Source: an uncultured Alphaproteobacteria bacterium
GTDB taxonomy: Bacteria; Pseudomonadota; Alphaproteobacteria; Acetobacterales; Acetobacteraceae
Direction: 5' to 3'
NCBI GenBank assembly: GCA_963819855.1
Contig: CAWFYC010000033.1
Span: 8,326-72,325, forward strand
Length of the DNA stretch: 64,000 nucleotides
In this document: positions 1 to 64,000 of the stretch, in pieces
How the letters are laid out: every line of letters begins with the position of its first letter
Position numbering within the stretch: position 1 is the first letter of the stretch
Notes under the pieces: model-generated
What the model was told of the DNA's origin: nothing
The model's input: only the letters and a program-made list of their open reading frames with translations
Database searches by the model: none
Program-made: the position numbers and the translations under genes

Positions 1-1
1 C

Positions 2-832
2 GACTTGGTCACTGCGGTGATCGTGCTGCCCTGGCACAATCCGGTGCTGCTCGCCGAACAGGCAGCGACGCTGGACCTGCTGTCGGGAGGAAGGCTGGAT
101 TTCGGCATCGGCAAAGGCTACCGCTACAACGAATTCGCTGGCTTCGATGTGCCGATGGAAGAGGCCGATGCGCGGTTCGAAGAGTCGATCGAGGTCCTGC
201 TGAAGGCGTGGACCTCGGAGGAACGGTTCTCGCATCACGGCAAGTACTGGCGGTTCAACGATATCGTCGTCGAGCCGCCCTCGGCGCGGAAGCCGCACCC
301 GCAGATCTGGATGGGCGCCGGCAGCGAGCGATCGATCCGCAACGTTGCCGAGCGCGGCTTCAATCTGCTGCTCGGGCAATATGCCTCGCCGGACGATGTG
401 GCGCAGAGCATCGCGTGGTTCAGGGCCGCGGTCGAGGCGAGCGGCCGGCGTTACGATCCGATGCAGGTCGGCGTCACTCGTGCGTTCTTTGTCACCGACA
501 GTGCGGCGGAACGCGACGCGGCGCTGGACCGCAGACTGCAGAACCGGATGCGGCAGTTGAAGCTTGCGACGCGCCCCGATGGCACGGTGCATGGCGGACC
601 CGACCGAGCCACCGGCGATCCGCACGCGGTCAACGTCAACAGCGCGATCTACGGCAATCCGGACGAGATCGCCGGCAGACTTGAGGCGCTGCGGCGCGTT
701 GGGGTCGGCTACGTGCTGATCAACGGCGGCGGCTCGGGCGGCGGCGAACGGGGACGACAGAGCATGCGTCGATTTGCCCGCGAGGTGATGCCGTTGTACT
801 CCGATCAGGCTGCGGCGCAGGCGGCTGAATGA
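2..832 (+). CDS. LLM-class (luciferase-like) flavin-dependent oxidoreductase, 5' end outside window
   Basis: The frame is open to the window edge. The translation (HNPVLLAEQAATLDLLSGGRLDFGIGKGYRYNEF...) has the typical luciferase-like monooxygenase core. Confidence 0.8.
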   Translation, partial: DLVTAVIVLPWHNPVLLAEQAATLDLLSGGRLDFGIGKGYRYNEFAGFDVPMEEADARFEESIEVLLKAWTSEERFSHHGKYWRFNDIVVEPPSARKPHPQIWMGAGSERSIRNVAERGFNLLLGQYASPDDVAQSIAWFRAAVEASGRRYDPMQVGVTRAFFVTDSAAERDAALDRRLQNRMRQLKLATRPDGTVHGGPDRATGDPHAVNVNSAIYGNPDEIAGRLEALRRVGVGYVLINGGGSGGGERGRQSMRRFAREVMPLYSDQAAAQAAE

Positions 833-841
833 CGGACCGGA

Positions 842-1675
842 TCAGGCGCGGCCGCGCTGTCGCGGGTCGAGCACCAGACTCAGCCGGTCGCCGACCAGAT
901 TCACCGCCATGACTGTGAGGAACAGCGCGAGCCCGGGGAAGATCATCGTCCACGGCGCGTAGCGGACATATTCGCGGCCGGCATTCAGCATAGCACCCCA
1001 TTCCGGTGTCGGTGGTTGCGCCCCAAGACCGAGGAACGACAGCGTCGCGGTGAACAGCACCGCGCCGCCGAGGTCGAGCGTCGTGAGCACGATCAGGATC
1101 GGAGCAAGGTTCGGCAGCAGGTGGCGCAGCACGATGCGCATACGGCCGGCGCCGACCGATCGCGCGGCTTCGACGAAGTCGCGTGCGGCTAACGCCAATG
1201 TGGCGGCCCGCGTGATGCGGGCGAAGCGCGGAATGCCCGAGATGCCGACCGCCAGCGCCGCGTTCCACAGTCCGACACCAAGTACCGCCACGATGAGGAT
1301 GGCGAGGATGATCGGTGGGAAGCACAGCATGGCATCGATCAGCCGCGCTCCGATCGCATCAACCCGGCCGCCGCCATAAGCGATGGTGACACCCAGCAAT
1401 GCACCGAACACCAAGCTGATCGCGACCGTCGAGATGCCCATGGCGAGCGAGAAGCGTGCGCCATACATCACGCGACTCAGAATATCCCGTCCGAACAGAT
1501 CGCAGCCGAACCAGTGCTCGGCCGACATCGGTGCGAGGCGCCGGCACTGGCTGGTGGCGTTCCAGTCATACGGAGCCAATAGCGGTGCCAACGCCGCAAA
1601 AGTCAGGACGGCAGTCAGCACCAGGCTGCCTGCGACGGCACCTGGTGCTCCGAGCAGCCGCGCGACGCGGGTCAC
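842..1675 (-). CDS. ABC transporter permease, DppC/OppC-like
   Basis: The multi-TM translation has an N-terminal APYDW..EHWFG.D.FGRD motif and a binding-protein-dependent transport signature (ARSVGAGRMRIVLRHLLPN). The GTG start at 1675 overlaps the upstream stop (GTGA). The rest of the 648-aa track ORF is upstream read-through. Confidence 0.9.
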   Translation of the reverse strand: MTRVARLLGAPGAVAGSLVLTAVLTFAALAPLLAPYDWNATSQCRRLAPMSAEHWFGCDLFGRDILSRVMYGARFSLAMGISTVAISLVFGALLGVTIAYGGGRVDAIGARLIDAMLCFPPIILAILIVAVLGVGLWNAALAVGISGIPRFARITRAATLALAARDFVEAARSVGAGRMRIVLRHLLPNLAPILIVLTTLDLGGAVLFTATLSFLGLGAQPPTPEWGAMLNAGREYVRYAPWTMIFPGLALFLTVMAVNLVGDRLSLVLDPRQRGRA

Positions 1676-2586
1676 CCATGCACCCGCGGATCGATGATGC
1701 CGTAGGCGATGTCGATCACCAGGTTGATCAGCACGTAGGCAGCGGTGGTGAGCACGACGACTCCCTGAACGACCGGAAAGTCCTTCTCCAGCACCGCAAG
1801 CACGAGCAGCCGCCCGATGCCGGGACGCGCGAACACGGTTTCGGTCACGACCGCACCGCCGATCAGCAGCGCGAACTGGATACCGAGTAGCGTCAGCGGC
1901 GGAATGATCGCGTTGCGCATCGCGTGCTTGGCGACGACACGCACGGCGGTGAGACCCTTGGCGTAGGCAGTGCGGATATAATCCTGTGCCATCACCTCGA
2001 TGATGCTGTTGCGTACCAGGCGCGCGAGGCCTCCGGCGAGAAACAGACCCAGCGTGATGCTCGGCAAAATCAGCGCTTCCAGACCGGTGCCGAGTACCGG
2101 CACCCAGCCAAGTTCGGTGGCAAATATCTGGATCAGGATCATCCCGATCCAGAAACTCGGCAGTGACAGCCCCGCCAAAGCGAGCGTCATGCAGACGGCG
2201 TCGACCCAGCCGTTGGGCCGCAGGCCGGCAACAATGCCGAGCGTCGCGCCCAGCAGCACGCCGATCAGGAAGCCTCCGACGGCGAGCTGCAACGTATAGG
2301 GGAACTCGGCGGCGATCAGCTGTGTCACCGGCTGGCGGCTGCGGAAGCTGTCGCCGAAATCGCCGCTTGCGGCACTGGCGAGGAAGCTGAGGTATTGCAC
2401 GATGAACGGCCGGTCGAGGCCGAGCTTCGCGCGCGCCGCATCCATCGCCTGATCGCTGATCGGCGTTCCCTGCAGCATCAGCAGCACCGGATCGCCGGGG
2501 GCGAGCCGCATGGCGCCGAACACGACGGTCCAGGTGATCAGCAGTGTCGCGATGGCGCTGAGCAGGCGGCCTGGAATGCTCTGCAT
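1672..2586 (-). CDS. ABC transporter permease, DppB/OppB-like
   Basis: The 304-aa product carries LAPGDPV near the N-terminus, DYIRTAYAKGL and a C-terminal DPRV, as in DppB-family permeases. The ATG is at 2586. Confidence 0.9.
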   Translation of the reverse strand: MQSIPGRLLSAIATLLITWTVVFGAMRLAPGDPVLLMLQGTPISDQAMDAARAKLGLDRPFIVQYLSFLASAASGDFGDSFRSRQPVTQLIAAEFPYTLQLAVGGFLIGVLLGATLGIVAGLRPNGWVDAVCMTLALAGLSLPSFWIGMILIQIFATELGWVPVLGTGLEALILPSITLGLFLAGGLARLVRNSIIEVMAQDYIRTAYAKGLTAVRVVAKHAMRNAIIPPLTLLGIQFALLIGGAVVTETVFARPGIGRLLVLAVLEKDFPVVQGVVVLTTAAYVLINLVIDIAYGIIDPRVHG

Positions 2587-2695
2587 CGGCGAACAATAGG
2601 GATGCCGGATGACCGCACAAGCGCTGTCGTGGCGATTGCGCGATACCCGCCGGCACCGCACAGTGCGCGACAGTCGGACACATGTGGAGGCGGCA

Positions 2696-4312
2696 ATGGC
2701 CGGACGCGGAGCTTCGGGCGTGACACGTCGCGCGGTTGTCGGCGGCATGCTTGCCGCGCCGATGATCGCCCGCAACGCCGCCGCGCAATCCGACGGCGGG
2801 CTATCGGTGACCTGGGGCGAGGACGATGCGACGCCGCGCACCTACGATCCGCGTGTCACCAGTTCACGTCACGAATATCAGGTGATCGCGCAGGTGTTCG
2901 ACACGCTGATCGCGAGTGACGGGTCGAACAAGCTGTTTCCTGGCTTGGCGACGGCGTGGGATGTGGCGCCGGACGGCAGGAGCGTGACGCTCAAGCTGCG
3001 CAGCGATGTCGGCTTCCACGACGGCACGCCGTTCGATGCCGAGGCAGTGAAGTTCACCTTCGACACCATCGCCGATCCGAAGACCGCGAGCGAAGGGGCG
3101 GTGACCCAGCTCGGCCCGTATGCCGGCACCGAGGTGATCGATCCGCATACCGCGCGGGTGACCTATTCGCAGCCCTTCGGGGCCGCGCTCGCCAGCTACG
3201 CCGAAGGCACGCTTGCGCCGGTGTCACCCAGCGCGGTGAAGCGTCTGGGCAACCAGGCCTTCGCCCGCGCCCCGGTGGGCGCCGGGCCGTTCCGGTTCGT
3301 CTCCTGGGAGGAGGGGCGGCAGGTAGTGCTGGAACGGTTCGATCGATACAACTGGGCGCCGTCCTACAATGCGAACACCGGGCCGTCCCGCGTCCAGCGT
3401 GTGATTACCAGGTTCATTCCGGATGCCTCGACACGCGTGGCCGCACTCGAGGCGGGCGAGATCGACATTTCCGATGCAACGCCGATCCTGGACATCAAGC
3501 GGTTCAACGATGCGCGCGGCTATCACACCATGATCGGCAACGCAGCCGGCATTCCGTTCGGTTTGGAACTCAACGGCAGCCGTGGGATCTTCGCCGATGT
3601 CCGGGTTCGTCGTGCGCTCGCCATGGCGGTGGACCGCAAGGCGCTCAGCGAAAATCTGTTCTTCGGCCTGATCGATCCGGCCTATGGGCCGCTGTCGAAG
3701 GACACACCGGGCTATTGGGCGGGGACGGAGGAGCTGTACCAGCCGGACCCGAAGGGTGCGATGGCGCTGCTGGATCGGGCTGGCTGGAAGCCCGGACCGG
3801 ACGGCGTGCGGTTGAAGGACGGCCAGCGGTTGAGCGGCTTCTATGGTGCGCCGCCGCCGCTCGAACCTGACACGGCGGTTGAACTCCAGGCGGTTGCCCG
3901 GCGCGTTGGCTTCGACCTCAAGGTCGAGACCATTACGTTCGCACGGAATCAGGCGCTGGTGTTCGACAACGCGTTCGACATGCTGCCGGTGCGCTGGATC
4001 CAGGCCGATCCGATGTGCCTGGAGAACCTTTTTTCCAGTGCCAACATCCCGAGCCCCGGCCATTACCGCTACAACTGGATGCAGCTCAACGATCCCAAGC
4101 TGGACGCGCTGTTCGTGGCGGGTCGTGCGGTGCCGGACCCCGATAAGCGCGCCGCGGTCTATGCCGAGGCGCAGAAGATCATCATGGACAGCGCGCTGTG
4201 GTTCCCGGTGCACAACCAGGTGCAGACCATCGCCTATCGCGCGGAGAAGCAGGGCTATCACTTCGCCCGCGCCAGTTGGGTTGCGCTGTTCTACGACGTG
4301 ACGAAGACCTGA
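2696..4312 (+). CDS. ABC transporter substrate-binding protein, family 5 (peptide/nickel type)
   Basis: A Tat-like signal (TRRAVVGGMLAAPMIARNAAAQ) follows the internal ATG at 2696. The gene has typical family-5 SBP length and motifs and is divergent from the permease pair. Confidence 0.85.
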   Translation: MAGRGASGVTRRAVVGGMLAAPMIARNAAAQSDGGLSVTWGEDDATPRTYDPRVTSSRHEYQVIAQVFDTLIASDGSNKLFPGLATAWDVAPDGRSVTLKLRSDVGFHDGTPFDAEAVKFTFDTIADPKTASEGAVTQLGPYAGTEVIDPHTARVTYSQPFGAALASYAEGTLAPVSPSAVKRLGNQAFARAPVGAGPFRFVSWEEGRQVVLERFDRYNWAPSYNANTGPSRVQRVITRFIPDASTRVAALEAGEIDISDATPILDIKRFNDARGYHTMIGNAAGIPFGLELNGSRGIFADVRVRRALAMAVDRKALSENLFFGLIDPAYGPLSKDTPGYWAGTEELYQPDPKGAMALLDRAGWKPGPDGVRLKDGQRLSGFYGAPPPLEPDTAVELQAVARRVGFDLKVETITFARNQALVFDNAFDMLPVRWIQADPMCLENLFSSANIPSPGHYRYNWMQLNDPKLDALFVAGRAVPDPDKRAAVYAEAQKIIMDSALWFPVHNQVQTIAYRAEKQGYHFARASWVALFYDVTKT

Positions 4313-4317
4313 TCGCG

Positions 4318-6495
4318 ATGCACGCACTGACCGGATACGCCGATCGCTGGAGTGTCAAACAAGGCGAGACCATTCGTTTCATGGTCTCGAGCGCCGGCGA
4401 TCGGGATTTCTCACTCCGCTTTGTCCGCCATGTCGGTGCGGATCCCAATCCTTCCGGACCGGGTTATAGCGAGGTCCCGATGCCGAGCGCGATCGACGGC
4501 ACGTGTGCGGGCAAGGAACAGCCTGCCTGGCTCGGCAGCTATGGCCACGTTGTGTCGCTGCCGGTCGATCTGCGTGGCGGCGTGTGCCTGTCGGCGACGA
4601 TCTGGCCGACCACGCCGGACAAGGGCCGGCAGGGTCTGATAGCGCTGCGCATCGACGGCTGGACGTTCGCCCTCGGCATTGGCCCGGGCGGGGGCGCAAT
4701 GGCGGAAGTCACCGGTCCCGACGGCGCAAGCCTGCGCGCGGAAGTTCCGCGCCGACTGCTGGAACGGCGATGGTACGATGTGACGGCCTCGCTCGACAGC
4801 GACGGCACGCTCAGGGTGAAGCAGACGCCGCACGCGCCGCTCGGCGACGCCGGCGAGGCCACCACGAAGGGCGCACGGCTACCTGCCGGTGCGCCGGAGA
4901 TCTTCCTCGCCGCATTGCCGTCTGATGGCATCGGCCCGGCCAGCTCGCATTACAACGGCAAGCTCGAACGCTCAGCCATCCATCGCCCGGTGCCGTCGAA
5001 TGCCACGCTCGCGGTGTGGGATTTCTCGATCGGTATGCAGACCCAGTCCGCCACCGATATCGGGCCGCACTCAGCCCATGCGCGCCTCATCAACCTGCCC
5101 ACACGCGCCATGACGGGATCGAACTGGACCGGCGCGGCGCATGATTGGAAGTCCGCACCGGACCAGTACGGTGCCATCCATTTCCACGATGACGACCAGG
5201 GTCCGCTCGGCTGGGCTGAAAGTGCGTGCTTGACCGTGCCGTCGGACTGGCCGAGCGGCTTCTACGCCGCCCACATCGCCAACGACGCAGGCGAGGACTA
5301 CATCCCTTTCATCGTGCGGCCGCGACAGCCGCAGGCGGACGTCGCGCTGCTGGTGCCGACGTTCAGCTATCAGGTCTACGGCTGCTATGTCCGTCCCGGG
5401 CGTGGCGCTGAAATCGCCGAACGCGCAGCGGCGTGGGGAGCGCTCTGCGAGACACCGGACATGAACCCGCAATTCGGCCTGTCCTGCTACAACCATCACA
5501 GCGACGGATCCGGCGTGTCGCTGGTCACGCAATTCCGCCCGATGCTGGACACGCGACCGCGGCAGTTCGCGTTGATGGATCCGATCGAAGGCGGATCAGG
5601 CACGGCACGCTGGGTGGCCGACAGCTATATCGACCAGTTCCTGTCCACCATCGATGTGGCGCACGACGTCATCACCGATCACGACCTGCATGGCGAAGGT
5701 ATCGCCGCGTTGGCGCCGTATCGCGTCGTCATCGCGGCGCAGCATCCGGAGTATCATTCCGAGCGCATGATGCAGGCGTTCGAGGATTTTCTCGGTCGGG
5801 GCGGACGGCTGATGTATCTCGGTGGCAACGGCTTCTACTGGCGCGCCGAACCGTCCGAGGATCAACCGGACACGCTGGAGGTGCGCCGAGCCGAGGGCGG
5901 CATCCGGGTTTGGGAGACGATGCCCGGTGAGAGCTACCATGCGTTCGGTGGCGGTTACGGTGGGCTGTGGCGGCGCATCGGCCGCTCGGGCCACCGTCTC
6001 GTCGGCATCAGCTTCTCGACTCAGGGACGCCATCTCGGATTCCCTTATCGTTTCGTCGCCGGGATCGACGACCCGCGTGTGGCGTTCATGACAACGGGCC
6101 TCGACGCGCGCGCCGGCACGGAGTTCGGCGATGCCGGTTACATGGGCGGCGGCGCGGCCGGTTTCGAACTCGACAGCGTAAATCCCAAATATGGCACTCC
6201 GCCGCACGCATTGGTGGTTGCGAAGGGTGTCGTTATTCATCCCGACTATGGCTGGGTCAACGAGGACATGCTGGTGCATCGCCATCCGCTGCCGCAAAAG
6301 GATTGGTCGTGCGCCGACATGACATTCTTCGAGACTGCCGCCGGCGGCGCGGTGTTTTCGGTCGGCTCGATGACCTACGCGGGCAGCCTGATGATCGACG
6401 GCGGCAATAGCCCGCTTGGCCGCCTCACGGCCAACGTTGTCCGCCGCTTCGCCGATCCCACACCGTTCGAGCTGCCGGCCGCACTGACGCAATGA
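4318..6495 (+). CDS. N,N-dimethylformamidase large (beta) subunit family protein
   Basis: The N-terminus (MHALTGYADRWSVKQGETIRFMVSS...DPNPSGPGY) follows the pattern I recall for DMFase large subunits. The product is about 725 aa. The start was chosen at the ATG 6 nt after the SBP stop. Confidence 0.65.
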   Translation: MHALTGYADRWSVKQGETIRFMVSSAGDRDFSLRFVRHVGADPNPSGPGYSEVPMPSAIDGTCAGKEQPAWLGSYGHVVSLPVDLRGGVCLSATIWPTTPDKGRQGLIALRIDGWTFALGIGPGGGAMAEVTGPDGASLRAEVPRRLLERRWYDVTASLDSDGTLRVKQTPHAPLGDAGEATTKGARLPAGAPEIFLAALPSDGIGPASSHYNGKLERSAIHRPVPSNATLAVWDFSIGMQTQSATDIGPHSAHARLINLPTRAMTGSNWTGAAHDWKSAPDQYGAIHFHDDDQGPLGWAESACLTVPSDWPSGFYAAHIANDAGEDYIPFIVRPRQPQADVALLVPTFSYQVYGCYVRPGRGAEIAERAAAWGALCETPDMNPQFGLSCYNHHSDGSGVSLVTQFRPMLDTRPRQFALMDPIEGGSGTARWVADSYIDQFLSTIDVAHDVITDHDLHGEGIAALAPYRVVIAAQHPEYHSERMMQAFEDFLGRGGRLMYLGGNGFYWRAEPSEDQPDTLEVRRAEGGIRVWETMPGESYHAFGGGYGGLWRRIGRSGHRLVGISFSTQGRHLGFPYRFVAGIDDPRVAFMTTGLDARAGTEFGDAGYMGGGAAGFELDSVNPKYGTPPHALVVAKGVVIHPDYGWVNEDMLVHRHPLPQKDWSCADMTFFETAAGGAVFSVGSMTYAGSLMIDGGNSPLGRLTANVVRRFADPTPFELPAALTQ

Positions 6496-6572
6496 TGGTT
6501 GGTCGCGCTTTCGTGTCGTATCGACCTCTGCCATGCTTGGCCCAGCAACCAACGAACCGGGAGGACTGCTGA

Positions 6573-8132
6573 ATGCCGCCATCCAAAGAGGGACAGCCCC
6601 TCTCCGTGCAGCGCCGCGCGCTCATGCTGGGGAGCGCCGCCGGCATCATGCTGCCGACCTGGCGCGCACGCGCGCAGTCCGCCAGCGTGTTGAACATCGC
6701 GACCAGCGGAGATCCGGGACCGCTCGACCCCACGCCGGTCACGTCCGATCTGCTGTCGGAGATCACCCAGCTGTTCTACGAGACGCTGTACATCTTCGGG
6801 CCCGACTTCGGTATCGCACCGCTGCTTGCGGCCGAGCTGCCCGAGATCAGCGATGGGGGCAAACGCTATGTAATCAAGTTGCGCAGCGGCGTCCCGTACC
6901 ACGACGGCACCACCATGACCGCGGACGATGTGGTTGCCTCCCTGCAACGATGGGGACGGCTGTCGCCGCGCGGACGAACGCCCTGGGCGTTTCTGGATTC
7001 GATTTCGGCGAAGGATCCGGCGACCGTCGAGATCGTGCTGAAGCAGCCGTATTCGCCGCTGCTCAATCTGTTGGCGTTCCCCAACGGCTCGCCGCAGATC
7101 ATGCCGAAACGCGTTGCCACCGCGCCCGATCCGCTGAAGGATTTCACCGGCACCGGGCCGTTCAAGCTGATCGAATACAAGCCTGACACCTGGGTGCGTG
7201 TCGGCAAGTTTCCACAGTATGTCTCGCCGCCGGGAACGGCGAACGGCTACGTCGGCCGTCGCGAGGCACTGGTCGACGAAATTCGATTCCTCCCCTCGCC
7301 GAACCCGACCACGCGCGCGGATGGCCTGCTGGCGGGACAATATCACTGGGCGGACAACCTGACGCCGGAGAGCTACGCCCGTATCCACAGCAACCCGGAC
7401 GTGACACCCGGCGTCCTGACGGCGGCGCTCTGGGTGCTGTTCATCATGAACACCAAGAAGGGCGCGATGAGCAATGTTCTGCTGCGCCGCGCCGCGCAGA
7501 CGGCGATCAACTGCTCGGACGCGCTGGCGGCGGCGTTCGGCGACAAGGCGTTGTGGACTCTGCAAGGGTCGATCTATCCCGAGGGTACCGCATGGTTCGA
7601 CGCCGAGGCGCCGGGCTACAATCAGGGCAATCCGGAAAAGGCGGCAGCGCTGCTGAAGCAGGCCGGCTACAACCGCGAGCCGATCCGGGTGCTGACCAGC
7701 GTGCAGTACGACTACCAGTACAAGACCGCGCAGGTGATCGAGGCCAACCTGACCGAGGCCGGGTTCAAGATCGACCTCGTGGTCACCGACTGGGCGACGA
7801 TCCTGCAGCGCCGGCAGAATCCCGACCAGTGGGAGGCCTTCGTGACCGGGCACGGCGTGGTGCCGGAACCATCCTCGATCACGATCTTCAACCCGAGCTA
7901 TCCGGGCTGGTGGGATACGCCGGAGAAGCACGCTCTGCTGGACGCGTTCACCACCGAAAGCGACCCGGCAAAGCGCGTGCCGCTATGGCACAAGCTGCAG
8001 GCGCAGTTCTACGTCGACGCACCCACCGTGAAGATCGGCGCCGGATACACGACGTTCGGCGCCAGCAAGAAGATGACCGGCTACTATCCCGGCATCTGGC
8101 CGGCATTCTGGAACACCAGGCTGTCCGCCTGA
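6573..8132 (+). CDS. ABC transporter substrate-binding protein, family 5
   Basis: A GGGAGGA Shine-Dalgarno sequence lies upstream and the product has a signal peptide (RRALMLGSAAGIMLPTWRARAQS). Size and composition are SBP-5-like, and the gene is followed by cognate permeases and ATPases. Confidence 0.85.
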   Translation: MPPSKEGQPLSVQRRALMLGSAAGIMLPTWRARAQSASVLNIATSGDPGPLDPTPVTSDLLSEITQLFYETLYIFGPDFGIAPLLAAELPEISDGGKRYVIKLRSGVPYHDGTTMTADDVVASLQRWGRLSPRGRTPWAFLDSISAKDPATVEIVLKQPYSPLLNLLAFPNGSPQIMPKRVATAPDPLKDFTGTGPFKLIEYKPDTWVRVGKFPQYVSPPGTANGYVGRREALVDEIRFLPSPNPTTRADGLLAGQYHWADNLTPESYARIHSNPDVTPGVLTAALWVLFIMNTKKGAMSNVLLRRAAQTAINCSDALAAAFGDKALWTLQGSIYPEGTAWFDAEAPGYNQGNPEKAAALLKQAGYNREPIRVLTSVQYDYQYKTAQVIEANLTEAGFKIDLVVTDWATILQRRQNPDQWEAFVTGHGVVPEPSSITIFNPSYPGWWDTPEKHALLDAFTTESDPAKRVPLWHKLQAQFYVDAPTVKIGAGYTTFGASKKMTGYYPGIWPAFWNTRLSA

Positions 8133-8153
8133 GACGCTAGCCGGAGCCGGCGC

Positions 8154-9095
8154 ATGACGCGTTATCTGTTGCGCCGGCTTGCCGGGATGGTCGTCGTGAT
8201 GTTCCTGGTCGCGACGATCGTGTTCGTGATCGCCCATGTCATTCCGGGTGACCCCGCGGCGGTGATGCTGGGGCCGTCGGCAACCGCCGACGATATCGCG
8301 GCGCTGCGTACTCGCCTTGGCCTCGATGCATCGCTGCCGGTGCAGTACGTGCAGTTCCTGCATTCGGTGATCCGGCTGCGACTGGGCGAGTCGATCTTCC
8401 TCGGTCGCAGCGTGACGCAGGCGCTGGCCGAACGGGCGCCGCTGACGCTGCAGCTTACCGTGCTGGCCGCGGCACTTGCGACGCTGATCGGCATCCCGAT
8501 CGGCGTGTTGTCGGCAGTGAAGCGCGGCAGCATGGCGGACCAGGTGCTGACCGCTGCCGCCATGGCCGGTGCCAGCCTGCCGAGCTTCTGGATCGGCCTG
8601 ACGCTGATCGAATACCTGGCGGTGCGTCTGCACCTGCTGCCGGTCGCCGGCTACGGGCCTCCCGATGCCGGAATGCTGGAGCGGCTGACCTACCTGATCA
8701 TGCCGGCGATCGCGCTTGGTATTCCGAATTCCGCACTGATCATGCGCTTCACCCGCACTAGCATGCTGGACGTGCTGCAAGAGGATTACGTGCGCACGGC
8801 GCGCGCCAAGGGGCTGGCGCCGGCAACAGTGATCTTCAAGCACGCATTTCGTAACGCGCGCACCGCGGTGCTGACCGTGATCGGGCTGACCGTCGCCGGG
8901 CTGCTCGGCGGCGCCATCGTCACCGAGACCGTGTTCGCACTGCCCGGGGTCGGCAATCTTGTCGTTTCCGCGGTGCTGCGGCGGGACTATCCGGTGATTC
9001 AGGGCGCGCTGCTGGTGATCTCCGGCGTCTATGTGCTGATCAATCTCGGCATCGACATCCTGTATGCGGTGCTCGATCCGCGGGTGCGGTACTGA
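8154..9095 (+). CDS. ABC transporter permease, DppB-like
   Basis: The product carries IPGDPAAVMLG, EDYVRTARAKGL and a C-terminal DPRVRY, with six predicted hydrophobic segments. Confidence 0.9.
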   Translation: MTRYLLRRLAGMVVVMFLVATIVFVIAHVIPGDPAAVMLGPSATADDIAALRTRLGLDASLPVQYVQFLHSVIRLRLGESIFLGRSVTQALAERAPLTLQLTVLAAALATLIGIPIGVLSAVKRGSMADQVLTAAAMAGASLPSFWIGLTLIEYLAVRLHLLPVAGYGPPDAGMLERLTYLIMPAIALGIPNSALIMRFTRTSMLDVLQEDYVRTARAKGLAPATVIFKHAFRNARTAVLTVIGLTVAGLLGGAIVTETVFALPGVGNLVVSAVLRRDYPVIQGALLVISGVYVLINLGIDILYAVLDPRVRY

Positions 9096-9977
9096 ATGTC
9101 CGACATCGCGCTGCCCGCCGCCCGCGCTCGATCGGCCTCGCCGGCGCTGTTGTTGCTGCGACGGCTGGTGCGGCGGCGGCTGGTGCTGATCAGCCTGTTC
9201 ATACTGCTGATCATGCTGGTGGCCGCGTTGGGCGCGCCGTGGCTGGCGCCCTATTCGCCGCGCAAAATGGACATCGCGCACCGGTTGGCGGCGCCCTCGG
9301 CCGCGCACTGGTTCGGCACCGACGAGTTCGGCCGCGACGTGCTGACGCGCTGCATGTACGGCGCCCAGCTGTCGCTGACCGTCGGGTTCCTGGTGGTGCT
9401 TGCCTCGCTGACCTGCGGAACTGTGCTGGGCGTGGTATCCGGCTATGTGCGCCAGCTCGACGGGCTGCTGATGCGCATCACCGACGCGTTGATGGCATTC
9501 CCCGACATCCTGCTGGCAATCGCACTGATGGCGGCGCTGGGTGCTTCGCTGACCGACGTGGTGATCGCGCTTGGCACCGTCTATACACCGCGCGTCGCCC
9601 GCGTCGCCCGCGGCGCGACCCTGGTGCTGCGTGAGTTGCAGTTCATCGAGGCAGCGGAGGCGCTGGGCGCCAGCGACAAGCGCGTCATCGTCGTGCACCT
9701 GCTGCCGAACCTGCTGTCGCCGCTGCTGGTGCAGGGCACGTTCGTGTTCGCTTTCTCCATCCTGACCGAGGCGGCACTGTCGTTCCTCGGCGCCGGTGTG
9801 CCGCCGACCAGCCCGACCTGGGGCAACATGATCGCCGCCGCGCAGGAGTACATGCAGGATGCCGCGTGGCTGATCCTGGCGCCTGGGCTCTGCATTGTCC
9901 TGACGGTGCTGGCGCTGCAGGCGGTGGGTGACGGATTGCGCGATGCGCTCGATCCGCGGCTGCGGCGGCTGACATGA
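9096..9977 (+). CDS. ABC transporter permease, DppC-like
   Basis: The start immediately follows the upstream stop. The product carries APYSP...[13 protein letters not shown] and [21 protein letters not shown] motifs. Confidence 0.9.
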
Positions 9978-10009
9978 ACCGCCAGGCGTCTGTCAAGTCC
10001 GTCCCGCCT

Positions 10010-10089
10010 GTCATTCCCGCGCAAGCGGGAACCCAGGCGGATCAGCACCGGTGAGTGGATCCCTGGGTTCCCGCGTTCGCGGGAATGAC
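10010..10089. repeat. REP-like compound palindrome (28-nt inverted arms, each arm itself a hairpin)
   Basis: The left arm gtcattcccgcgcaagcgggaacccagg (10010-10037) pairs with the right arm cctgggttcccgcgttcgcgggaatgac (10062-10089). The arms differ only in the inner loop. The element belongs to the same family as the one at 22243-22306. Confidence 0.85.
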
Positions 10090-11091
10090 GGCGGGCGGAC
10101 GAGTGCACCGCCGCTGCTCGAGGTTACGGACCTGCAGACGTTGTTCCGCGTCGACGACACGGTTGCGCGGGCGGTGGACGGCGTCAGCTTCACCGTTGGT
10201 GGTGGCGAGACGCTGGCGATCGTCGGCGAGTCCGGCAGCGGTAAGTCGGTGACCGCGCTGTCCATCATGCGGCTGGTGCAAACGCCGCCGGGCGAGATCG
10301 CCGGTGGACGTGTTCTGTTCCGTGGCCGGGACCTGTTGTCGCTGTCCGAGCCGGAGATGCGACATGTCCGCGGCAACGAGATCGGCATGATCTTCCAGGA
10401 GCCGATGAGCAGCCTCAATCCACTGCTGACCGTCGGCGAACAGATCGCCGAAGTGGTGCGTCTGCATCAGGGTCTGGCAAGAACAGCGGCGCGGCGTCAT
10501 GCGATGGATATGCTGGCGCGGGTGAACATTCCCAATCCGGAACTGCGCGCCGGCGAATACCCGCACCGGCTTTCCGGTGGCATGCGGCAGCGCGTGATGA
10601 TCGCGATGGCGCTGGCGTGTCGCCCCACACTGCTGATCGCTGATGAACCCACGACGGCGCTGGATGTCACGATCCAGGCGCAGATCCTGCATCTGATCCG
10701 CGCGCTGCAGGTCGAGATGCACATGAGCGTGCTGTTCATCACGCACAATCTCGGCGTGGTGGCGCAGATCGCCGACCGCGTGGCGGTGATGTATGCCGGA
10801 CGCATCGTCGAGCAGGGCGATGTGTCTACTGTGTTTGCATCACCCTTGCACCCCTACACGCGCGCTCTGCTGCGCAGCATCCCGCATGTGCAGGGCGGCG
10901 GCCGTGATCCGGCGCGCCGTCTGCTGTCGATTCCGGGACAGGTGCCAAGCCCCAATGCCTTGCCGCCCGGCTGCAGTTTCGCGCCACGCTGCCCGCTCGC
11001 CGATGACCTGTGTCGTGCCGAGATGCCGCCGATCGCCGAGGTACTGCCGAAACACGACGTGCGCTGCCATCACTGGGCGTCGCGCGCATGA
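10051..11091 (+). CDS. ABC transporter ATP-binding protein, DppD/OppD-like
   Basis: The product has Walker A GESGSGKS, signature LSGGMRQR, Walker [13 protein letters not shown] and the C-terminal oligopeptide-ABC extension. The only plausible start is the GTG at 10051, which lies inside the REP spacer, so the start is uncertain. Confidence 0.85.
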
Positions 11092-12062
11092 ACCGGGCGC
11101 TGGTGGAGGCGACCGATGTCACCGTGAGCTTCCCCGCCGGCGGTGGAATGCTGCGCGGCGGCCGCATCGCGCTGCGTGCGGTGGACCGGCTGAACCTGTC
11201 GATCGCGGCCGGGGAGGTGGTGGGGCTGGTGGGCGAGTCAGGCAGCGGCAAAACCACCGCGGGGCGTGCCGTGCTGCGCCTGCTTGAGCCGTCGGCAGGG
11301 GTGATCCGCTTCGAGGGCGCCGACATCACGCATCTGGACAAGCCGGCGCTGCGCCCGCTGCGCCGGCGCATGCAGATGATCTTCCAGGATCCCTATTCCA
11401 GCCTGAACCCGCGCCTGAAGGTGCGCGACATCGTCGAGGAAGCCTTCGTCATCCACGGCATCGGCACCAGGCGCGATCGTCCGGAGCGGGTGGCCGAGCT
11501 GCTTGGCCGCGTCGGGCTGCCGGCGGACGCGATGGAGCGCTACCCGCACGAGTTCTCCGGAGGACAGCGTCAGCGGATTGGTATCGCGCGCGCATTGGCG
11601 GTCGAGCCGGTATTCGTGGTGGCCGATGAACCGGTGTCCGCGCTGGATGTGTCGGTGCAGGCGCAGGTGTTGAATTTGCTTCTGGATCTGCAGCGCTCGT
11701 TGGGCCTGGCGATGCTGTTCATCGCGCACGACCTGGCGGTGGTTCAGTATGTCAGTGACCGGGTGGTTGTGATGTATCTCGGCCGGATCATGGAGGTGGC
11801 GCCGGCCGAGACCATCTATCGCCGGCCGATGCATCCCTACACGGTGGCGCTGCTGGAAGCGGTGCCGGAACCGGATCCAGTGATGCGCCGGCCGTTGGCC
11901 GAGTTGCCGGGCGATATGCCGAGCCCGTTCGCGCCACCCTCCGGCTGCGTGTTTCGCACCCGATGCCGTTACGCGGTGGCCGCATGCGAACAGATCGAAC
12001 CGGCGCTGGTCGAGGTCGCGCCGGGACACAGCAAGGCGTGCATTCGCGATGATATTTTGTGA
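11088..12062 (+). CDS. ABC transporter ATP-binding protein, DppF/OppF-like
   Basis: The start overlaps the dppD-like stop (ATGA). The product has Walker A GESGSGKT, signature FSGGQRQR and Walker [13 protein letters not shown]. Confidence 0.9.
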
Positions 12063-12065
12063 GGC

Positions 12066-12083
12066 GCGGTCGATATCATACCA
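12066..12083 (+). repeat. Left copy of 18-nt direct repeat gcggtcgatatcaYacca
   Basis: It matches 16022-16039 at 17 of 18 positions and lies 4 nt after the dppF-like stop codon. Confidence 0.6.
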
Positions 12084-12384
12084 ACTGCCCGGTCCGATGA
12101 CTCGCTTCGAGTGGCAGGGGCCGGGTCTGGCGGTAGTTCCGCGGCAGTTCGCGACCCTGAACAGTACCTCCCGTCATCCAGCCGCACCGACGATACGTGA
12201 TTACTCGTCGACCGCGTACGCAACGTTTTCCCTACGAGAACGCAACAGAGCAAAGTGAAGTGGATGCCGTCTCCACCACTTTGAAGGAAGTGCTTGTCGT
12301 ATTGCTACGGACGTGAGATGGTTGTAAACTGCATCTCTCTGGCGGCCACTCAGATTTCTGTCGCGAAGTAGGAAGGGCAAACTT

Positions 12385-12993
12385 ATGCGGAAACCAATCC
12401 TCTCGGTTCTGGGAATATTAGGCACGATGTCGGTGGCCAGTGCCCAGACGATCACGGATCCCAATGAAATTGCCTCGCATCTTCACTTTTGGTCGCAGGA
12501 AGCCGGTGACCCGGTCTACTACGGGGAAGTCAAAAACGTAGACCCACGAAGCGGGCAAGTATTGGGGCATTACCAGTGTCTGGTCCTTGCATTTATCAAA
12601 TACGAGGGTGGGGTAATTTATTACGCTCACAAGATGTGGGGAAAATCGCCGGATGGGTCCTGCCACTATGACGACGTGACTTCACGTAAAGTCGGCAACC
12701 ATGGTGCTTGCGTAAAAGACACTGAAGCGGGGTTCGGCTTCGCAATCGGCACCGCGCGCATGACCAAGGACAATATTGATTACATGCACAGCATTTTCAG
12801 AACCGTTGATACCAATACCCGGCGTGTCGGCGAGACGGCTGCCTGCGTGCCGCCCAACGGGGTCGTTGCCGGTCTTTACTCCATGAAGATCGAAAATGGC
12901 CGCCTTAAGATCATCACCACTCGGCCTTTGGACTACGAAGTGAACATTGAGGTGCAAGACCCACAGCATCCCCCGACTGTTCCGGTCTTCTGA
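12385..12993 (+). CDS. Hypothetical secreted protein (Cys-containing), lower-G+C gene
   Basis: The product has a clear Sec signal (MRKPILSVLGILGTMSVASAQ) and a GGAAGGG Shine-Dalgarno sequence. Its composition is visibly less G+C-rich than the flanks. I recognise no family. Confidence 0.6.
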   Translation: MRKPILSVLGILGTMSVASAQTITDPNEIASHLHFWSQEAGDPVYYGEVKNVDPRSGQVLGHYQCLVLAFIKYEGGVIYYAHKMWGKSPDGSCHYDDVTSRKVGNHGACVKDTEAGFGFAIGTARMTKDNIDYMHSIFRTVDTNTRRVGETAACVPPNGVVAGLYSMKIENGRLKIITTRPLDYEVNIEVQDPQHPPTVPVF

Positions 12994-13001
12994 GTGTCTA
13001 C

Positions 13002-13037
13002 CCGCGAACCGGCTGGCTACGACCGCCGGGTTCGCGG
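13002..13037 (+). terminator. Candidate stem-loop 8 nt after the stop of the 12385-12993 gene
   Basis: ccgcgaaccgg (13002-13012) pairs with ccgggttcgcgg (13026-13037) with a one-base bulge. There is no T-tract, so it is not a canonical intrinsic terminator. Confidence 0.3.
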
Positions 13038-13145
13038 CCCATCCGGCGCTGCTCGAGCAATAACAAGACTACGTGATCATGAGGACTGTTGTGTATCGAC
13101 AACCGACGATACAAAGCAACGGTCCTTGATGGGAAGGTTGGAAAG

Positions 13146-14396
13146 ATGAGCTTTCTCGATACGCTCGACAGCATCACCGATCCGGCTGCCCGCACTGGGC
13201 TCTTTTTCGATGCGCTGCGTGCGGACTGGCGCTCCCTGTTTGCCGAACTGCGCGAGACACGGCCTATCCTCGATTTGCCGGTAATGTCGGTCGTCTCGCG
13301 TTGGGCGGACGTGGTGGACCTGTTATCCCGCAACGAGACCTTCCGCGTGACCTACGCCCCGCACATGGATCCGTCAGTAGGGCCGTTCATGCTGGCGCGG
13401 GACGGCGCGGTGCAGAACTGGCGGGACAAGGCGGCCATGCGCACGCTGTTGCGTTGGGACGACCTGCCGGCGATCCGGGCCACGGCGGCCAAGACGGCGT
13501 CCACCGCCCTGAGCGCCGCCACGCAAGGTGCCGGCGGCGTGTTCGACGTCGCCGCGACCGTCTCGCGGCTTGTCCCGCTGAAGATCGTGCAAGACTGCTT
13601 CGGCTTCCCCGGTCCGGACGACGCAACCATGCTCGCCTGGTCACGCGCGACACAGGCGGACATGTTCCACAATCTCATCAACGATCCCGCCGTGCTGCAG
13701 GCGGACATCGCGGCCGGGCAGGCGATGCAGGCCTGGGTGGCGAATTTCGTCGATGCGCGCCAGCCCTGGGCCGATGCGGTGGGTGAGGACACGGTCTCGC
13801 GGCTGCTGCGGCTGACCGGGCAGGGGCTCTCCGGACTCGACCGACAGGGTGTGATCAGCAACATCTGCGGCCTCCTGGTAGGCGCGATCGAGACGGCATC
13901 GCAGGCGATCGTGAACGCGACGGAGCAGATCCTGCTGAACCCGGCGCAAGCGGACCTTGCGACCCGGGCCGCACAGAAAGGCGATAACGCCGCGCTGGAT
14001 GCCATCGTTTGGGAGGCGCTGCGCTTCGCCCCGATGGCAACCTTCGTCCTGAGGGTGGCGGCGCAGCCGGCGGTGATTGCGCCGGGCTCCAGCTACCAGG
14101 TCACGGTGCCGGCAGGGCGGGTGGTGGCCGCAGCAATCGGCTCGGCCATGTTCGACCCGGCGGTGTTCCCGGCGCCCGACGATTTTCAAACCCGCCCGCG
14201 GAACCTCTACATGCACGTGGGATTTGGGGCGCATATCTGCCTGGGCCAGTACGTCGCCTACGAGATCATCCCGGAGGCGATTCGGCAGATTCTGCTGGTA
14301 CCCGGCGTGCACCTGCTGCCGCAGGGCGGGAGCGCCGTGGACAACGCAGGCGGGCCGTTTGCCGAGTCGTTCAAGCTCGGCTTTCGAGCATCCTGA
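13146..14396 (+). CDS. Cytochrome P450
   Basis: The product has the haem-thiolate loop FGFGAHICLGQ, an I-helix acid-alcohol pair (GAIETAS) and about 416 aa. The ATG at 13146 is preceded by GGAAGGTTGGAAAG. Confidence 0.9.
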   Translation: MSFLDTLDSITDPAARTGLFFDALRADWRSLFAELRETRPILDLPVMSVVSRWADVVDLLSRNETFRVTYAPHMDPSVGPFMLARDGAVQNWRDKAAMRTLLRWDDLPAIRATAAKTASTALSAATQGAGGVFDVAATVSRLVPLKIVQDCFGFPGPDDATMLAWSRATQADMFHNLINDPAVLQADIAAGQAMQAWVANFVDARQPWADAVGEDTVSRLLRLTGQGLSGLDRQGVISNICGLLVGAIETASQAIVNATEQILLNPAQADLATRAAQKGDNAALDAIVWEALRFAPMATFVLRVAAQPAVIAPGSSYQVTVPAGRVVAAAIGSAMFDPAVFPAPDDFQTRPRNLYMHVGFGAHICLGQYVAYEIIPEAIRQILLVPGVHLLPQGGSAVDNAGGPFAESFKLGFRAS

Positions 14397-15985
14397 TGCC
14401 GGCGTCGGGCCAACAGCGGGACACCAGCCGCGATGGCTTGCGCAACAAGGTCGAGGCGGCGCTGCTCTCCGGTTTCCAGCCATTGTGGGGGTTCGTCAAC
14501 AAGACGCCCTGGTTGGCCCGTATCGCCAACCGGCTGATCGTCAACAATGCCGTGCTGAAGGCGCCATTCCGGCCGTTGGCGCTGAGCACGCAGGCGTCCT
14601 ATACGAATTGGGCGACACTGACCGATAGGACCTGGTTCAGCCGCTATCTGCCGCCAGCGCCGCAGGACAAGCTGCCACCGGTGGCGGAGGTGGCCAGCCT
14701 GTTCAAGCTGCGCACGGACCGACCGCCGGTGCTCTCCGACCGCTCCACCCTGCTGTTCCCGAGTTTCGCGCAGTGGTTCACCGACGGCTTCCTGATGACC
14801 GACAACGACCGCCGGCGCACCCGCAGCAACCATCAGATCGACCTGTCCCAGCTCTACGGGCTGGACCCGACCGTCACGGCGGTGCTGCGGCGACGCGGCG
14901 AGCAGCCGGGCGACAAGGGCAAGCTCAAGTCCGTCACCTCGGGCAAGGGCGAGTGGGCGCCACCGCTCTACGATGCTGGTGGCGCGAGGGATCCGACATT
15001 CGCGCTCGTGCCGGAGCCGACGCACCTGCCTGGCGATTGGCCAATCGAAAAACGCGCGGCGCTGTTTGCGTTCGGAGGAGAGCGCGCCAATTCCACGGCA
15101 TTTACCGCGGCAATCAACACGCTGTTCCTGCGCGAGCACAACAGCCTGTGCACCATGCTCGAACGGGACCATCCCGGCTGGGACGACGAGCGCGTGTTCC
15201 AGACGGCGCGCAACATCAACATCGTGCTGCTGATCAAGTTGGTGGTCGAGGAATACATCAATCACATCTCGCCATACTGGATGAGGCTGCTGGCCGACCC
15301 GACGCCCGCTTACGCGGCAAGGTGGAATCGGGAGAACTGGATTCCGGTCGAGTTCAACCTGCTCTACCGCTGGCACAGTCTGGTGCCGACCAGCGCGGTG
15401 TGGGGCGGGGCGTCGGTCGACCTGGCTGGGTTGCGCTTCGACAATCGGATGCTTCTGGAAGATGGGCTGGTCGCGGCCCTTGCGGGAGCCAGCCAAACCC
15501 GCGCCTGGCGGATCGGACTGTTCAACACGGCGCCGATGCTGGACATGGTGGAGGTGGCGTCGATACAGCAGGGTCGGGACAACCGTCTAGCCTGCTACAA
15601 CGAGTACCGGGCGCAAATGAAGTATCCGAAGGTGACACGGTTTGAGCAGATCAACAGCGATCCGCTGGTGGTGAGCGAGCTTCGCCGGATCTACTCCGAC
15701 GTGGACCGGATCGAATATTTTGTCGGGCTATTTGCCGAGGAGTTGCCGCCACGCTCGGCTCTGCCGCCGCTGATTGGTCGGATGGTAGCTGCGGACGCGT
15801 TCTCCCACGCGTTGACCAACCCGCTGCTTTCCCCGCACGTTTATCATGCCGGGACGTTCACGACTGCCGGTATGGAAGTGATCGAAAGAACTGCCTCGCT
15901 CGCCGACCTTTTGGCACGCAACGACATTGTCCCCGCTGGAACGCGCGTTTCGATGGAGGCCGACGGCTATCGATCGGTGGCGTAG
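14396..15985 (+). CDS. Animal-haem-peroxidase superfamily protein, fatty-acid dioxygenase (COX / linoleate diol synthase / Ppo)-like
   Basis: EFNLLYRWHSLVP matches the catalytic-Tyr / proximal-His motif of cyclooxygenases (LYHWH) and fungal LDS/Ppo (YRWH). A distal-His candidate lies in RSNHQIDLSQLYG, and RGRDNRLACYNEYR is peroxidase-typical. The ATG shares one nucleotide with the P450 stop (TGATG). Confidence 0.8.
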   Translation: MPASGQQRDTSRDGLRNKVEAALLSGFQPLWGFVNKTPWLARIANRLIVNNAVLKAPFRPLALSTQASYTNWATLTDRTWFSRYLPPAPQDKLPPVAEVASLFKLRTDRPPVLSDRSTLLFPSFAQWFTDGFLMTDNDRRRTRSNHQIDLSQLYGLDPTVTAVLRRRGEQPGDKGKLKSVTSGKGEWAPPLYDAGGARDPTFALVPEPTHLPGDWPIEKRAALFAFGGERANSTAFTAAINTLFLREHNSLCTMLERDHPGWDDERVFQTARNINIVLLIKLVVEEYINHISPYWMRLLADPTPAYAARWNRENWIPVEFNLLYRWHSLVPTSAVWGGASVDLAGLRFDNRMLLEDGLVAALAGASQTRAWRIGLFNTAPMLDMVEVASIQQGRDNRLACYNEYRAQMKYPKVTRFEQINSDPLVVSELRRIYSDVDRIEYFVGLFAEELPPRSALPPLIGRMVAADAFSHALTNPLLSPHVYHAGTFTTAGMEVIERTASLADLLARNDIVPAGTRVSMEADGYRSVA

Positions 15986-16021
15986 GCGACGCGTCCTGTG
16001 GTTGAACGGCCATCAGTCTGG

Positions 16022-16039
16022 GCGGTCGATATCACACCA
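16022..16039 (+). repeat. Right copy of 18-nt direct repeat gcggtcgatatcaYacca
   Basis: It matches 12066-12083 at 17 of 18 positions and overlaps the last codons and stop of the minus-strand DUF4157 gene. Confidence 0.6.
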
Positions 16040-19000
16040 GCGTCTCGAACGCGCCCTTCATCAGCGCTATGGGATCGAGGTGCGGCCGCTTCACATCGAT
16101 CTTCTCGACATTCAGGTCCAGCCCGCCCTTCTCCGACCACTGCAGCGGGATCGCGGCACTAAGCTGCATATCGGGGCCAAACTCGCCAAGTTTTTTCTCC
16201 CACGGGCCAAATTCATGATCGATGTCGAACAGGCCCAGATCGACCCCGACCGTGAACGAGGCGTTGACGCCAAGCTCGAACTTCGGTTGCGCACTGACCT
16301 TGGCGCAGCCGCCGACCGCGAAGCCATCGGCATTGTTCCAGCTCACCGCGACATCGAGCCTGGCCTCGGCCGCGATGCCCAGAGTGCCGTCCAGCCCGAC
16401 GCGTCCCTTGGCGTAGGCGACTGCGACCTGCGCCTTCAGCCCACCGCCCAGATCGAGGGTGAAACCGGCAAACGCCGGCACATGGAACTGCGCGGTGCCG
16501 ACAACCGTTGCCTCTTCCGGCCGATCGAGATCGATCGTCGCGTGCACCTTGGTGTTGCGCAGCATGCCCTTGCCGACACAGGCGTTGAACGAGACATCGG
16601 CATCGGCGAAAGCGAAGATGCCGACGCCAACCGGGCCGACCTTGACACCCCAGATCGGAAAATCAGGCGTCGCGAGATGCAGCAGCGACTTGTGGTAGGC
16701 GAGCTGCGGAAACAGCTCGAAGTCCGGCGGCAGTGCAACCTCGCCATCGAGAATGACGCGGCCGTCCGGTGTGTACTTGATGCCGGCAGTGCCTTGCAGG
16801 ATCTTGCCGAACCGGACGGTGGCCTGACCATCGCCCCAGATCTTCAGCGGACCGACCGGGCCACCCTCGATCGGATTGCCGGCTTCGTCCACGGCACGAT
16901 TGGTCGCGGTGACCTGTAGCCAGCCGCTGGCCGGTCCCTTCCGCACATCGGCTCGGCCCTTGAACAACACGCCCACGCCATCGACCATAATCTCGAGCGT
17001 GCCGCCCGCACCGGCGACGCCAAGCGTCGCCTTGCCGCCGCCGCTGATGCTCCAGACACCGGTCTCGGGGTTGCGCACCGCACGTACCGTCGCTGTGGCG
17101 CCCGACACGCCAGGCAGCTTGTCCACCGGCAGCGGCAGGTCCTTGCCCTCGAGCAACAGTCCGGTCTGCGGCGTATAGCCGGCCGTGATTGTGCCGCCCG
17201 CCAGCAGGCCGCCCAGTTGCAGCGATCCTGTCAGTCCGAAGCTGTCCCGGCTGACGGTGACCGAGACACTGCCGGATTCGACACCAGGCAGTGCGTTCTT
17301 CTTCACGTGGAATTCGCCGGAGCCGGTGAACGTATCGGTCGCAAGATCGTAGTTCACCTTGATCTGCGTCTGGTCGAGGAAGGCGAAATCGAGGTCGAAC
17401 ACGCCGCCGAGTGTGACGTTATCGTTCTCGCCGCGCGCGACGACGGTGCCTTTGCCCACCTTGTCGACGGCGATGTCGGCACTGCCCTGGACGAAGAAGC
17501 CGCTGGCGCCGACGCCGAGGTCGATGGCAGCCGCGGTGACGTGCAACGGGCCGAAGTTCAGTTTTTCGACGGGCAAGGGGAAGCGGAGCATGATATCGGT
17601 GCCCTGCAGCACGATCGGGATGCGCAGGCCCGGCAACAGCGCCTTCGACGACAGGACGTCGCCGGCGCCTTGCAACTCGCCATCCGGCGTGATTTCGATC
17701 CTGGAGAAGCTGATCGGACTCGCCGGACCGAAATCGCTCTCCTTGAACATGCCGGTGATGCTCTCGCGCGTCACGAAGCCGCCAAAGAACAGGTTCGGCG
17801 CGTGCATGACCGTGACAACATCATCAGCCTTGATCAGGTCCGTCTTCTTCGTTCCCGGGAACTTCTTCTTCTTGTATTCGACGTGCAGCTTGGTGATGAC
17901 GTTGTTCTGCTTGTCCGGTTTCGGTGGGTTGAACTCCTCGATCTTGAGGATATCGATGCCGCGGAAGAGATACCCGGGATTGACCAGCGACTTGCCGTCT
18001 GGCGTCAGCCTGAACCGCGTCGGTCTGCCGCCCTCCGGTGTCGGGAAGATGTTGATGTGGGTCGGTCTCGTGTGGCCGGTCTCGTCGAACTTGAAGCCCT
18101 GTTGGAACAGCTCCGGCTCGCTGAGCGCACGGTAGTACTTAAGATGCTTTCCGGTGCCGACATCAGCCCTGGTCCAGTAATCCTTCGGCCGGCCGCTGAA
18201 CGGGCCTTCGGCTACCGTGCCGAATTCGACCAGCCAATTTTCGCGGACCTCCGACACGCCGGCGGGCAGCCTGCCGTCGAGTTCGATCCCTTGATCCTTC
18301 TGAACCTTCTTCTCAGCCTGAGCCTTGGTCAGCACACTCTCAATCTGCTTGCCCCACTGATGCTCGATCTGTGTGCCGATCGATCGATTGTAGCTACGAT
18401 CGAGCAGCCACATGTTGTCGATCGTATTGCTCCCGCCGAGTTGGTCCTCCAGAACATGGTCGGCGTCCACTTCCATCTCGGCGCCGTTCTTTGCCACCAT
18501 CGGGCGTACGACACTGTCATTGCTGGCCAGTTGCGTCACATTGCCGACGATGAGGAATTCCGAACTGGTCGCCTTGAGATCGCCCGTGGTGCCTGCGCGG
18601 CGCATTACGTAGACGCTGTCAGACCCGGTGGTCGTCAGACTGGCGGCATTTTTTTGTCCGCCGATCTCGGCCTTGAGCAGCGGGGCAAGACCGGCGGAGT
18701 AGGTCTTGCGCACGTAGTCAACCCAGACGTCCCGTGCAGCCTCGAGGCCACGTTCCTTGCGCGAAGGCTGTGGCAGGCGCTGGTAAGGCTTGCCTTCCTC
18801 CGGCAGCGCGCCATGTGCCGCGGCAGCCGGTGCATCTGTTCCACCGGTGCCCTTGAGTGTCTTGCCGATGCGCGGCAGCAGTAGTTCAGGGACCTTGATG
18901 CGACCGCCCGCGCCCTTTGTCTGCGTCGTCAGATCGACTTCCCATTCCGGCTTGGCGCGTCCATCGGTCAACTGCTTGGTCTTTGCCGTCGGAGCGGCGG

Positions 19001-19763
19001 GCGGTGTCTGTGTCGGCACCGGCGTTTTGCCCTGCACGAGCCGGAGCTTGTTCACCTCGCACGGGTTCGCCGCGCGCATCGCACGGCAATCCTCGATCGT
19101 CTGTGCCACCGTGTCGCGGCGTGCCATCGCAATGCCTGCCGCGCGGTCGTGCTGCACGACATGCGTCGCCTCGTGCGCCATCAGGTGGGTATCGTGTTCG
19201 CTCTGACCCGGACCGAGCACGATATTGGAGCCGAGTGCATAGGCACGCGCGCCGAGCGCCGCGGCGGACGCGCCCGCCGTCGGTCCATCGTGAACCCGCA
19301 CATGATCGAGCGGCGCCCCCATGCGGGTTTCCAGTTTGCCACGCATGCCTGGCGCGATCGGCCGTCCGGGCTGGCTAAGTGTCGCATGCACCAACTCGGT
19401 CGGATCGTTCGCAGCCTGCGATGCCGCGTCGGCCGGCGCCCGCCGCAGCGCACCGGTATCGCGGACCTGGTGTGTTGCATCGGTGCAGCCGCTGCACGCG
19501 CGATGGATGGTATCCATCGGCGCGTTGGGATGCGGCGCGCCGGCGTCCAGCACCTGATGCGCGTCCTGGCCCGATGCCACCTTCGCGGCGACGCGTTCGG
19601 CGTGGTGTTCCTCGGGATCGTGCTCGCCACCGACCACGAGGCGGGCTCGCAGATAGCGGGGCACCGCGGGCGCCGCCGCCGCCGCGGGCTTCGGCATGTC
19701 CTTGGCCGGCGCGCGATTAAGTCGCGTCGCACCCGGCTTCACCGCGACCGCTGCCGCGTTCAT
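16032..19763 (-). CDS. eCIS-associated DUF4157 (HExxH) domain protein, 1243 aa, putative cargo/effector
   Basis: The N-terminal region (MGAPLDHVRVHDGPTAGASAAALGARAYALGSNIVLGPG...HLMAHEATHVVQ) is the DUF4157 signature. A central D-H...N...N motif (VDADHVLEDQLGGSNTIDNMWLLDRSYNRSIG) follows, and the C-terminal roughly 550 aa are Gly/beta-rich. The start overlaps the ATPase stop (ATGA). Confidence 0.8.
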   Translation of the reverse strand: MNAAAVAVKPGATRLNRAPAKDMPKPAAAAAPAVPRYLRARLVVGGEHDPEEHHAERVAAKVASGQDAHQVLDAGAPHPNAPMDTIHRACSGCTDATHQVRDTGALRRAPADAASQAANDPTELVHATLSQPGRPIAPGMRGKLETRMGAPLDHVRVHDGPTAGASAAALGARAYALGSNIVLGPGQSEHDTHLMAHEATHVVQHDRAAGIAMARRDTVAQTIEDCRAMRAANPCEVNKLRLVQGKTPVPTQTPPAAPTAKTKQLTDGRAKPEWEVDLTTQTKGAGGRIKVPELLLPRIGKTLKGTGGTDAPAAAAHGALPEEGKPYQRLPQPSRKERGLEAARDVWVDYVRKTYSAGLAPLLKAEIGGQKNAASLTTTGSDSVYVMRRAGTTGDLKATSSEFLIVGNVTQLASNDSVVRPMVAKNGAEMEVDADHVLEDQLGGSNTIDNMWLLDRSYNRSIGTQIEHQWGKQIESVLTKAQAEKKVQKDQGIELDGRLPAGVSEVRENWLVEFGTVAEGPFSGRPKDYWTRADVGTGKHLKYYRALSEPELFQQGFKFDETGHTRPTHINIFPTPEGGRPTRFRLTPDGKSLVNPGYLFRGIDILKIEEFNPPKPDKQNNVITKLHVEYKKKKFPGTKKTDLIKADDVVTVMHAPNLFFGGFVTRESITGMFKESDFGPASPISFSRIEITPDGELQGAGDVLSSKALLPGLRIPIVLQGTDIMLRFPLPVEKLNFGPLHVTAAAIDLGVGASGFFVQGSADIAVDKVGKGTVVARGENDNVTLGGVFDLDFAFLDQTQIKVNYDLATDTFTGSGEFHVKKNALPGVESGSVSVTVSRDSFGLTGSLQLGGLLAGGTITAGYTPQTGLLLEGKDLPLPVDKLPGVSGATATVRAVRNPETGVWSISGGGKATLGVAGAGGTLEIMVDGVGVLFKGRADVRKGPASGWLQVTATNRAVDEAGNPIEGGPVGPLKIWGDGQATVRFGKILQGTAGIKYTPDGRVILDGEVALPPDFELFPQLAYHKSLLHLATPDFPIWGVKVGPVGVGIFAFADADVSFNACVGKGMLRNTKVHATIDLDRPEEATVVGTAQFHVPAFAGFTLDLGGGLKAQVAVAYAKGRVGLDGTLGIAAEARLDVAVSWNNADGFAVGGCAKVSAQPKFELGVNASFTVGVDLGLFDIDHEFGPWEKKLGEFGPDMQLSAAIPLQWSEKGGLDLNVEKIDVKRPHLDPIALMKGAFETLV

Positions 19764-21700
19764 CCGTTTGCCGCGCGGGCCGGGACCAGCGCCAGATCGG
19801 GCGGCAGCCGGCGGCCAAGCTTGCGGTACTCGCGCGCCAGCGCTGCGGCCAGCGCGACCGCACCGATCGGCACACCGGCGGGCACTGTGGCGGCGGCCGA
19901 CAGCACGGCGTTGCGGATGCCGCCGCCGGCGAGATCGCAGTAGCTGGCCAGATGGTGCAGCACGTGCTCATCGGGCGCGCGCGTCCCGAGATGGCTTTGC
20001 CAAAGTCGCAGCCGCTCCTCGTAGCCTGGCAGCGGGAAGTCCATCACCACGTCGAGGCGCCGCCAGAACGCCGGATCGATCCGTGCCTTGTTGTTGGCGG
20101 TCAGGATGACGATGCCGTTGTGGTTCTCGATCCGCGTGAGCAGGAAATTGGTGAGCATGTTGGCGTAGCGTTCACCGGTCTCCGAGGCGTCGCTGCGCCG
20201 GCCAAACAGTGCGTCGGCCTCGTCGAACAGCAGCACGACGTCGGCCGCTTCGGCGTGATCCAGCAACTGGCCCAGGTTCTTCTCGGACTCGCCGATGTAC
20301 TTGTTCATCACCGCGCCAAGGTCGCAGCGGAACAGCGGCGCGCCAAGCGCGGTGGCGACGTAGCTGGCGGCGAGCGTCTTGCCGGTGCCGCTCTCGCCGG
20401 CGAAGAACGCGCGTACGCCACGCGTCGCGCCGCTCGCCAGCGACGGTCCGGTGCCGTGCCAGACCGTCTCGCGCTGCCGGCAACGCGAGATCAGCAATGT
20501 AAGATCGCGTTCCAGCGCTTCGGGCAGCACCAGCGCATCGCGCCCGACGCGGCGCGGCACCGGTTGTGCCAGCGTGCGCAACGCATCCGGCGCGAGGCGG
20601 CGGCGCGCCTCGGCCACATCGGCCGCAGTGACAGATGCTTCGCCGGCAAGGCCATGCGCGGCGCGTGCCACGCGTTCGATCCCACCTGGGAACAGTACCG
20701 CACCGGGCGCCAGCAGCGCGGCGAGATCGGCGTTCCCCAGCGTCTCGCACCATAGCCGCGTGCGCGTCGCCACATCGGGTGGTTCGAGCGTTGCGTCGAG
20801 CCATTGCTGGCCCTCGATTGCACCGTGCCCGCCAGCGAGCACGATGGCCGGAAGCGGCGCCCCATCGGGACGTGTCAGCGCGAGGCTTTCGCCTGCGCTG
20901 AGCGGCGCGCGCACCACAGGCAGCCAGCCAGCCGCGCGGCAGGCGGCCCCGAATGCAAGGTCGCCCTGGTAGGTCGCGGCCTGCGTTTCCAGCGGCACAC
21001 AGCCGAGACGCCTCGCGATTGCCGCAGCCAATGTGGCGCGTCCCGAACCGGGTGGCCCGCGCAGCACCAGCCCATCGGCACCTGATCCCGTCAGCAGCGC
21101 GGCGAGGCGCACTGCATCCGGCGTGTCCGCCGACGGTTCCAGTCGCCGGCCGCCAGGCCAGTCGGCCTCACCGCCGCGCAACGCGCGCCAGAGCTCTGGT
21201 CGCACCCGGAGCTGACGCTGCGGCAACAGGCCGCTGCCATCGGCGATCAGCAGACCGGTTGCGCACAATCGCCCGGCGACAAGATCGAGCGCATCGACGC
21301 CCGTCACCCCAAACAATTGCTGCCACAGGTCCAGCGCGAGGTGGATGCCGGGCCGCCCCGCCGGCTCCGGCGCCTGGAAAGCCGCGACCACCAGACCGAT
21401 CAGGTGGCTGCTCTCCGTGCCACCCGCGAGCCCGAGCAGGAACAGCTCATGCTGCCCGAGATGAAGCTGCGCGGTCAGCCTCGGAAATGGCCCGGCAGCG
21501 CGCTGCCAGGCGGCATCGAGCGCGGCGAGACGCTCAGACCAGGTGAGCGTTGCCAGCTCGGGCGCACGAGCCTGCGCGGTGCGGCGCAGCAGGCCGAATA
21601 CCGGCACGTCCTCGGTCGGAGCGACGAGGTTGGCGTACTCCAGCAGCCCCTGCTCGACCAGCAACTCCAGCAGCAGCGACGCAGGCGGCTCGCGCGGCAT
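19760..21700 (-). CDS. eCIS AAA+ ATPase (Afp15/Pvc15-like)
   Basis: The C-terminal AAA module has Walker A GESGTGKT, Walker B VVLLFDEADALF, sensor LTANN and RRLD. An upstream degenerate P-loop (GPPGSGRAT) is also present. The ATG shares one nucleotide with the upstream stop. Confidence 0.85.
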   Translation of the reverse strand: MPREPPASLLLELLVEQGLLEYANLVAPTEDVPVFGLLRRTAQARAPELATLTWSERLAALDAAWQRAAGPFPRLTAQLHLGQHELFLLGLAGGTESSHLIGLVVAAFQAPEPAGRPGIHLALDLWQQLFGVTGVDALDLVAGRLCATGLLIADGSGLLPQRQLRVRPELWRALRGGEADWPGGRRLEPSADTPDAVRLAALLTGSGADGLVLRGPPGSGRATLAAAIARRLGCVPLETQAATYQGDLAFGAACRAAGWLPVVRAPLSAGESLALTRPDGAPLPAIVLAGGHGAIEGQQWLDATLEPPDVATRTRLWCETLGNADLAALLAPGAVLFPGGIERVARAAHGLAGEASVTAADVAEARRRLAPDALRTLAQPVPRRVGRDALVLPEALERDLTLLISRCRQRETVWHGTGPSLASGATRGVRAFFAGESGTGKTLAASYVATALGAPLFRCDLGAVMNKYIGESEKNLGQLLDHAEAADVVLLFDEADALFGRRSDASETGERYANMLTNFLLTRIENHNGIVILTANNKARIDPAFWRRLDVVMDFPLPGYEERLRLWQSHLGTRAPDEHVLHHLASYCDLAGGGIRNAVLSAAATVPAGVPIGAVALAAALAREYRKLGRRLPPDLALVPARAANG

Positions 21701-23070
21701 CAGTGCAGCCGCGGATAGTGGAAGCGCACGACCCGCCCAAGCCACGGCACCCACGCAGGGTCGAGGTCGAGGCCGGCACGGCGGATACGGATGTCGATCG
21801 TGGTCGCGTGCAGGTCGAGATCGACATGGCTTGCCGTCACCCGCAGCAGGCCAGGCTGGCGCAGGAACCCGGGCCAGATCTCGCCGAATTCGTAGAGCTC
21901 CGCAGCCGTGGCGGCCAGCTCTGCGATAAATCCAGCCGCCGGCACCGGTTGTTCCATCTGTTCGGCGAGGAACGCCATCAGTTCGTCATCCTCCAGCGCG
22001 CCAGCCACGCGCGCCAAATCGTGCAGCACCTGCCAACCACTCGGCGGCTCGCCGTCCGACCATTCCAGTAATCGCTGCATCAGATCGAGCCGGTTGAGGG
22101 TATTGATCAGGAACAACACGCCGCCGAAATCGGTTGGAATTCCGCGCGCGAGTGATGGGTGGGGGGTCTGCGGCGGTTCAGTTGTGACTGGGCGCACTGT
22201 GTCCGCCGCTTTTCGTGATGCAGCTGATTTAGCTGCGCCAATCGTCATCCCCGCGAAAGCGGGGACCCAGGCGGCAACTGGGTCCCCGCTTGCGCGGGGA
22301 TGACGATTGGAGGCATCGCTCGCTGCGCCTACAGCAGCAGGCCGCCATGCCTGCGCGAGCGCCGCCAGTGCCGCTGCCGCGTTTGGCCCAGTGGCCAACG
22401 CGATCGGGTCCCAGCGCAACAATGACAGGACCGCGGCGGCGTGGACCGCGACACGCGGCGCGGCTGCCTGGCCAAGGGCCTCGCGCCAGAACCTCACCGC
22501 CGGTTGCAGCCGTATCGGCGGCGGCGGCACCTCGACGTCTTCGATTCTATCGGGCAGCGTCGCCCGTGTTGCCCAGCCGATCGCGCCGAGCAGTACGGCC
22601 GCCGCGTCCGGCGTGAGCTGGCGCCAGATCGGGACGAGCAACCCCTCGTCATGCCACTGGTCGAGCACCGCCCATGTCTCCAGGGGCCGTTCCGCCAGCA
22701 GGCCAATCGCCGCCGCCGCGCCGGACCACCGATTCAACACCCCAAGCCGGCGCCAGTACCAACGGGTCGCCGCGACACCGCCCAGCAGATCGCGCGCGAA
22801 GCTGCTGGCGACCGCGGTGAAATCCGGGAACACCACGACATCCGGATCGGCGCCCACCGTCGCCAGCCGGGCCAGCGCCCGCGCGAACTCCGGCGCTACC
22901 GATCCGCCGCGCGTCGCGATCGTCATCCGACGCACGAACACCCAGGGCCGTACCGACGGTGTCGGGCAGGCGGCAAGCTGCCCCCGGACCGACGCCGCGC
23001 TGCCTGGCCCACGCAGCGCCACCCGCCCGATCGCGACCATGTCGCCTGCCAGGACCGCGGGGATCGCCAT
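21700..23070 (-). CDS. Hypothetical eCIS protein in the tape-measure (Afp14) position, 456 aa
   Basis: The Ala/Leu/Pro-rich ORF lies directly upstream of the AAA+ ATPase and is translationally coupled at both ends. It contains the in-frame REP-like element. The functional call rests on position only. Confidence 0.4.
   Translation of the reverse strand: MAIPAVLAGDMVAIGRVALRGPGSAASVRGQLAACPTPSVRPWVFVRRMTIATRGGSVAPEFARALARLATVGADPDVVVFPDFTAVASSFARDLLGGVAATRWYWRRLGVLNRWSGAAAAIGLLAERPLETWAVLDQWHDEGLLVPIWRQLTPDAAAVLLGAIGWATRATLPDRIEDVEVPPPPIRLQPAVRFWREALGQAAAPRVAVHAAAVLSLLRWDPIALATGPNAAAALAALAQAWRPAAVGAASDASNRHPRASGDPVAAWVPAFAGMTIGAAKSAASRKAADTVRPVTTEPPQTPHPSLARGIPTDFGGVLFLINTLNRLDLMQRLLEWSDGEPPSGWQVLHDLARVAGALEDDELMAFLAEQMEQPVPAAGFIAELAATAAELYEFGEIWPGFLRQPGLLRVTASHVDLDLHATTIDIRIRRAGLDLDPAWVPWLGRVVRFHYPRLH
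22243..22306. repeat. REP-like compound palindrome inside a coding region
   Basis: cgtcatccccgcgaaagcggggacccag (22243-22270) pairs with ctgggtccccgcttgcgcggggatgacg (22279-22306). On the minus strand it is read through as ...[20 protein letters not shown]... Confidence 0.85.
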
Positions 23071-26000
23071 CAGGTCGCCACGGCCGCCAGCGTGAACCCG
23101 CTGACATCGGTGATGTCGGTACGGAAACTCGCCACCAGCCGGGCCGCGGTGCCATTGGCGTCGTTGTCCTCGACACTCACCGTCCCGATCAACGTCCGCG
23201 TGGCGTCGAACAGGTGCAGCAGCGTGCCGATCGCCGGCGGGCGGTTCAGCACCGCGCGCACCGGATCGCCGATGCGAAAGCCCGGTGTGGTGGCGGTGAC
23301 GCTGCCCGACAGCACCTGCTGGGGATCGCCATGCGCTGCCGCGATCACCAGCGCGCGCATCAGATTGCTTAGCGCCGGCACCGCGGCGGCACTGGGCGCC
23401 TTGGCCAACTGACCGCCCAGCCACGCCACCAGCGTTGCGATTCCGCGATGCGCGGCGAACGCGTCGGCGGCGTCGACACCGATCAGCGGCCATTGCTCCG
23501 GTGCGAGTGCCGGCAGTGTGCCGGTGCGCGCCTGCTCGTACAACGCGAAGCGGGTGGAGGGCGGCAAAGCATTCAGCTTCTCCGCCACGCAGCCGCATGC
23601 CGCTTCCATCCGGCGGCGGAACGCCTCGATCGCCAGCCGCAGCGGATTGGCCGGCAGCGGCAGGATGTCGGGTAGAGCGAAGATCCGTGCCGCGGCGCGC
23701 TGCGTCTCGGCGAGCGAATCAGACATGGTCAGGGAGAGCGGGCGAAGCTGCGAGGTGAACAGGCCCTGGTTCGCCTGGTGCAGTGCCAACAGGTCCGGCG
23801 CAGCCGGCCCGCTGCCGAACGCGGTGGCATCCAGCAGCGATGGCGAACGGTCGGCCAGCCGAGCCGCGCGGCTGCTGACCAGCCGGGACAACCCGTTGCG
23901 ATCCGGCAGGTAGGGCCAGAGCGGTCGCACCGGACGGAAATCCCACAACGGCAGTTCAAGTACCCAGTCGAGGAACGGCTGTACCACCGGCGGCGGCCCG
24001 TCATGGTCGGTGGCGCAACCGGGTACGAGGTCGCCGGGATCGGCGGCAATCAGCGGACGCGGTGCCGGCAGGTCGGTGAGCACCGGCGTCTGACGGCTGC
24101 GGATGTAGAACAGCCCCACCGCGTCGCCCAGCACATTGCTGCGCTTCGCCGTTGCCGCCGCGATGCGATCGACTTCCTCCTGCACCAGCCGCTGCGCGGC
24201 GGCATAGTCGCCGGCGGGTATCGCGGCGGCACGTATCGCGTCGATCACGGCCTGTCTGCCGTCATCGACGTCGCGCTGCGCCGCATCGATTGCCGCGGCG
24301 AGCGCGGTCAGCCGGTCGCGGTAGATCCGATACCGAGCCTCGATGATCTGGCTGTTGCGCTCCGCGGCATCGATCTGCGCGAGCAGGTCGCGTCCGACGA
24401 TCAGCATGTTGGAGTAGGCGACATGTTCGGCGTCCATGCCCGTGGGCGGGGGCGGGAACACCGTCGCTGCCGGCACGGTCAGGTTGATCTGCTTGGCCAG
24501 CTCGATGAGGTTGTCCCGGCCCTTCTGGAGCACCTGCAAGGCGCTGTCGGCTGGCGTGATGTGAGCCGCAGCGCCGTAGTTCTGCGGCTGGAACTGGAAC
24601 TGCGGATCGGTGCTGATGGCACCGAGTTGATCGGCGACATTGGCTGCCGCGTCCTGGCTTCGGCCCAACAGCGAGCCGGCGGCGCTGCCGGTGACGTTGA
24701 CCGGCACTCTGGTTCGGCCAGGACCCGGCGGCGCCGTGCCGTTTATACGGATGCCTCCGGCAGTCGCTCGTTCGGTCGCCGTCGTACTGACACCACGCGG
24801 TGCCATGCGTGGCGGGAGAGCCGCCAGTGCCGGAGCAAGCGAAGGGCTGCCGCTGGCCGCCGGAGTAGGGGTCAGCCTGATGAACGGCAGCATGCGCGCA
24901 ACCTGCATGCCCTTGCCATCAGCAGGAACGCCGCCGGCAAGTGCGGACCCGAAGCTCGACAACGTATCCAGGTGGGCGCGCTGCAACGCAATCAGCCGGT
25001 CGTGGCCATCCAGCAGGATTTCCAGCCGCCGCGCCGCCAGCGCCAGGACCGCCTGTATCGTGTGCAGCAGGATCAGGCGCAGCAGCGCGCCTTCGCTCGC
25101 CGGATTGCTGTCGTCTGTCGGGTCGGTGGTGCCGGTGGCGTGCAGCCAGTCCTGGTAGGCGGAATGGCCGGGCAGGGCAGGGACCAGCGGCCGCAGCACC
25201 GGGTCCGGGGCGACCGTTGCGGCCGGCTCGCTGTCGAGGATGCGATAGCCGTTGGCGGCAAGCTGCGCAGTGAGCGTGGTCGCGTCGGGCGGATCGGGCG
25301 TCACAATCGCCTGCTGCGTCAGCCAGGCGGTGATGCCGTCGATCGTTCCGGCCGTGTCGAGCAATGCGAGGAAGGGCACATCGGGCTGCAGCAGCAGGAC
25401 GGTCAGTGTATTGGGATCGTTCACCGCCAGCCGCAGGAAGTTCAGCGTGCGCCGGTTCGCATCGCTGGCGTGGGCGCCGAGGCCGCCATACAGCGCGCTC
25501 CATGCGTGGTGCGCGGCGATGAAGCCGGTCTGCGTCGCGACATAGGCCTGGAACAGATCCACCGGCAGCAGCGGATCGGCGCGCGGACTGTCGAGCAGGT
25601 CCGGCTGCCACTCCTGATCCGGCACCGCGAGCAGCAGCAGCACGCCATCCTCGGTCGGCGATTGCAGGTCGATCGGCGCCCGCACCAGTTCACGGGCGAT
25701 GACACCGCGCGCCTCGCTCGCCCGGATCGTCGCCAGGTCGACATCCATCCCGGCCGGCCAGAACGGGCAGGAGACAGCGGTGGTGTCCGGTTGCAGCAGG
25801 AAACCGAGCGGCAGTTCCCCGGCGGCGGGCACAAAGCGCACCTGGCCACGGATCGTGGCCAGCTCGGCCGAGGTGAACGGCGCCGCGCCATGTGCCGCGA
25901 CGGCGAGCGCCAGTGCCTCGCGGACCTGCGCCAGCAACAGTCCTTGCAGACCGGCTGGTGCGGCGGGCAGCCGGCCGGCAGCGGCGCTGATCACGACCGG

Positions 26001-26684
26001 CGCGCCGCCGAGCACGAGGACCAATCCAATCGGCAGCGTGCCCCCGGCGATGCCGGCGAGTTGCGTCAAGGTCAGCCCCGCGGCGACGCGGTTGAGATAG
26101 AGCGTGATGTCGGCCGCGCCGGCCGCAGCCGAGGGTGGCGGCACGGGCGCCGGCACCGGTGCCGACAGCAGCACCTCGAGGAAGCTGTCGCGCCGCTCGT
26201 CCAGCGTGGGGTCGATCGTGCCGCGGTCGCGCGGGTCCGGCGGGGGACCGTGCACCGTTTCGAACGCGATCGGCTGCACGGTGAGCAGGTAGGCGCCGTC
26301 GGCCAGATTTGCCGGCGCAGCCGGAACGCGTGCGCGGACCGCGACCAGATCGGCCCAGGCGACAGTGACCGAAGCGGTCAGGCGCACGGCACGGCCATCC
26401 AGTGTCACGCCGGTGCCCGGCTGCACTGTGATCGGCGGCAGCGTTGTTCCACCGGTCGCGGCCCAATGTGCCGGCTGCAACGCGAAGCCGTCCAACACGC
26501 CCGCACCCTGCGCCGCGCCAAGCTCTAGCAGGCGATGATCCAGGTACTGGCCTTGCAGCAGAAACTCGGCGCTGCCCAGGTTGCGGCGGGGAAAGTAGTG
26601 GATGCGTGTGCCGTCCGGCTCGACCTGGATCGGCTCATGCAGATGGATCGGCTGGCCTTGCGGCCGGAACAGCAGGGCGGTCAT
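23070..26684 (-). CDS. Large hypothetical eCIS protein (1204 aa), paralog 3 of fibre-like triplet
   Basis: The N-terminal roughly 90 aa share a motif with the two upstream genes (F.xxxL.xAExLxxxQYLDHRLLELGxxxGxGVLDGF...ITVQPGTGVTLDGRAV). The start overlaps the upstream stop (ATGA). Confidence 0.6.
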   Translation of the reverse strand: MTALLFRPQGQPIHLHEPIQVEPDGTRIHYFPRRNLGSAEFLLQGQYLDHRLLELGAAQGAGVLDGFALQPAHWAATGGTTLPPITVQPGTGVTLDGRAVRLTASVTVAWADLVAVRARVPAAPANLADGAYLLTVQPIAFETVHGPPPDPRDRGTIDPTLDERRDSFLEVLLSAPVPAPVPPPSAAAGAADITLYLNRVAAGLTLTQLAGIAGGTLPIGLVLVLGGAPVVISAAAGRLPAAPAGLQGLLLAQVREALALAVAAHGAAPFTSAELATIRGQVRFVPAAGELPLGFLLQPDTTAVSCPFWPAGMDVDLATIRASEARGVIARELVRAPIDLQSPTEDGVLLLLAVPDQEWQPDLLDSPRADPLLPVDLFQAYVATQTGFIAAHHAWSALYGGLGAHASDANRRTLNFLRLAVNDPNTLTVLLLQPDVPFLALLDTAGTIDGITAWLTQQAIVTPDPPDATTLTAQLAANGYRILDSEPAATVAPDPVLRPLVPALPGHSAYQDWLHATGTTDPTDDSNPASEGALLRLILLHTIQAVLALAARRLEILLDGHDRLIALQRAHLDTLSSFGSALAGGVPADGKGMQVARMLPFIRLTPTPAASGSPSLAPALAALPPRMAPRGVSTTATERATAGGIRINGTAPPGPGRTRVPVNVTGSAAGSLLGRSQDAAANVADQLGAISTDPQFQFQPQNYGAAAHITPADSALQVLQKGRDNLIELAKQINLTVPAATVFPPPPTGMDAEHVAYSNMLIVGRDLLAQIDAAERNSQIIEARYRIYRDRLTALAAAIDAAQRDVDDGRQAVIDAIRAAAIPAGDYAAAQRLVQEEVDRIAAATAKRSNVLGDAVGLFYIRSRQTPVLTDLPAPRPLIAADPGDLVPGCATDHDGPPPVVQPFLDWVLELPLWDFRPVRPLWPYLPDRNGLSRLVSSRAARLADRSPSLLDATAFGSGPAAPDLLALHQANQGLFTSQLRPLSLTMSDSLAETQRAAARIFALPDILPLPANPLRLAIEAFRRRMEAACGCVAEKLNALPPSTRFALYEQARTGTLPALAPEQWPLIGVDAADAFAAHRGIATLVAWLGGQLAKAPSAAAVPALSNLMRALVIAAAHGDPQQVLSGSVTATTPGFRIGDPVRAVLNRPPAIGTLLHLFDATRTLIGTVSVEDNDANGTAARLVASFRTDITDVSGFTLAAVAT

Positions 26685-28462
26685 CCGGCCAGCCCAAGCG
26701 CGGTAAGTGCAGCGACGTTGATGCCCAGCGGGGTAAGTTGCGCCAGGTGCGGATTGAGCTGCGCCTTGGACCCGGTCTGCATGTTGGTGATCTGCTGGCG
26801 CGCCGCGGTGAGCTGATTGTTCGCCGTGGTGAGCTGACCGGTCACGGCGGTGAGCTGCGCGTTGGCGGCGGACAGCTGCTGGGTGGCATTCTGGTTCACT
26901 CGAGTCCAGTCGGCGATGATCGCGTCCGTCCTGGTCGGATCGGCGATGCCGCTCCCGGAGGCAACCCCGGCGGCGGTCAGTTGCGTCGCCACCTTCGCCA
27001 GCACGCCTTGCAACGCGGCCACCTGCGTCTGCGCTGCCTGTCGCTGCGTGTCCGCGGTGGCGGCGCGCGCATTGGCCGCGGCCAGCGCATCCTGTGCATC
27101 CTTCACCTGCTGGCGAAGCTGTACCAGCGCCGGATCATCCGGCGGCAGCCCGCTCGGCGGCTCGGTGAACCCGGCGGCCAGGCGCGCGACGGAGAGCCCG
27201 CCGATGCTGACATCGGGCTGCCGCAGCAGATAGCGCAGCGGCGCCTGCACCTGCGGCCACGCCCGCGTCCACGCATCGGCAGTAGTCGGCCGTGCGGGCG
27301 GTGGCAGCCGTCCCGGCAGGCGCAGGATCAGCGGATCGATCCGTGACAGTGCGATGGTCGGATAGGGCTGGAATGCGGCCGGTGCCGGTTGCGTGGGGGA
27401 GCCCTCCAATGCCCGCATCAGCAGGCCGAAATCGGCGGGCGCCAGCGGTGCCAGCACGATGACCTGCGCCGGCGCGCCTGACGCGAGGTCGATCGGCGGC
27501 AGCTTCATCGCCTCGCTGGTCAGCACGTTCAGCTCATCGGCGCGCACCGGCGCGATTGCCACCTCGATCTGCTCGGGGAAGAAGCTCTGTGCCCCATTGG
27601 CCGGATCGATCGCCGGCTTGGGCAGCGGACCCGCCGGTGGCAGCAGCGACAGGTAGTCCGTCGCGCGGAACGACGCACCGGGCGCCGCGGTGAGATCGGC
27701 GAACAGGGCGGCATAAGACCGCGCCAGGTCCTGCTGCACCAGGTTGTCGGCATCGAGCGGACGCAGCCCGTGCGTCACCAGCGACGCATCGAACCATACC
27801 GGAGTGCCGCGCCGCATTGCCACGACGCCGAGTGCCACGCAATCCGGCGGCAGCGACCGATCGATGCCGTTGCCGGCGAAACTGCGCGCCAGCGCGGCGC
27901 GTGCCTGGAATGTGTTGCCCGCCGGCAACGGCTGGCGCAGCGGCACCAGCGCGATCTCGACGAAGTCGGTAATGGTGTCGAAGCTGGTGGTGCGTCGGCT
28001 GGCCAGATCGCGCGGGAACACATCCGCCGCGCCGGTGCCGGTCTCGGTCAGCATCAGCACCACCGCATACAGCGCGTCACGAAACCCGACGAACGCGGTG
28101 TTGCGCGCCATCACCGCGCCCATGTCGGAGAGGTCGACCTGGAGCGGCTGGCCCGCCGCGCGGTTCAGCGTCAGCACGCGCCCGGACGGGGCGATGGCGC
28201 GTCCGCCGGCCACGTTCAGCACAGTGCCGGTCAGCGTGGCCTGAAGGCCGGAAATGATCCCGTCGCCCGCGGCGAGGCCGAGATCGAGCAACCGCCGATC
28301 GAGATAGGCGTAGTCGCGATCCAGGTCCTCGGCGGTCAGCAGACGGCCATCGAAGTAGTTGGTGCGGCTGAGCAGCGGTTCGCCATGCAGCACGCGCAGC
28401 ATCGTGTCGTCGACACCGGCCGCCGTGCTGATGGGGAGAGGACGGAATGTGTCGCTTGGCAT
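26681..28462 (-). CDS. Hypothetical eCIS protein (593 aa) with C-terminal coiled coil, paralog 2 of fibre-like triplet
   Basis: The N-terminal motif is YFDGRLLTAEDLDRDYAYLDRRLLDLGLAAGDGIISGL...LNVAGGRAIAPSGRVL. The C-terminus carries a Q/A/T heptad-like run (QQLSAANAQLTAVTGQLTTANNQLTAARQQITNMQ). Confidence 0.6.
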   Translation of the reverse strand: MPSDTFRPLPISTAAGVDDTMLRVLHGEPLLSRTNYFDGRLLTAEDLDRDYAYLDRRLLDLGLAAGDGIISGLQATLTGTVLNVAGGRAIAPSGRVLTLNRAAGQPLQVDLSDMGAVMARNTAFVGFRDALYAVVLMLTETGTGAADVFPRDLASRRTTSFDTITDFVEIALVPLRQPLPAGNTFQARAALARSFAGNGIDRSLPPDCVALGVVAMRRGTPVWFDASLVTHGLRPLDADNLVQQDLARSYAALFADLTAAPGASFRATDYLSLLPPAGPLPKPAIDPANGAQSFFPEQIEVAIAPVRADELNVLTSEAMKLPPIDLASGAPAQVIVLAPLAPADFGLLMRALEGSPTQPAPAAFQPYPTIALSRIDPLILRLPGRLPPPARPTTADAWTRAWPQVQAPLRYLLRQPDVSIGGLSVARLAAGFTEPPSGLPPDDPALVQLRQQVKDAQDALAAANARAATADTQRQAAQTQVAALQGVLAKVATQLTAAGVASGSGIADPTRTDAIIADWTRVNQNATQQLSAANAQLTAVTGQLTTANNQLTAARQQITNMQTGSKAQLNPHLAQLTPLGINVAALTALGLAG

Positions 28463-28488
28463 GGCAGCCTCCAGGAGGCGATCGGAGT

Positions 28489-29409
28489 TCAGGACGCGGC
28501 GATCGCCGACAGCAGCGCGTTCGGCCGCACGAACGGCCGGACCAGGTTGTTCAACGTCACATCGGTCACCGCCGGCGGCCTGGTCACATCGGTGGTCGCC
28601 ACGTGCACGCTGGCGAGCGCGACGCGGGCCGCATTGTCGAGCACGTCCGCCAGTCCGGGCACGTCGGGCCAGGCGGGCAGGGCGCGGTGCATCAGCCAGG
28701 CGTGCAGCGCCATCACGCTGCGCGTCGGTACATCGGCGATGCCGGCAAGGAACTGGGTCTCGCGCGGCGACAGCGGACCCGGGACGTCGGCAGCGGCGGG
28801 CGCACGGCGATCCTGTGTCCAGGCGCCGAACGGTCCGGCCACGGCGTCGGGTGCCTTGGTCGCGTCGGCGCGCAGTTCGAGCAGGAAGCTGTCGCCGACC
28901 CGGCTCGCCACCACCGGATCGATGCCCGAGTCGAACACCGGCGCCGCGGTCGGTGTCAGCCCGGTCGCCAGCGCCTGGCCGCGCACCGTCACGGTGAGGA
29001 ACAGCGTGCCGCTCGCAAGCGCCGATGCAAGCCCGGCAGGATTGTCGCGGTTGCGCGCCGCAAGCCAGTCGATCAGCGAAATCGAATAGGTTTCCGGCAC
29101 CAGGATCTCGCGGCCCAGGCCGTCGATCGCATAGCCCTGGGCGACCGTCAGCGTGATGTCGGTGGTTCCGCCCGAACGCGGCGCGGAGGCGATGCCCACC
29201 GCAAGGCCGAACACCGTGCCGGAGCCGGCCAGAAAGCGCTGATGCCGGTTGAGCCGCCGCCGGTGATACGCCTGCTCGGCATCCAGCGTCTCGGCGCCGA
29301 CCATGACGCCGGCCTGGAAGCTCACGCGCTCCAGCATGGAGAAGAAGTCGGCATCCCGCTTCACGTCCTGGCTGTCCAGATCGGCGGATTGGGTGACGGT
29401 GTCCGACAT
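28489..29409 (-). CDS. Hypothetical eCIS protein (306 aa), paralog 1 of fibre-like triplet
   Basis: The N-terminal motif is FQAGVMVGAETLDAEQAYHRRRLNRHQRFLAGSGTVFGL...LTVAQGYAIDGLGREIL. The start was chosen at the MSDTV ATG (29409), downstream of the preceding stop. Confidence 0.55.
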   Translation of the reverse strand: MSDTVTQSADLDSQDVKRDADFFSMLERVSFQAGVMVGAETLDAEQAYHRRRLNRHQRFLAGSGTVFGLAVGIASAPRSGGTTDITLTVAQGYAIDGLGREILVPETYSISLIDWLAARNRDNPAGLASALASGTLFLTVTVRGQALATGLTPTAAPVFDSGIDPVVASRVGDSFLLELRADATKAPDAVAGPFGAWTQDRRAPAAADVPGPLSPRETQFLAGIADVPTRSVMALHAWLMHRALPAWPDVPGLADVLDNAARVALASVHVATTDVTRPPAVTDVTLNNLVRPFVRPNALLSAIAAS

Positions 29410-29422
29410 GGCGTTCTCGCGT

Positions 29423-31912
29423 TTAGGGAGGAGCGATGTCACGGCCAGGATCCGCCGGCAGCAGCGTTCCCGGGTCGTGGATCACCGCATCGCGGCCGAT
29501 GCGGCTCTGGTTCAGTGTCACCGGGCTCGCCGGCGGTGGCGGATCGAGGAAGCTGTCGATGCCCAGCAGCGGAGACAGGCCGAGCACGAAACTGTGGTCG
29601 CTGTCGTAGGTGTCCCAGTGCAGATGCGCCGGCATCTCTGCCGCAAGCACGTTCTCCACCACTGGGCGCTGCTGGCGCGCCGCGCCGTGCAGCAGGATGG
29701 TCACGCGGTTGGCGTACTGGTCGAAGAAGCGCTGCACCGCCGCGGCTTCGTTGCGTCGCGCCAGCTCGGGGGCGAACAGCGCCAGAAATGCGCGGCCGGT
29801 CGCCGTGCTCAGCACCAGCGTGTCGCCGATCACGCTGTTGCCGCTGGCGCGGGCGTCCAGCGTCATCGGGTTGTCGTCATCCATCTCGATGCCGAGGATG
29901 GTCGCCATGGTTCGGCGCAGCCGGAAGTTCTCCACCACGACGATCTCGCCACGCCGCACCGCGCCGTCGGTGGCGACATCGAGTGCGAGGCAGACGCCGC
30001 GATAGGTACCGCGCCACTGCAACAGGGTGCCGGCGGTGGCGATGCTGCGACGCTGGCGCGCCTCCGGCCAGGAAGCATCGATCGATCGTCCGAGGAAACT
30101 GGCGAGCCAGGGCAGTGCGTTGACCGGCGCGGCCATCGGATCGAGCAGCAGTTCCGCCGCCGCCGCACGGCCCTCGATCGCGGTGAGCATGCCTTCGAGG
30201 TTCGCCAGCATGCGCTCGCGGAAGTCCGGCGGCAGCGCGCTTGGCGACTGGTCGGTGGTTTCGTCGGCTGACTGCGTCTGCTGGAACAGTTTCGGCAGGT
30301 ACTGCTGTTGATAGGAAAACCGTGGCGCATAGGCGCGACAGGCGAACATGCGCGGCGTATGTCGGCCGTCGCCGTTGAGCACGAACACCAGATCGAGCAT
30401 CCGTCCGGCCAGTCGGCGGTTGGCGCCGAGACTTCGTTGCAAAAGCACCTCGTACAGCGCGCCGGAATCGTCGGTGAGCGCCGGCAGGCCGGGATGGAAC
30501 GGCAGCTCGGACGCGATGCCGCTGGCTGTGAGGGGTGGCTGACGGTGCAGCGGCGCAGCGTTCAGTCGCGCGACGAACGGATTTAGCTGCTGTGCGGTCA
30601 CACCCTGAATGTCATGCACCGCATCGCCGCGCAGCGCGGTGGCGTCCTGCGGTTGCGCGAGCAGGTGGCGCAGCAGCCCGGTAATCAGCAGATTGGCGGC
30701 ATCGACCGGCGTGGCGGGATCGATCAGCGGATCGCCGCCGGCGCGTGCCCAGATCGCGATCCCGGTGCCACTCGGCAAATCGGCCTCGACGTAGGCACGA
30801 TGCCACACTGTGTCCGGATCGCTCGCCATCAGTCCGGAGCGCAGTGCCGCGCCGGCCGGCACGTAGCCGGGATGCGGCAGCGCGACCAGCGGGCGCGGCC
30901 GGTCCGCGGCGATGTAATAGACGGTGCCATCGGAGGTATCGGCGAAGCGCGGCGCTCCCGCGCTGCGGCGCGGGTAGCGTTCGCCGGCCAGCGCGAACCC
31001 GGCTGGGCCGATGGTGGCGACCGCGATGTCGCGCTGTACGAAGCCGGCGTCGCCTGCTTGTGCCGGCGCCAGCAATGCGACGCGGCCCTGATCGAGGCAC
31101 GCAATGTCGGTGAACACAGGCAGGTTGGTGCCCTCGATACTTGCCGGGATGGCGATGGTGTTCGGCGTCGCAGTCGCGCGATCGAGCAGCCAGATCACCT
31201 GTGCCAGCGACTGGCCCGTCCCCTGATTCAGCAGCAGTACGACACGACCGACGTCGGCCGAGATGCCGACCACCTGGCCGGCGGGGCGCGGCACACTGGC
31301 GACCTGACGCAAGGCGTTCGGTCCCAGGGTCGCCGGCGCGAACTGGTCTGGCGTGGGCACGATCGGCGCCACCGGCGCACCGCCCTCAACCACCAGCAGA
31401 GCGGTGCGACCGGCGACGAAAATCGCGCTATCCGGTGCCACCACGACATCGGTCGCGGCCGGATCGGCGTCCACCGGCAACGGCGGATTGTCCGGATCGT
31501 CCAGTGACCAGCGCTCGCGCAGATCGAACAGGCTGAGCAGCACGCCGCCGGCATCCCCCGACAACAGCGCAAGCCGGGCGCCGCCGAGCGATAGCGCCAG
31601 GAACCGTCCCCGTCGTGGCACCAGCGGTTTCTCGCCTGCATCGGCCACGGCTTGCCAGGTGCCGGCGACTTCGGCCTCGACCGACTGCCGGTCCGCGGTT
31701 AGCCGTCCGTAACGGCCGGCGGAATCGACCACCATGGTGGCGTCGATCGGCGCCGCCGGCTGTGACGGGTCCCGCGGCGGCAGCTTCCAGCTCTGCGCCC
31801 GGCGCAGCGCCAGTGCGCGAGTGTCCGCGCACCATGCGGTATCCACCAGACTGCCGGTGAAATCGGCCGGGTCCGCGATCAGTCGGAAGCTGGTTTGGTT
31901 GACGTCGCGCAT
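29423..31912 (-). CDS. Baseplate wedge protein, P2 gpI / Afp12-like (829 aa)
   Basis: The C-terminal part (LPWLASFLGRSIDASWPEARQRRSIATAGTLLQWRGTYRGVCLALD) matches the phage tail protein I pattern. A long N-terminal extension precedes it. The internal ATG at 31912 lies just after the baseplate-J stop. Confidence 0.65.
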   Translation of the reverse strand: MRDVNQTSFRLIADPADFTGSLVDTAWCADTRALALRRAQSWKLPPRDPSQPAAPIDATMVVDSAGRYGRLTADRQSVEAEVAGTWQAVADAGEKPLVPRRGRFLALSLGGARLALLSGDAGGVLLSLFDLRERWSLDDPDNPPLPVDADPAATDVVVAPDSAIFVAGRTALLVVEGGAPVAPIVPTPDQFAPATLGPNALRQVASVPRPAGQVVGISADVGRVVLLLNQGTGQSLAQVIWLLDRATATPNTIAIPASIEGTNLPVFTDIACLDQGRVALLAPAQAGDAGFVQRDIAVATIGPAGFALAGERYPRRSAGAPRFADTSDGTVYYIAADRPRPLVALPHPGYVPAGAALRSGLMASDPDTVWHRAYVEADLPSGTGIAIWARAGGDPLIDPATPVDAANLLITGLLRHLLAQPQDATALRGDAVHDIQGVTAQQLNPFVARLNAAPLHRQPPLTASGIASELPFHPGLPALTDDSGALYEVLLQRSLGANRRLAGRMLDLVFVLNGDGRHTPRMFACRAYAPRFSYQQQYLPKLFQQTQSADETTDQSPSALPPDFRERMLANLEGMLTAIEGRAAAAELLLDPMAAPVNALPWLASFLGRSIDASWPEARQRRSIATAGTLLQWRGTYRGVCLALDVATDGAVRRGEIVVVENFRLRRTMATILGIEMDDDNPMTLDARASGNSVIGDTLVLSTATGRAFLALFAPELARRNEAAAVQRFFDQYANRVTILLHGAARQQRPVVENVLAAEMPAHLHWDTYDSDHSFVLGLSPLLGIDSFLDPPPPASPVTLNQSRIGRDAVIHDPGTLLPADPGRDIAPP

Positions 31913-31920
31913 CGGCGCCC

Positions 31921-34083
31921 TCAGCAGCGTTCGGGCACGAACGGGACGGGGTAGATCGATGGCGCCGGCGGATCGTCCCAGGGCGGCGTCGGACCGGCCG
32001 GATCGCCGGTCACGCTGGCGGCGACGGCGGCGAGATCGGGCAGGCCGTACGGCGGCAGTGTTAGCGTGTCGAGCTGGGCGATCCATCCGGCACCTGCGGC
32101 GGCATAGATCGTCACCTGATCCACCGCCAGCACGCCGGGCACCCGGCTCGCCTGGGTCGCCAGTTCGTGCGGCGCGATCGGCCGGCCGATCGGCCAGCCC
32201 TGTTGCAGTGGCCCACCCGGCTCCAGTGGCCAGAGATATGCCACCAGCGCCTGTTCGACCGCGCGCAGCGTCGCGGTCCGCGTGGCCGGGTCGAGCAGCC
32301 GCACGGCGATCGCCACCCCGACCTGCACGTAATACGGCCCAAGTACGAACACCTGGGTGCCGATCAGCGTACGCTGGCGCAGCCAGTCGAACACCGGGCG
32401 CAGCACGCCCAGCGTGGGTCGCGGCGCGCCGCCGACGCGTGGTTCGGCCGGCGGGATGACGAACACCGACAGCGCGCCCGGTACGTCGAACCGGGTGGCC
32501 GCCGGATCGGCGCCGGGCATCATGCCGGACACCACCTCGGCGCGCGCGACATTGGCGCCGGGCACATTCTCGGCGAGGAAGCGGAAATCCTCGGCGGTGA
32601 CGGCGCGGTCGCGGTTGGCCAGGTAGGCCGGAATGCGCCGTTCCGCGGCAGCCACGGTCTCGCCCTCGGTGCCGCCGGCGGTGGGCCACTCATGGCGCAC
32701 GACGATGCCGCCACCGGCCGCGAGCTGCTTGATGCTGCCGGGCGCCAGATTGCCCGCCTGACCGCCGCCATATGCGTAGCGTCGCGCATACACCGCAGCG
32801 CCGTTCGGCACCCGCGCGCCCTGCATGCCGTCGCCGAACCGAACCGTCCCGGCAGCCGGATCGAGCACATACACCTGGTCGTCGCGACCGACGGCACCGA
32901 AGTGGTCGACCGCCAGCCAGGTGCTGGGCGGTGCCGCGGTGGTACCAACCGCAGGCGGCCAGACTTCGATGACCAGACTGGTGGGATCGACCGGGGCGAC
33001 GCGCAGGGAAAAGCTCTGATCCGTCTCGCCGGTGCCGATTCCGAGCAAGGCATCGCGCCCGATCGTCTGCGCGACGACGCCAACGGCGTTAACCCCAAGC
33101 CACGCCAGCGACAGTGCCGGATCGTCGGGTGAGGTTAGCCGCAGCCAGGCAATCAGCGATTCCGGCTTCACGTCCGCCGGCAGTTCTGGCGGGCTGGCAC
33201 CGAGACCGGCGTTCATCGGATCGGTTACCACTGGCAGTGTCAGCGCCGCGGCAGAGCGCGGCAGCTGAAGCTGCACCACGCCGAGTTTGCGCCCGCCGTT
33301 CGAGGTGTCGAGCAGCACCTCCAACTGCAGCCAGCGCAGCGAACCGTCCGCCGCGGTACTTGCGAGCGACCACACCAGACGGCGCGGCGGGGGATCGGTG
33401 ACCGCCTGGTCCATCGTGTCGTCCGGTGGGGCGACGCCGATCGACAGCGTGATGCCGCCGGCAAGCGTCTGGCGCAGCGCAGTCACATCGTCGGTGAGCT
33501 TCTGCGGCTTCACCAGCGCCAGATACAGCGCCTGATCCAGCGTGTTCGACAGTGTCAACGCGCCGTCCTGCAAGGCTCGCTGCGCGACGAACGGCGTCGG
33601 CGCGTCGATGCCGTAGAGTTCACGCAGCAGCGCGAGCGTGCTTTCGCGTTTGCTCGGGTCGGGCTCCTGGAATGGCGCCTTGATCATCGGCACCACGCCC
33701 AGCCAGGTCGGCTGGAGCTCCGTCGTGTTGGTGAACTGAGCCGGCGAACCGGTCGCGGTGAGCAGCGCCTGCTGCACCAGGATCGCCGGTGGCAACGCAC
33801 TGACCGGCGGCGCGTCGAGGCAGACGACGCCGCGTGCCGGGGTGGCGGGACGCATCGGGATCGCCAGCAGGTTGAGAAAGGCGCGCCGCTGACGCAGCGG
33901 GATCAGATTCTGCCGATACAGGATGGTCTCGGCGAGCCAGGCGAACAGATCGATCAGCGCGACGCCGGGATCACCTGGGTTGATCTGGGTCCATTCCGGC
34001 GTGTGCGCCTGGATGCGGTTGCGCGCTTCCTGGAACAGGTCCTCGAAACTTCGATCGTCCAGCGAGGGGACCGGCAGCGGCAT
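31921..34083 (-). CDS. Baseplate J-like protein (gp6/gpJ, Afp11-like)
   Basis: The N-terminus (LDDRSFEDLFQEARNRIQAHTPEWTQINPGDPGVALIDLFAWLAETILYRQN) is the classic baseplate-J opening. The product is 720 aa. Confidence 0.8.
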   Translation of the reverse strand: MPLPVPSLDDRSFEDLFQEARNRIQAHTPEWTQINPGDPGVALIDLFAWLAETILYRQNLIPLRQRRAFLNLLAIPMRPATPARGVVCLDAPPVSALPPAILVQQALLTATGSPAQFTNTTELQPTWLGVVPMIKAPFQEPDPSKRESTLALLRELYGIDAPTPFVAQRALQDGALTLSNTLDQALYLALVKPQKLTDDVTALRQTLAGGITLSIGVAPPDDTMDQAVTDPPPRRLVWSLASTAADGSLRWLQLEVLLDTSNGGRKLGVVQLQLPRSAAALTLPVVTDPMNAGLGASPPELPADVKPESLIAWLRLTSPDDPALSLAWLGVNAVGVVAQTIGRDALLGIGTGETDQSFSLRVAPVDPTSLVIEVWPPAVGTTAAPPSTWLAVDHFGAVGRDDQVYVLDPAAGTVRFGDGMQGARVPNGAAVYARRYAYGGGQAGNLAPGSIKQLAAGGGIVVRHEWPTAGGTEGETVAAAERRIPAYLANRDRAVTAEDFRFLAENVPGANVARAEVVSGMMPGADPAATRFDVPGALSVFVIPPAEPRVGGAPRPTLGVLRPVFDWLRQRTLIGTQVFVLGPYYVQVGVAIAVRLLDPATRTATLRAVEQALVAYLWPLEPGGPLQQGWPIGRPIAPHELATQASRVPGVLAVDQVTIYAAAGAGWIAQLDTLTLPPYGLPDLAAVAASVTGDPAGPTPPWDDPPAPSIYPVPFVPERC

Positions 34084-34086
34084 GGA

Positions 34087-34482
34087 TCAGCCGCCCGCCA
34101 GCGTGAGCGTCAACGCAAGCTGCGATGGCGGCGCGCCGACCACGGTTCGATCGCTGTAGCCGACATCGATCAGCACCGAGCCTGCGTCCGCCGGATCGGT
34201 ATCGACCGTGACCGCGAGCAGCGTGACACGATTCTCCCAGGTGGTGACCGCACGGGTGATCGCATCGGCGATCAACTGCCGCGTGGTCTCGGTGTTGGGC
34301 TGGTTGAGGAAGTCGCGCAGCCCGGCGCCGAAGCTTGGCCGCATCAGGCGCTCGCCGGGACTGGTGAGCAGCAGGTTCCACAGCGCCTCGCGCAGGCAGT
34401 CCTCGCCGCTGCTCCAATTCAGTGCGCCACCGGCGTCGGGCGCGCCGAGCGGCCAGCCCATCGGGGGTGCGAGCGCGCTCAT
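34087..34482 (-). CDS. GPW/gp25 family baseplate wedge protein (Afp9-like)
   Basis: The product is 131 aa and carries LREALWNLLLTSPGERLMRPSFGAGLRDFL, the gp25 signature. The start overlaps the upstream stop (ATGA). Confidence 0.85.
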   Translation of the reverse strand: MSALAPPMGWPLGAPDAGGALNWSSGEDCLREALWNLLLTSPGERLMRPSFGAGLRDFLNQPNTETTRQLIADAITRAVTTWENRVTLLAVTVDTDPADAGSVLIDVGYSDRTVVGAPPSQLALTLTLAGG

Positions 34483-36071
34483 GGCGAAGGTGCCTTGAAG
34501 TTCTTCGGCACCGGCAGGCAGATCTTCACGAACGGCAGCCAGAAGAACACGATGTTCAGCAGGTTGATGATGATCGACAGGATCAGCATCGCGCAGATCG
34601 TGATGATCGGAATGCTGAACGAGCAGATCATACCGAGTTGCAGGCCATTCGGCTGGTTGCCGTCGATGGTGTCCTGTACCGACTGCCTGCCGGTGAGCGA
34701 GTTGACCAGTCCAGCGAGCTTCGGTGGCATGGCAAACGCCGCGCCGCGCGCCATGCCGCGTTGCGCGTCATCCAGTTCCGGCATCTGGATCAGTACCGGC
34801 CGCGTGGCATCCGGATCGAAAGCAGTGGCCAGCACGAACGGCGCGCTGTAGTTGCCCCAGGTAATGCGCTCGCAACCATCCGGACGGATGGTGCGTACGA
34901 ACGGGCGCACCATGAACTGGGTGTCGCCTGGCGGATATTTCGGCACCGGGAACTGGCCGACGGCACTGGTCCATGCGGCGGCGAGGCGCAATTGCAGCGC
35001 GCTGCGCAGCGCCGCGGCATCGGTCTGGCTGACCAGCAGGCTGACATTCGCGGGGGCGAAGTCGGCGGGAAGCTGCACGCCGCTGGTCGGATCGGCATTG
35101 GTAAGCACCTTGCTGAGTGCCGATGCGAAATCCGTGTCTCGCACCAATGCGCCGAGGGTCAGCGGCGTACCGTTGACCGTGAATGGGTTTTGGCTCGCCC
35201 AGGTGCGTAGATCCGGTGCGGCCAGGGGCGATGGCGGGTCGATGTGGAATGCCAGACGGTCAAGGATCGTGAAGATCGCAGCGTTGTCGGTGCTCTGTTG
35301 CGCCGACGGATCGGCGAGCTGATAGCGGTTCAGCAGCATGCGCAGCAGCGCTGCCAACGGCGAATGCGCTTCGCCCTGTGCTACCTGCTGTTCGGTGTCG
35401 ATTGTCCAGGGCGGCGGTCCGTCGGGATGATTGAGCAGGCCGAACGGCCAGGGCAGTTCCTCCGGCAGATCGTTGGGGTTGGTCGCCGTGGCGGAAGGTG
35501 CGGTGTATTCCTCGCCGCCGATCGGCAGGTAGCCGAACAGCAGGGTGTGCGGGCGATCGCCCTGCGGCTGCACGAAACTGGCATGCAGAGGATACACTTC
35601 CTCGCCGGTGTAGCCGGGCCGCGCGGGTAGCTGCGGCAGTTTCACGCCATAGCTTTGCAATTGTCGGCTGGCATCCGGATCGGCTGTCTCGTCGATGGTC
35701 TGCCAGCCGGCGGGGCGGCCGCGTACCTGACGGAACCCCTTGATGCCATCCTTCTGCCGTGACCGCACCACGAAGCCGGCGGACGCGATCTTCTCGGGAC
35801 CGAGCGCCGGGCTGCCGGGAAGCTTGCAGGCGATCTCGGCGGCGACCAGATGAAACGTGCGGTGGATCGGCCGGCGCAGCTTCAGCAGCAGGCCGGTGCT
35901 GTCGCGATCCTGCTGTTCCCAGCTCAGCAGATCGGGACTGGCGTCCAGCACGTCGTTGTTGAAGCGGTCGATGAAGTCGGCATCGAAATAGCGGTGCAAC
36001 GCCACCTCGCGGCCGGCCGCGTACCACGGCTTGCGGAACGTCACGTCGTGCTCGGCGGGGACAGCTACCAT
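34479..36071 (-). CDS. Hypothetical 530-aa eCIS protein with C-terminal hydrophobic anchor
   Basis: The gene sits between the spike and gp25 genes and is coupled at both ends. The C-terminus (GMICSFSIPIITICAMLILSIIINLLNIVFFWLPFVKICLPVP) is strongly hydrophobic and is encoded by a visibly A+T-richer stretch. I recognise no family. Confidence 0.6.
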   Translation of the reverse strand: MVAVPAEHDVTFRKPWYAAGREVALHRYFDADFIDRFNNDVLDASPDLLSWEQQDRDSTGLLLKLRRPIHRTFHLVAAEIACKLPGSPALGPEKIASAGFVVRSRQKDGIKGFRQVRGRPAGWQTIDETADPDASRQLQSYGVKLPQLPARPGYTGEEVYPLHASFVQPQGDRPHTLLFGYLPIGGEEYTAPSATATNPNDLPEELPWPFGLLNHPDGPPPWTIDTEQQVAQGEAHSPLAALLRMLLNRYQLADPSAQQSTDNAAIFTILDRLAFHIDPPSPLAAPDLRTWASQNPFTVNGTPLTLGALVRDTDFASALSKVLTNADPTSGVQLPADFAPANVSLLVSQTDAAALRSALQLRLAAAWTSAVGQFPVPKYPPGDTQFMVRPFVRTIRPDGCERITWGNYSAPFVLATAFDPDATRPVLIQMPELDDAQRGMARGAAFAMPPKLAGLVNSLTGRQSVQDTIDGNQPNGLQLGMICSFSIPIITICAMLILSIIINLLNIVFFWLPFVKICLPVPKNFKAPSP

Positions 36072-36718
36072 ATGTTGCCTGCTCCGGGCGTGTAGCTGGT
36101 GCCGACCACCGAGTTGGCGATCAACGTGTCGCACTGCACCACGCCGCTGAATTTCGACATGCCGGCATTGACGTTCACCGTCGCGGCGGAGACGGACACC
36201 GTCGCCGCGTTCACCTTGACCTGCGACGCAGCGGTAAGATCGATGTCGGTCGCGGTGACCTGTAGTGTCGTGGTGCCGATTGTAATGGTGCACTGGCCGC
36301 CGGAGCCGTCGGTGAGCGTCACCGTGTTGCCGGCCGGTGTGGTGATGGTGACGTTCGGGCCACCCTGGTCATCAAACACCGCCGCCATTCCCGACGGCAT
36401 GGTGATCGAATAGCGGTCCTGCGCCGGCGTCGCCTTGCTGGGTTCGCTTTGCCCGCCCGACCAGACGGCGCCGATCACGAACGGCTGTTCGGGTGTCAGG
36501 AACGCGACCAGCACGATCTCGTTCAGCTTCGGCAGACAGGCGACGCCATAGCCCTGTCCCGCGGATGGCACGACGACGCTGGCCCAGATCTCGACATCGA
36601 GCGCCAGCATGTTGAGCTTGATGCGCCCGCGGCCTTCAGGGTCTTTGTTGTCCGTCACCTGTCCGAGCGCCAGACCGGCGCCGCGGGTGATCAGGTGACC
36701 GGAGATATCGCCATCCAT
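36065..36718 (-). CDS. Spike protein, phage baseplate assembly protein V / gp5-like (VgrG C-half equivalent)
   Basis: The OB-fold signature is GQVTDNKDPEGRGRIKLNMLALDVEIWASVVVPSAGQGYGVACLPKLNEIVLVAF. The C-terminus has a beta-helix-like VxVxA repeat. Confidence 0.85.
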   Translation of the reverse strand: MDGDISGHLITRGAGLALGQVTDNKDPEGRGRIKLNMLALDVEIWASVVVPSAGQGYGVACLPKLNEIVLVAFLTPEQPFVIGAVWSGGQSEPSKATPAQDRYSITMPSGMAAVFDDQGGPNVTITTPAGNTVTLTDGSGGQCTITIGTTTLQVTATDIDLTAASQVKVNAATVSVSAATVNVNAGMSKFSGVVQCDTLIANSVVGTSYTPGAGNIW

Positions 36719-36727
36719 GTCCGGGAC

Positions 36728-37774
36728 CTAATTCCAATAGCCGCGTGCGATGCGCGCGTAGGTTTCGTAGCCGTTCGCCAGGCTGAAGTGATGCACCGTG
36801 GCGAGCACGTCGTAGCTGCCGAGCAGCCGTGGCGACACACCGGCCAGCTTCACCGCGCCACCATTCACCACCGCTGCATTGCCGACGCAGACCAGATCAC
36901 CGGCGAGGAAGCGCAGGCCGCGATCGTCGAATGCAGCGGCAGCGAAGTTGTTCGCCTGTCCGGAGGTGGCGGGAAATGGGTCGGCGAAGATCTCCTCGGC
37001 CGGCCAGCCAAGACCGCTGACGATCTGCGCTGCCGCGGTGCCCTGCGGCGTGACTCGTAGCTGCGTCGCCTGGCCGTTGGTTGCGGAACCTGCCGAAAGG
37101 TCCCAACCGTTCACGCGCGCGGTGGCCGGCTGGCGTGCCAGATCGGCAAGCAGCCGCACGCGGCGCAGCGTGTCGCCGCTGTTGAGTTCGACCGGCACCG
37201 GCGGCGGATCGGCCAGCCGGCAGATCAGCCTGCTGCCCTCGCAGCGCAGCCGCGCGCCATAATCGTGCGCCAACCGCCGCACCAGGGCGAGATCGCTTTC
37301 ATTCAACTGATGCCAGGTGCCCGGTTCGCTCGACAGGCGCGTGTCCGCGCTCAGTCCCGCATCGGCCGCGATCGATTGCACGATGGCGTCGGGGCTCTGC
37401 CGTTCCAGCACCCGGTTGCGCCGCTTGCGCGCCATCCGGTGCAGCATGTCGTCGGCCAGCAGCACAAGCTGCGGCGCGCCGTCGCCGTAGCGCTCCTCGA
37501 GCGCGGTGATCTCGCCCTGGAACAGCTTGCGCTCGGCATCGAGCCCGAATGACAGGGTCAGCTTGTCGCCCAGCCTGATGTCGTTGAACAGGAACGCCGG
37601 CTCGCCTCCGGTGGCGGGCGGTCCCCAGTTCACCACGCGCAGCTCGGCTGACATCGTCGCCTCAAATGGCGCGCGCACAATCGCTTCCAGCAGGTTCTGC
37701 CCGAACGCATCGCTGGTTGCACCGTTGATGCTGACGCTGGGTCGGCTGGAGACGAAGCTGCCGCCGTCGGCCAT
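36728..37774 (-). CDS. Phage late control D-like hub protein (gp27 / VgrG N-half equivalent)
   Basis: The product is 348 aa, and KLFQGEITALEERYGDGAPQLVLLADDMLHRMARKRRNRVLERQSPDAIVQSIAADAGL follows the gpD/VgrG N-domain pattern. Confidence 0.7.
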   Translation of the reverse strand: MADGGSFVSSRPSVSINGATSDAFGQNLLEAIVRAPFEATMSAELRVVNWGPPATGGEPAFLFNDIRLGDKLTLSFGLDAERKLFQGEITALEERYGDGAPQLVLLADDMLHRMARKRRNRVLERQSPDAIVQSIAADAGLSADTRLSSEPGTWHQLNESDLALVRRLAHDYGARLRCEGSRLICRLADPPPVPVELNSGDTLRRVRLLADLARQPATARVNGWDLSAGSATNGQATQLRVTPQGTAAAQIVSGLGWPAEEIFADPFPATSGQANNFAAAAFDDRGLRFLAGDLVCVGNAAVVNGGAVKLAGVSPRLLGSYDVLATVHHFSLANGYETYARIARGYWN

Positions 37775-37775
37775 C

Positions 37776-37934
37776 TCAGTCGACCTTCAGGCGCAGCCGT
37801 CGATCGGCTGCGGTCTGTGCATCGACCAGTTGGTCAGCGAGCGACGGCGGCCGAGGGGGCTGTACCTGCGTCGCCGATGGTTGTGCGGTTTGCGGCGCGG
37901 TCTCGATCAGCAGTTCATCGATCAGGATCGGCAT
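37776..37934 (-). CDS. Small 52-aa eCIS ORF, DUF5908/Afp6-like (below ORF-track cut-off)
   Basis: My manual translation is MPILIDELLIETAPQTAQPSATQVQPPRPPSLADQLVDAQTAADRRLRLKVD. It exactly fills the gap between two eCIS genes. The MPIxIxEL opening resembles my memory of Afp6/Pvc6-type proteins. Confidence 0.45.
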   Translation of the reverse strand: MPILIDELLIETAPQTAQPSATQVQPPRPPSLADQLVDAQTAADRRLRLKVD

Positions 37935-37939
37935 GGCGA

Positions 37940-38755
37940 CTAACCCGACGTGAGTTGGGCGGGAGCGTCGGCGGAGAAGGCGCCGGGAATATTGGTGCCG
38001 AGATCAGCTGAGGCGCCTGAACTGAACCCCGCGCTGGCGGACGCATCGGCGCTGACTCCGAACGAGGCCGATGCGCCGGCCGAGACGCTGGCGCCGATCG
38101 CCAGCGACCCGCCGGTGAAGCGTGGCGTTTCCAATCCGTTCAGCATCGCTTGTGCACGCCAGGTGCCGGGATCCAATCCGGCCGCCTGCATCGATGGCGC
38201 GAGCGGCACTCCCGGAGGTGCCGCCAAAGCCTGCGGCCCCGGCGGCGCCCAGTTGTCGAGCTTCGCCTTGTAGCGGTTCTCGGCCAACGACAGGCTGACG
38301 CTGGCGCGCAACGGCACACCCGCCGCAGCGAAAAAATCCAGTGTTTCGCTCATGCTTTCCACCAGGCCGTTGAAGCTGAACGTGCCCCAGACGAACATCA
38401 GGCTGCGTGCCGCGGGCGGTTTGGTGTCGCCCTGTTTGGGCGGCGGGCGGATGAACAGATCCACCAGCTTCTGGGTGATCTTGCGGACGTCGGCATTCTT
38501 CTGCTTCGTCTGATAGTCGAGCGTGGTGTCGAACAGCAGATCGAGCGTGAGCTTGGCCGCGCCGGTATCGACGAGTTGCGCCGGCTGCGAGGAACTGCCG
38601 CTGCCTTTGGTGTCCGCCTGGAGATTGTTGGTGCGCTGCACACGCAGCGTTTCCGGGTTGAAATGCACTGCCATTTGATTCGCCGTATCCGGCTGCCCGC
38701 TGGTGGCATCGACCGGAAGGATCAACGCGCGCTGGAACTGGAGGCTGCCTGACAT
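37940..38755 (-). CDS. CIS tube-initiator-like protein (Afp7-like N-domain, no LysM), 271 aa
   Basis: The N-terminus (LILPVD...MAVHFNPETLRVQRTNN...AKLTLDLLFDT) resembles CIS tube-fold N-domains. The C-terminal third is Ser/Ala/Gly low complexity. I see no LysM motif. Confidence 0.5.
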   Translation of the reverse strand: MSGSLQFQRALILPVDATSGQPDTANQMAVHFNPETLRVQRTNNLQADTKGSGSSSQPAQLVDTGAAKLTLDLLFDTTLDYQTKQKNADVRKITQKLVDLFIRPPPKQGDTKPPAARSLMFVWGTFSFNGLVESMSETLDFFAAAGVPLRASVSLSLAENRYKAKLDNWAPPGPQALAAPPGVPLAPSMQAAGLDPGTWRAQAMLNGLETPRFTGGSLAIGASVSAGASASFGVSADASASAGFSSGASADLGTNIPGAFSADAPAQLTSG

Positions 38756-38764
38756 CGCCCGCCC

Positions 38765-39217
38765 CTAGGTCGGTTCGCGTGAAACGTCTTCGAACACGAG
38801 CTGCACCTCTTCCACCGCGACCTGGCTGGCGGTTGCCGACAGATCGGGTGACTTGAACTTGATCGGCAGCACGTTGAGCAACTTCCAGGAAGCGACCACG
38901 TTCGGACCGCCATCCATCACGTCGATCTGACCTTGCAGGCGCACGCCGAAATTCTCGCGGCCGGCCACCAGATCGAGCCAGCGCCAGAGGTCGCTCGATG
39001 CGGTCATGCCGCGCTTCAGCGTGATGCTGCCGAACGCCACCGGGCCGACGCGCTGTGTGGCGCCGGTGTTGCGTCCGCCCTCGCGGATGGTGCGCGGCGT
39101 CATGGTAGCCTCGATGCCGGTGGCCTCGCTGAACAGGCCGCCGCACAGCGGGTCCGGCGACACATCGGCGCTGTAGAGATTGACCCGGTAGCGGAAGGCG
39201 ACGAACGCATCGCTCAT
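38765..39217 (-). CDS. Phage tail tube protein paralog 2 (Afp5-like)
   Basis: The product is 150 aa and carries FRYRVNLY...GLFSEATGIEATMTPRTIREGG...GSITLKRGMTASSDLWRWL, a pattern parallel to the tube protein at 40616-41068. Confidence 0.8.
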   Translation of the reverse strand: MSDAFVAFRYRVNLYSADVSPDPLCGGLFSEATGIEATMTPRTIREGGRNTGATQRVGPVAFGSITLKRGMTASSDLWRWLDLVAGRENFGVRLQGQIDVMDGGPNVVASWKLLNVLPIKFKSPDLSATASQVAVEEVQLVFEDVSREPT

Positions 39218-40611
39218 ATTGCCACCGCCTGGACGGTGGCGCCGTCCGTGGACTGCACGAAGCGCAGCCGGATGGTTTCGATCGCATAGGCGGGTGCGAA
39301 GCCGATCTCGTAGGCGATGCTGCCCTCCGGCGCCGGTGCCGGCTGAATCGACACCGCATCGGCCAATCGTCGCCCGCGCAGCGCGCCGCGCTGGAACAAC
39401 GTGGCGAAGAAGCCGTTGAGCGCCAAGCCGACGCGGCCGTCATCCGCGAGACCGATTTCGAACACCAACCGCTCGCCGAACTGCCGCAACTCGCGGATCA
39501 GCCAGCCGATGAACCGCTGCGTGCCAGCGGCGCGCGCCGACGGCGTGCGCGGCATCGCCAGCACTTCATCGTTCAGCACGATGCCGGTCGGATCGCGTTG
39601 CAGGGTGCCGATGCCCCGCACGGTCAATCCCGCGGCGACCTCCTCGCCGATCTGGCGCAGCGGTGCGCGGGTGCCGGGAAGCAACTGGCCACCGATCGAT
39701 CGCCACGGACCGGTGCGTTCCGCGGCGGCGGCGATCGCACCGGCCACCATGCCGGATGGCGTCAGCACCGCGCCGGTCTCGTCGTGCAGCAACGGTGCCA
39801 GCACTTGCAGGCCCGGGCGATCCAGCATGCTGTCGGGCGCGCCGTACAGCAGCCTGATCGCGGTGTCCGCCAGCAGGTGCGGACTGGCTGTCTGGTCGAG
39901 GCCGACGGGAAGGCTGAACAGGCACTGCATGTCCGGCCGCAGGCGTGCCAGGGTGCGGCAGATGCGTCCGAGCAGATCGGCGAGGAACACCACGGGCGCA
40001 CCCGCCGCGATGCCGCCCGCCGATCCGGGCACCGGTCGATCGGGTGGCGGCGCGCCAAGCGGACGGAACTCCGGTGCGATCGGGGGCGATGGCGGCGGCA
40101 ACGGCGTGACCACTTCAGGAACCGCGGCGATACGCTCCAGATCCGGCAGCACGACCAGGCCGACGGTTGGAATGGTTGCGGCTGCAATGATACCGCGCGT
40201 CGCGGCACCGAAGCCCGGGACCGGCGCATCGTACGGCACATAGGCGCTCAGATCGGCAGTGGCAGCGGTTCGGACGATCCAGGCGCGACGTCCGCCGGCC
40301 GCGAAGAAGTCGGCAACCGCCTGCGGCAGCCACATCGACTGACCGGGCAGCGGATCGGCCGAAGGAGGCACCGGCGTGGCGCCGAACAGGGCACGGAACG
40401 TGCCCCAGTCGTCGATCGGCACCGGTTGGTCGAAGCCGTCCGTGGTGGGCGCGAAGCCAAGCTCGCTCACCGCGCGCTGCGCCCGCGCATCGAGCTGTCC
40501 CGTCGGGCAGCAGCCGATGAACGCCACCTCGAGCACCGGTGACGCCGACGGCAACGGCAACGCGTCGGCGAGACTGACGCGGCGATCGGCGAGAGCGAGC
40601 ACCGTCACCAT
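39214..40611 (-). CDS. Divergent sheath-family paralog (465 aa)
   Basis: The C-terminal part (VRGIGTLQRDPTGIVLNDEVL...RFIGWLIRELRQFGERLVFE...FFATLFQRGALRG...IGFAPAYAIETIRLRF) parallels the sheath C-terminal domain layout, but the WGxRTL core is lost. The start is at the internal ATG 40611. Confidence 0.5.
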   Translation of the reverse strand: MVTVLALADRRVSLADALPLPSASPVLEVAFIGCCPTGQLDARAQRAVSELGFAPTTDGFDQPVPIDDWGTFRALFGATPVPPSADPLPGQSMWLPQAVADFFAAGGRRAWIVRTAATADLSAYVPYDAPVPGFGAATRGIIAAATIPTVGLVVLPDLERIAAVPEVVTPLPPPSPPIAPEFRPLGAPPPDRPVPGSAGGIAAGAPVVFLADLLGRICRTLARLRPDMQCLFSLPVGLDQTASPHLLADTAIRLLYGAPDSMLDRPGLQVLAPLLHDETGAVLTPSGMVAGAIAAAAERTGPWRSIGGQLLPGTRAPLRQIGEEVAAGLTVRGIGTLQRDPTGIVLNDEVLAMPRTPSARAAGTQRFIGWLIRELRQFGERLVFEIGLADDGRVGLALNGFFATLFQRGALRGRRLADAVSIQPAPAPEGSIAYEIGFAPAYAIETIRLRFVQSTDGATVQAVAI

Positions 40612-40615
40612 CCAC

Positions 40616-41068
40616 CTATTCGTACTCGATCTTTTCCACCGACAGCACCAGTTCCTCCATCGCCACATCGCCGCCGCCCTTGGCGGTAAGCGTGGGGCCG
40701 GTCCATTTCAGCGGCATCGCGCCGCGCAGCCGCCAGGTGGCGACCGGGTTCCGGCCTTCGTCCAGCAGCGTGACAGTGACCTCGCGCTTGAAGTCCTGCG
40801 TGTCGCGCTCGCGAAGCTGTTCGATCCACTGCCAGATATCGTCGGAAGCCATCAGCCCGCGCTTCAGCGTGACGTCGCCCGTCTTGTAGACGCCGGGCAG
40901 CTTGCGCGTGTGGTTCTCCATGTCGTTGCCGGTGCGGTACTCGGCCACCGTGATCTCGGTGTTGAGGCCGCTGACCTCGCTGAAACCGGCTCGCGGCTCG
41001 CGTCCCTGGCCGGGCAGCAACTCCACCAGGAAGTTGAAGGCGGAGTACGGGGTCTGACGAAACTGCAT
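40616..41068 (-). CDS. Phage tail tube protein paralog 1 (T4 gp19 / Afp1-like)
   Basis: The product is 150 aa and carries FNFLVELLPG...GFSEVSGLNTEITVAEYRTGND...KLPGVYKTGDVTLKRGLMASDDIWQWI, the canonical contractile-tail tube pattern. Confidence 0.85.
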   Translation of the reverse strand: MQFRQTPYSAFNFLVELLPGQGREPRAGFSEVSGLNTEITVAEYRTGNDMENHTRKLPGVYKTGDVTLKRGLMASDDIWQWIEQLRERDTQDFKREVTVTLLDEGRNPVATWRLRGAMPLKWTGPTLTAKGGGDVAMEELVLSVEKIEYE

Positions 41069-41093
41069 GTTCCGCTCGCTCCTTGTTGCGCGT

Positions 41094-43241
41094 CTAGCTG
41101 CTGGCGGTGATCTGGCCGATGCGGAAGATGACGAATTCGGCGGGGCGCAACGGCGCGACGCCGATCAGGCACACCAGCCTGCCGTTGTCGAGATCGTTCT
41201 GCGTCATCGTGGTACGATCGCAGCGCACGAAATACGCCGATTCCGGCTTCGAGCCGAGCAGATGTCCGTTGCGCCATTCCGAGTAGAGGAAGTCCGACAC
41301 CGTGGCTTGCACGTTCGCCCACAGCGCCTCGCCGTTTGGTTCGAACACCACCCAGCTGGTCGAATCGTCGATCGAGTGTTCCAGGAACATGAAGTAGCGC
41401 CGCACATTCACGTAACGCCAGTCCGGATCGTCGGACAGCGTGCGTCCGCCCCACACGCGGTAGCCGCGATTGGCGAAGAAGCGCAGGCAGTTGATGCCAA
41501 GCGGGTTCAGCACCTCCTGCTGAAATGTGTTGACATACAGTTCGAGCCCTGTGGCGCCCTGGATCACTTCGTTCGCCGGCGCCTTGTGCACGCCGCGCTG
41601 TACGTCGGTATCGGCATAAAGTCCGGCCATGAAGCCGCTTGGCGGCAGAATCACGTCGCCGACGCCGTCCGGCGATGCCGCCTTCACCCACGGGTAGTAT
41701 AGCGCCAGGCGTGTGTCCGAGAGCTGTGCGCGGAACGCCTGCACATCGGCGACCGACGAGCCCGGACCCGCTTCGATGATTCCGATGCGATAGCGCATCT
41801 TGGTGCAGTGCTGCTGCATCGCGATGACCGTGCCGAGATGCGCGGCGGGGTCGGCGGCGGCGGCAGGGCAGACCACCATGGATATTTCGTCGATGTCCTC
41901 GAGTGCGGCGAGTCCATAGCTGCCGAGCTGATCGTTCATCTCGCCGATATAGTCGGCGACGATCGGCGAGCTGCCGTCGCTGCCGCCGGTCAGATGGATC
42001 ACCAGTTGCGGCGTCGCGGCGGGATTGGCCGGTGCGAGCAGCGCGGGATCGAACGCATTGACCAGCGCTGCCCAGACATCACTCGCGCTATGCACCGGTG
42101 CGCCATAGCTTACCGCGATCGGCTGGGTGAGTTGGTCCGAGGAACGTACCGGATGCGTCGGCAACACGGTGCCGAGACTGACCGGCGCGTTGATCTCCAG
42201 CGACACGCCCTGAACACTGTAGATCAGCGTGCCGTTGCGCTGCACGCTGATGTCGAAGGCGTCGTGGAACAGCGGTCCGGCAGCACCTGGACCAGGTGCC
42301 AGGTCGGCCCCCGCCAGCGCGAGCGGCAATTGCGTGTCGACGGCGACGGATGCGTTCAGCGCGTGCGGAAAGGTGAGCGTGCTGCCGTCGGTGCTCGCCG
42401 TTGCATAGAAGGTGGCCAGTGTGCTGGTTGCTCCCAGATATTGCGCCAGTGCCGGCCCGCCGGGAATGCTGTAGAGCGGCGCGTTGCCCAGGCCCGCCGT
42501 GTTGAGCGCTGCCTTGCGCGCACCATCGCGCACGTTTTGATCCGAGGTGATGGACGCCGCGAAGTTGGGGACATCGACCAGGTGGGCGTTACCGGTGCTA
42601 TCGACAAAGAAGATTCGCTGGCCGGTCTCGAACACGTAGCGGTCGGGATTGCTGGCGTCGGCCGGCACATGCTGTGCCAGCGCCACGAGTTTTTGTAGCG
42701 GGAATAGCGCATCGGCAAGGCCGGCGACGGGCGTGTTGAGCTGCGCCTTGCGCACCTGCGACAGTCGCAGCAGCACGACGTCGGCATCGGAGGATGAGGC
42801 CGACAGCGACAGCAGGCTGGCGCTGCGACGCGGCGCGAACACCACGTCGAGATTGCCGCCGGTGCCGGGGAAGCGCGCCTGGAACAGCACGCTGGCGGCG
42901 GTACCCTGCTGCAGGACACGCGGCGCGGTTGCGGTCGCGGCGGCGGCATCGGGGCGTGCGACGCGGCCGACGTAGATCATCTGTCCGCCGTTGTCGAAGA
43001 ACGCGCGGACCGACAGTGCGGTATAATTCGGTGCGCTGGTGCCACCCAGGGACAGGTTCGCCAGGTCGCCGAAATTGTTCTGGTAGTCGGCCAGGCTGGT
43101 GCACAGCACCGGCCTGCCACGCACCTGGCCGAACCGTGTTGGCCCGACGATGGCGGCAACCGACGTACTGGCACCTTCAATCGTCTTCTGTCGAAAGCTG
43201 GTCTCCTCGACATAGACGCCCGGTGCGAGATATTCCGGCAT
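41094..43241 (-). CDS. Contractile tail sheath protein (715 aa)
   Basis: The N-terminus is MPEYLAPGVYVEETSFRQKTIEGASTSVAAIVGPT. The C-terminus (GINCLRFFANRGYRVWGGRTLSDDPDWRYVNVRRYFMFLEHSI...FEPN) matches the sheath pattern. GGTGGAGA lies upstream of the ATG. Confidence 0.9.
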   Translation of the reverse strand: MPEYLAPGVYVEETSFRQKTIEGASTSVAAIVGPTRFGQVRGRPVLCTSLADYQNNFGDLANLSLGGTSAPNYTALSVRAFFDNGGQMIYVGRVARPDAAAATATAPRVLQQGTAASVLFQARFPGTGGNLDVVFAPRRSASLLSLSASSSDADVVLLRLSQVRKAQLNTPVAGLADALFPLQKLVALAQHVPADASNPDRYVFETGQRIFFVDSTGNAHLVDVPNFAASITSDQNVRDGARKAALNTAGLGNAPLYSIPGGPALAQYLGATSTLATFYATASTDGSTLTFPHALNASVAVDTQLPLALAGADLAPGPGAAGPLFHDAFDISVQRNGTLIYSVQGVSLEINAPVSLGTVLPTHPVRSSDQLTQPIAVSYGAPVHSASDVWAALVNAFDPALLAPANPAATPQLVIHLTGGSDGSSPIVADYIGEMNDQLGSYGLAALEDIDEISMVVCPAAAADPAAHLGTVIAMQQHCTKMRYRIGIIEAGPGSSVADVQAFRAQLSDTRLALYYPWVKAASPDGVGDVILPPSGFMAGLYADTDVQRGVHKAPANEVIQGATGLELYVNTFQQEVLNPLGINCLRFFANRGYRVWGGRTLSDDPDWRYVNVRRYFMFLEHSIDDSTSWVVFEPNGEALWANVQATVSDFLYSEWRNGHLLGSKPESAYFVRCDRTTMTQNDLDNGRLVCLIGVAPLRPAEFVIFRIGQITASS

Positions 43242-43264
43242 GGCGTGTCTCCACCTCGATGAGG

Positions 43265-44023
43265 TTATGCTTCCAGAGTCGCGAACGGTACGCTGGGATC
43301 CGTTGCAGTCAGGATCTGACCGCGCGTGAAGGGGATGGTGACCGAATCGGTGAATCCGCCGGTTGCGCCGAGCCGCAGCTTGCGCGCGGCCAACGCGTCG
43401 GGATCGGTGATCGGTGTCGGTTGCGGGTGCGTCGCCGGGGTGACGACGGTCATCGTCAACTGGTCCGTCGCACTGGACGCAGGCGGTGGTGGCAGTCCGC
43501 GCATCGCCACCAGCAGATCGCCCTGTTGGTTCGCCTGGCCGGAGAAGGTGAAGGTCTTGCCGGTCCGCATACAGGTGAGCGTGGCGATCGCCCAGGCCGC
43601 GGCCGCACCGTCGGCATAGAGCAGTCTGACCGCGAGGCCGCCGGCCTCGTCGAAGCGCGTCGTGACCGTGCTGCGATACAGCGGCACGTAGGCGATCCGA
43701 TCGGCGTTCAGCGGCACCGAGAAGAGTCGAGGATGAAACCGACCGTCGCGCGACGTTACCTGCCCGCTCACTGTGATCGGTGCGCTGAACGGCGGCGTCG
43801 TGAGTTCGTCCGGCGTCGGCATATGGTCATAGAAGATCGGCTCCATGAGCAGCACGATGCCGCGTGGATCGGCGCGCCAGGTGATCTTGTCCGGCAGCGC
43901 GCCAGTAACGCGCGCATCCAACAGCGGCGGCGGGCCGCCGATCGCGCGCCGGCCCGGCGGGCCGAACAGCAGCGCCTCGGCCCAGAACACCGCGCCGGCA
44001 GCGGGGAAGCGATTGGCTTCCAC
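43265..44023 (-). CDS. Hypothetical eCIS protein (252 aa)
   Basis: The GTG start lies 2 nt after the DUF4255 stop and the gene is co-directional. I recognise no motif. Confidence 0.5.
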   Translation of the reverse strand: MEANRFPAAGAVFWAEALLFGPPGRRAIGGPPPLLDARVTGALPDKITWRADPRGIVLLMEPIFYDHMPTPDELTTPPFSAPITVSGQVTSRDGRFHPRLFSVPLNADRIAYVPLYRSTVTTRFDEAGGLAVRLLYADGAAAAWAIATLTCMRTGKTFTFSGQANQQGDLLVAMRGLPPPPASSATDQLTMTVVTPATHPQPTPITDPDALAARKLRLGATGGFTDSVTIPFTRGQILTATDPSVPFATLEA

Positions 44024-44025
44024 GC

Positions 44026-44616
44026 TCAGGGCACGCCCTCCCGATAACCGAACGTCCGATCAAGCACCGGGGCATAGACATGCTGCGCCACGTCGGCCCG
44101 CACGCGCACGGCGCGCGCTATATAAGGTACCGACATCGAATACTTCATCGGCAGCACGTCCCAGATGCGGTACAGCTCCTCGGGCTTCATGTCCTCGGTG
44201 GCAAGTTGCACGCTATCGGCCTCGTCCCACTCGTACGATGGATCGCTCAACCGGTCCGCGCCGATCACCGGTCTGCTGGCAAGGCGCTGCATCGCGAAAC
44301 CCATCAGACTGATTTCGGCGAGCGGCGTGTCGGCGACGCCGATCAGCAGAAAATGCAGCATCAGCGGCACTTCCGGTACCGGCGGCGTACGGCTGCCGGG
44401 CAATTGGCGAATGAATCCACCCGGGATCGATGGATCGATGGCAATGCGATGCAGGTAGACGCCGACGATGTTGCCGAGCGATTTCTTGAAGTCCTGGCTG
44501 CCGATGAGCTGCGCGTTGCCGTTGATCGGGCTGTTACTGAGATCTGCCGGGAATTCCTCCTTCAGCAGGCTCTCGATCGCCAGCATGACGCCGTAGACAG
44601 CGCTGTAGCTCGCCAC
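44026..44616 (-). CDS. DUF4255 (Pvc16/Afp16 N-domain) tail terminator/cap-like protein
   Basis: The product is 196 aa. The VGVYLHRIAID and C-terminal EELYRIWDVLPMKYSMSVPYIARAVRV segments follow the DUF4255 pattern. The GTG start is preceded by GGGAGAG. Confidence 0.7.
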   Translation of the reverse strand: MASYSAVYGVMLAIESLLKEEFPADLSNSPINGNAQLIGSQDFKKSLGNIVGVYLHRIAIDPSIPGGFIRQLPGSRTPPVPEVPLMLHFLLIGVADTPLAEISLMGFAMQRLASRPVIGADRLSDPSYEWDEADSVQLATEDMKPEELYRIWDVLPMKYSMSVPYIARAVRVRADVAQHVYAPVLDRTFGYREGVP

Positions 44617-44630
44617 ATAACTCTCCCGCG

Positions 44631-44650
44631 TGCGTATTTGTCAATACGCA
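44631..44650 (-). promoter_or_regulatory. Perfect palindrome tgcgtat-ttgtca-atacgca 15 nt upstream of the first eCIS start codon
   Basis: The 7-nt arms and 6-nt spacer lie in the A+T-richer 140-nt gap preceding the DUF4255 gene. It is a possible operator or 5'-UTR hairpin. Confidence 0.3.
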
Positions 44651-44692
44651 ACATAATCAAACGGACATGAGCGAATCGCACCGTTTTAGTTC

Positions 44693-44716
44693 GGTAACGC
44701 GTAACGGCGCGTTACC
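44693..44716 (-). promoter_or_regulatory. Palindrome ggtaacgcg-taacgg-cgcgttacc in the eCIS upstream gap
   Basis: The 9-nt perfect arms lie about 40 nt downstream of the stop of the 44756-45199 gene on the minus strand. It could be a terminator-like hairpin or a protein-binding site. Confidence 0.3.
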
Positions 44717-44755
44717 AATCATGCAAGCGATTTTGCGGGCAGTATGTGATCCAAT

Positions 44756-45199
44756 TCACAGGTGACGCAGCAACCACCGCAGCAGCACGCGGCGCACGAT
44801 CGCAGCGGCCAACGCCCCAAGTAGAGCAATGCCTGTGGCCACCGCAGTCTGCACGAGCCAATGCTGAAGACTCGCGACTACCTGTCTCGCGATTGCTATG
44901 TACGCAACGGCAGAGATGACGTGCGTGAAGGTCCACATCGCATCGAGTGGCCGCGACGCTGAAGCAAGCCATGCGGACATGATTCGCTGTGCATCACGAA
45001 TCCGTGTTGGCAGCGACTGATCAACCAGGCTGCCGCGATCGACGGACAGCAAAATGTCGGCGTCGGGCTGGATCAACACGCGAGCGGCCGGCGCACCCGC
45101 CGCATCATCGATAACGAACAGGATGCCGCCTTTCAACAGCAGGTCGGCGAGCAGTTGGAGGTCTGCCCTGAATGACGCGGAACTGCCGCGCCGCAGCAC
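44756..45199 (-). CDS. Hypothetical membrane protein (147 aa)
   Basis: The product has a GTG start and two C-terminal hydrophobic segments (VISAVAYIAIARQVV, TAVATGIALLGALAAAIV). It is the third gene of a co-directional trio upstream of the eCIS. Confidence 0.5.
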   Translation of the reverse strand: MLRRGSSASFRADLQLLADLLLKGGILFVIDDAAGAPAARVLIQPDADILLSVDRGSLVDQSLPTRIRDAQRIMSAWLASASRPLDAMWTFTHVISAVAYIAIARQVVASLQHWLVQTAVATGIALLGALAAAIVRRVLLRWLLRHL

Positions 45200-45233
45200 G
45201 GAGCCGGCGCGACGAAAGCGGTCCAGGACGCGG

Positions 45234-46019
45234 CTAAGCGCTTCCCGGGACGGAATCCGGGCCTGGCGGAGTGCTACGAAAAAATCCCTGGAACACCGAG
45301 CCGATCAGTTCGGCGGCAATGCGGAACAGGTTCGTCCATTGGGCGACGGATGCCTCGACCGCCTGGCGATGCAACGCATGCAACGCCTGTTCGGCGTCGG
45401 TCTCCCAACCCGACTGGATGCGATTGAACACATCACCATCGATCAGGACCACCGTCTGCATCGCGATCTCCTCGGTGCCGACTTCCCAGATCTTGCGCAC
45501 CAGCACGACTTCGCCCTGGCTCAGCAGTGGTGCCGGCGTGGCGGCATGAGGTCGAACAAACGAGCCGCCCACGTCGATGCTGGCGGCAACCGGTGCGATG
45601 TCGGCCTGTCCCAGGCCACGATAGATCGCCTTGATCTGCTCGGCGTTGCCGCGGATCCGGTCGAAAATAATCTCCTGGGATCCCCAGTCATGCAACGGCT
45701 GACCGTGCAGTGCCGCGATGCAGCACTGGGCGGCACGGCGCAGCACCTCGAATGTCGCGAGATCAGCTGCCTGCACCTGCCAGTCCTTGAAGTCGATCCG
45801 CGTGCCGTTGCCGGTGATCCGGGGCAGAGCGGCGCTGACATCGATGCCGGCCTGTTGCAGTTCGGTCATGCGGTTGCGCAGGAAACGCTGGTATCGCTGT
45901 GCAATGTTGGCCAGCGCATCGGCAACGCCAGGCATCTTTTCGGCGGTTATGCCGTCGCACAGAATCGTGTTGATCTCGAGATTGAGCAGATTGCGGGCGA
46001 TGTCGCCAAGGGGATCCAT
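45234..46019 (-). CDS. Hypothetical protein (261 aa)
   Basis: The ATG at 46019 lies 14 nt after the upstream stop. The composition is coding-like (MDPLGDIARNLLNLEINTILCDGITAEKMP...). I recognise no family. Confidence 0.55.
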   Translation of the reverse strand: MDPLGDIARNLLNLEINTILCDGITAEKMPGVADALANIAQRYQRFLRNRMTELQQAGIDVSAALPRITGNGTRIDFKDWQVQAADLATFEVLRRAAQCCIAALHGQPLHDWGSQEIIFDRIRGNAEQIKAIYRGLGQADIAPVAASIDVGGSFVRPHAATPAPLLSQGEVVLVRKIWEVGTEEIAMQTVVLIDGDVFNRIQSGWETDAEQALHALHRQAVEASVAQWTNLFRIAAELIGSVFQGFFRSTPPGPDSVPGSA

Positions 46020-46035
46020 CAGTGTAAACGCTCCG

Positions 46036-46461
46036 TCAACGCCGTGGCGGCAGCAGCGAGGCGGCAAGCTTCTGAAGTTCCCCGAGGTTGCCCAGCACGA
46101 TGGCCTGGCTGCGTTCCACCTGAGCCGAATGGAAATCCCGGAAGCTAGCCAGCGGTCCGGTGGCCAGCGAACTGGAGATCACGTTGTTGATCTTGCCGGT
46201 GAGCAGGTTGATCTCGGTCATCATGCCGTCGCCGTCGTCTGGGTTGCGCAGTTTGACCGTGGTGTCGGTGCCTTCGCCGTCGATGTGCACGGGTCCGATG
46301 ACGGTGGTGATCTTCAACAGGAACAGTCCGTTCAGCGCCTGCTCGATCATCTGAAGGAAATTCTGCGCAGTGCTTCCGGGACGTTGCGCGGGCGGAGTTG
46401 GCGCCGGCGTGATGTCGGCCGTGATGACAGCGATGCCGGGTGCGGTGGTCGTCGTTCCCAT
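46036..46461 (-). CDS. Hypothetical protein (141 aa)
   Basis: A strong Shine-Dalgarno sequence (GGAGAGGAAACC) precedes the ATG at 46461. The rest of the 225-aa track ORF is upstream read-through. I recognise no family. Confidence 0.55.
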   Translation of the reverse strand: MGTTTTAPGIAVITADITPAPTPPAQRPGSTAQNFLQMIEQALNGLFLLKITTVIGPVHIDGEGTDTTVKLRNPDDGDGMMTEINLLTGKINNVISSSLATGPLASFRDFHSAQVERSQAIVLGNLGELQKLAASLLPPRR

Positions 46462-46722
46462 GGTTTCCTCTCCTTGTGCGCTATCATAACGACGAAGCGA
46501 GGGCCGTTGCAATTTTCGATGACCGGCAACACGCCGGCGTTGGAGGCTTTCCGCACAGCCCTTGACGGAACGCCGCGGGCGCTGGTCGCCGATGCGATCA
46601 GGGGAGGTCTGAGCATTCAAACGTCTCCGAGCGACGCGTCTTCGTTCAGCGCGGGCGATTATGTGCTGTTGTAGTCGGACAAGAGCGTAAATGCGTAAAT
46701 ACCGGCGAAACACGCCGGCGAG

Positions 46723-47427
46723 GTGAAGCGGATCGTGGCAGTCGACGCAGTCGCCGGAACCCTGACAACAGACGACCAGATCGCAGACACATATACCCAG
46801 ACCGATTCGGCGCGGTTGGCTCGCATTACGATGTTGCAGAACATCGGAATCGCGGATGCCTCGTCACCGACACCGCTCATTTCGACACCCATCAGAGTGG
46901 CGCCGTCATCACCGGCAACATGGTCGCGAACGTGACGGCCGTGGCGGGCAACCAAGCCGGCATGGGGATCTACCTCGGCTCGGCAGGCACGTCCAACCAC
47001 AGCGTCTCCGGCAACAGCGACTGGCCAGTCGCCCGCGGTTGCCATGCGCGGCAGCTCCGACGACTGGCGGATTGTGGCCAACCACATACCTCCCGGAAGC
47101 GGAATGCTGCTGGCGGGTGCGGGTTCGGTAGTGGTGAACAACTTCGGATACAACCCGCTGGGCGTGATCGCCAATCCCTGGCCGTCGAGTGGCACTGATC
47201 TGACCAATCAAACCGTGGCGGGAACCGGGGCACCGATCAGCGGGACGCAGTACTCGGTTCGCCATACGCCGAAGACCATCGTAATGAGCGGAGGCGACGT
47301 CGCGGGGATCCGGATCGACGGCGCGGACGCCGGGTCAAAGGCGGGCGCCTTGAAATTGGGAGTGGGTGAGACAATAGCGATTTTCTACAATACATTGCCT
47401 CCAACCACGGTCGTGTTCGCGGAATAA
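46723..47427 (+). pseudogene. Fragmented beta-helix-like ORF (coding signal split across three frames)
   Basis: Protein-like segments lie in different frames: ...AVITGNMVANVTAVAGNQAGMGIYLGSAGTSNHSVSGN... and ...DDWRIVANHIPPGSGMLLAGAGSVVVNNFGYNPLGVIANPW...GETIAIFYNTLPPTTVVFAE. Only the last piece (47044-47427) has an ATG and a stop. Confidence 0.3.
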
Positions 47428-47563
47428 CGTGGTTGCGGCGTCCGGTTCGTACCAGCGAGGGGCTGGCTGTCGGCAATGTGATCAACCGGTAGGAATGTGA
47501 AGGGCGCATCATTCGCCGCCATCGCCCGGTCGCGGCGCCGTCGTCAACACGTGAGGTCAAGGC

Positions 47564-48382
47564 ATGTCACATCAGCCGACTATGGATCAGCTTGCGATCG
47601 ACACCATGCGGATGCTGGCGGTGGATGCAGTGCAGAAGTCGAGGTCCGGCCATCCGGGAACGCTGATGGACGCCGCACCGGCCGCCTCACCTCGCCGGCA
47701 TCAAGGCGGCGAACCCGAGCTATGAGCAGATCGGGCGCAATGCCGTAACGCTCGACGATATCAAGACCTTCCGGCAGGCAGGCAGCCGATGCCCTGGACA
47801 CCCCGAATATGGCTGGACCTCAGGCATGGAGAGCACCATCGGCCCGCTCGGCCAGGGCGCGGCAACCAGCGTCGGCATGGCGATCGCCAGGCAGTGGGTG
47901 AGCGCGACCTACAACGTACAGGCTTCGATCTGTTTGACTTCGATGTCTCCCCCCTGTGCGGCGACGGCGGCATGATGGAAGACATTGCCAGCGAGGCCGC
48001 CTCGCTGGCCGACTACCCGCGTCTGGCCAATCTGTGTCGGATTTATGACAGCAACCGCGAGAGCATCGAGGGTGACGCCGACATCGCGTTCACCGAAGGC
48101 TTTGCGGCGCGCGTTGTCGGCATGCCGTCACGGGAGCTGTTCGAAGAGCAGCAGGCTGGGTATCGTGACAGTGTTATGCCGCCTGCGGCGACCGCGCGGG
48201 TGACGGTGGAGGAAGGCTCGACGCTTGGCTGGCAGCGCTTCGCCGGCTCCGCAGGTGTGGTGCTGGGCATGCACACCTTCGGCATGTTGGCGCCGGTCAA
48301 GGTGGTGGCCGAGCACTTGGCTTCACCGCGGACGGTGTCGTCGCTGCCGCCAGACAGGCGATGGCGCCGCGGTCAGGCTTAG
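47564..48382 (+). pseudogene. tkt: Transketolase pseudogene (multiple frameshifts and large internal deletions)
   Basis: Recognisable Tkt blocks lie in shifting frames: [27 protein letters not shown]; TLDDIKTFRQAGSRCPGHPEY.WTSGMESTIGPLGQGAATSVGMAIA; FDFDVSPLCGDGGMMEDIASEAASLA...NLCRIYDSNRESIEGD; MPSRELFEEQQAGYRDSVMPPAATARVTVEEGSTLGW...GMHTFGMLAP. Only about 270 of the roughly 660-700 expected residues remain. Confidence 0.75.
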
Positions 48383-48398
48383 GGCGGTCAGGCTTAGG
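48369..48398 (+). repeat. Perfect 15-nt tandem duplication (gcggtcaggcttagg x2)
   Basis: Copies at 48369-48383 and 48384-48398 lie at the junction between the tkt remnant and the HAD gene. Confidence 0.9.
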
Positions 48399-48411
48399 AA
48401 GGAGCGGAACG

Positions 48412-49077
48412 ATGCACGACATTGTCTTCCTGTTCGACGTCGACAACACGTTGCTCAACAACGACCGCGTGCAGGCCGATCTGGATGTGCACATCGGCAT
48501 CGAGCACGGCACCGCCGCACGCAACCGGTACTGGGAGATCTTCGAAGCGCTGCGTAGCGAACTCGGCTACGCGGACTACCTGGGCGCGCTCGAACGCTAC
48601 CGACTGGAGGACCTGCACGATCCGCGGCTGCTGCGCATCTCCAACTGGCTGGTGGACTATCCGTTCGCCGATCGGCTGTACAGCGGCGCGCTGGATGCGG
48701 TGAAGCGTGCGCAACAGTGGGCGCCGGTGGTCATCCTGTCCGATGGCGATGCGGTGTTCCAGCCGCGCAAGGTGGATCGCTCCGGCCTGTGGCGGGCATT
48801 TGACGGCCATGTGCTGATCTTCATCCACAAGGAAGAGCAACTGGACGACGTCGAGCGGCTGTATCCCGCCAAGCAGTACGTGATGATCGACGACAAGCTG
48901 CGCATCCTCGACAGCATGAAGAAGATCTGGGGCGAGCGGCTAACCACGGTGTTTCCGCAGCAGGGTCACTACGCCACCGATCCGGAGATACTGGCACAGT
49001 ATCCGCACGGCGATGTCCAGCTCGCCCACATCGGCGACCTGGTCAAATACGAACTCGCCGATCTGGTACAGCGATAG
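48412..49077 (+). CDS. HAD-superfamily hydrolase
   Basis: Motif I is FLFDVDNTLL directly after the ATG at 48412. Later SDGD and IDDK motifs are present. A GGAAGGAG Shine-Dalgarno sequence lies upstream. Confidence 0.8.
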   Translation: MHDIVFLFDVDNTLLNNDRVQADLDVHIGIEHGTAARNRYWEIFEALRSELGYADYLGALERYRLEDLHDPRLLRISNWLVDYPFADRLYSGALDAVKRAQQWAPVVILSDGDAVFQPRKVDRSGLWRAFDGHVLIFIHKEEQLDDVERLYPAKQYVMIDDKLRILDSMKKIWGERLTTVFPQQGHYATDPEILAQYPHGDVQLAHIGDLVKYELADLVQR

Positions 49078-49092
49078 CAAGGGAGACGAGCA

Positions 49093-50169
49093 GTGAAAGC
49101 AACACAGAAGGCGCACGCGCTGGGCCAGAGCCTGTGGCTCGACAACATCACCCGCGATCTGCTGACCAGCGGCACCTTGCAGCGCTATATCGACGAGTTG
49201 TCGGTGACCGGGCTGACCTCGAACCCGACCATCTTCGATCACGCCGTGGCGCACAGCCATTCGTACGATGACGACATCAGGCAGTTGGTCGCGGCGGGGA
49301 AATCGGATGAGGCGTTGTTCTTCGAGCTGGCAATTGCCGATCTCACCAAGGCCGCCGATCTGTTCGCGCCGATCCATCAGCGGACCGCTGGTGTGGACGG
49401 GTTCGTCTCGCTCGAGGTGTCGCCTCTGCTGGCGCATGACACGGCCAGGACCGTGGCCGAGGCGCGAGCGCTGCACGGCAAGGCCAATCGGGCGAACCTG
49501 TTCATCAAGATTCCTGGCACCATCGAGGGACTGCCCGCGATCGAAGAAGCGATCTATTCGGGCGTGCCGGTGAACGTCACACTGCTGTTCTCGCGCGATG
49601 ACTATGTCAGAGCCGCGGATGCCTACATGCGCGGACTGGAACGACGCGTCGCGGCAGGCCGCAGCCCGGATGTGCGCTCGGTGGCGTCACTGTTCGTCAG
49701 TCGCTGGGACAGGGCGACGATGGACAAGCTGCCCGGCGAGCTGCGGGATCGGCTCGGCATTGCGGTCTCGCAGCAGGCCTACAAGGCGTATCGCGATCTG
49801 CTCGAATCGGACCGGTGGCAGCGCCTGGAAGGACAGGGGGCACGGCCGCAGCGCCTGCTGTTCGCCAGCACCAGCAACAAGGATCCGCAGGCTTCCGACG
49901 TACTCTACATGGGCGCGCTTGCGGCACCGAACACGGTCAACACGGTACCGGAGGAGACGTTGCTCGCCTTCGCCGGTCACGGCGTGGTCGATCAGCCGAT
50001 GCGTCGGGATGGCGATGACTGCGAGCAGGTGCTGGCGAGCGTCGCCCGCGCCGGAATCGACGTCGCTGCGCTCGCCAGGCAGTTGCAGGACGACGGCGCT
50101 AAGGGGTTTGTCGAGTCCTGGAAGGAATTGCTCGGCGCGATTGAGGCGAAGAGCAAGGCAGTAGGCTGA
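49093..50169 (+). CDS. tal: Transaldolase
   Basis: The gene has a GTG start. The product carries GQSLWLDNITRDLLTSGTLQRYIDELSVTGLTSNPTIF and FIKIPGT (active-site Lys region) and is 358 aa. Confidence 0.9.
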   Translation: MKATQKAHALGQSLWLDNITRDLLTSGTLQRYIDELSVTGLTSNPTIFDHAVAHSHSYDDDIRQLVAAGKSDEALFFELAIADLTKAADLFAPIHQRTAGVDGFVSLEVSPLLAHDTARTVAEARALHGKANRANLFIKIPGTIEGLPAIEEAIYSGVPVNVTLLFSRDDYVRAADAYMRGLERRVAAGRSPDVRSVASLFVSRWDRATMDKLPGELRDRLGIAVSQQAYKAYRDLLESDRWQRLEGQGARPQRLLFASTSNKDPQASDVLYMGALAAPNTVNTVPEETLLAFAGHGVVDQPMRRDGDDCEQVLASVARAGIDVAALARQLQDDGAKGFVESWKELLGAIEAKSKAVG

Positions 50170-50171
50170 CA

Positions 50172-50570
50172 ATGGCCGCAGACGGACTGACCACGGTACG
50201 GAGCAACTACGGGCCGACGGAAACGATGAACAGGCTCGAAGCAGAAGTCGGCGCAAAGGGCATGACGGTATTCGCGCGTATCGATCATGCAGCGGGCGCG
50301 ATAGCGGTCGGACTGCCGCTGCGGCCAACCGACCTGCTGATCTTCGGCAATGCCAAGGGCGGCACGCCACTGATGCAGGCGGATCAGACGATCGGCATCG
50401 ACCTGCCGCTGAAGGCACTGGTCTGGCAGGATGCGTCGGGCAGCACGTGGCTTTCCTACAATGATCCCGGTTGGCTCGCGAAACGGCACGGGCTGGGTCA
50501 TCAAACCGATGCGGTGGTCGGCGCGTTGGCTGCCGCGCTCAATGCGCTGGCGACTGCGGCCTCCACGTAG
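50172..50570 (+). CDS. DUF302 domain protein
   Basis: The product is 132 aa, and FARIDHAAGA...LLIFGNAKGGTPLMQ...GIDLPLKALVWQD follows the DUF302 pattern. Confidence 0.75.
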   Translation: MAADGLTTVRSNYGPTETMNRLEAEVGAKGMTVFARIDHAAGAIAVGLPLRPTDLLIFGNAKGGTPLMQADQTIGIDLPLKALVWQDASGSTWLSYNDPGWLAKRHGLGHQTDAVVGALAAALNALATAAST

Positions 50571-50657
50571 GGACGCCCCAGCTCCTTGCTGCATCGCACA
50601 ATCCGCCGCAGAATGATCGGACGCTGCCTCCACACCTGAACCAGCAAAGCCGATCAT

Positions 50658-53600
50658 ATGCCGCTCTCCGTCGCGCTGACCCACTGCACGACGTATCGCT
50701 ACGATCGTGCGGTCACCCTCGGGCCGCAGACGATCCGTCTGCGGCCGGCGCCACACGCACGGACACCGGTCCTGTCGTATGCGCTGCGAGTTCGAGCCGC
50801 AACCGCATTTCATCAACTGGCAGCAGGATCCGCAGGGCAACCACCTTGCCCGCGTGGTGTTCCCCGAGCGCGTCACGCATTTCGACGTCACGGTCGATCT
50901 GGTGGCCGACATGGTGACGATAAACCCGTTCGACTTCTTCCTGGAGCCGGACGCTGAGTCCTGGCCGTTCGGCTATGACCCGCTGCTCGAGCAGGAGCTC
51001 GCACCGTTCCGCCGTCTGGCGCCGATCGGGCCGAAGCTGCAAGCGCTGCTCGACAAGGTGGCGCGCGGCGAACAGCGCACGGTTGACATGCTGGTCGCGC
51101 TCAACCGCCTCGTGCAGAGCCATGTCGCCTACATCGTCCGCATGGAGCCGGGCGTGTGGACGCCGGAGGAGACTCTGGCGGCAGGCCAAGGCTCTTGCCG
51201 CGATTCCGCCTGGCTGCTGGTGCAGTTGCTGCGTCAGCTTGGCTACGCCGCGCGCTTCGTGTCGGGCTACCTGATCCAGCTCGTAGGTGACGTGAAACCG
51301 TTGGAAGGACCGGAAGGCCCGACTTCGGACTTCACCGACCTGCATGCCTGGGCGGAGGCATATCTGCCGGGTGCCGGCTGGGTGGGCATGGATGCGACTT
51401 CCGGCCTGCTGACCGGCGAGGGGCACATTCCGCTCGCCGCCACGCCCGATCCGCAATCCGCCGCCGCGATTACCGGAGCGGTAGAAAAATGCGAGACCGA
51501 ATTCGGCTTCGACATGCGGCTGACGCGCGTGCGGGAGACGCCGCGTGTCACCAAGCCGTATAGCGAGATGCAATGGCAGGACATCCTGGCGATGGGTGCC
51601 GCAGTGGATCGGGCACTCGCGGCGGGCAATGTCCGGCTCACCATGGGCGGCGAGCCTACCTTCGTCGCCGCCGCCGACTTCGACGAACCCGAATGGAACA
51701 CCGATGCGCTTGGCCCGACCAAGCAGCGCCTGGCCGAGAAGCTGATGCGGCGGCTGCGCGAGCGCTGGGCGCCGGGGTCCGCATTGCAGAACGTTTCCGG
51801 CAAACACTATCCAGGCGAGCAACTGCCGCGCTGGGCGTTCTATGCGCATTGGCGCAAGGATGGCGAGCCGGTATGGCGCGATCCGGCTCTGCTGGCATCG
51901 GCGGAAGACACCGATACCGCGACCGCGGCAGACGCGCACCGGTTCTGCGCCGCATTGGCGGAGCGATTGCAGGTCGACCCGTCGCTGGTCAATGCGGCCT
52001 ATGAGGACGTGCATTACTACCTCTGGCGCGAGCATCGCCTGCCGGCCAACGTGCTGGTCGAGGCCGCGAAACTTGGCGATCCGATGGAGCGGGGGCGGCT
52101 GGCGCGGGTGTTCGGCCACGGGCTCGCCTCACCGGTCGGCTCCGTCCTGCCACTGCGCCGGGCGATCCGCGACGGCGTGCGGGTGTGGCAGAGCGGCAGA
52201 TGGTACTTTCGTGGCGGCGCACTGTTCCTGCTGCCCGGTGATTCGCAGATCGGCTATCGGCTGCCGCTGGAGAGCCTGCCGTGGGAAGATCCTGACCGGA
52301 TCGAGCACGAGATCGAACCTGATCCGTTCACACCGCGCGCGCCCCTGCCGCCGCGCCAGGCTTTCGATCATACCGCATCGCCCATGGGTGCCGGCGCCGA
52401 GGGGTTCCGCCCGATCGCGCAGGAACTTCCAGTCATGGGCAGTGACGAACCCGATCTGGTCCGCACCGCACTTTGCGTCGAGCCGCGCGACGGGACGATC
52501 CACGTGTTCTTCCCGCCGCTGTACGCGGCCGAGGACTGGCTGATGCTGGTCGCCGCGGTGGAGGACACCGCCGAGGAACTGGAACGCAAGGTGGTGCTGG
52601 AAGGTTACCTGCCGCCGCGCGATCCCGGTCTGCTGCACTTCTCGGTCACTCCAGATCCCGGAGTGATCGAGGTCAACGTGCATCCGGCGTCGAGCTGGAA
52701 CGAGATCGTGCAGCGCGGCGAGCAGCTGTACGAGGACGCGCGCCAGGTCGGCCTGGCGACGGAAAAGTTCATGCTCGACGGCCGCCATGTCGGCACCGGG
52801 GGCGGCAACCACGTGGTGATGGGCGCCGCCGAACCCGCGGACAGTCCGTTCCTGCGCCGTCCCGATCTGCTGAAGTCGCTGCTCGGCTTCTGGCACAACC
52901 ATCCAAGCCTCTCGTACCTGTTCAGCGGGCTGTTCATCGGGCCGTCCAGCCAGCATCCGCGCATCGACGAGGCGCGGCAGGATAGCCTGGTCGAACTGGA
53001 GATCGCGTTCTCGCAGGTCAAACCCGGCGAGGAGGTGGCGCCCTGGCTGGTCGATCGGATGTTCCGTCACCTGCTCGCTGACATGACCGGCAACACCCAT
53101 CGCACCGAGTTCTGCATCGACAAGCTGTACGCGCCGGAAACCGCGACCGGTCGCCTCGGTCTGGTCGAATGCCGCGCGCTGGAAATGCCGCCGCATGCGC
53201 GCATGTCGGCGGCGCAGCTCCTGCTGATGCGCGCCGCCGTGGCGGCGTTCTGGCGCACACCGTACGACCGGCGTCTGGTGCACTGGGGTACCCGCATCCA
53301 CGACGACTTTCTGCTGCCGCACTACGTCGCGCAGGATTTCGCCGACGTTCTGCAGGAGTTGCGCCAGCACGGCTACCGCTTCGATCGCGCCTGGTTCGAT
53401 CCGCATTTTGAGTTCCGGTTCCCGCGCATCGGCGAGGTCACGGTCCGCGGCATCACGCTTGAGCTGAGGCACGCGCTGGAGCCGTGGCACGTGCTGGGTG
53501 AGGAACCGGCCGGCGGCGCCACGGCACGGTTCGTCGACAGTTCCGTGGAACGCGTCCAGGTGCTGGCGTCCGGCTGGGTGGACGAACGCTTCGTGCTGGC

Positions 53601-53964
53601 CTGCAACGGCAGCGCGGTGCCGCTGACGCCGACCGAACGCGTCGGCGAACACGTCGGCGGCGTGCGTTTCAAGGCGTGGCAGCCGCCGGTGAGCGCGCTG
53701 CACCCGACCATACCGGCGCAGACACCTCTGGTGTTCGACATCTACGACCGCTGGACCGGGCGCAGCCTGGGCGGACTGTCGCACCACGTGTCGCATCCCG
53801 GCGGGCTGAGCTATGAGCACTTCCCGGTCAACGCGAACGAGGCGGAGGCGCGGCGGCGTTCGCGCTTCTTCCCGTTCGGCCACACCCCGGGACCGATGGT
53901 GGAGCCGGTGGTGTCGCGCTCGCGCGAGCATCCGCGCACGCTGGACTTGCGCCGGTTCGGTTGA
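50658..53964 (+). CDS. Large transglutaminase-family protein (N-terminal transglutaminase-like domain, Cys-protease-like core, DUF2126-type C-region) with an apparent 1-nt frameshift near 50790
   Basis: The N-terminal 45 aa ([45 protein letters not shown]) lie in one frame. The rest ([25 protein letters not shown]...[29 protein letters not shown]...) lies in the next frame. If the shift is real, the intact ORF starts at 50707 or 50779. Confidence 0.8.
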
Positions 53965-53981
53965 CTGGTCAGCCTTTGGCC

Positions 53982-56459
53982 ATGAGTCGCGACGAGATGG
54001 TGGACGGCAAGGGCGGGCTGCGGCCGCAATGGCGCAGCCTGCTCGGCGTGCTTGCCGGCCTCGGCCGCGGCGTGCTGGCCGAGCGCGCCGCGCGGCTGGA
54101 ACGGGTGATGGAGGAAGAGGGCGCGGCGAGTTTGCTGCCTGGATCGCCACCCGATCCGTGGCGGTTCGATCCGATCCCGCTGCCGCTGGCGCAAGCCGAA
54201 TTCATCGCGCTCGAGGCCGGATTGGCTCAACGCGCACGGCTGTTGGATGCGGTGCTCGCCGATCTCTACGGTGCGCAGCGGCTGCTGGCGGATGGCGCTC
54301 TGCCACCGGCACTGGTGTATCCCAATCCAGCCTTCCTGCGGCCATGCCGGCACGACGCAACGCCGCACCCGGAGCTGTTGCAATTCTACGCTGCCGACCT
54401 GGTGCGCGCGCCCGACGGCAACTGGACTGTGCTCGCGGACCGCACCGGGCTTGCCGATGGCCTCGCCCACGCGCTGCAGAACCGCAGGCGGCTCGGGCGG
54501 GTGGTGCCGGAACTGTTCGTGTCGCAACTGCTCTGCCATATCGATCCGTTCGTCGAGCTTTGCCTCGACATGCTGCGGCGGATGGTTCCGGGCGGCACGG
54601 CGGCACTGCTGACGCCGGGTCACGCCGACCCCGCCTGGTACGGGCATGTACTGCTGGCGCGAGAGCTGTCCTGCACGCTGGTCGAGGGCGGCGACCTCAC
54701 GGTGCGCGAGGGCGGCCTGTTCCTGAAGACGTTGCGCGGTCTGCAGCCGATCAGTGTACTGCTGCGCGGCATCGCCGGCAGGCTGGTCGATCCGCTGGAA
54801 CTCGACGCCGATGGCGCCGGCGTATCCGGCCTGCTCGCCGCCGCGCGCGATCGTGTGCGGATCGTCAACAGCCCGGGCTGCAGTCTCGTCGAGGCGCCGG
54901 CACTGGCGGCCTTCCTGCTCGACCTTGCGACGCGGGTGCTCGGCGAGGATCTTATGCTGCCCAGCGTGCCGACCGTTTGGCTGGGCGACAGTGCCGCGCG
55001 TGCGTCGGTCCTGGCGAGCATGGATGCATGGTGCCTTCGGCCGGCGCTCGACAGCGCCTTGCCGCCGGTGCCGTTGGCGGCGATGACGGAGCCGCGGCGT
55101 CGGGCTTTGCTCGACCGGATGGCGGCCGCGCCGTGGCAATTCGTGGCGAGCGCGGTGGTGACGCCCTCGGTCGCCCCTTGCCTCGACGGCGAGGGGCTGG
55201 TGCCGCGCCCGGTGGTGATGCGGATGTTCCTGGTCCGCGACCGCAACGGCTGGCGCGCTATGCAGGGCGGGCTGGGCTGCGTGCTCTCGGACGGTGCGCA
55301 GACCTGGCCGAGTACCGGGCCGGTGCTGGCCAAGGATGTCTGGATCCTGGCGGAAAACCCGGCAGCGATCGAGGGGCCGACATCGGCCCGCACGGCGCCG
55401 CTGGCGATCCGGCGCACGGCCGGCGATCTGCCGAGTAGGGTGGCCGACAATTTCTTCTGGCTCGGGCGATACCTGGAACGGCTCGAGGCCGCGGCCCGCC
55501 TGTTGCGCATCGCGATCGGCAGGCTCAGCCGGCCAGCGCCGACACCGCACGAAGTGGCCGAACTCGATGTGCTGATCGCATGCCTGACCCAGGCCGGTCT
55601 GCTCAACGCCGAAGCGATCGCTGGGCTTGGCCCCGCCGGTCTCGGCCAGGCACTGCTGCGGGTCGCCGGCAGCTGGGGTTCGATCCATGCCCTGCTGGGC
55701 CAGGTCTCGCGCGTCACCGGCCTGCTGCGCGATCAGGTCACCGGCGAGATGCACGCGGTCACCGCCCGCGGCCTGCGCGAGGTGGAAGACGCGCTCGCCC
55801 ACATCCCGGCACGGGGCGACGGCCAGGCACTGGATGCGACGTTCGAGGCGATGTCGCGCGTGCTGGCCTTCGCGGCCACGCTGTCCGGGCTGGCAGCGGA
55901 GAACATGGTGCGCGGCGGCGGACGGCTGTTCCTCGACCTGGGACGACGGGTGGAGCGCGCCCAGGCGGTGGCCGACCAACTGGCCTGCGCGCTGGAGTTC
56001 CCCGGCGTTGCCCAGCAGCCGGCGCGCATCGAGCACGGACTGCGCCTGGCGCTGGAGCTGTGCGATTCGTCGATCACCTATCGCAGCCGTTATCTGGCGG
56101 TGCTCCAGCCGGCACCGGCGCTCGACCTGCTGCTGGCCGACGACGGCAATCCGCGCGGGCTGGCGTTCCAGCTTGCCGCGATGCGGGCGCTGCTGAGCGA
56201 GATCGGCAGCGGCGCGGACACCTCGCTCGCCGCTGCCGCCGCCGCGTTGCAGGACGAACCGCAGGCAATGGTCCGCGCGGTGGCCGAGGCCGCCGACCAG
56301 TCGGTGGCGGCGCTGTTCCTGCCGGCGCGGCTGCGCGCGCTGCGCGACGCGGTGGCCGAGTTGTCGGACCGTGTGTCGCGGCGCTACTTCGCGCTGCTGC
56401 CGACCGCCCGCACCGTGGGCATCGAGGCGCTGCCTCGCTCGATGCGTGGGGCGGCGTGA
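53982..56459 (+). CDS. Circularly permuted ATP-grasp (type 2) fused to alpha-E domain
   Basis: The product carries MSRDEMVDGKGGLRPQW, VRAPDGNWTVLADRT...LQNRRRLGRVVPELF and the alpha-E signature RVADNFFWLGRYLERLEAAARLLR. An alternative TTG start at 53961 overlaps the upstream stop. Confidence 0.8.
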   Translation: MSRDEMVDGKGGLRPQWRSLLGVLAGLGRGVLAERAARLERVMEEEGAASLLPGSPPDPWRFDPIPLPLAQAEFIALEAGLAQRARLLDAVLADLYGAQRLLADGALPPALVYPNPAFLRPCRHDATPHPELLQFYAADLVRAPDGNWTVLADRTGLADGLAHALQNRRRLGRVVPELFVSQLLCHIDPFVELCLDMLRRMVPGGTAALLTPGHADPAWYGHVLLARELSCTLVEGGDLTVREGGLFLKTLRGLQPISVLLRGIAGRLVDPLELDADGAGVSGLLAAARDRVRIVNSPGCSLVEAPALAAFLLDLATRVLGEDLMLPSVPTVWLGDSAARASVLASMDAWCLRPALDSALPPVPLAAMTEPRRRALLDRMAAAPWQFVASAVVTPSVAPCLDGEGLVPRPVVMRMFLVRDRNGWRAMQGGLGCVLSDGAQTWPSTGPVLAKDVWILAENPAAIEGPTSARTAPLAIRRTAGDLPSRVADNFFWLGRYLERLEAAARLLRIAIGRLSRPAPTPHEVAELDVLIACLTQAGLLNAEAIAGLGPAGLGQALLRVAGSWGSIHALLGQVSRVTGLLRDQVTGEMHAVTARGLREVEDALAHIPARGDGQALDATFEAMSRVLAFAATLSGLAAENMVRGGGRLFLDLGRRVERAQAVADQLACALEFPGVAQQPARIEHGLRLALELCDSSITYRSRYLAVLQPAPALDLLLADDGNPRGLAFQLAAMRALLSEIGSGADTSLAAAAAALQDEPQAMVRAVAEAADQSVAALFLPARLRALRDAVAELSDRVSRRYFALLPTARTVGIEALPRSMRGAA

Positions 56460-57343
56460 TTTACCGGGTGCGGCATGTGACCCGGTACGACTATCAGGCG
56501 CCGGTCGATCTTGGCGCGCATCTGGCCCATCTGCGGCCACGTCCGCTGCCCTACCAGAAGGTGCTGCGCGCCGGCGTGCACGCCGCACCCGCGGTGTCGT
56601 GGCGGCGCGACGGCAGTGACCATTTCGGCAACGAGGTCACCTGGCTGTTCCTCGATGTCGCGCACGCGGCGTTCCAGGTGATCGCCGACGCGACCGTCGA
56701 TGTTGGCTTTCCGGCCCCGCCTGACCCGGCGTCGACGCCGTCGTGGGAAACTGTGGCGCGGCAGACCTGGGACGCCGGCGGCACCGCCTGGCAGGCTGCC
56801 GAGTTCGTGTTCGACAGTCCGCGCGCGCCGGCGGACGGCGGTGCGAAAGCCTATGCGGCACCCTGCTTCGCGCCTGGGCGCACGGTGCTCGAGGCGGCGC
56901 TGGAGCTGAACTCGTGCATTCGGCGGGAATTCACCTTCCGCGCCGGTGTGACGACCACCAGCACGCCGATTGCCGAGGTGCTGCGGCGGCGCGAGGGCGT
57001 GTGCCAGGATTTCACCCACCTGATGATCAGTGCGCTGCGCGGCTTCGGTGTGCCGGCGCGCTATGTGTCCGGCTACATCCGCACGCGCCCGTCAAGCGGC
57101 GGCCGGGCGCCGCAACTCGGTGCCGACCAGTCGCATGCCTGGGTCGGTGCCTGGCTCGGACCGGAGCATGGCTGGCTGGATCTCGATCCCACCAACGGCA
57201 TCGTGGTGCGGGACGAACACGTGGTGCTGGGCTGGGGCCGCGATTTCGGCGACGTCACGCCGCTGCGTGGCGTCATCCTGGGCGGCGGCGAGCAGGCACT
57301 CACCGTGGAGGTCGAACTGCGAGAAGTTACCGATCCGGAGTGA
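56456..57343 (+). CDS. Transglutaminase-family protein
   Basis: The start overlaps the upstream stop (GTGA). The product carries YRVRHVTRYDYQAPV, a catalytic-Cys region REGVCQDFTHLMISALRGFGVPARYVSGY, and HAWVGAWL...GWLDLDPTNG. Confidence 0.85.
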   Translation: MIYRVRHVTRYDYQAPVDLGAHLAHLRPRPLPYQKVLRAGVHAAPAVSWRRDGSDHFGNEVTWLFLDVAHAAFQVIADATVDVGFPAPPDPASTPSWETVARQTWDAGGTAWQAAEFVFDSPRAPADGGAKAYAAPCFAPGRTVLEAALELNSCIRREFTFRAGVTTTSTPIAEVLRRREGVCQDFTHLMISALRGFGVPARYVSGYIRTRPSSGGRAPQLGADQSHAWVGAWLGPEHGWLDLDPTNGIVVRDEHVVLGWGRDFGDVTPLRGVILGGGEQALTVEVELREVTDPE

Positions 57344-57407
57344 CAACCGGCGCCCGCGCGCATACGTGATGCAGCCGAAGTCGGCGAGGCGGGTTGTTAT
57401 GGTTCCC

Positions 57408-58313
57408 ATGACCATTCTCAAAGTTGTCCACCGCACGCGGTATGGCTATGCCGAACCGGTCAGCTTCGGCCCGCATCGGATGATGATGCGGCCACGCGAC
57501 AGCCATGATCTGCGCCTGATCGATACCGCGTTGACCATCTCGCCGAGCGGCTCGGTGCGTTGGCTGCACGACGTGTTCGGCAATTCGGTGGCGATCGCCG
57601 AATTCGCGGAGCCTGGCAACGAACTGCTGGTGGTATCGTCGTTCCGCGCCGAGCACTTTCCGTTGCCCGCGGCGGAGGTGAATCTCGAGGCGTATGCGCG
57701 TCGCTACCCGTTCAGCTACGACGCGGTGGAAATCCCCGACATCGGCCGCACCGCAGAGAGGAACTATCCCGATTCCGAGCACAAGATCGACGTCTGGGCG
57801 CGCCGCTTCGTCGCGCGCCAGCGCGACGGCGATACGATGGCGATACTGCTTGCCATGGTGCAGGCGATCGGCGCCGAGTTCCGCTACAACCGCCGCGACG
57901 AAATGGGGACGCAGGATCCTCTGGTCACGCTGGAGTCCGCCGCCGGCACCTGCCGGGATTTTGCGCTGTTCCTGATGGAGGCCGTGCGCAGCCTGGGCTT
58001 CGCTGCCCGCTTCGTGTCCGGCTACCTGTACGATGAGGACCAGGTGGGCGAAGCGAGGGTGGTCGGCGGCGGCGCTACCCATGCGTGGGTGCAGATTTAT
58101 CTGCCGGGGGCCGGGTGGGTCGAATTCGATCCGACCAATGCGCTGGTCGGCGGACGCAACCTGATCCGCGTGGCGGTCGCCCGTGACCCCAGCCAGGCGA
58201 TTCCGCTGAGCGGCAGCTTCACCGGAGCCGCCAACGCGTTTCAGGGGTTGACGGTCGAGGTCGAGATCAGTGCGGAGCAGACGACGAATTTAGCGACAGG
58301 AGGCGATCGATGA
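57408..58313 (+). CDS. Transglutaminase-family protein
   Basis: The product carries [47 protein letters not shown] and [20 protein letters not shown]. Alternative in-frame starts are at 57369 and 57399. Confidence 0.8.
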   Translation: MTILKVVHRTRYGYAEPVSFGPHRMMMRPRDSHDLRLIDTALTISPSGSVRWLHDVFGNSVAIAEFAEPGNELLVVSSFRAEHFPLPAAEVNLEAYARRYPFSYDAVEIPDIGRTAERNYPDSEHKIDVWARRFVARQRDGDTMAILLAMVQAIGAEFRYNRRDEMGTQDPLVTLESAAGTCRDFALFLMEAVRSLGFAARFVSGYLYDEDQVGEARVVGGGATHAWVQIYLPGAGWVEFDPTNALVGGRNLIRVAVARDPSQAIPLSGSFTGAANAFQGLTVEVEISAEQTTNLATGGDR

Positions 58314-58561
58314 GTGACTCGGTTTCCGGCGGTATCCAGGACTCGATCAGCGGCGCCGCGCAGCGGGTCGCCGGTGGCGTGCACGAGGCGGTGGAGCAGG
58401 TGGGGCATACGGCGTGCCGCGCGCATGAGGGGGTCGGCGAGGTGCGGGCTGTCATCCGTGCCCAGCCGATCACCGCAGCGCTGGTGGTGTTCGCGTTGGG
58501 CTATCTGTTCGGGCGGCTCGGGGCGCTGATTCCGTCGGGCGGTTCGACGCGGCACGGGTGA
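58310..58561 (+). CDS. Small membrane-anchored protein (83 aa)
   Basis: The start overlaps the upstream stop (ATGA). One C-terminal TM segment is present (PITAALVVFALGYLFGRLGALI). The layout resembles DUF883/ElaB-type tail-anchored proteins, but this call is weak. Confidence 0.45.
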   Translation: MSDSVSGGIQDSISGAAQRVAGGVHEAVEQVGHTACRAHEGVGEVRAVIRAQPITAALVVFALGYLFGRLGALIPSGGSTRHG

Positions 58562-58726
58562 ACGCCTCCGTCGCGGCTCAACGTCTTGTGGGCAACATGA
58601 CAATTGGCCGAAAATGCACCGGTGGGCTTGGCAATCCGGGGCGGCAAGCGCGATATGGGTGCCGTTTGAAGGAGAACTTTCATCGGACGGCGGTCGTCCT
58701 GCGTACGCACGGCTGTTACGTACGCC

Positions 58727-59278
58727 TTGATCATGCTTGCGGTGGTCATGCCGGTTTGGCGTGTTGCGCATGCGGCTGAAATCGACGGCATGCAACTGCC
58801 CGACACTGTGCAGGTGGAGGGGAAAGCGCTGCAGTTGAACGGGTATGGCCTGCGCACCTTTTCGTTTCTCGGCATCCACGTCTATGTCGCGAGCCTCTAC
58901 CTGGAGCACTTGAACACCGATCCCGAGGCAATCCTGCGCTCGCCGGAAACCAAGTTGCTGAGGGTCAAGTTTCAACATGGCGTCAGTGCCGAGCGGGCCC
59001 GGGAGTCCTGGCGGCATGGCTTCGAGAACAATTGCCTGGCCCCCTGCCACCTCGATCCGCAGGACGTCGAAAAGTTTCTTGCCGAGGTGCCGGCCATGCA
59101 GGCGGGTGACAATTATTCCCTGCTGTTTACTCAGAACGGTGCCGTTGTGAGCGTCAATGGGAAACAGATCGGCACAATTTCGCAGCCGCAGTTCGCCGCA
59201 GCGATGCTGGCCACGTTCCTTGGCCCCAAGCCAGGAGCACCGAGCCTCAAGCGGGAATTGCTCAGAGGCCACTCGTAA
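58727..59278 (+). CDS. Chalcone isomerase-like family protein (periplasmic)
   Basis: A signal-like N-terminus is followed by LQLNGYGLRTFSFLGIHVYVASLYLE, the bacterial CHI-like pattern. The start is uncertain (TTG 58727 or ATG 58733). Confidence 0.65.
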   Translation: MIMLAVVMPVWRVAHAAEIDGMQLPDTVQVEGKALQLNGYGLRTFSFLGIHVYVASLYLEHLNTDPEAILRSPETKLLRVKFQHGVSAERARESWRHGFENNCLAPCHLDPQDVEKFLAEVPAMQAGDNYSLLFTQNGAVVSVNGKQIGTISQPQFAAAMLATFLGPKPGAPSLKRELLRGHS

Positions 59279-59319
59279 GTATCATGCGGGGCTTCCGAAG
59301 CCATCACACGGGGGAACGA

Positions 59320-60813
59320 ATGCGGCTGCTGCTGGCGACCTTGTCGCACGAGACCAACACGTTCTCGCCGGTGCCGACGAAGCTGGAACGCTTCTGCCGC
59401 GACGGCACGACGCTGCTCAGCGGGCAGGATGCGATCGACTTCTTCCGCGGCACCGGCACGTGCATGGGCGGATATCTGGCGATCGCGGATGAAATCGGCG
59501 CCGAGGTCGTGGTGCCGGTGTGCGCCAGCGCGCCGCCGAGCGGGCCGGTGGACAGCGATGCCTACGAGACGTGCTGCCGCATGATCACCGACGCGGTGGC
59601 GAAGGGCGGGTTCGACGCGCTGTGGCTGGATCTGCATGGCGCGATGGTCACCGACCGGTTCGACGACGGCGAGGGCGAGCTGCTGCGCCGCATCCGCGCC
59701 ATCGACGCGACCACGCCGATCTGTGTCGCCTACGACATGCATGCCAATTGCTTCGACGCGATGGTGAGCAACGCGCAGATTGTCACCGGCTATCAGACCT
59801 ATCCGCATATCGACCAGCGGCAGACCGCGGAACGCGCGGCACGGGCGCTGCTGCGGACGATGCGGGGCGAGGTGCGGCCGACCGCCGCGTGGGGCAACGC
59901 GCCGATGTTGCCGCACGTGATGGCGCAGGGCACGCATCAGGCGCCGAACAAGGACCTCCAGGCGATGTGCGCGGCGTGGGAGGCGAGCGGCCGGGCGCTG
60001 GCCGCCAGCCTGTTCGTCGGCTTCCCGCATGCCGATGTCGAAATGGCGGGCCTGTCGGCCGTAGTTGTCACCGACAACGATCCTGCCGCTGCACGGGCGA
60101 TGGTCGATGAGCTGATCAGCGCCGCCTGGAAGGCACGCCGTGAATTCATGTTCGACATCGAACCGCTGGAAGCGTCGGTGCGCCGCGCTAAGGAGCTGGG
60201 TGCACCGGGGCAGTTGCCGGTGATGCTGCTCGATCACTACGATAACTGCGCCAGCGGCGGCACGATGGATACCACCGACACGCTGCGCGAGATCATCCGC
60301 CAGGACCTGGACGACGTGGTGTTCTTCGGCATCTACGATCCGGACGCGGTGGAGCAGGCGGTTCAGGCGGGCGTCGGCGCGACGGTGACGCTGTCGATCG
60401 GGGCGAAGCTGCCGATGCCCCAGTTGCCGGTTGCCAGCGCGCTACTGACCGTCACCGGCGTGGTGCAGACGATTTCATCCGGTCGTTTCCAATTGAAGGG
60501 CGGGCTGACGCCGGGGCTGCGGATCTACATGGGCCGCAGCGTGGTGCTGGATACCGGCAAGGTGCAGATCGTGCTGCTGAGCCGGCATATCGAGCCGACT
60601 GCTCAGGAGATGTTGCAAGTGCTCGGCATCGATCCGTCGCGCAAGAAATACGTCGCGATCAAGAGCCGGGTGCACTGGCGTGCCGACTTAGGCAAGATTG
60701 CGCGCGAGATCGTGGAATGCGCCGGGGTCGGTGTCTGCACGTCGGACTACGGGCAGTTGACGTTCCGCAAGGTGCGCCGGCCGGTGTTCCCCTTGGATCC
60801 GGATCTGCAGTAG
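59320..60813 (+). CDS. M81 family metallopeptidase (MlrC/microcystinase C-like)
   Basis: The N-terminus MRLLLATLSHETNTFSPVPT is the characteristic MlrC opening. The product is about 497 aa. Confidence 0.8.
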   Translation: MRLLLATLSHETNTFSPVPTKLERFCRDGTTLLSGQDAIDFFRGTGTCMGGYLAIADEIGAEVVVPVCASAPPSGPVDSDAYETCCRMITDAVAKGGFDALWLDLHGAMVTDRFDDGEGELLRRIRAIDATTPICVAYDMHANCFDAMVSNAQIVTGYQTYPHIDQRQTAERAARALLRTMRGEVRPTAAWGNAPMLPHVMAQGTHQAPNKDLQAMCAAWEASGRALAASLFVGFPHADVEMAGLSAVVVTDNDPAAARAMVDELISAAWKARREFMFDIEPLEASVRRAKELGAPGQLPVMLLDHYDNCASGGTMDTTDTLREIIRQDLDDVVFFGIYDPDAVEQAVQAGVGATVTLSIGAKLPMPQLPVASALLTVTGVVQTISSGRFQLKGGLTPGLRIYMGRSVVLDTGKVQIVLLSRHIEPTAQEMLQVLGIDPSRKKYVAIKSRVHWRADLGKIAREIVECAGVGVCTSDYGQLTFRKVRRPVFPLDPDLQ

Positions 60814-60893
60814 GCCCGTCGAGCAGCGCACAACGGCTGGCCGCAGGATCCTGCCTGCCGGGTAAGCGATCCGCTGGTTCTTATAATTAGCGC

Positions 60894-61337
60894 TCAGTCG
60901 TCAGGTTGCAGCTTCTTTAGATCGTCGACGTCGAGGGTCTCTTCAAGAATCTGATGCCATGCCGCTTTGGCGTCTTTCAGCGAAATCGCTGTATCATCGG
61001 CCCTCAGTCTGAAGACGAGATCGTACTTGTTCGTGATATTTCGGCTCGACGAGGTCCAATCCACGATTGTAAACGCGTTCACAGCGGGGTCGATTGCTGC
61101 GGGCGTCGTCACAATCTTGATGTCAGACGATCTTTTAGTCCCCTCTTGAATGGTTGCGAGCGCCGAATCGATCCGCTGTTCGTCGCCTTGCAGAGTAAAA
61201 TGGACGATTTCGTTTGCGTCGTTCCTCGCCGATCCTGCCAGGTTGTACTCGATGGCCTGTTTCATGACCATGGCACGGAACCCCACCTGCTGGTCGTTTC
61301 CGGTGACGGTTGCCGCAACAGCTACTTTCTTGGCCAT
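60894..61337 (-). CDS. Acylphosphatase-like domain protein with C-terminal extension (147 aa)
   Basis: VTGNDQQVGFRAMVMKQAIEYNLAGSARNDANEIVHFTLQGDE loosely follows V.G.VQGVGFR...G.V.N..DG.V. A strong Shine-Dalgarno sequence (GGGAGGAGGCAGG) is present, and the gene is visibly lower in G+C than its neighbours. Confidence 0.5.
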   Translation of the reverse strand: MAKKVAVAATVTGNDQQVGFRAMVMKQAIEYNLAGSARNDANEIVHFTLQGDEQRIDSALATIQEGTKRSSDIKIVTTPAAIDPAVNAFTIVDWTSSSRNITNKYDLVFRLRADDTAISLKDAKAAWHQILEETLDVDDLKKLQPDD

Positions 61338-61916
61338 AATCCTGCCTCCTCCCGAACGTTGCGGACCCGGACTTTGTCAAATCATTATAGCGCAAGTTGC
61401 ACGGGCGTGAACTACCGCCTTCGCCGCGAACCAATGGGACGCGGAGGTACACCGACACTTGGCTCGAGCTTCGCGGCCCCGGCGGCCATACGACCGCCCG
61501 CAACCAGCAATCCGGAGCCCTGAGATATTATATGGTGGCATCTGCCTGCCCGCCGCGTGCTGCGCAACCAATCCTGCCGTGAGGAAATCATGCGATGAGG
61601 ACCGGTTTCGGAGGCGGGCTTCCGCGATGCCGCCGCCGCGCCGTCCGATGCTGCCCGGAGGAGGGTCGGCCGGTTGCTGAACCTTACCGCTTCGGCACCG
61701 GCGCCGTCGATTGCAAGCACAAGGCAGAGGAGAGCCACTCGCAGCATCCTGAGCACGATGCAAGCATGGCGAGTGAGTCGGGGGCACGTGTGGTGGCAGG
61801 TCCGGGGGAGGCCCTTGAAGGAATTGCCCAACCATCACAGCCGCACGGCATGAATGGGTTAGCCATATATTAATTGTCCGTAGGCAACCTACCGAAACAA
61901 CGACGGAGGCCCGCTC

Positions 61917-63182
61917 ATGCACCTATTTTCAAGGCGAAAGGGCCTTGGGGGCGCCGCAGCGCAGATTTACCGTGCCTCGTTCGAGCAAAACCCAGACGCT
62001 ATCCTGGTTCTGAACAAGTCCGCCATCTTGACCTGCAATGAATCGGCGGTTCGCCTGCAAGGCTGTACAAGCAAAACGGAGATCTTGGCACTTCAGCCGA
62101 GTGATATGGCGCCGGATTTCCAGGCCAATGGCCAGCGTTCATCCGACTATGCGGGGGAGAAGCTGGCACTTGCGGGCAAGGAGGGGTTCGCCCGCTTTGA
62201 GTGGATAAATCGGCGGGCGGATGGCACTACGCGCCCTACGCAGGTGACCCTGCTTCCCGTCGTGATCAACGGCGAATCACTGCTCATCAGCTTCCGCCAG
62301 GATATCAGCGATCTCGTAGCAGCGCGTGAGGAAAAGAAGAGCACGATGGCCCAGATCGCCAGTAACTTTGAGGCGAAGGTCGGCGCAATCGTCAGTGTCG
62401 TCTCATCAGCCGCTGCAGAAATGGAGGCAACCGCTTCATCGTTAAACGCTACCGCCGAACAGACCTCCCGGCAGGTAACGGCGGTTGCCGCCGCATCGGA
62501 GCAGGCTTCGGCAAATGTTCAGTCAGTCGCCAGTGCAACGGAGGAGCTGTCCAGTTCCGTCGCTGAGATCAGCCGGCAGGTTGCGGCGTCGGCAGCAATC
62601 GCAGCCAAGGCGGTGGACGAATCAGGGCGCGCGAACGCCCTGGTCGATAGCTTGGCCGACGCAGCGCAGAAGATCAATGCTGTAACAAGCATGATTCACG
62701 AGATCGCCAGCCAGACCAATCTGCTTGCTCTCAATGCTACTATAGAGGCGGCTCGCGCGGGCGATGCAGGCAAGGGGTTTGCAGTTGTTGCGTCAGAAGT
62801 GAAGGGTCTGGCCAACCAGACAGCCAAGGCCACCGAACAGATCAGCGCGCACATCGCCGCGATGCAAAATGTCACCCGCGATACGGTAGTGGCCATTCAG
62901 TCGATCGGGTCAACTATCAGCCAGATTAACGAGATCGCCACAACGATTGCATCCGCAGTTGAAGAGCAGGGTGCAGCAACACAGGAAATCGCCCGCAACG
63001 TCCAGCAAGCGGGTGCCGGCACGACGCAAGTCTCCGGGAACATTGCTGGCGTAACGCAGGCTGTCGCTGCGACCGGATCGGCTGCGGGCGAGGTGCTTGG
63101 CGCCGCCGGCGAACTGGGAAAGCAGGCGGAAACGTTGAACGGCCAAGTGGCTGCCTTCTTGGACGAGGTCAGGGCGGCGTAA
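61917..63182 (+). CDS. Soluble PAS-domain methyl-accepting chemotaxis protein
   Basis: The MCP signalling hairpin is [50 protein letters not shown]. The N-terminus is PAS-like, and no TM segment is evident. Confidence 0.9.
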
Positions 63183-63325
63183 AGTGCTGTCCTTAACCCG
63201 TCCGGGCAGACAAGCAGCAGCAGATCGGCGTGGCTCATGCCATACACCTCGTCGTAAAAGGTCTTGCCGTCCCACACGTCCAGATGCCCGTTCGCATCGG
63301 TGAAGTGAATATCGAACGCGATGAA

Positions 63326-63718
63326 CTATCCGAGTGCGCCGCGCACCGGGCGGCCGGTTGGGCCATCCCACGCCACGCAGGGCCGCGGCGAGCCGGCGAC
63401 GAGTTCCGCATGGTCGGTCAGCAACACTGTGAAGCGCTCTTGCAGGAAACGGGCAAGCAGGGGCTCGAGCAGCGATCCCTGCTCGGCCAGGCCCATCGGT
63501 GCGGTGTGGTGCTCGACGCGAAACGTCAGCGTACGGCTGGTGGGTAGATAGCTGAGGACCGCGGTGACGTCGCCCCGCCCCAGGCTGTAGCGGACTTCGC
63601 CGCGAAGCCCGATGCTGCCCGGCTGCGGATCGGCAAATTGTTGCACTCGCACGTCCGGCTGCTCGGGCGCGGCGGCACCGAGCGCCAGTACCGGCACAAG
63701 GCAAGCGAGCCGGCGCAT
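63326..63718 (-). CDS. Hypothetical secreted protein (130 aa), possibly truncated by an in-frame TAG
   Basis: A signal-like N-terminus ([18 protein letters not shown]) follows the internal ATG at 63718. The frame stays protein-like beyond the TAG at 63326-63328. Confidence 0.4.
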
Positions 63719-63800
63719 CCAGCCTGAATGCAAGCACAGTCGGCCGATTTGCGCCGATGATCGGCTTTCGTCCCGGCACATGTCGCGCCATAGTCGCCGA

Positions 63801-64000
63801 ATGGTCCCGCTTTCCGTGCTCGATCTCTCGCCCATCGTCGAAGGCAGCGATGCCGGCCAGGCGTTGCGCAACTCGCTCGATCTCGCGCGCCATGTCGAGG
63901 CGCTGGGCTATCGGCGTTACTGGATGGCCGAGCACCATAATCTGCCGGGCATCGCCAGCGCGGCAACCGCGGTGGCGCTGGCGCATGTCGCCGCCGGCAC
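63801..64000 (+). CDS. LLM-class flavin-dependent oxidoreductase, 3' end outside window
   Basis: My manual translation ([66 protein letters not shown]) is the typical N-terminus of the luciferase-family YhbW-like group. The ORF is not in the track because it runs off the window. Confidence 0.75.

What the first reader, a model, noticed from the sequence alone, without database searches (positions are those of the whole stretch)
16032..44616. 28.6-kb phage-tail-like / extracellular contractile injection system (eCIS) operon with non-canonical architecture
Twenty co-directional minus-strand genes are packed with start/stop overlaps (ATGA, or a shared single nucleotide) at most junctions. They encode recognisable sheath, tube (two copies), gpD-like hub, gpV-like spike, gp25, baseplate J and gpI-like proteins. 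They also encode the three markers that separate eCIS from prophage tails and tailocins: a DUF4255 cap protein, a dedicated AAA+ ATPase and a DUF4157 protein. No capsid, portal, terminase, integrase or lysis gene is present in the 64-kb window. The cluster departs from the Afp/PVC paradigm in five ways. The spike is split into gpD-like and gpV-like genes. I see no PAAR-like gene and no LysM domain. A 530-aa membrane-anchored protein sits between spike and gp25. The fibre position holds three paralogs of an unrecognised family. Finally, the cap gene is first rather than last. The cluster lies between housekeeping-type transport genes and a decayed tkt gene, which suggests an accessory locus.
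Basis: partly seen in the sequence, partly recalled or inferred. Interest (0 to 1): 0.85.

Follow-up and report, generated by a model that had tools for sequence, protein, structure and literature searches.

The report
Lineage-II contractile injection system operon
This is a real 20-gene phage-tail-like injection machine, but its "odd" layout is the standard layout of a widespread, already catalogued and still unstudied subtype, whose main open question is a conserved membrane-anchored protein of unknown fold next to the spike.

Summary
Twenty tightly packed minus-strand genes (16032-44616) encode a contractile injection system (CIS). Profile searches recover the cap (Pvc16_N/DUF4255), two sheath-family proteins, two gp19-type tube proteins, Cis7, a weak Afp6-like ORF, a split gpD/gpV spike, gp25, Baseplate_J, a Tail_P2_I/CIS12-like protein, an AAA+ ATPase and a DUF4157 protein. 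No phage head, integrase or lysis family was found among about 30 flank ORFs scanned.

The "non-canonical architecture" claim does not hold. The same gene order appears in 78 of 79 fetched loci, out of 231 places in species-representative genomes of Alpha-, Beta- and Gammaproteobacteria and Desulfobulbales. The split spike, missing PAAR, Afp6-like gene, single Baseplate_J gene and absent Afp14 together match dbeCIS subtype IIb as described by Chen et al. 2019.

Three details need correcting:
- The three "fibre" genes share only an N-terminal domain related to CIS13.
- Gene 5 is a second sheath paralog.
- Gene 7 keeps a degenerate LysM remnant.

What remains open is the 530-aa protein in the PAAR position. 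It is conserved across the subtype and has a C-terminal membrane helix in every member. Its confident model matches no known fold. It could be a membrane adaptor, as in other lineage-II systems, or a spike-tip protein.

Verdict: a new member of a known kind, of moderate interest.

The parts
44026..44616 (-). g1: Cis16/Afp16-type tube cap (terminator), 196 aa, first gene of the operon
   Evidence: Pfam Pvc16_N (DUF4255) 8.8e-21, covering 4-178 of 180 profile positions. It is first in the order in the 60 related loci that reach this far.
43265..44023 (-). g2: conserved 252-aa protein of unknown function, between cap and sheath
   Evidence: No Pfam, NCBIfam or PHROG hit. A profile of homologs gave no hit against PDB sequences. 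tblastn homologs lie at the same position in 33 loci.
41094..43241 (-). g3: main sheath protein (Cis2), 715 aa
   Evidence: Pfam Phage_sheath_1 4e-19 and Phage_sheath_1C 2.8e-13. The closest solved sheaths are 8bky and 8bl4 (8.5e-103 and 2.5e-100). I take these to be the Streptomyces CIS from my own knowledge of the entries.
40616..41068 (-). g4: tube protein (Cis1), 150 aa
   Evidence: Pfam Phage_T4_gp19 2.9e-37.
39214..40611 (-). g5: second sheath-family paralog (Cis3/4-like), 465 aa
   Evidence: No Pfam hit alone. A profile of 15 homologs hits All3325 in the Anabaena CIS baseplate entry 7b5h (2e-16), Pvc4 (7e-16), Pvc3, Afp3 and Pvc2. The Roseateles homolog carries a weak Phage_sheath_1C hit.
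38765..39217 (-). g6: second tube-fold protein (Cis5/Cis1b-like), 150 aa
   Evidence: Pfam Phage_T4_gp19 3.5e-26. It is 31.5% identical to g4 (3.5e-21).
37940..38755 (-). g7: Cis7-type tube initiator with a degenerate LysM remnant and a Ser/Ala-rich tail, 271 aa
   Evidence: Pfam CIS_tube 3e-25. PDB sequence hits are the LysM-domain proteins 9gtp_P (1.8e-7) and 7aeb_M, plus Afp7 and Pvc7. The alignment to 9gtp_P runs into its LysM region. The Roseateles homolog has a weak Pfam LysM hit.
37776..37934 (-). g7b: 52-aa Afp6/Pvc6-like ORF
   Evidence: Weak Pfam DUF5908 hit, E 0.021, positions 1-38 of 55. tblastn homologs occur in L001, L002, L003 and L008. A 52-aa or 56-aa gene is called at the same place in L083 and L084.
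36728..37774 (-). g8: gpD/gp27-like baseplate hub (first half of a split Cis8), 348 aa
   Evidence: Pfam Phage_GPD 1.4e-7, partial.
36065..36718 (-). g9: gpV/gp5-like spike (second half of a split Cis8), 217 aa
   Evidence: Pfam Phage_base_V 1.1e-16, plus a weak beta-helical trimerisation hit.
34479..36071 (-). g10: subtype-specific 530-aa protein with a conserved C-terminal hydrophobic helix (tail-anchor type), in the position where other subtypes have PAAR
   Evidence: Its start overlaps the g9 stop by 7 nt. No Pfam, NCBIfam, PHROG or PDB-sequence hit. The family has 111 clusters and 231 genomic places. It lies between g9 and g11 in 75 of 76 loci. The hydrophobic segment is present in 74 of 74 members, 4-16 residues from the C-terminus, and is the most conserved stretch (0.74 against 0.53). 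The AF2 model has pLDDT 84 and no Foldseek match in PDB or BFVD.
34087..34482 (-). g11: gp25-like sheath-initiating wedge protein (Cis9), 131 aa
   Evidence: Pfam GPW_gp25 1.9e-20.
31921..34083 (-). g12: Baseplate J / gp6-like wedge protein (Cis11), single copy, 720 aa
   Evidence: Pfam Baseplate_J 6.2e-8.
29423..31912 (-). g13: Tail_P2_I / CIS12-like wedge and fibre-adaptor protein, 829 aa
   Evidence: Pfam Tail_P2_I 6.2e-8. NCBIfam CIS12_fam 6.4e-24 over the C-terminal part, below the family cut-off, and TIGR02242 1.3e-13.
28489..29409 (-). g14: short CIS13-like baseplate-periphery protein, 306 aa
   Evidence: NCBIfam CIS13_fam 1e-13 on residues 25-112, far below the family cut-off. BLASTP to g16 gives 1.2e-4. 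The AF2 model has pLDDT 78.9, and its three best Foldseek PDB hits are chains of the Anabaena CIS baseplate 7b5h (E 7e-3 to 8e-2, weak).
26681..28462 (-). g15: CIS13-like protein with a C-terminal coiled-coil-like region, 593 aa
   Evidence: NCBIfam CIS13_fam 3.9e-4 on residues 32-97, and a weak SMC-type hit at 449-563. BLASTP to g16 gives 7.8e-6.
23070..26684 (-). g16: large protein (1204 aa) sharing the CIS13-like N-terminal domain
   Evidence: BLASTP N-terminal similarity to g14 and g15. No Pfam or PDB-sequence hit. Homologs lie at the same position in 58 loci.
21700..23070 (-). g17: conserved 456-aa unknown protein, in the position Afp14 holds in Afp (between fibre genes and ATPase)
   Evidence: No Pfam, NCBIfam or PHROG hit. 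The family has 40 clusters, all labelled hypothetical. PDB profile hits are compositional only. The position is conserved in L080, L081 and L082.
19760..21700 (-). g18: AAA+ ATPase (Cis15), 646 aa
   Evidence: Pfam AAA 6.5e-31 at residues 451-575 of the 664-aa GTG-start ORF that was scanned, about 433-557 in the 646-aa protein. A weak N-terminal P-loop hit is also present.
16032..19763 (-). g19: 1243-aa DUF4157 protein, the candidate cargo or effector. It has an N-terminal HExxH domain, a central HNH-like motif and a large Gly-rich C-terminal region.
   Evidence: Pfam eCIS_core 2e-20 at residues 136-208. Residues 210-1243 match 671 cluster representatives. All 32 sampled members carry eCIS_core. 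H436, N450 and N459 are invariant, and 3 of 32 members reach Pfam HNH. The region after DUF4157 is replaced in L082.

Best explanation
The region is a complete operon for a lineage-II contractile injection system. Its trait set is that described for dbeCIS subtype IIb. The host is probably an Acetobacteraceae-related alphaproteobacterium.

Inferred working, from homology to solved CIS particles:
- A baseplate forms around a split gp27-like/gp5-like spike (g8, g9). It contains Cis7 (g7), gp25 (g11), Baseplate J (g12) and a Tail_P2_I/CIS12-like wedge protein (g13). The wedge protein carries up to three CIS13-like peripheral proteins (g14-g16).
- Tube proteins (g6, then g4) polymerise from the baseplate.
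- Two sheath-family proteins (g5, g3) wrap the tube, and the Cis16 cap (g1) closes it.
- The AAA+ ATPase (g18) assists assembly or cargo loading.
- The DUF4157 protein with an HNH-like motif (g19) is the likeliest cargo.
- Sheath contraction drives the tube and spike through a membrane.

Shown here: the family membership of the parts, their order, and the conservation of that order across at least 79 loci.

Inferred: stoichiometry, cargo identity and target.

Not resolved: whether the particle is released (a true eCIS) or fires while attached to the producer's cytoplasmic membrane. The subtype-specific tail-anchored protein g10 has replaced PAAR next to the spike gene. It is my candidate for a membrane adaptor, by analogy with CisA in subtype IId and Hbor_38620 in IIa.
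For: - All core families were recovered by Pfam and NCBIfam.
- g5 is sheath-family and g7 is a Cis7 homolog, by search against solved CIS components.
- The sheath is closest to PDB sheaths 8bky and 8bl4 (8.5e-103), well ahead of Pvc2 and Afp. I take those two entries to be the Streptomyces CIS.
- Gene order g1-g16 is collinear in 78 of 79 loci from four proteobacterial classes and Desulfobulbales.
- Genes g13-g19 are conserved in L080-L082. The whole layout recurs even around a g10 relative that is 24% identical.
- The trait combination (no PAAR, split Afp8, Afp6-like gene present, single Afp11, no Afp14, extra subtype-specific genes) is singled out as IIb by Chen et al. 2019.
[quoted passage not shown] They were found in the CIS-dependent secretome of a haloarchaeon.
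- For g10: the conserved C-terminal hydrophobic helix and the precedents for subtype-specific membrane adaptors in lineage II.
Against: - Subtype IIb is assigned from published trait descriptions, not by placing sequences in the dbeCIS tree. The supplementary locus lists were not available.
- The Afp6-like assignment rests on a weak hit (E 0.021).
- No experiment on any member of this architecture was found in the paper library, so the mode of action is extrapolated.
- g10's hydrophobic helix is unusually conserved in sequence. That could mean a buried protein-protein contact inside the particle rather than a lipid anchor.
- The g19 region after DUF4157 is a large conserved family rather than a variable toxin module. 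It might be structural or a processing enzyme rather than cargo.
Confidence: 0.85

Rival explanations
1. It is a true extracellular CIS, and g10 is a new spike-tip or payload protein that substitutes for PAAR. It would ride on the gp5-like spike, with its hydrophobic C-terminal helix shielded in the particle. After firing, the helix would insert into the target membrane.
For: - g10 sits exactly where PAAR genes would be expected. Its start overlaps the spike gene's stop by 7 nt, which suggests coupled translation.
- PAAR is absent from every gene product and from the subtype.
- The hydrophobic helix has strong sequence conservation, more than a plain lipid anchor usually needs.
- Three CIS13-like genes lie downstream of Tail_P2_I. 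This fits the polyvalent-fibre eCIS model of the 2026 receptor-binding-domain catalogue.
Against: - The confident model shows no PAAR-like or other spike-binding fold.
- At 530 aa, a globular protein is large for a tip.
- From my own knowledge of the solved structures, no released CIS particle solved so far contains an integral-membrane-type helix.
- No complex prediction could be run.
Confidence: 0.3
2. It is a cytoplasmic, self-directed CIS like that of Streptomyces. It would fire inside the producer under stress and cause regulated cell death, not injection into other cells.
For: - The sheath's closest solved relatives are 8bky and 8bl4, which I take to be the cytoplasmic Streptomyces CIS.
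- That system needs a cluster-encoded membrane protein, CisA, to fire.
- No lysis genes were found in the window.
Against: - The Streptomyces cluster lacks fibre-like genes, whereas this one has three CIS13-like genes and a Tail_P2_I adaptor.
- The hosts here are unicellular diderms with no developmental cycle.
- g10 is unrelated to CisA in topology and sequence.
Confidence: 0.1
3. It is a defective prophage tail module or an R-type tailocin.
For: The sheath, tube, gp25, J, I, gpD and gpV families are shared with P2- and T4-like tails.
Against: - Cis16/DUF4255, a dedicated AAA+ ATPase and a DUF4157 protein are all present.
- No head, portal, terminase, integrase, holin or endolysin family was found in the flanks, and there is no tRNA gene.
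- The unknown genes have no PHROG relatives.
- The 20-gene layout is conserved across phyla without phage genes alongside.
Confidence: 0.03

Closest known systems
dbeCIS lineage II, subtype IIb (Chen et al. 2019, Cell Rep 29:511; PMC6899500)
   Same: - Afp8 is split into gp27-like and gp5-like ORFs.
- There is no Afp10/PAAR.
- An Afp6-like small gene is present.
- Afp11 (Baseplate J) is single-copy.
- Divergent Afp12 and Afp13 are present.
- There is no Afp14 homolog.
- There are 2-3 conserved genes of unknown function (here g2, g10, g17).
   Different: I could show no difference. Membership is inferred from traits, not from a tree. The paper gives no names or functions for the subtype-specific genes.
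Streptomyces coelicolor CIS (subtype IId; PDB 8bky, 8bl4, 9gtp; CisA paper PMC12237407)
   Same: - It has the closest solved sheath (8.5e-103) and the closest Cis7 (1.8e-7).
- It shares the Cis16 cap, Cis9, Cis11 and Cis12.
- It has a cluster-encoded single-pass membrane protein that is needed for firing.
   Different: - In Streptomyces the spike is a single ORF (subtype IId). From my own knowledge, its cluster also includes a PAAR-like gene.
- It has no fibre-like genes.
- CisA has a cytoplasmic disordered N-terminus and a periplasmic domain, and is encoded after the baseplate genes. g10 is tail-anchored, has a large folded cytoplasmic part, and lies between the spike and gp25 genes.
Afp / PVC (subtype Ia eCIS; PDB 6rao, 6j0n)
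   Same: The part list is the same: tube x2, several sheath paralogs, Afp6, Afp7, spike, gp25, J-like wedge, ATPase and cap. The candidate payload gene lies at the 3' end.
   Different: - In Afp/PVC the cap gene comes last, the spike is fused and PAAR is present.
- They have an adenovirus-like fibre, an Afp14 tape measure and a clear LysM domain.
- They have no membrane-helix protein.
Haloarchaeal T6SS-like CIS (subtype IIa; PMC11566945) and the Anabaena thylakoid-anchored CIS (PDB 7b5h)
   Same: - These are eCIS-like clusters that act while anchored to a membrane.
- In the haloarchaeal clusters, a conserved cluster-linked membrane protein correlates with that mode.
- DUF4157 proteins are secreted cargo.
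- g5 and g14 find their best solved matches in 7b5h chains.
   Different: - The haloarchaeal anchor Hbor_38620 has six membrane helices and lies outside the core operon.
- IIa has two Cis11 copies and a PAAR.
- There is no sequence relation to g10.

Membership tests
eCIS-type contractile injection system (Afp/PVC superfamily) | Phage-type sheath and gp19-type tube genes | tested here: met
   Phage_sheath_1 plus sheath_1C, and Phage_T4_gp19 twice. g5 is sheath-family by profile.
eCIS-type contractile injection system (Afp/PVC superfamily) | Baseplate core: gp25, Baseplate J, spike (gp27/gp5) and a Cis7 tube initiator | tested here: met
   GPW_gp25, Baseplate_J, Phage_GPD, Phage_base_V and CIS_tube. 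g7 matches Afp7, Pvc7 and the Cis7 proteins of solved CIS particles.
eCIS-type contractile injection system (Afp/PVC superfamily) | Cis16/Afp16 cap (DUF4255) and a dedicated AAA+ ATPase (Cis15), which tailocins and phage tails lack | tested here: met
   Pvc16_N 8.8e-21 and AAA 6.5e-31.
eCIS-type contractile injection system (Afp/PVC superfamily) | DUF4157/eCIS_core protein in the operon | tested here: met
   eCIS_core 2e-20 in g19, with an HExxH motif visible.
eCIS-type contractile injection system (Afp/PVC superfamily) | No head, packaging, integration or lysis genes linked to the cluster | tested here: met
   About 30 flank ORFs across the 64-kb window gave no such family. The same holds in L080, L082, L083 and L084. 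DNA beyond the window was not seen.
eCIS-type contractile injection system (Afp/PVC superfamily) | Particles are released and act extracellularly | not testable with these tools
   This needs microscopy or activity assays. Characterised lineage-II systems are cell-bound or cytoplasmic.
dbeCIS subtype IIb | Afp10/PAAR absent (the only subtype lacking it) | tested here: met
   No PAAR family in any product. There is no room for another gene, since all junctions are 26 nt or less. g9, g10 and g11 are adjacent in 75 of 76 loci.
dbeCIS subtype IIb | Afp8 split into gp27-like and gp5-like ORFs | tested here: met
   g8 carries Phage_GPD and g9 carries Phage_base_V, as separate ORFs 9 nt apart.
dbeCIS subtype IIb | Afp6 homolog present (the only lineage-II subtype with it) | tested here: inconclusive
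   The 52-aa ORF gives DUF5908 at E 0.021, below the cut-off. Its position is conserved, and the gene is called in relatives.
dbeCIS subtype IIb | Single Afp11 copy; divergent Afp12 and Afp13 present; no Afp14 | tested here: met
   There is one Baseplate_J gene. CIS12_fam and CIS13_fam give partial hits. No tape-measure family hit any product.
dbeCIS subtype IIb | Placement in the IIb clade of the concatenated core-protein tree | not tested
   Reference sequences and supplementary tables were not available.
Canonical T6SS (types i-iii) | TssB/TssC two-part sheath, TssJLM membrane complex, TssK/F/G baseplate and ClpV | tested here: not met
   None of these families was hit. The sheath is a single phage-type chain, and a Cis16 cap is present.
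R-type tailocin / P2-like prophage tail | Lysis cassette and regulators flanking a tail module; no Cis15, Cis16 or DUF4157 | tested here: not met
   Cis15, Cis16 and DUF4157 are all present, and no lysis family was found.

The most novel reading that the evidence does not exclude
Systems of this architecture may not be 'extracellular' at all. The conserved tail-anchored protein g10 has an unknown fold and is encoded in the PAAR position next to the spike gene. It may tether the spike or baseplate to the producer's cytoplasmic membrane. This widespread proteobacterial subtype would then fire from the cell like a T6SS, using an anchoring solution unrelated to TssJLM, CisA or the haloarchaeal six-helix anchor.
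Probability: 0.3. Interest if true: 0.7.

Novelty: new member of a known kind. Interest (0 to 1): 0.4.

Why it matters
As one locus it adds little. It is one more member of a subtype present in at least 231 places in species-representative genomes.

Its value is as a pointer. I found no member of this architecture that has been purified, imaged or tested. It also carries three conserved genes with no annotation:
- g2 has no family or structural match.
- g17 has no family or structural match.
- g10 is a tail-anchored protein whose confident model matches no known fold. It replaces PAAR next to the spike.

Each lineage-II system studied so far turned out not to be a classical released eCIS, and each depends on, or correlates with, its own membrane protein. 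Resolving g10 would show how this subtype meets a membrane, and whether it is a secretion system or a released particle.

The 1243-aa DUF4157 protein with an invariant HNH-like motif belongs to a family of more than 600 clusters. It is a candidate for the still unknown role of DUF4157 proteins.

Tried and rejected
- **Prophage or tailocin reading.** Rejected on the marker genes and the absence of phage modules.
- **g10 as a PAAR-like, tape-measure or other known CIS part.**
  - Pfam, NCBIfam, PHROGs and a 74-sequence profile against PDB sequences gave nothing.
  - Foldseek of a pLDDT-84 model against PDB and BFVD gave no match (best E 0.18, TM below 0.1).
  - A tape-measure role looks unlikely, because the model is globular rather than an extended helix. 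It is not excluded.
- **g2 and g17 against solved CIS components by profile.** Only compositional hits, to the amyloid precursor E2 domain, or nothing.
- **g16 and g19 against PDB sequences.** No hits.
- **First attempt to fetch loci with the 22-sequence alignment.** It failed because no conserved stretch was found. A 12-sequence alignment worked.
- **Direct confirmation of subtype IIb from Chen et al.'s supplementary tables.** No files are held.
- **Literature search for characterised members in the host genera.** Nothing relevant.
- **Promoter and terminator scans at the operon ends.** No more hits than in shuffled sequence.
- **Upstream ORFs u1 and u2 (45234-46713, minus strand) as cluster members.** They have no family hits and no tblastn hits in the fetched loci. 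However, those loci reach only about 1-2 kb upstream of g1, so this stays open.

Full report

Yes. On the minus strand, 19 long ORFs and one 52-aa ORF form an unbroken chain from 44616 to 16032. With the most plausible start codons, no junction exceeds 26 nt.
- Seven of the 19 junctions overlap. g5/g6, g10/g11, g15/g16 and g18/g19 overlap by 4 nt (ATGA), g9/g10 by 7 nt, and g16/g17 and g17/g18 by a single shared base.
- The other twelve junctions are gaps of 1-26 nt.
- "Overlaps at most junctions" is therefore an overstatement, but the tight operon-like packing is correct.

**2. Surroundings**

The left flank encodes a luciferase-like monooxygenase, peptide ABC-transporter components, a dimethylformamidase-like protein, and P450 and haem-peroxidase ORFs.

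The right flank encodes the following:
- a transketolase remnant, a HAD hydrolase and a transaldolase;
- a DUF2126 / ATP-grasp / transglutaminase cluster;
- an MlrC-like peptidase and a chemoreceptor.

The ORFs without Pfam hits also have no PHROG relatives, and there is no tRNA gene.

The tkt remnant is genuine. Two blastn pieces lie about 1.7 kb apart in intact tkt genes but within 0.66 kb here.

I found no head, portal, terminase, integrase or lysis family. The closest relative of the locus is an Acetobacteraceae metagenome-assembled genome, with gene products 73-91% identical.

**3.

- **g5 (39214-40611)** has no Pfam hit on its own. A profile of 15 homologs matches sheath-family chains of solved CIS particles: All3325 in the Anabaena CIS baseplate entry 7b5h (2e-16), Pvc4, Pvc3, Afp3 and Pvc2. 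It is a second sheath paralog.
- **g7 (CIS_tube)** is a Cis7 homolog. Its best PDB sequence hit is the "LysM domain-containing protein" 9gtp_P (1.8e-7), followed by 7aeb_M, Afp7 and Pvc7. The alignment to 9gtp_P continues into its LysM region, pairing "...LDPGTWRAQAMLNGLETPRF" with "...SANAWRVIAEANGIDDPSH". So a degenerate LysM remnant is present.
- **The 52-aa ORF (37776-37934)** gives a weak DUF5908 (Afp6/Pvc6) hit (E 0.021). A gene is called at the same place in relatives.
- **g13** matches NCBIfam CIS12_fam (6.4e-24, partial).
- **g14 and g15** match the N-terminus of NCBIfam CIS13_fam (1e-13 and 3.9e-4), far below the family cut-off.
- **g14, g15 and g16** resemble one another only over about 100 N-terminal residues.
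- **A model of g14** (pLDDT 78.9) finds its three best PDB matches in chains of the Anabaena CIS baseplate. The scores are weak (E 7e-3 to 8e-2).

This pattern fits the 2026 catalogue of eCIS fibre proteins. That catalogue describes shoulder-like anchor domains (eBAP3-5) encoded downstream of Tail_P2_I adaptors, with up to four "fibres" per baseplate.

**4. Is the architecture unusual?**

It is unusual compared with Afp/PVC, but not within the superfamily.

Using the 530-aa protein g10 as a probe, I found 111 protein clusters. I also found 231 places in species-representative genomes. tblastn of all window proteins against the 79 fetched loci gave these results:
- All hits are on one strand.
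- The order is collinear in 78 of 79 loci. The exception is a paralog cross-hit on a truncated contig.
- g9, g10 and g11 are adjacent in 75 of 76 loci.
- The hosts span Acetobacteraceae, Hyphomicrobiales, Sphingomonadales, Burkholderiaceae, Azoarcus, Chromatiaceae, Methylomonas, Thalassolituus, Hahella, Cellvibrio, Marinobacter and Desulfobulbales.

The distal half of the operon is conserved in three further loci. It reads Tail_P2_I, a protein of about 305 aa, one of about 590 aa, one of about 1200 aa, one of about 460 aa, the AAA ATPase, then the eCIS_core protein.

A Roseateles locus, found through a g10 relative only 24% identical, has the same layout. There the g5 homolog shows a weak sheath_1C hit and the g7 homolog a weak LysM hit.

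Chen et al. 2019 state the following:
- Afp10/PAAR is absent only from subtype IIb.
- Afp6 is retained in lineage II only by IIb.
- Afp8 is split in IIa, IIb and IIc.
- Afp11 is single-copy in Ia, Ib, IIb and IId.
- IIa and IIb keep divergent Afp12 and Afp13.
- Afp14 is generally missing from lineage II.
- Each lineage-II subtype has 2-3 conserved genes of unknown function.

That combination singles out IIb and matches this locus point for point.

The sheath is also much closer to PDB sheaths 8bky and 8bl4 (8.5e-103) than to Pvc2 or Afp (about 1e-50). I take those two entries to be the Streptomyces subtype-IId CIS.

Geller et al. 2021 already list an eCIS locus of about 30.7 kb in Thalassolituus oleivorans. 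I did not check that its architecture is the same.

I could not place the sequences in the dbeCIS tree, so the IIb label is an inference from traits.

**5. What remains unexplained**

g2 (252 aa), g10 (530 aa) and g17 (456 aa) have no hit in Pfam, NCBIfam or PHROGs. Profiles of each also gave no meaningful hit against PDB sequences.

g10 is the most striking of the three.
- It lies in the position where other subtypes have PAAR, and its start overlaps the stop of the spike gene.
- It has no N-terminal signal sequence.
- Its C-terminal hydrophobic helix (about 487-522) is the only strong membrane-type segment in the operon.
- That segment is present in all 74 aligned family members, ends 4-16 residues before the C-terminus, and is the most conserved part of the protein (0.74 against 0.53 overall).
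- The AlphaFold model is confident (pLDDT 84). It shows a globular alpha/beta body, a flexible linker and a terminal helix.
- Foldseek finds nothing comparable in PDB or BFVD.

Other lineage-II systems offer precedents:
- The Streptomyces subtype-IId CIS needs the single-pass membrane protein CisA to fire.
- In haloarchaeal subtype-IIa clusters, a conserved six-helix membrane protein correlates with a membrane-anchored, T6SS-like mode.

By analogy, g10 may be this subtype's membrane adaptor. The strong sequence conservation of the helix and the gene's coupling to the spike gene also allow a different reading. In that reading g10 is a spike-tip or payload protein, and its helix is buried in the particle until firing. 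I could not test either reading further, because no complex prediction was available.

**6. The candidate cargo**

g19 has the DUF4157 HExxH domain at residues 136-208.
- Residues 210-1243 match 671 cluster representatives in an exhaustive search, 325 of them at 1e-30 or better.
- All 32 sampled relatives carry eCIS_core.
- H436, N450 and N459 are invariant within the motif "DVDHxxELQLGG...N.WLL...AN.S.G". Three of the 32 relatives reach the Pfam HNH model.
- In one related locus the region after DUF4157 is replaced by unrelated sequence.

I therefore treat g19 as the likeliest cargo, possibly a nuclease. The large, conserved, Gly-rich C-terminal region has no assigned role.

**7. Verdict**

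The claim that its architecture is non-canonical does not survive comparison. It is the standard, widely distributed architecture of a subtype catalogued in 2019, and some of the listed oddities are detection-threshold effects.

The locus is a new member of a known kind. The residual interest lies in the subtype as a whole. I found no experimentally studied representative, and the conserved membrane-helix protein of unknown fold beside the spike may decide how these machines meet a membrane.

Noticed in passing
window 47688-48382 (+): This is a transketolase remnant. The ORF carries fragments of both the N-terminal and C-terminal tkt domains. blastn matches intact tkt genes in two pieces about 1.7 kb apart in the subject but within 0.66 kb here. 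That implies a 5' truncation plus an internal deletion. An intact HAD hydrolase and transaldolase follow.
   Followed up: partly
window 44617-46151, and L083:1-1532: The roughly 1.5 kb upstream of the cap gene has lower G+C (about 0.62). It lies within a 2.15-kb stretch that is 80% identical to the same position in a relative whose proteins are about 86% identical. It holds minus-strand ORFs (45234-46067 and 46036-46713) with no Pfam or PHROG hit. It could hold a regulator, a leader or more cluster genes.
   Followed up: partly
window 16032-19763 (-), residues about 430-465 of g19: The DUF4157 protein has an HNH-like motif, 'DADHVLEDQLGGSNTIDNMWLLDRSYNRSIG'. H436, N450 and N459 are invariant across 32 sampled relatives of a family with 671 clusters. 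The window protein itself does not reach the Pfam HNH model.
   Followed up: yes
window 16001-18000: The 3' half of g19 has lower G+C (0.633) than the structural genes (about 0.70). The region after the DUF4157 domain is unrelated in locus L082. Both points suggest the distal part of this gene is exchanged more often than the rest of the operon.
   Followed up: partly
window 13089-15985 (+): [quoted passage not shown] One has a cytochrome P450 C-terminal match and the other an animal-haem-peroxidase match. They may be a frameshifted or fused oxygenase gene.
   Followed up: no
L027, L029, L033, L039, L041, L062 (Methylomonas loci): Six Methylomonas loci carry this architecture. A supplementary table of Geller et al. 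2021 lists 0 of 16 Methylomonas genomes with an eCIS. Either these are later genomes, or earlier screens under-detected this subtype.
   Followed up: no
L083:2936-5053: In the closest long-contig relative, the sheath gene is called as two ORFs (235 and 261 aa) with a gap, instead of one 715-aa gene. The Baseplate J gene there is also split. These are probably assembly or frameshift errors in that metagenome assembly, or decay of the gene.
   Followed up: no
window 50707-58313 (+): This is a four-gene cluster: transglutaminase-like/DUF2126, circularly permuted ATP-grasp plus Alpha-E, one gene I did not scan (about 56.5-57.0 kb), and a second transglutaminase-like gene. It looks like a conserved operon of unknown role and is unrelated to the finding.
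   Followed up: no

Follow-up and report, generated by a model that had tools for sequence, protein, structure and literature searches.

The last gene of the phage-tail-like extracellular contractile injection system (eCIS) operon in the window (the whole stretch of 64,000 nucleotides that was analysed) very probably encodes an eCIS cargo protein of the Cgo2 family, judging by its sequence homology. The protein is a conserved cargo rather than a module-swapped polymorphic toxin. The explanation that best covers the evidence as a whole, and that we hold to be probable, if not strongly so, is that the protein is delivered by the particle and acts in the target through a central HNH nuclease. The nuclease hypothesis extends to the whole Cgo2 family. 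Neither the near-invariant HNH motif nor the repeat-built all-beta tail of this family is mentioned in the eCIS literature cited here.

Position of the gene and its N-terminal region

The ORF of 1243 aa, for which the ORF list gives ATG as the start codon, comes last in a complete eCIS operon (Table 1). The minus-strand genes upstream of it form a bona fide eCIS set, with Pfam matches to Pvc16_N, sheath, tube, CIS_tube, gpD, Phage_base_V, Baseplate_J, Tail_P2_I and AAA; these matches bear out the claim of an earlier, sequence-only reading that a DUF4157 protein closes an eCIS operon. Over 174 aa the upstream AAA gene shares 43% identity with its counterpart in the AlgoCIS locus. On the other side, the convergent An_peroxidase ORF ends at 15985, which reproduces exactly the spacing of 46 nt counted earlier, and the gap holds neither an ORF nor a recognisable terminator. 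There is no second DUF4157/eCIS_core domain elsewhere in the 64-kb window.

Table 1. Features of the cargo gene and its immediate surroundings (coordinates are those of the window)
Feature	Position	Strand	Basis
Intergenic gap, 46 nt, cargo CDS to convergent haem-peroxidase gene	15986..16031	.	ORF list, sequence
Whole CDS, probable Cgo2-family DUF4157 eCIS cargo gene, 1243 aa	16032..19763	minus	ORF list, Pfam eCIS_core, full-length homologues, BLASTP to P0289
C-terminal beta-meander, very long strands, short terminal helix, residues 976-1243	16035..16838	minus	AF2 model mb08348406ab2
Beta-hairpin repeat array, residues ~690-975; unit ~30 aa, period ~58-62 aa	16839..17696	minus	hhalign, AF2 all-beta
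Lys-rich, low-G+C variable insert, residues 601-660	17784..17963	minus	composition, family alignment
Central alpha/beta domain embedding the HNH core, residues 286-650	17814..18908	minus	AF2 model m671150a14c59
Predicted HNH / beta-beta-alpha-metal core, residues 432-490	18294..18470	minus	DSSP of AF2 model, invariant residues, Pfam, PDB profiles
eCIS_core / DUF4157 domain, residues 136-208	19140..19358	minus	PF13699 (formerly DUF4157)
HExxH (HEATH), residues 197-201, putative zinc-binding metallopeptidase-like motif	19161..19175	minus	read from sequence
N-terminal region, residues 1-135, Ala/Pro-rich, putative loading sequence	19359..19763	minus	composition and Cgo1/Cgo2 analogy
Conserved N-terminal motif LRARLVVGGEHDPEEHHAERVAAKV, residues 38-62	19578..19652	minus	family alignment A1
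ATGA overlap, cargo-gene start / AAA ATPase stop	19760..19763	minus	sequence GGATGAAC
AAA+ ATPase (Afp15/Pvc15/Alg15-type), presumed cargo loader	19760..21754	minus	PF00004, E=6.5e-31

The protein had been described as starting with a DUF4157 signature that ends in HEATHVVQ. Domain and signature are present (PF13699, E=2e-20, 73.2 bits with the cut-off at 22; HEATHVVQ at residues 197-204), and A196, H197, E198, H201 and Q204 are invariant in family alignment A1. The word "starts" is only approximate, however, because 135 residues rich in Ala (24%) and Pro (10%) precede the domain. By analogy, this region is probably disordered; in its conserved motif G45, D49, E52, A55 and A59 are invariant in the same alignment, and Cgo2 has the motif as FQAKLNVGQPGDKYELEADQMAEQV.

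Relationship to Cgo2

A profile of residues 215-1243 matched at least 1690 clusters (formed at 50% identity), 635 of them at E<=1e-30. In the best 150 of these at least 1690 clusters, nearly all matches are full-length (~1150-1400 aa). Everything after DUF4157, ~1000 aa, is colinear with more than 150 of the representatives listed and, overall, with the at least 1690 clusters. One relative is a 1228-aa protein of Algoriphagus machipongonensis (P0289), whose gene follows CIS_TMP and a gene for a 498-aa DUF4157 protein and precedes TPR and AAA genes; these neighbours identify it as Cgo2 of AlgoCIS (ALPR1_12690; PMC8894135; 10.64898/2026.05.27.728243). BLASTP aligns the C-terminal domains of the two proteins at E=3e-66 (28% identity over 596 aa) and their DUF4157 domains at E=3e-9.

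The two proteins are alike in length (1228 and 1243 aa) and share the N-terminal region, DUF4157, an HNH-type motif (IDHKQELQL..GIDNLHLLSKEANRESG in Cgo2) and a beta domain of ~600 aa, and the gene of each lies in an eCIS cluster that includes an AAA+ ATPase gene. They differ in that the identity is only 28% and in gene order, which is AAA and then the cargo gene last in the present operon and TMP, Cgo1, Cgo2, TPR, AAA in AlgoCIS. Unlike AlgoCIS, the window lacks both a second DUF4157 gene and a TPR partner. In addition, Cgo2 is known as cargo from particles, whereas the present protein is known here from its sequence. In the alphaproteobacterial relatives L001, L004 and L006 the upstream genes differ, and these are not established as eCIS loci.

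Cgo2 fills the AlgoCIS tube lumen and is mostly lost upon contraction (Xu et al. 2022, PMC8894135); its C-terminal domain is uncharacterised. [quoted passage not shown] It is very unlikely that the protein is instead a structural or assembly factor (a lumen plug, scaffold or tube stabiliser) that retains an ancestral HNH fold and is not a delivered effector. Such a role would agree with the core-gene-like conservation, the lack of an immunity gene and the location of Cgo2 in the lumen, where some of its peptides persist after contraction (PMC8894135). However, AlgoCIS particles without Cgo1 and Cgo2 still assemble, and lumen filling alone drops (PMC8894135); the Bacteroidota loci L013-L015 have a separate tape-measure gene (CIS_TMP); and a scaffold role is hard to square with strictly conserved catalytic-type residues.

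Base composition of the central region

The sequence-only reading had taken a less G+C-rich and Lys-rich centre to suggest a modular, separately acquired segment; on this view the protein would be a module-built effector resembling a polymorphic toxin, with a recently acquired nuclease segment. Both compositional features are real. The G+C content is 0.52-0.62 over residues 400-660 against ~0.70 at the 5' end, and residues 601-660, which are gappy and poorly conserved in the family alignment, contain 18% Lys (G+C 0.52, GC3 0.83). There is also a precedent for modular architecture, since long linkers often join DUF4157 to diverse toxin domains (PMC8213781). The DUF4157-linked eCIS-associated toxins (EATs) are described as carrying diverse C-terminal toxin domains on a shared DUF4157 handle (Geller et al. 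2021; Danov et al. 2024). However, GC3 is flat along the whole cargo gene (0.73-0.88, as in the operon genes at 0.80-0.89), and the central dip therefore stems from amino-acid composition. The motif that the family conserves best sits inside the low-G+C stretch, an immunity gene is absent and, in contrast to the EATs, the entire 1000-aa part after DUF4157 is one conserved family. The colinearity of the homologues and the GC3 values largely refute the acquired-module view, which we regard as hardly credible.

The HNH core

The motif VDADHVLEDQLGGSNTIDNMWLLDRSYNRSIG (residues 432-463, nt 18375-18470), in which a D-H...N...N spacing like that of HNH/EndoVII toxins had been noticed, represents a true HNH fold with high probability. 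Among 281 distant homologues, mostly less than 50% identical pairwise, H436, N450 and N459 are invariant at all non-gap positions (279, 279 and 280 sequences), and the D435 position is D in 278 of the 279 that align there. Chance does not account for the motif, whose four key residues are conserved in 279-280 of ~280 homologues of such divergence. E439 and Q441 are invariant as well, a feature of the family's own beyond D-H-N-N. The invariant D-H-N-N set could equally bind metal or nucleic acid without cleavage.

In the AlphaFold2 (AF2) model of residues 280-650 (mean pLDDT 86.2, pTM 0.81), DSSP assigns a strand at 432-436 that ends in D435-H436, places N450 before a second strand at 451-455, and puts N459 in the first turn of a helix at 456-490; the strand-loop-strand-helix has a pLDDT of 94-97. 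The motif thus lies on a confident beta-beta-alpha element, but the fold searches were not significant: the central domain as a whole had no Foldseek match in the PDB with E<0.6, and local matches to Cas8f-HNH (rmsd 2.1-2.3 A over ~40 columns) had E=3.5-9.5.

The query segment alone matched Endonuclea_NS_2 (E=3.2e-4), HNH_5 (0.0085) and Ntox15 (0.044) in Pfam, with none of them reaching its gathering score (21.4 bits against 27), whereas Pfam HNH was matched by 33 of 51 diverse family segments at E<=1 and by five at E<=1e-3, the best at 3.7e-8. Seven of nine PDB profile matches, including the top ones, are to Cas8f-HNH or Cas9 HNH, with marginal E-values of 0.088-1.1; in the St1Cas9 alignment, the D-H, N and N columns of the family pair with DH, LAN and TAN in the HNH domain of Cas9. 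NCBIfam gives a weak match to IscB at residues 429-487, and tblastn picked up a canonical small HNH in locus L012. Taken with the invariant residues and the confident beta-beta-alpha model, the transitive Pfam HNH matches and the Cas9/Cas8f profiles support the earlier assignment of the spacing. The likeness to Cas9/IscB and type I-F Cas8f-HNH (His-Me fingers of the H-N-N type) is one of motif layout, and its matches are all statistically marginal; the domain around the motif is unrelated to theirs, and neither an RNA guide nor a CRISPR context is suggested.

The chances that the protein is a catalytically active nuclease effector are about even. The sub-threshold Pfam matches of the query, the marginal PDB profiles and the non-significant fold matches count against such an activity, as do observations on AlgoCIS. 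No toxicity or growth defect was reported for Cgo2 in E. coli, where Cgo1 alone killed (PMC8894135), and retargeted AlgoCIS particles (cargo state not stated in the passage describing the assay) had no detectable cytotoxicity to bacterial or mammalian cells.

Fusions of DUF4157 to PF13930 or Ntox15 recur (P0017, P0032, P0027). The DNA-entry endonuclease EndA has the His-Me-finger fold. Tme of Streptomyces davawensis (BN159_7576), a CIS effector that combines DUF4157 with an EndA-like nuclease domain, is toxic and degrades DNA, and its catalytic His is needed for toxicity (PMC11126660). By domain description Tme resembles the present protein, being very large and CIS-associated with DUF4157 and a nuclease domain. 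However, Tme has ~2250 aa, predicted transmembrane helices, tape-measure-like regions and a nuclease at the extreme C-terminus, whereas the present protein has a central HNH core followed by a beta-repeat domain, and lacks hydrophobic helices, its longest run of hydrophobic residues being 9 aa.

The C-terminal beta region

The Gly- and beta-rich character ascribed to the last ~550 residues is confirmed by their composition (14.7% Gly) and by AF2, which predicts residues 600-1243 to be almost entirely beta. Within the repeat array, hhalign relates residues 800-869 to 870-939 with a probability of 98.6% (E=1.3e-15) and other window pairs with 80-97%, and LPGVxxGxVxV occurs twice, at 825 and 883. 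The C-terminal model has strands of up to 34 residues, a pLDDT of mostly 80-92 and a pTM of 0.49. Its Foldseek matches include LptD (E=7e-5, probability 1.0), SlpA, VDAC, porins, ApoB100 and MACPF; superpositions on the barrels give TM 0.13-0.30 and rmsd >20 A, a weak likeness confined to local beta-meander.

The long antiparallel meander is shared with LptD, Deinococcus SlpA, VDAC and porins. Unlike these large single-chain barrels, the cargo protein has no long N-terminal hydrophobic stretch usable as a signal peptide, ends in a helix and ETLV in place of an aromatic beta-signal, and has a domain made of ~30-aa hairpin repeats. Membership in the LptD, SlpA, VDAC or porin families was rejected on the TM values, the helical ETLV end and the repeats. 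Membrane activity of the beta domain is doubtful.

The beta domain is also central to an alternative that we consider unlikely, in which the family would serve mainly as a conserved translocator or pore-former. The hairpin-repeat domain would refold into a membrane-inserted beta-sheet or barrel within the envelope of the target and permeabilise the membrane, or clear the way for variable DUF4157 effectors injected along with it, with the HNH element being accessory, regulatory or inactive. No conserved part of the family is longer than this beta domain, its repeats look amphipathic, and its best Foldseek matches are to large beta-barrels or to beta-sheets that bind lipid. In Bacteroidota loci the Cgo2-like gene stays constant and the small DUF4157 genes beside it vary, and in five distant loci a conserved TPR gene lies directly downstream of the cargo homologue, recalling the TPR chaperones that serve type III secretion translocators. 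The lack of reported toxicity for Cgo2 alone points the same way. However, the similarity to barrels is local, membrane activity has been reported for no family member, and D-H-N-N, the most invariant feature after DUF4157, is left unexplained.

Immunity and proposed mechanism

No conserved immunity gene was found for the cargo, and the gap 3' of the CDS has no room for one. The earlier statement that there is no immunity gene slot stands for this operon, with the nuance that distant relatives have the conserved TPR gene in that position; the TPR gene is absent from the clade of the query, though the HNH residues stay invariant. A conserved family-wide effector, as opposed to a swapped-module toxin, fits the lack of a cognate immunity gene, and the producer is probably protected by unfolded or sequestered cargo, or by synthesis shortly before lysis.

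Immunity would also be unnecessary if the HNH nuclease were directed at the producer, cutting its own DNA at lytic particle release or promoting the release of extracellular DNA. eCIS are freed by lysis, to which immunity-less toxins may contribute (PMC8213781), and the S. davawensis CIS and Tme are linked to extracellular DNA release (PMC11126660). We regard this possibility as highly improbable, given that Cgo2 is packed in the lumen, from which it is largely lost upon contraction, an argument for delivery, and that its expression in E. coli caused no reported growth defect.

For the favoured reading of a delivered nuclease, the steps may be outlined by analogy with AlgoCIS Cgo2. The Ala/Pro-rich ~135 N-terminal residues, with the motif RL.VG..D..E..A..VA, would target the protein to the AAA+ ATPase of the adjacent upstream gene; the largely unfolded chain would be threaded into the inner tube's lumen; and sheath contraction would expel it. 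After refolding in the target, the central domain would act as an HNH (beta-beta-alpha-metal) nuclease, in which H436 may be the general base and D435 and N459 divalent-metal ligands, with N450 bracing the hairpin. More speculatively, the C-terminal beta-hairpin-repeat domain could aid membrane association or crossing.

A conserved gene for a probable Cgo2-type cargo at the end of an eCIS operon

The gene examined here is the 1243-aa, ATG-initiated ORF that the sequence-only reading had described as the last gene in the operon for an extracellular contractile injection system (eCIS), and both the gene and its position hold. A complete minus-strand set at 19.7-44.6 kb has Pfam matches to Pvc16_N, sheath, two tube-family proteins, gpD hub, OB-fold spike, Baseplate_J, Tail_P2_I and an AAA ATPase, and the query follows as its last gene. 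The AAA gene is immediately upstream, its stop codon overlapping the query start codon as ATGA, and its product is 43% identical over 174 aa to that of the AAA gene in the locus of AlgoCIS, the eCIS of Algoriphagus machipongonensis. On the 3' side, a gap of 46 nt lies between the query stop codon and the point where a convergent animal-haem-peroxidase ORF ends, and a sequence scan of this gap found no terminator-like hairpin. The 64-kb window contains no second DUF4157 or HNH-like gene besides the query.

Features of the query protein, its operon and related loci
Feature	Location	Strand	Detail
Query ORF	window 16032-19763	-	1243 aa
eCIS_core, PF13699 (formerly DUF4157)	query res 136-208	-	73.2 bits against a gathering cut-off of 22, E=2e-20
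HEATHVVQ	query res 197-204	-	read from sequence
D-H...N...N motif VDADHVLEDQLGGSNTIDNMWLLDRSYNRSIG	query res 432-463	-	read from sequence
Unmatched operon ORF	window 21700-23598	-	no Pfam match at E<=1e-3
Unmatched operon ORF	window 23070-26684	-	no Pfam match at E<=1e-3
Unmatched operon ORF	window 26681-28462	-	no Pfam match at E<=1e-3
Unmatched operon ORF	window 28489-29442	-	no Pfam match at E<=1e-3
Cytochrome P450 ORF	window 13089-14396	+	
Animal-type haem peroxidase ORF	window 14009-15985	+	
TPR gene	L003:14162-15202		
TPR gene	L010:3101-3907		
TPR gene	L013:13697-14566		Algoriphagus
TPR gene	L014:11559-12428		Echinicola
TPR gene	L015:11739-12707		Flavobacterium
Stand-alone HNH endonuclease	L012:26-781	+	Anaeromyxobacteraceae MAG; EVDHVVPRGKGGPDTVDNCRILCRSHN

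The closest functional reference is Cgo2, a cargo protein of AlgoCIS. A 1228-aa A. machipongonensis homologue (P0289), encoded after a CIS_TMP gene and a 498-aa DUF4157 gene and before TPR and AAA genes, is taken to be Cgo2 (ALPR1_12690) because the organism, the length and the 498-aa neighbour (Cgo1) agree. By BLASTP the query is 28% identical to it over 596 aa (query res 652-1237, E=3e-66), the DUF4157 domains match at E=3e-9, and profile alignment places the HNH motif discussed below in both proteins. We consider the query very probably to be a Cgo2-type DUF4157 eCIS cargo, judging from these sequence relationships.

In AlgoCIS the tube lumen is filled by Cgo1 and Cgo2, and both are lost on contraction (PMC8894135). 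Loading of Cgo2 needs its disordered N-terminal domain, while the DUF4157 and C-terminal domains are dispensable, and the AAA+ protein Alg15 mediates the process (preprint 10.64898/2026.05.27.728243). The first 135 residues of the query appear consistent with such a disordered loading region, being 24% Ala and 10% Pro with few hydrophobic residues and a conserved motif; by composition, this Ala/Pro-rich N-terminus has neither a hydrophobic core nor a signal-like character. No hydrophobic run anywhere in the protein exceeds 9 aa, and the longest one is internal. Within the DUF4157 domain an HExxH sequence is present (HEATH, res 197-201), and H197, E198 and H201 are invariant in the homologue alignment A1.

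The size of the family emerged only with sensitive searches. Word-indexed homologue searches gave only 35 and 16 matches, badly under-reporting it, and an exhaustive representative search together with a Bacteroidota-seeded profile was needed. A profile of query residues 215-1243 matched 1690 clusters (50% identity) at E<=1e-3 and 635 at E<=1e-30, and among the best 150 of the 1690 nearly all were full-length matches of ~1150-1400 aa. The Bacteroidota-seeded profile retrieved 2027 proteins at E<=1e-10, with Flavobacterium, Tenacibaculum, Echinicola, Cyclobacterium and Algoriphagus among the named species; further relatives occur in MAGs of Alphaproteobacteria, Sphingomonadales, Egibacteraceae and Ilumatobacter. 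A contig scan with the family's back-translated motif recovered no more than 5 loci, since its patterns are specific to the query's clade.

A probable HNH element in the central region

The spacing of a D-H...N...N motif in the central region had earlier suggested a nuclease. The fold implied by that proposal is borne out, whereas catalysis would follow only by extension from sequence. We assign the motif with high confidence to the HNH / His-Me finger (beta-beta-alpha-metal) class, on the combined strength of family conservation, profile matches and a predicted structure.

Conservation was assessed in 169 plus 112 further homologues, mostly below 50% identity to one another, aligned to a profile of the post-DUF4157 region. 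H436, N450 and N459 are invariant at all aligned positions (279-280 homologues), position 435 is Asp in 278 of 279, and E439, Q441 and G463 are nearly invariant. An AlphaFold2 (AF2) model of residues 280-650 (mean pLDDT 86.2, pTM 0.81) places D435-H436 at the end of a strand (432-436), N450 just before a second strand (451-455) and N459 within the opening turn of a helix (456-490), with pLDDT of 94-97 across these three predicted elements. The strand/strand/helix arrangement of these residues in the model is the beta-beta-alpha-metal layout.

Profile evidence differs between the query and its family. The full-length query gives sub-threshold matches at residues 427-487 to Endonuclea_NS_2 (E=0.014), HNH_5 (0.3) and the HNH part of IscB (0.043) in Pfam and NCBIfam. 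When the segment is scanned alone, the Pfam values are 3.2e-4 for Endonuclea_NS_2, 0.0085 for HNH_5 and 0.044 for Ntox15, and the bit scores remain below threshold (21.4 for PF13930 against a cut-off of 27; HNH_5 16.4, Ntox15 14.3, HNH 12.3). The counterparts of query residues 405-500 were also scanned in isolation in 51 diverse family members: 33 match PF01844 HNH at E<=1 and 5 at E<=1e-3, the best at 3.7e-8. HNH membership of the query thus rests on transitive homology, since its own HMM scores are sub-threshold and members of its family match PF01844.

Comparison with known structures points in the same direction at marginal significance. A profile of the 51 segments gave nine marginal matches in the PDB (E 0.088-1.1), seven of them to the HNH domain of either Cas8f-HNH or Cas9. 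When the family is lined up with St1Cas9, its D-H, N and N columns fall on DH, LAN and TAN of the Cas9 HNH domain. The full query protein and an 11-sequence alignment found nothing meaningful among PDB sequences. Foldseek with the whole 371-residue central model, in which the ~40-residue motif is diluted by the size of the query, returned no significant PDB match. Among its 30 weak matches, five are Cas8f-HNH (E=3.5-9.5), with a local rmsd of 2.1-2.3 A in four and 5.5 A in the fifth.

Metal-dependent nuclease activity of the central domain is what we infer from these residues. A precedent is Tme of Streptomyces davawensis, a CIS effector that combines DUF4157 and an EndA-like nuclease domain and is toxic in E. 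coli in a manner dependent on its catalytic His and degrades DNA (PMC11126660). The main evidence against a nuclease is the lack of reported Cgo2 toxicity, together with the marginal statistics for the query itself. E. coli killing has been reported for Cgo1 only (PMC8894135), and retargeted AlgoCIS particles were reportedly not cytotoxic to any detectable degree, whether to bacterial or to mammalian cells. The AlgoCIS literature searched neither mentions an HNH motif in Cgo2 nor assigns an activity to its C-terminal domain.

A probable core cargo rather than a polymorphic toxin

The sequence-only reading made two further claims: that the gene's centre was separately acquired, and that it has no immunity gene. 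The first fails. G+C does fall to 0.52-0.62 over residues 400-660; GC3, however, is 0.73-0.88 from end to end of the gene (0.80-0.89 in the other operon genes), so that the dip is located in codon positions 1 and 2 and stems from an abundance of Lys, Asn, Ile, Phe and Tyr. The family aligns colinearly over the post-DUF4157 region, apart from a variable insert formed by the Lys-rich stretch at residues 601-660. On the strength of flat GC3 and colinearity we reject horizontal acquisition of the central segment.

The second claim is sustained. Only the 46-nt gap lies between the query and the convergent gene, and in its closest relatives the 3' genes are unrelated: a convergent opp transporter beside the 83%-identical homologue (locus L007), convergent sigma-54 activators in two Alphaproteobacterial MAGs, and a penicillin amidase. 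The island therefore ends at the cargo gene, which no immunity gene accompanies. The opp ABC transporter of L007 occupies the place of the P450/peroxidase pair of the window, which sets the eCIS island boundary right after the cargo gene.

A polymorphic toxin was considered as an alternative identity. We reject it because the post-DUF4157 region is conserved end to end (among the best 150 of 1690 clusters) and no immunity gene is adjacent; the pattern matches a conserved core cargo and differs from a polymorphic toxin-immunity pair. Three Bacteroidota loci (L013, L014 and L015) have a common gene order of CIS_TMP, variable small DUF4157 genes, a constant Cgo2-like gene, TPR and AAA. The variable genes encode 498 aa, 607 aa and 515 aa with PG_binding_1, and 748 aa; they look like polymorphic effectors, and the Cgo2-like gene looks like a core component.

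In five distant loci (L003, L010 and the three Bacteroidota loci) a conserved TPR gene stands directly 3' of the Cgo2-like gene, and the five proteins, of 289-346 aa, are homologous to one another at 1e-23 to 1e-114. The TPR protein might serve the cargo as a chaperone or adaptor. The two AlgoCIS papers do not mention this gene. Neither the 64-kb window nor the loci of the query's subclade yielded a homologue of it, even though the HNH residues are still invariant in that subclade.

The C-terminal beta region

The C-terminal part had been described as rich in beta strands, and the AF2 model of residues 600-1243 (mb08348406ab2; mean pLDDT 81.5, pTM 0.49) agrees, predicting almost pure antiparallel beta structure with strands of up to 34 residues. 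Profile-profile self-comparison detects internal repeats, most clearly between residues 800-869 and 870-939 (probability 98.6%, E=1.3e-15), with a period of ~58-62 aa and weaker self-matches from ~690 to ~1185. The sequence unit is a hairpin of ~30 aa, with LPGVxxGxVxV at residues 825 and 883.

The best Foldseek match of this model in the PDB is LptD (E=7e-5, probability 1.0), followed by Deinococcus SlpA, VDAC, porins, ApoB100 and MACPF pores; these matches have TM-scores of only 0.13-0.30 and rmsd above 20 A, and come from a model with a pTM of 0.49. The viral library BFVD gave no significant match. A true outer-membrane protein is rejected, given the low TM-scores and, by composition, the lack of a signal peptide or beta-signal: the C-terminus is helical and ends in ...AFETLV, with no aromatic beta-signal, and the region has no hydrophobic helix. 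An RHS or Tc-toxin cocoon is likewise rejected, since the top 50 PDB matches include none. We read the region, as modelled, as a large beta-meander with barrel-like local geometry that falls outside all of those families. A membrane-interaction role for it is a hypothesis only.

Possible mechanism and significance

By analogy with Cgo2, the N-terminal region would target the query to the AAA+ loader, and the protein would be packed in the tube lumen and expelled on contraction; lumen location and release are known for Cgo2, whereas the query is its homologue by sequence. The putative metal-dependent HNH nuclease would then act in the target. More speculatively, the beta-repeat domain might aid membrane association or passage, and the HExxH domain might process or refold cargo.

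A bolder scenario is that Cgo2-family proteins are self-translocating nucleases and the one conserved payload of many eCIS, in which the beta domain, once ejected, folds anew as a barrel-like conduit through the target membrane for the unfolded HNH domain and perhaps for co-packaged variable DUF4157 effectors, and which use a dedicated TPR chaperone in most lineages, dispensed with in the clade of the window. Type III secretion translocators depend on TPR chaperones, and the downstream TPR protein would similarly keep an aggregation-prone translocator soluble until it reached the AAA+ loader. We regard this scenario as unlikely.

Taken alone, the query has an ordinary annotation as a conserved eCIS cargo gene, and the added value lies at the level of the family. 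The most widespread of the large DUF4157 cargo proteins, a very large family of at least 1690 clusters (50% identity), combines a near-invariant HNH site with a hairpin-repeat beta domain and, probably in most lineages, a TPR partner. DUF4157 proteins are signature eCIS cargo, and Cgo2 is the best-studied large member; its location has been determined, and engineers have employed it as a loading handle. The family features give this cargo a concrete nuclease hypothesis that is testable by point mutation, and the HNH, beta and TPR points can all be tested directly in AlgoCIS. In engineered AlgoCIS/PROCIS particles, the native Cgo2 may be a nuclease and, as such, ought to be taken out or inactivated. 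A more general caution is that not every terminal DUF4157 gene should be taken for a polymorphic toxin.

Additional observations

A small stand-alone canonical HNH endonuclease in an Anaeromyxobacteraceae MAG, found through the family's back-translated motif, matches query residues 427-525 at 32% identity (tblastn), a weaker observation in line with the HNH assignment of the query.

Some family members are giants, including P0056 (2408 aa), P0171 (2639 aa) and other matches of 2250-2640 aa. The two that were scanned, P0056 and P0171, each carry two eCIS_core domains, the second in P0056 at residues 1374-1451, just before a Cgo2-like region from ~1468. Such giants look like two DUF4157 cargo proteins fused in tandem.

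Among relatives with a name, the closest (41-53% identity) lie in three loci, at most candidate eCIS loci, from Novosphingobium, Alphaproteobacteria and Sphingomonadales MAGs (L001, L004 and L006). The preceding genes encode ~760-860-aa proteins, a ~1200-aa DUF6519/Beta_helix protein and a 227-352-aa protein; the last matches PASTA in two of these loci, only weakly in L004, with no match recorded for L001. An adjacent AAA gene is absent from all three, and tblastn of the window operon proteins against them gave no similarity and no common upstream genes.

Within the window, the four large unmatched ORFs of the operon lie between the baseplate genes and the AAA gene and are candidate tail fibre, tape measure or cap genes. 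Over its C-terminal 50 aa, the window's 632-aa ORF is similar to the gene that lies upstream of AAA in L003 (E=4e-9). Beyond the island, the cytochrome P450 ORF and the overlapping/adjacent haem peroxidase ORF form a pair that runs convergent with the eCIS operon.

What the first reader, a model, noticed from the sequence alone, without database searches (positions are those of the whole stretch)
34479..36071. Membrane-anchored 530-aa protein occupying the PAAR slot between spike and gp25
In Afp/PVC-type loci the gene between the spike and the gp25/gp6 wedge genes is a small PAAR tip. Here that slot holds a 530-aa ORF that overlaps the spike stop by 7 nt and the gp25 start by 4 nt, so co-translation and a fixed stoichiometry are likely. 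Its last roughly 45 residues (GMICSFSIPIITICAMLILSIIINLLNIVFFWLPFVKICLPVP) form one or two hydrophobic helices and are encoded by a conspicuously A+T-richer stretch (about 34500-34640). A membrane anchor encoded within the baseplate module would fit a cell-envelope-attached (T6SS-like or Streptomyces/thylakoid-CIS-like) mode of action rather than a freely released particle. This is a hypothesis from gene position and hydrophobicity only.
Basis: inference. Interest (0 to 1): 0.75.

Follow-up and report, generated by a model that had tools for sequence, protein, structure and literature searches.

The report
Tail-anchored core protein of PAAR-less injection systems
A 530-residue protein of unknown fold, ending in an unusually conserved membrane-type helix, sits between the spike and baseplate genes of a whole subtype of phage-tail-like injection systems and may attach the machine to a membrane.

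Summary
ORF 34479-36071 (minus strand, 530 aa) overlaps the spike stop by 7 nt and the gp25 start by 4 nt. It ends in a ~42-residue hydrophobic segment, the only strong membrane-type segment in the locus. The local A+T richness comes from amino-acid choice (GC3 0.98), not from foreign DNA.

The locus matches a lineage-II, subtype-IIb-like extracellular contractile injection system: split VgrG, no PAAR, AAA ATPase, Pvc16 cap, and a protein with an eCIS_core domain.

The protein belongs to a large uncharacterised family (about 1,900 clusters at 50% identity, at least 275 species genomes). It has no Pfam, NCBIfam or PDB match, and a confident AlphaFold model has no fold neighbour. In all 93 related loci examined it lies between spike and gp25. 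It was not found in the phage or plasmid collections. Unusually, the hydrophobic tail is its most conserved part.

It is not a PAAR homologue, and the 'PAAR slot' description is loose, because in Afp the PAAR gene follows gp25.

My best reading (confidence about 0.4) is a C-tail-anchored inner-membrane subunit that oligomerises and docks the baseplate, working like TssL. A target-membrane insertion role or a buried structural helix remain possible. Nothing here shows membrane localisation.

The parts
34479..36071 (-). Gene X: 530-aa core protein of the locus, belonging to an uncharacterised family
   Evidence: ORF and translation. No Pfam, NCBIfam or PHROG family. 111 word-indexed homologues and 1,893 clusters at 50% identity.
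34752..36071 (-). Residues 1-440: globular alpha/beta domain with no known fold. Invariant residues L65, C82, R103, W123, E157, and the motif FDPDAxRPxxIxMP at 417-431.
   Evidence: AlphaFold2 with a 53-sequence alignment gives pLDDT mostly above 90 for residues 10-420. Foldseek found nothing below E=0.1 in PDB or BFVD. Conservation from alignment A1.
34632..34751 (-). Residues 441-480: low-confidence, Gly/Ser/Pro/Asn-rich linker of variable length
   Evidence: pLDDT 46-65. Many gaps and low conservation in A1.
34506..34631 (-). Residues 481-522: hydrophobic tail. Predicted helix 487-514, flanked by CSFS and KICLPxP. This is the most conserved segment of the protein.
   Evidence: Hydrophobicity. 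Helix at pLDDT about 85. Per-position conservation in 102 and 252 homologues, with S486, A494 and W511 invariant, N/D506 always polar, and C483, C493, C518, P488, P520 and P522 at or above 0.89.
34479..34505 (-). Residues 523-530 (KNFKAPSP) plus stop: short basic C-terminal tail
   Evidence: Across the family the tail after C-L-P-x-P has a median of 6 residues (5th-95th percentile 3-11, maximum 15). It averages +2.1 K/R against 0.24 D/E.
36065..36071 (-). 7-nt overlap ATGGTAG: spike stop and X start
   Evidence: Sequence. The same 7-nt overlap occurs in 19 of 76 related loci, and most others have a gap of 13 nt or less.
34479..34482 (-). 4-nt overlap ATGA: X stop and gp25 start
   Evidence: Sequence. 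The same overlap occurs in 22 of 80 related loci.
36065..36718 (-). Spike (gp5/gpV-like half of a split VgrG), 217 aa
   Evidence: Phage_base_V, E=1e-16. Best PDB sequence matches are the C-terminal halves of the AlgoCIS (7aef) and tCIS (7b5h) VgrG proteins.
36068..36160 (-). Spike residues 187-217 (MSKFSGVVQCDTLIANSVVGTSYTPGAGNIW): lineage-specific, near-invariant spike end
   Evidence: Column conservation 0.72-0.97 against 0.4-0.6 for the rest of the spike in 79 loci. No PDB counterpart.
34087..34482 (-). gp25-like baseplate wedge protein, 131 aa
   Evidence: GPW_gp25, E=2e-20.
36728..37774 (-). gp27/gpD-like hub (the other half of the split VgrG), 348 aa
   Evidence: Phage_GPD.
37776..37934 (-). 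Conserved 52-aa gene between the tube initiator and the hub
   Evidence: ORF. A 53-56-aa gene is called at the same position in six other loci.
31921..34083 (-). Baseplate_J (gp6/Afp11-like), 720 aa
   Evidence: Pfam.
29423..31924 (-). Tail_P2_I-containing baseplate protein (Afp12-like). The start coordinate is approximate.
   Evidence: Pfam.
16035..47207 (-). Approximate extent of the whole injection-system locus. It runs from the Pvc16_N cap through two sheath-like genes, tubes, tube initiator, hub, spike, X, wedge genes, three fibre-like paralogues and an AAA ATPase to a 1311-aa eCIS_core protein.
   Evidence: Pfam and NCBIfam scans. Flanking genes are housekeeping: ABC transporters, transaldolase and others.

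Best explanation
X is the lineage-defining extra core subunit of a PAAR-less, split-VgrG (subtype-IIb-like) contractile injection system. Its roughly 440-residue domain folds in the cytoplasm. It is translated together with the spike and gp25 from tightly joined cistrons and binds the centre of the baseplate. A flexible linker of about 40 residues connects it to a C-terminal tail anchor. That helix is inserted after translation into the producer's inner membrane, N-terminus inside, with only 3-11 residues crossing. There it packs into a specific homo-oligomer, three- or six-fold to match the spike or baseplate. The assembled or assembling baseplate is thereby held with the spike facing the membrane, as TssL does for the T6SS and as CisA, the Cis13 helix, SalCis19 and Hbor_38620 are proposed to do for other 'extracellular' systems. 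Shown here: the gene, its junctions, the hydrophobic conserved tail, the tail-anchored architecture across the family, the exclusive and invariant position inside these loci, and the absence of PAAR and of any known fold. Inferred: membrane insertion, topology, oligomerisation, binding partners, and that the system acts while attached.
For: - The C-terminal segment is strongly hydrophobic (KD 2.67, WW -17 kcal/mol) and is the only such segment in the locus.
- The architecture is that of a tail-anchored protein throughout the family. The motif sits at the extreme C-terminus in 252 of 256 members, the tail beyond it is 3-11 residues, and there is no signal-peptide-like N-terminus and no second hydrophobic segment.
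- A low-confidence linker separates the globular domain from a confidently predicted helix at 487-514.
- The tail is the most conserved part (0.64-0.75 column identity against about 0.4 overall). It has an invariant mid-helix Asn/Asp and conserved Ser, Thr, Cys and Ala, as expected for helix-helix packing rather than passive anchoring.
- The protein is always encoded between spike and gp25 with overlapping or nearly abutting cistrons.
- All listed hosts are diderm bacteria.
- There are precedents for lineage-specific membrane proteins in such clusters that go with attached modes of action: tCIS Cis13 (PMC8894136), CisA (PMC12237407), SalCis19 (bioRxiv 2025.06.01.657177) and Hbor_38620 (PMC11566945). 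A C-tail-anchored baseplate-docking subunit inserted by YidC is also known: TssL (PMC3426401).
Against: - There is no localisation, topology or interaction data of any kind.
- The basic residues lie on the C-terminal side of the helix, which the positive-inside rule would place in the cytoplasm. An N-in/C-out tail anchor runs against that rule. Some known bacterial tail anchors also end in basic residues, but that is from my own knowledge and was not tested.
- The locus keeps three fibre-like proteins sharing a CIS13-like N-terminal domain and a DUF4157/eCIS_core protein, which are hallmarks of released particles.
- No partner membrane or periplasmic proteins (TssM- or TssJ-like) are encoded, so it is unclear how a diderm envelope would be crossed.
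- Conservation along the helix shows no clean 100-degree periodicity, so the oligomer argument is weak.
- The near-invariant spike end could equally mean that X binds the spike tip.
Confidence: 0.4

Rival explanations
1. X is a target-membrane insertion device carried on the particle. It rides on or around the spike, standing in functionally for the missing PAAR. Its hydrophobic helices are shielded in the baseplate until firing, then partition into the target membrane. The basic C-terminus ends on the target's cytoplasmic side. This helps penetration, tip release or channel formation.
For: - The gene lies directly after the spike with a 7-nt overlap.
- PAAR is absent.
- The spike's last 31 residues are nearly invariant and specific to this lineage, as if they bind a conserved partner.
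- The charge distribution fits C-terminus-first insertion from outside.
- Fibre-like proteins and an eCIS_core protein suggest a released particle.
- Extreme conservation of the helix fits a mechanistic role in the membrane.
Against: - A 50-kDa globular domain, in one to three copies, would blunt a piercing tip.
- No PAAR motif or fold is present.
- No chaperone-like gene for shielding a 42-residue hydrophobic segment is evident next to it.
- No solved contractile system has such a component.
- The flexible 40-residue linker looks more like a tether than a rigid tip.
Confidence: 0.25
2. The helix is a purely structural element and never meets a membrane. It is buried inside the baseplate, for example as a three- or six-helix bundle around or under the spike, as a plug, or as part of a cage. 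It looks like a membrane helix only because it is a protein-core element.
For: - Conservation covers most faces of the segment, including Pro, Trp and three Cys, which is more typical of a packed protein core than of a lipid-facing helix.
- X is a strictly conserved core subunit.
- Cages around the spike are known in AlgoCIS, tCIS and SalCIS.
Against: - A run of about 40 almost exclusively hydrophobic residues, with an aromatic belt and a basic flank, placed at the extreme C-terminus after a flexible linker, is the classic tail-anchor arrangement.
- A buried element would not need a C-terminal extension limited to 3-11 residues in 225 sequences.
Confidence: 0.15
3. X is a spike-loaded pore-forming effector (toxin), encoded next to the spike as many T6SS effectors are encoded next to vgrG.
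For: - It sits immediately downstream of the spike.
- It has a hydrophobic C-terminal segment capable of membrane insertion.
Against: - Effectors vary from locus to locus. X is present at the same position in 93 of 93 loci across several phyla and diverges along with the core.
- No immunity-like gene lies next to it.
- The locus has a separate eCIS_core/DUF4157 protein in the usual effector position.
Confidence: 0.07
4. X is a release or lysis factor: a holin-like membrane protein that lets finished particles out of the cell.
For: - It has an oligomerising type of membrane helix.
- No recognisable lysis cassette is present in the window.
Against: - A 440-residue conserved globular domain, placement inside the baseplate operon with translational coupling to spike and gp25, and stoichiometric co-expression with structural genes are all unlike holins.
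Confidence: 0.05

Closest known systems
TssL (DotU/IcmH-like) of the type VI secretion system
   Same: It has a cytoplasmic domain followed by a single C-terminal membrane helix and a very short translocated tail. It is inserted after translation by YidC (PMC3426401). It belongs to the membrane dock for a gp25/TssE-containing baseplate (that last point is from my own knowledge).
   Different: There is no sequence or fold similarity: no Pfam or NCBIfam hit, and Foldseek against PDB gives no match. X is about 2.5 times larger. No TssM or TssJ partners are encoded. X lies between spike and gp25, not in a membrane-complex operon.
Lineage-specific membrane proteins of other 'extracellular' contractile systems: Cis13 helix/Cis12 (Anabaena tCIS), CisA (Streptomyces), SalCis19 (Salmonella salamae), Hbor_38620 (haloarchaea)
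   Same: Each is a membrane protein conserved within one CIS lineage and encoded in or beside the cluster, and each is linked to a membrane-attached or membrane-triggered mode of action.
   Different: None is homologous to X. They lie at the periphery of the cluster (fibre position, downstream or upstream), not between spike and gp25. Their topologies differ: CisA is bitopic with an external domain, SalCis19 has 3 membrane helices plus a periplasmic hydrolase, and Hbor_38620 has 6 helices. None is reported to have a hyper-conserved helix.
PAAR (Afp10/Cis10/gp5.4) spike-tip proteins
   Same: X is encoded beside the spike and gp25 genes, and it occurs in the one lineage-II subtype that lacks PAAR. 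A role at the spike end therefore cannot be excluded.
   Different: X has no PAAR motif, no Pfam PF05488 hit, and no PAAR-like fold. It is five times larger. In Afp/PVC the PAAR gene follows gp25, whereas X precedes it.
Unnamed 'subtype-specific conserved genes' of lineage-II eCIS (Chen et al. 2019, dbeCIS)
   Same: That paper reports two or three conserved genes per lineage-II subtype with no known domain, and says subtype IIb has a split afp8, keeps afp6 and lacks afp10. X is very probably one of those grey genes.
   Different: The paper's text gives no description of the protein, its membrane-type tail or its position. The figure could not be read here, so the identification is an inference.

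Membership tests
PAAR-repeat proteins (PF05488, DUF4150) | PAAR repeat motifs or a Pfam PAAR_motif hit | tested here: not met
   X has no Pfam family at E<=0.01. A regex scan of all six frames of the window found no multi-motif PAAR ORF.
PAAR-repeat proteins (PF05488, DUF4150) | Small conical beta-fold of about 100 residues | tested here: not met
   The AlphaFold model (pLDDT 82) has no Foldseek match below E=0.2 in a PDB copy current to April 2026. X is 530 aa.
PAAR-repeat proteins (PF05488, DUF4150) | Binds the blunt end of the VgrG/gp5 beta-helix | not testable with these tools
   No multimer prediction with readable coordinates was available.
Subtype IIb extracellular contractile injection systems (Chen 2019) | VgrG/afp8 split into gp27-like and gp5-like ORFs | tested here: met
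   Phage_GPD at 36728-37774 and Phage_base_V at 36065-36718 are separate genes.
Subtype IIb extracellular contractile injection systems (Chen 2019) | afp10/PAAR absent | tested here: met
   None was found in the window. The rest of the genome was not visible.
Subtype IIb extracellular contractile injection systems (Chen 2019) | Core set present: tube, sheath, LysM-type initiator, gp25, single Baseplate_J, AAA ATPase, Pvc16/Afp16 cap | tested here: met
Subtype IIb extracellular contractile injection systems (Chen 2019) | afp6 homologue present | tested here: inconclusive
   A conserved 52-56-aa gene sits between the initiator and the hub, but it matches no family.
Subtype IIb extracellular contractile injection systems (Chen 2019) | Placement in the Afp11 phylogeny | not tested
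   No reference Afp11 set with subtype labels was available.
C-tail-anchored inner-membrane proteins (architecture class, e.g. TssL) | Single hydrophobic helix at the extreme C-terminus, short tail beyond it, no signal peptide, no other membrane segment | tested here: met
   The pattern holds in 252 of 256 family members.
C-tail-anchored inner-membrane proteins (architecture class, e.g. TssL) | Experimentally membrane-integrated with the N-terminus in the cytoplasm | not testable with these tools
   Needs fractionation and reporter fusions.
TssL/DotU family (homology) | DotU-type cytoplasmic domain | tested here: not met
   No Pfam or NCBIfam hit and no Foldseek hit to PDB.
Subunits of structurally solved CIS baseplates (AFP, PVC, AlgoCIS, tCIS, CIS-Sc) | Sequence or fold similarity to any chain of those entries | tested here: not met
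   phmmer against PDB gave nothing better than E=0.3 for X, while the neighbouring spike readily hit 7aef and 7b5h. Foldseek also gave no hit.
T6SS transmembrane-domain (prePAAR/Eag-dependent) effectors | PAAR domain, N-terminal membrane helices, adjacent Eag (DUF1795) chaperone, variable toxin domain | tested here: not met
   X has no PAAR and its helix is C-terminal. Its neighbours are the spike and gp25. The protein is invariant in position across the lineage.

The most novel reading that the evidence does not exclude
X alone forms the membrane complex of a new class of cell-attached injection system in diderm bacteria. Three or six copies assemble through the hyper-conserved tail into a ring or gate in the inner membrane, directly in front of the spike. 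Subtype-IIb 'eCIS' would then be T6SS-like machines that need no TssJLM, and the loss of PAAR and the lineage-specific spike end would be adaptations to firing through that gate.
Probability: 0.25. Interest if true: 0.85.

Novelty: new variant of a known kind. Interest (0 to 1): 0.65.

Why it matters
No member of this injection-system subtype has been studied experimentally, as far as the searchable literature shows. Yet it is widespread: at least 275 species genomes across Proteobacteria, Desulfobulbales, Verrucomicrobiota, Planctomycetota, Cyanobacteria and Myxococcales.

Recent work has repeatedly found that systems labelled 'extracellular' are in fact membrane-attached, each through a different lineage-specific membrane protein. 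X is a clear, testable candidate for a fifth, independent solution. It is unusual in two ways. It sits at the centre of the baseplate operon, and its membrane helix is more conserved than its globular domain.

If it is instead a target-membrane insertion device, it would be a new answer to how a spike without PAAR gets through a membrane. Either way it defines a large protein family that deserves a name and a structure. Several hosts are cultured isolates, among them Cellvibrio japonicus, Methylomonas and Marinobacter.

Tried and rejected
- **Foreign DNA in the A+T-rich stretch:** rejected. GC3 is 0.98 there, and only codon positions 1-2 are A+T-rich.
- **Longer 604-aa start at GTG 36293:** rejected. 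It overlaps the spike gene, and homologues start at the ATG.
- **PAAR homologue:** rejected.
- **Tape-measure protein:** rejected. The model is a compact alpha/beta globule, not an extended helical protein.
- **Phage tail component:** no match in 50,697 phage records or 72,556 plasmids. The seven IMG/VR hits are fragments of the same injection-system cluster, made up of the same cluster genes on contigs of 14-22 kb.
- **Known families:** Pfam, NCBIfam, PHROGs and PDB sequence search gave nothing. The only hit was PHROG 31008 at E=0.08 over the tail, which I judged to be hydrophobic-composition noise.
- **Fold searches:** PDB and BFVD gave nothing below E=0.1.
- **Genome scan with the full 53-sequence alignment:** failed for lack of a usable conserved stretch. 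It was repeated with a 10-sequence alignment.
- **Helical periodicity of conservation:** no clear 100-degree signal. The strongest power was at 160-170 degrees, so I draw no conclusion about a single conserved face.
- **Diversifying selection on the fibre-like genes:** compared against the closest locus. Identity was a uniform 82-91%, so the result is uninformative.
- **Outgroup test (do the nearest spikes without X have PAAR?):** the spike homologue list was saturated by members of the same lineage at 50% identity or more, so no outgroup could be drawn.
- **Multimer prediction by sequence fusion:** not attempted. The tool returns no coordinates or interface scores and refuses sequences not from the window.
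Full report
**Observation**

The window is about 66.5% G+C. On the minus strand an ORF runs from ATG 36071 to TGA 34479 and encodes 530 residues.
- Its start lies in ...AACATATGGTAG..., where TGG-TAG ends the upstream gene. The two genes therefore share 7 nt.
- Its stop lies in GCCATGAGC, where ATG starts the downstream gene, giving a 4-nt overlap.
- The upstream gene (36065-36718) is a Phage_base_V spike. The downstream gene (34087-34482) is GPW_gp25.
- A longer reading from GTG 36293 is possible mechanically, but it runs through the spike gene. Homologues of 521-557 residues align from the ATG.

The last 50 residues contain GMICSFSIPIITICAMLILSIIINLLNIVFFWLPFVKICLPVP (residues 480-522).
- The 19-residue Kyte-Doolittle maximum is 2.67. 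It is at most 0.91 elsewhere in the protein and at most 2.17 in any other protein of the locus.
- The best 19-mer has a Wimley-White octanol sum of -17 kcal/mol.
- G+C drops to 0.55 over 34475-34700. Codons 481-524 have GC1/GC2/GC3 of 0.32/0.30/0.98, against 0.69/0.49/0.80 for the rest. The dip is therefore the footprint of Ile, Leu, Phe and Asn codons in a host-typical codon dialect, not foreign DNA.

**Context**

The gene lies inside a phage-tail-like injection locus of about 31 kb on the minus strand. In order, the genes are:

| Coordinates | Gene |
|---|---|
| 44026-44616 | Pvc16_N cap |
| 43265-44023 | 252-aa unknown |
| 41094-43241 | sheath |
| 40616-41068 | tube |
| 39214-40668 | second, degenerate sheath-like gene |
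| 38765-39217 | tube |
| 37940-38755 | CIS_tube initiator |
| 37776-37934 | conserved 52-aa ORF |
| 36728-37774 | gpD/gp27-like hub |
| 36065-36718 | gp5/gpV-like spike |
| 34479-36071 | X |
| 34087-34482 | gp25 |
| 31921-34083 | Baseplate_J |
| 29423-about 31924 | Tail_P2_I-containing protein |
| 23070-29442 | three proteins (317, 593 and 1204 aa) sharing a CIS13-like N-terminal domain |
| 21700-23598 | 632-aa unknown |
| 19760-21754 | AAA ATPase |
| 16035-19967 | 1311-aa protein with an eCIS_core (DUF4157) domain |

The flanks are ordinary chromosomal genes.

Chen et al. 2019 (PMC6899500) describe lineage-II subtype IIb as having afp8 split into gp27 and gp5 ORFs, a single afp11, divergent afp12 and afp13, afp6 retained, and afp10 (PAAR) 'solely absent'. 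They also report two or three conserved subtype-specific genes without known domains. The window fits that description, and X is very probably one of those unnamed genes. I could not see their figure, so this last identification is an inference.

**Anatomy of X**

AlphaFold2 with a 53-sequence alignment gave mean pLDDT 81.7.
- Residues 10-420 are mostly above 90 and form a mixed alpha/beta globule.
- Residues 443-486 have low confidence.
- Residues 487-514 form one long helix at about 85.
- Foldseek found nothing below E=0.2 in PDB or E=0.1 in BFVD.
- phmmer against PDB found nothing for X. The neighbouring spike readily matched the VgrG chains of AlgoCIS (7aef) and tCIS (7b5h).

X is therefore not a diverged copy of any subunit of a solved injection-system baseplate.

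Conservation is highest in the tail: 0.75 and 0.64 mean column identity for residues 481-500 and 501-520, against about 0.4 overall. The family motif is S-F-S-[IL]-P-x-I-T-I-C-A-M-x-x-L-x-I-x-x-x-L-L-[ND]-x-x-[FL]-x-W-x-[PA]-[WFY]-x-x-I-C-[LF]-P-x-P.
- S486, A494 and W511 are invariant.
- Position 506 is always Asn or Asp.
- Three cysteines and three prolines are each conserved at 0.89 or above.

Among 256 family members, 252 carry the motif at the extreme C-terminus.
- Only 3-11 residues follow C-L-P-x-P (5th-95th percentile, maximum 15).
- Those residues are basic on average (+2.1 K/R).
- None of the proteins has a signal-peptide-like N-terminus, and only three have another segment above KD 1.8.

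This is the architecture of a C-tail-anchored membrane protein. The degree of sequence conservation is well beyond what a passive anchor would need.

**Family and distribution**

The word-indexed search gave 111 proteins, all 'hypothetical' and without Pfam domains. Matches ranged from full-length at 45-55% identity (Acetobacteraceae such as Rhodopila and Paracraurococcus) to tail-only in 650-720-aa proteins of Burkholderiales. A profile search of 1.84 billion cluster representatives found 1,893 at E<=1e-3 and 1,087 at E<=1e-30, nearly all full-length.

Two peptide patterns from the tail found relatives in 275 species-level genomes. The 80 listed include:
- Methylomonas, Thalassolituus, Marinobacter, Hahella, Teredinibacter, Cellvibrio and Chromatiaceae
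- Sphingomonadales, Rhizobiaceae and Burkholderiales
- Desulfobulbales, Opitutales and other Verrucomicrobiota
- a planctomycete, a cyanobacterium and a myxobacterium

All of these are diderms.

I built iterated profiles of the window's locus proteins and mapped them onto all 83 genome loci.
- The order is the same everywhere: cap, 252-aa gene, sheath, tube, sheath2, tube, initiator, hub, spike, X, gp25, J, P2_I, fibre-like genes.
- 73 loci show spike-X-gp25 directly.
- The remaining 10 look like sorting artefacts of overlapping stop-to-stop ORFs or contig edges; I did not check them individually.
- Seven IMG/VR 'viral' contigs are fragments made up of the same cluster genes.
- There is no match in the phage or plasmid collections.
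- Three loci sampled the other way, starting from spike homologues (a contig carrying the spike that NCBI names for Cellvibrio japonicus, Thioalkalivibrio nitratireducens DSM 14787, and Plasticicumulans acidivorans), also carry X with its tail between spike and gp25.
- Junctions are tight throughout. The 7-nt spike/X overlap recurs in 19 of 76 loci and most others have gaps of 13 nt or less. The 4-nt X/gp25 overlap recurs in 22 of 80.

X is therefore a core subunit of this lineage, not cargo.

**A second lineage-specific feature**

The last 31 residues of the spike (MSKFSGVVQCDTLIANSVVGTSYTPGAGNIW) are its most conserved part, at 0.72-0.97, ending in a nearly invariant YTPGAGNIW. They have no counterpart in PDB. 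This end either forms a self-sufficient apex, which would explain the loss of PAAR, or binds a conserved partner, for which X is the obvious candidate. The data do not decide between these.

**Mechanism**

What is shown:
- a strictly conserved, translationally linked subunit encoded between spike and gp25
- a novel cytoplasmically folded domain, a flexible linker and a hyper-conserved tail-anchor-like helix
- no PAAR in the window

From this I infer, at about 0.4 confidence, that the helix inserts after translation into the producer's inner membrane. TssL, a C-tail-anchored T6SS subunit, is inserted this way by YidC (PMC3426401). I further infer that the helix oligomerises through its polar and small residues (mid-helix Asn/Asp, Ser, Thr, Cys, Ala), and that the globular domain holds the baseplate centre at the membrane.

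This would add subtype IIb to the growing list of 'extracellular' systems that are really membrane-associated, each through an unrelated lineage-specific membrane protein:
- the Cis13 helix and Cis12 in Anabaena
- CisA in Streptomyces
- SalCis19 in Salmonella salamae
- Hbor_38620 in haloarchaea

Against this reading:
- The basic residues lie on the C-terminal side of the helix.
- The locus retains three fibre-like proteins and a DUF4157-type protein, as released particles do.
- No periplasmic or outer-membrane partner is encoded.
- I have no localisation data.

The main rival (about 0.25) is that X travels on the particle at or around the spike and inserts its helices into the target membrane, standing in functionally for PAAR. 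The charge distribution and the conserved spike end fit this. The size of the globular domain and the lack of any shielding factor do not.

A buried structural helix (0.15), a pore-forming effector (0.07) and a lysis factor (0.05) are less likely, for the reasons given under each rival.

**Comparison and novelty**

- X works most like TssL in architecture, and like CisA, Cis13, SalCis19 and Hbor_38620 in concept, but it is homologous to none of them.
- It is not a PAAR protein.
- The family has no Pfam or NCBIfam model.
- The literature searches found no description of it or of any characterised subtype-IIb system.

I rate it a new variant of a known kind: a contractile injection system with a previously undescribed, centrally encoded, tail-anchored core subunit.

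Interest is 0.65. The theme of lineage-specific membrane adaptors is now established, so a specialist would not be astonished. However, the central position, the extreme conservation of the helix, the novel fold, the size of the family and the availability of culturable hosts make it a concrete and worthwhile target.

Noticed in passing
36068-36160 (-): The last 31 residues of the spike (…MSKFSGVVQCDTLIANSVVGTSYTPGAGNIW) are nearly invariant across 79 loci from several phyla, while the rest of the spike varies. They have no match in PDB. This may be a PAAR-independent apex or a docking site for a conserved partner.
   Followed up: partly
37776-37934 (-): A 52-aa ORF lies between the tube initiator and the hub. 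A 53-56-aa gene is called at the same place in six other loci. It matches no family. It may be the 'afp6' that Chen et al. say subtype IIb retains.
   Followed up: partly
39214-40668 (-): A second sheath-like gene (484 aa) sits between the two tube genes. It has no Pfam hit and only weak PHROG tail-sheath matches. Its counterparts in other loci are 491-1041 aa, and some have clear sheath domains.
   Followed up: partly
23070-29442 (-): Three consecutive proteins (317, 593 and 1204 aa) share an N-terminal domain weakly matching NCBIfam CIS13_fam, so they look like three paralogous fibre-like proteins. The 593-aa one ends in a Gln/Ala-rich coiled-coil-like region.
   Followed up: partly
16035-19967 (-): A 1311-aa protein downstream of the AAA ATPase carries an eCIS_core (PF13699, formerly DUF4157) domain at residues 204-276 and nothing else recognisable. 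It is a probable cargo or effector.
   Followed up: no
43265-44023 (-): A 252-aa gene between the cap and the sheath is conserved at this position in nearly all related loci and has no family match. It is another lineage-specific core gene of unknown role.
   Followed up: no
47726-48379 (+): A 218-aa ORF joins pieces of the transketolase N-terminal and C-terminal domains. It looks like a truncated transketolase remnant at the edge of the injection locus, next to a transaldolase gene (49078-50166).
   Followed up: no
13083-15982 (+): P450-like and animal-haem-peroxidase-like genes lie just beyond the effector end of the locus. This is an unusual pair for a bacterial chromosome.
   Followed up: no
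protein P0004 (metagenome, 88% identical to X): A 621-aa database protein joins the first three quarters or so of X to a gp25 domain and lacks the hydrophobic tail. It is probably a frameshift or assembly artefact, but it could be a natural tail-less variant.
   Followed up: no
homologues P0079-P0111 (Burkholderiales and others, 650-720 aa): The longer branch of the family carries an extra conserved motif, DLVLSVLPWPFHKDL, about 20 residues before the tail, plus large insertions in the globular domain.
   Followed up: no
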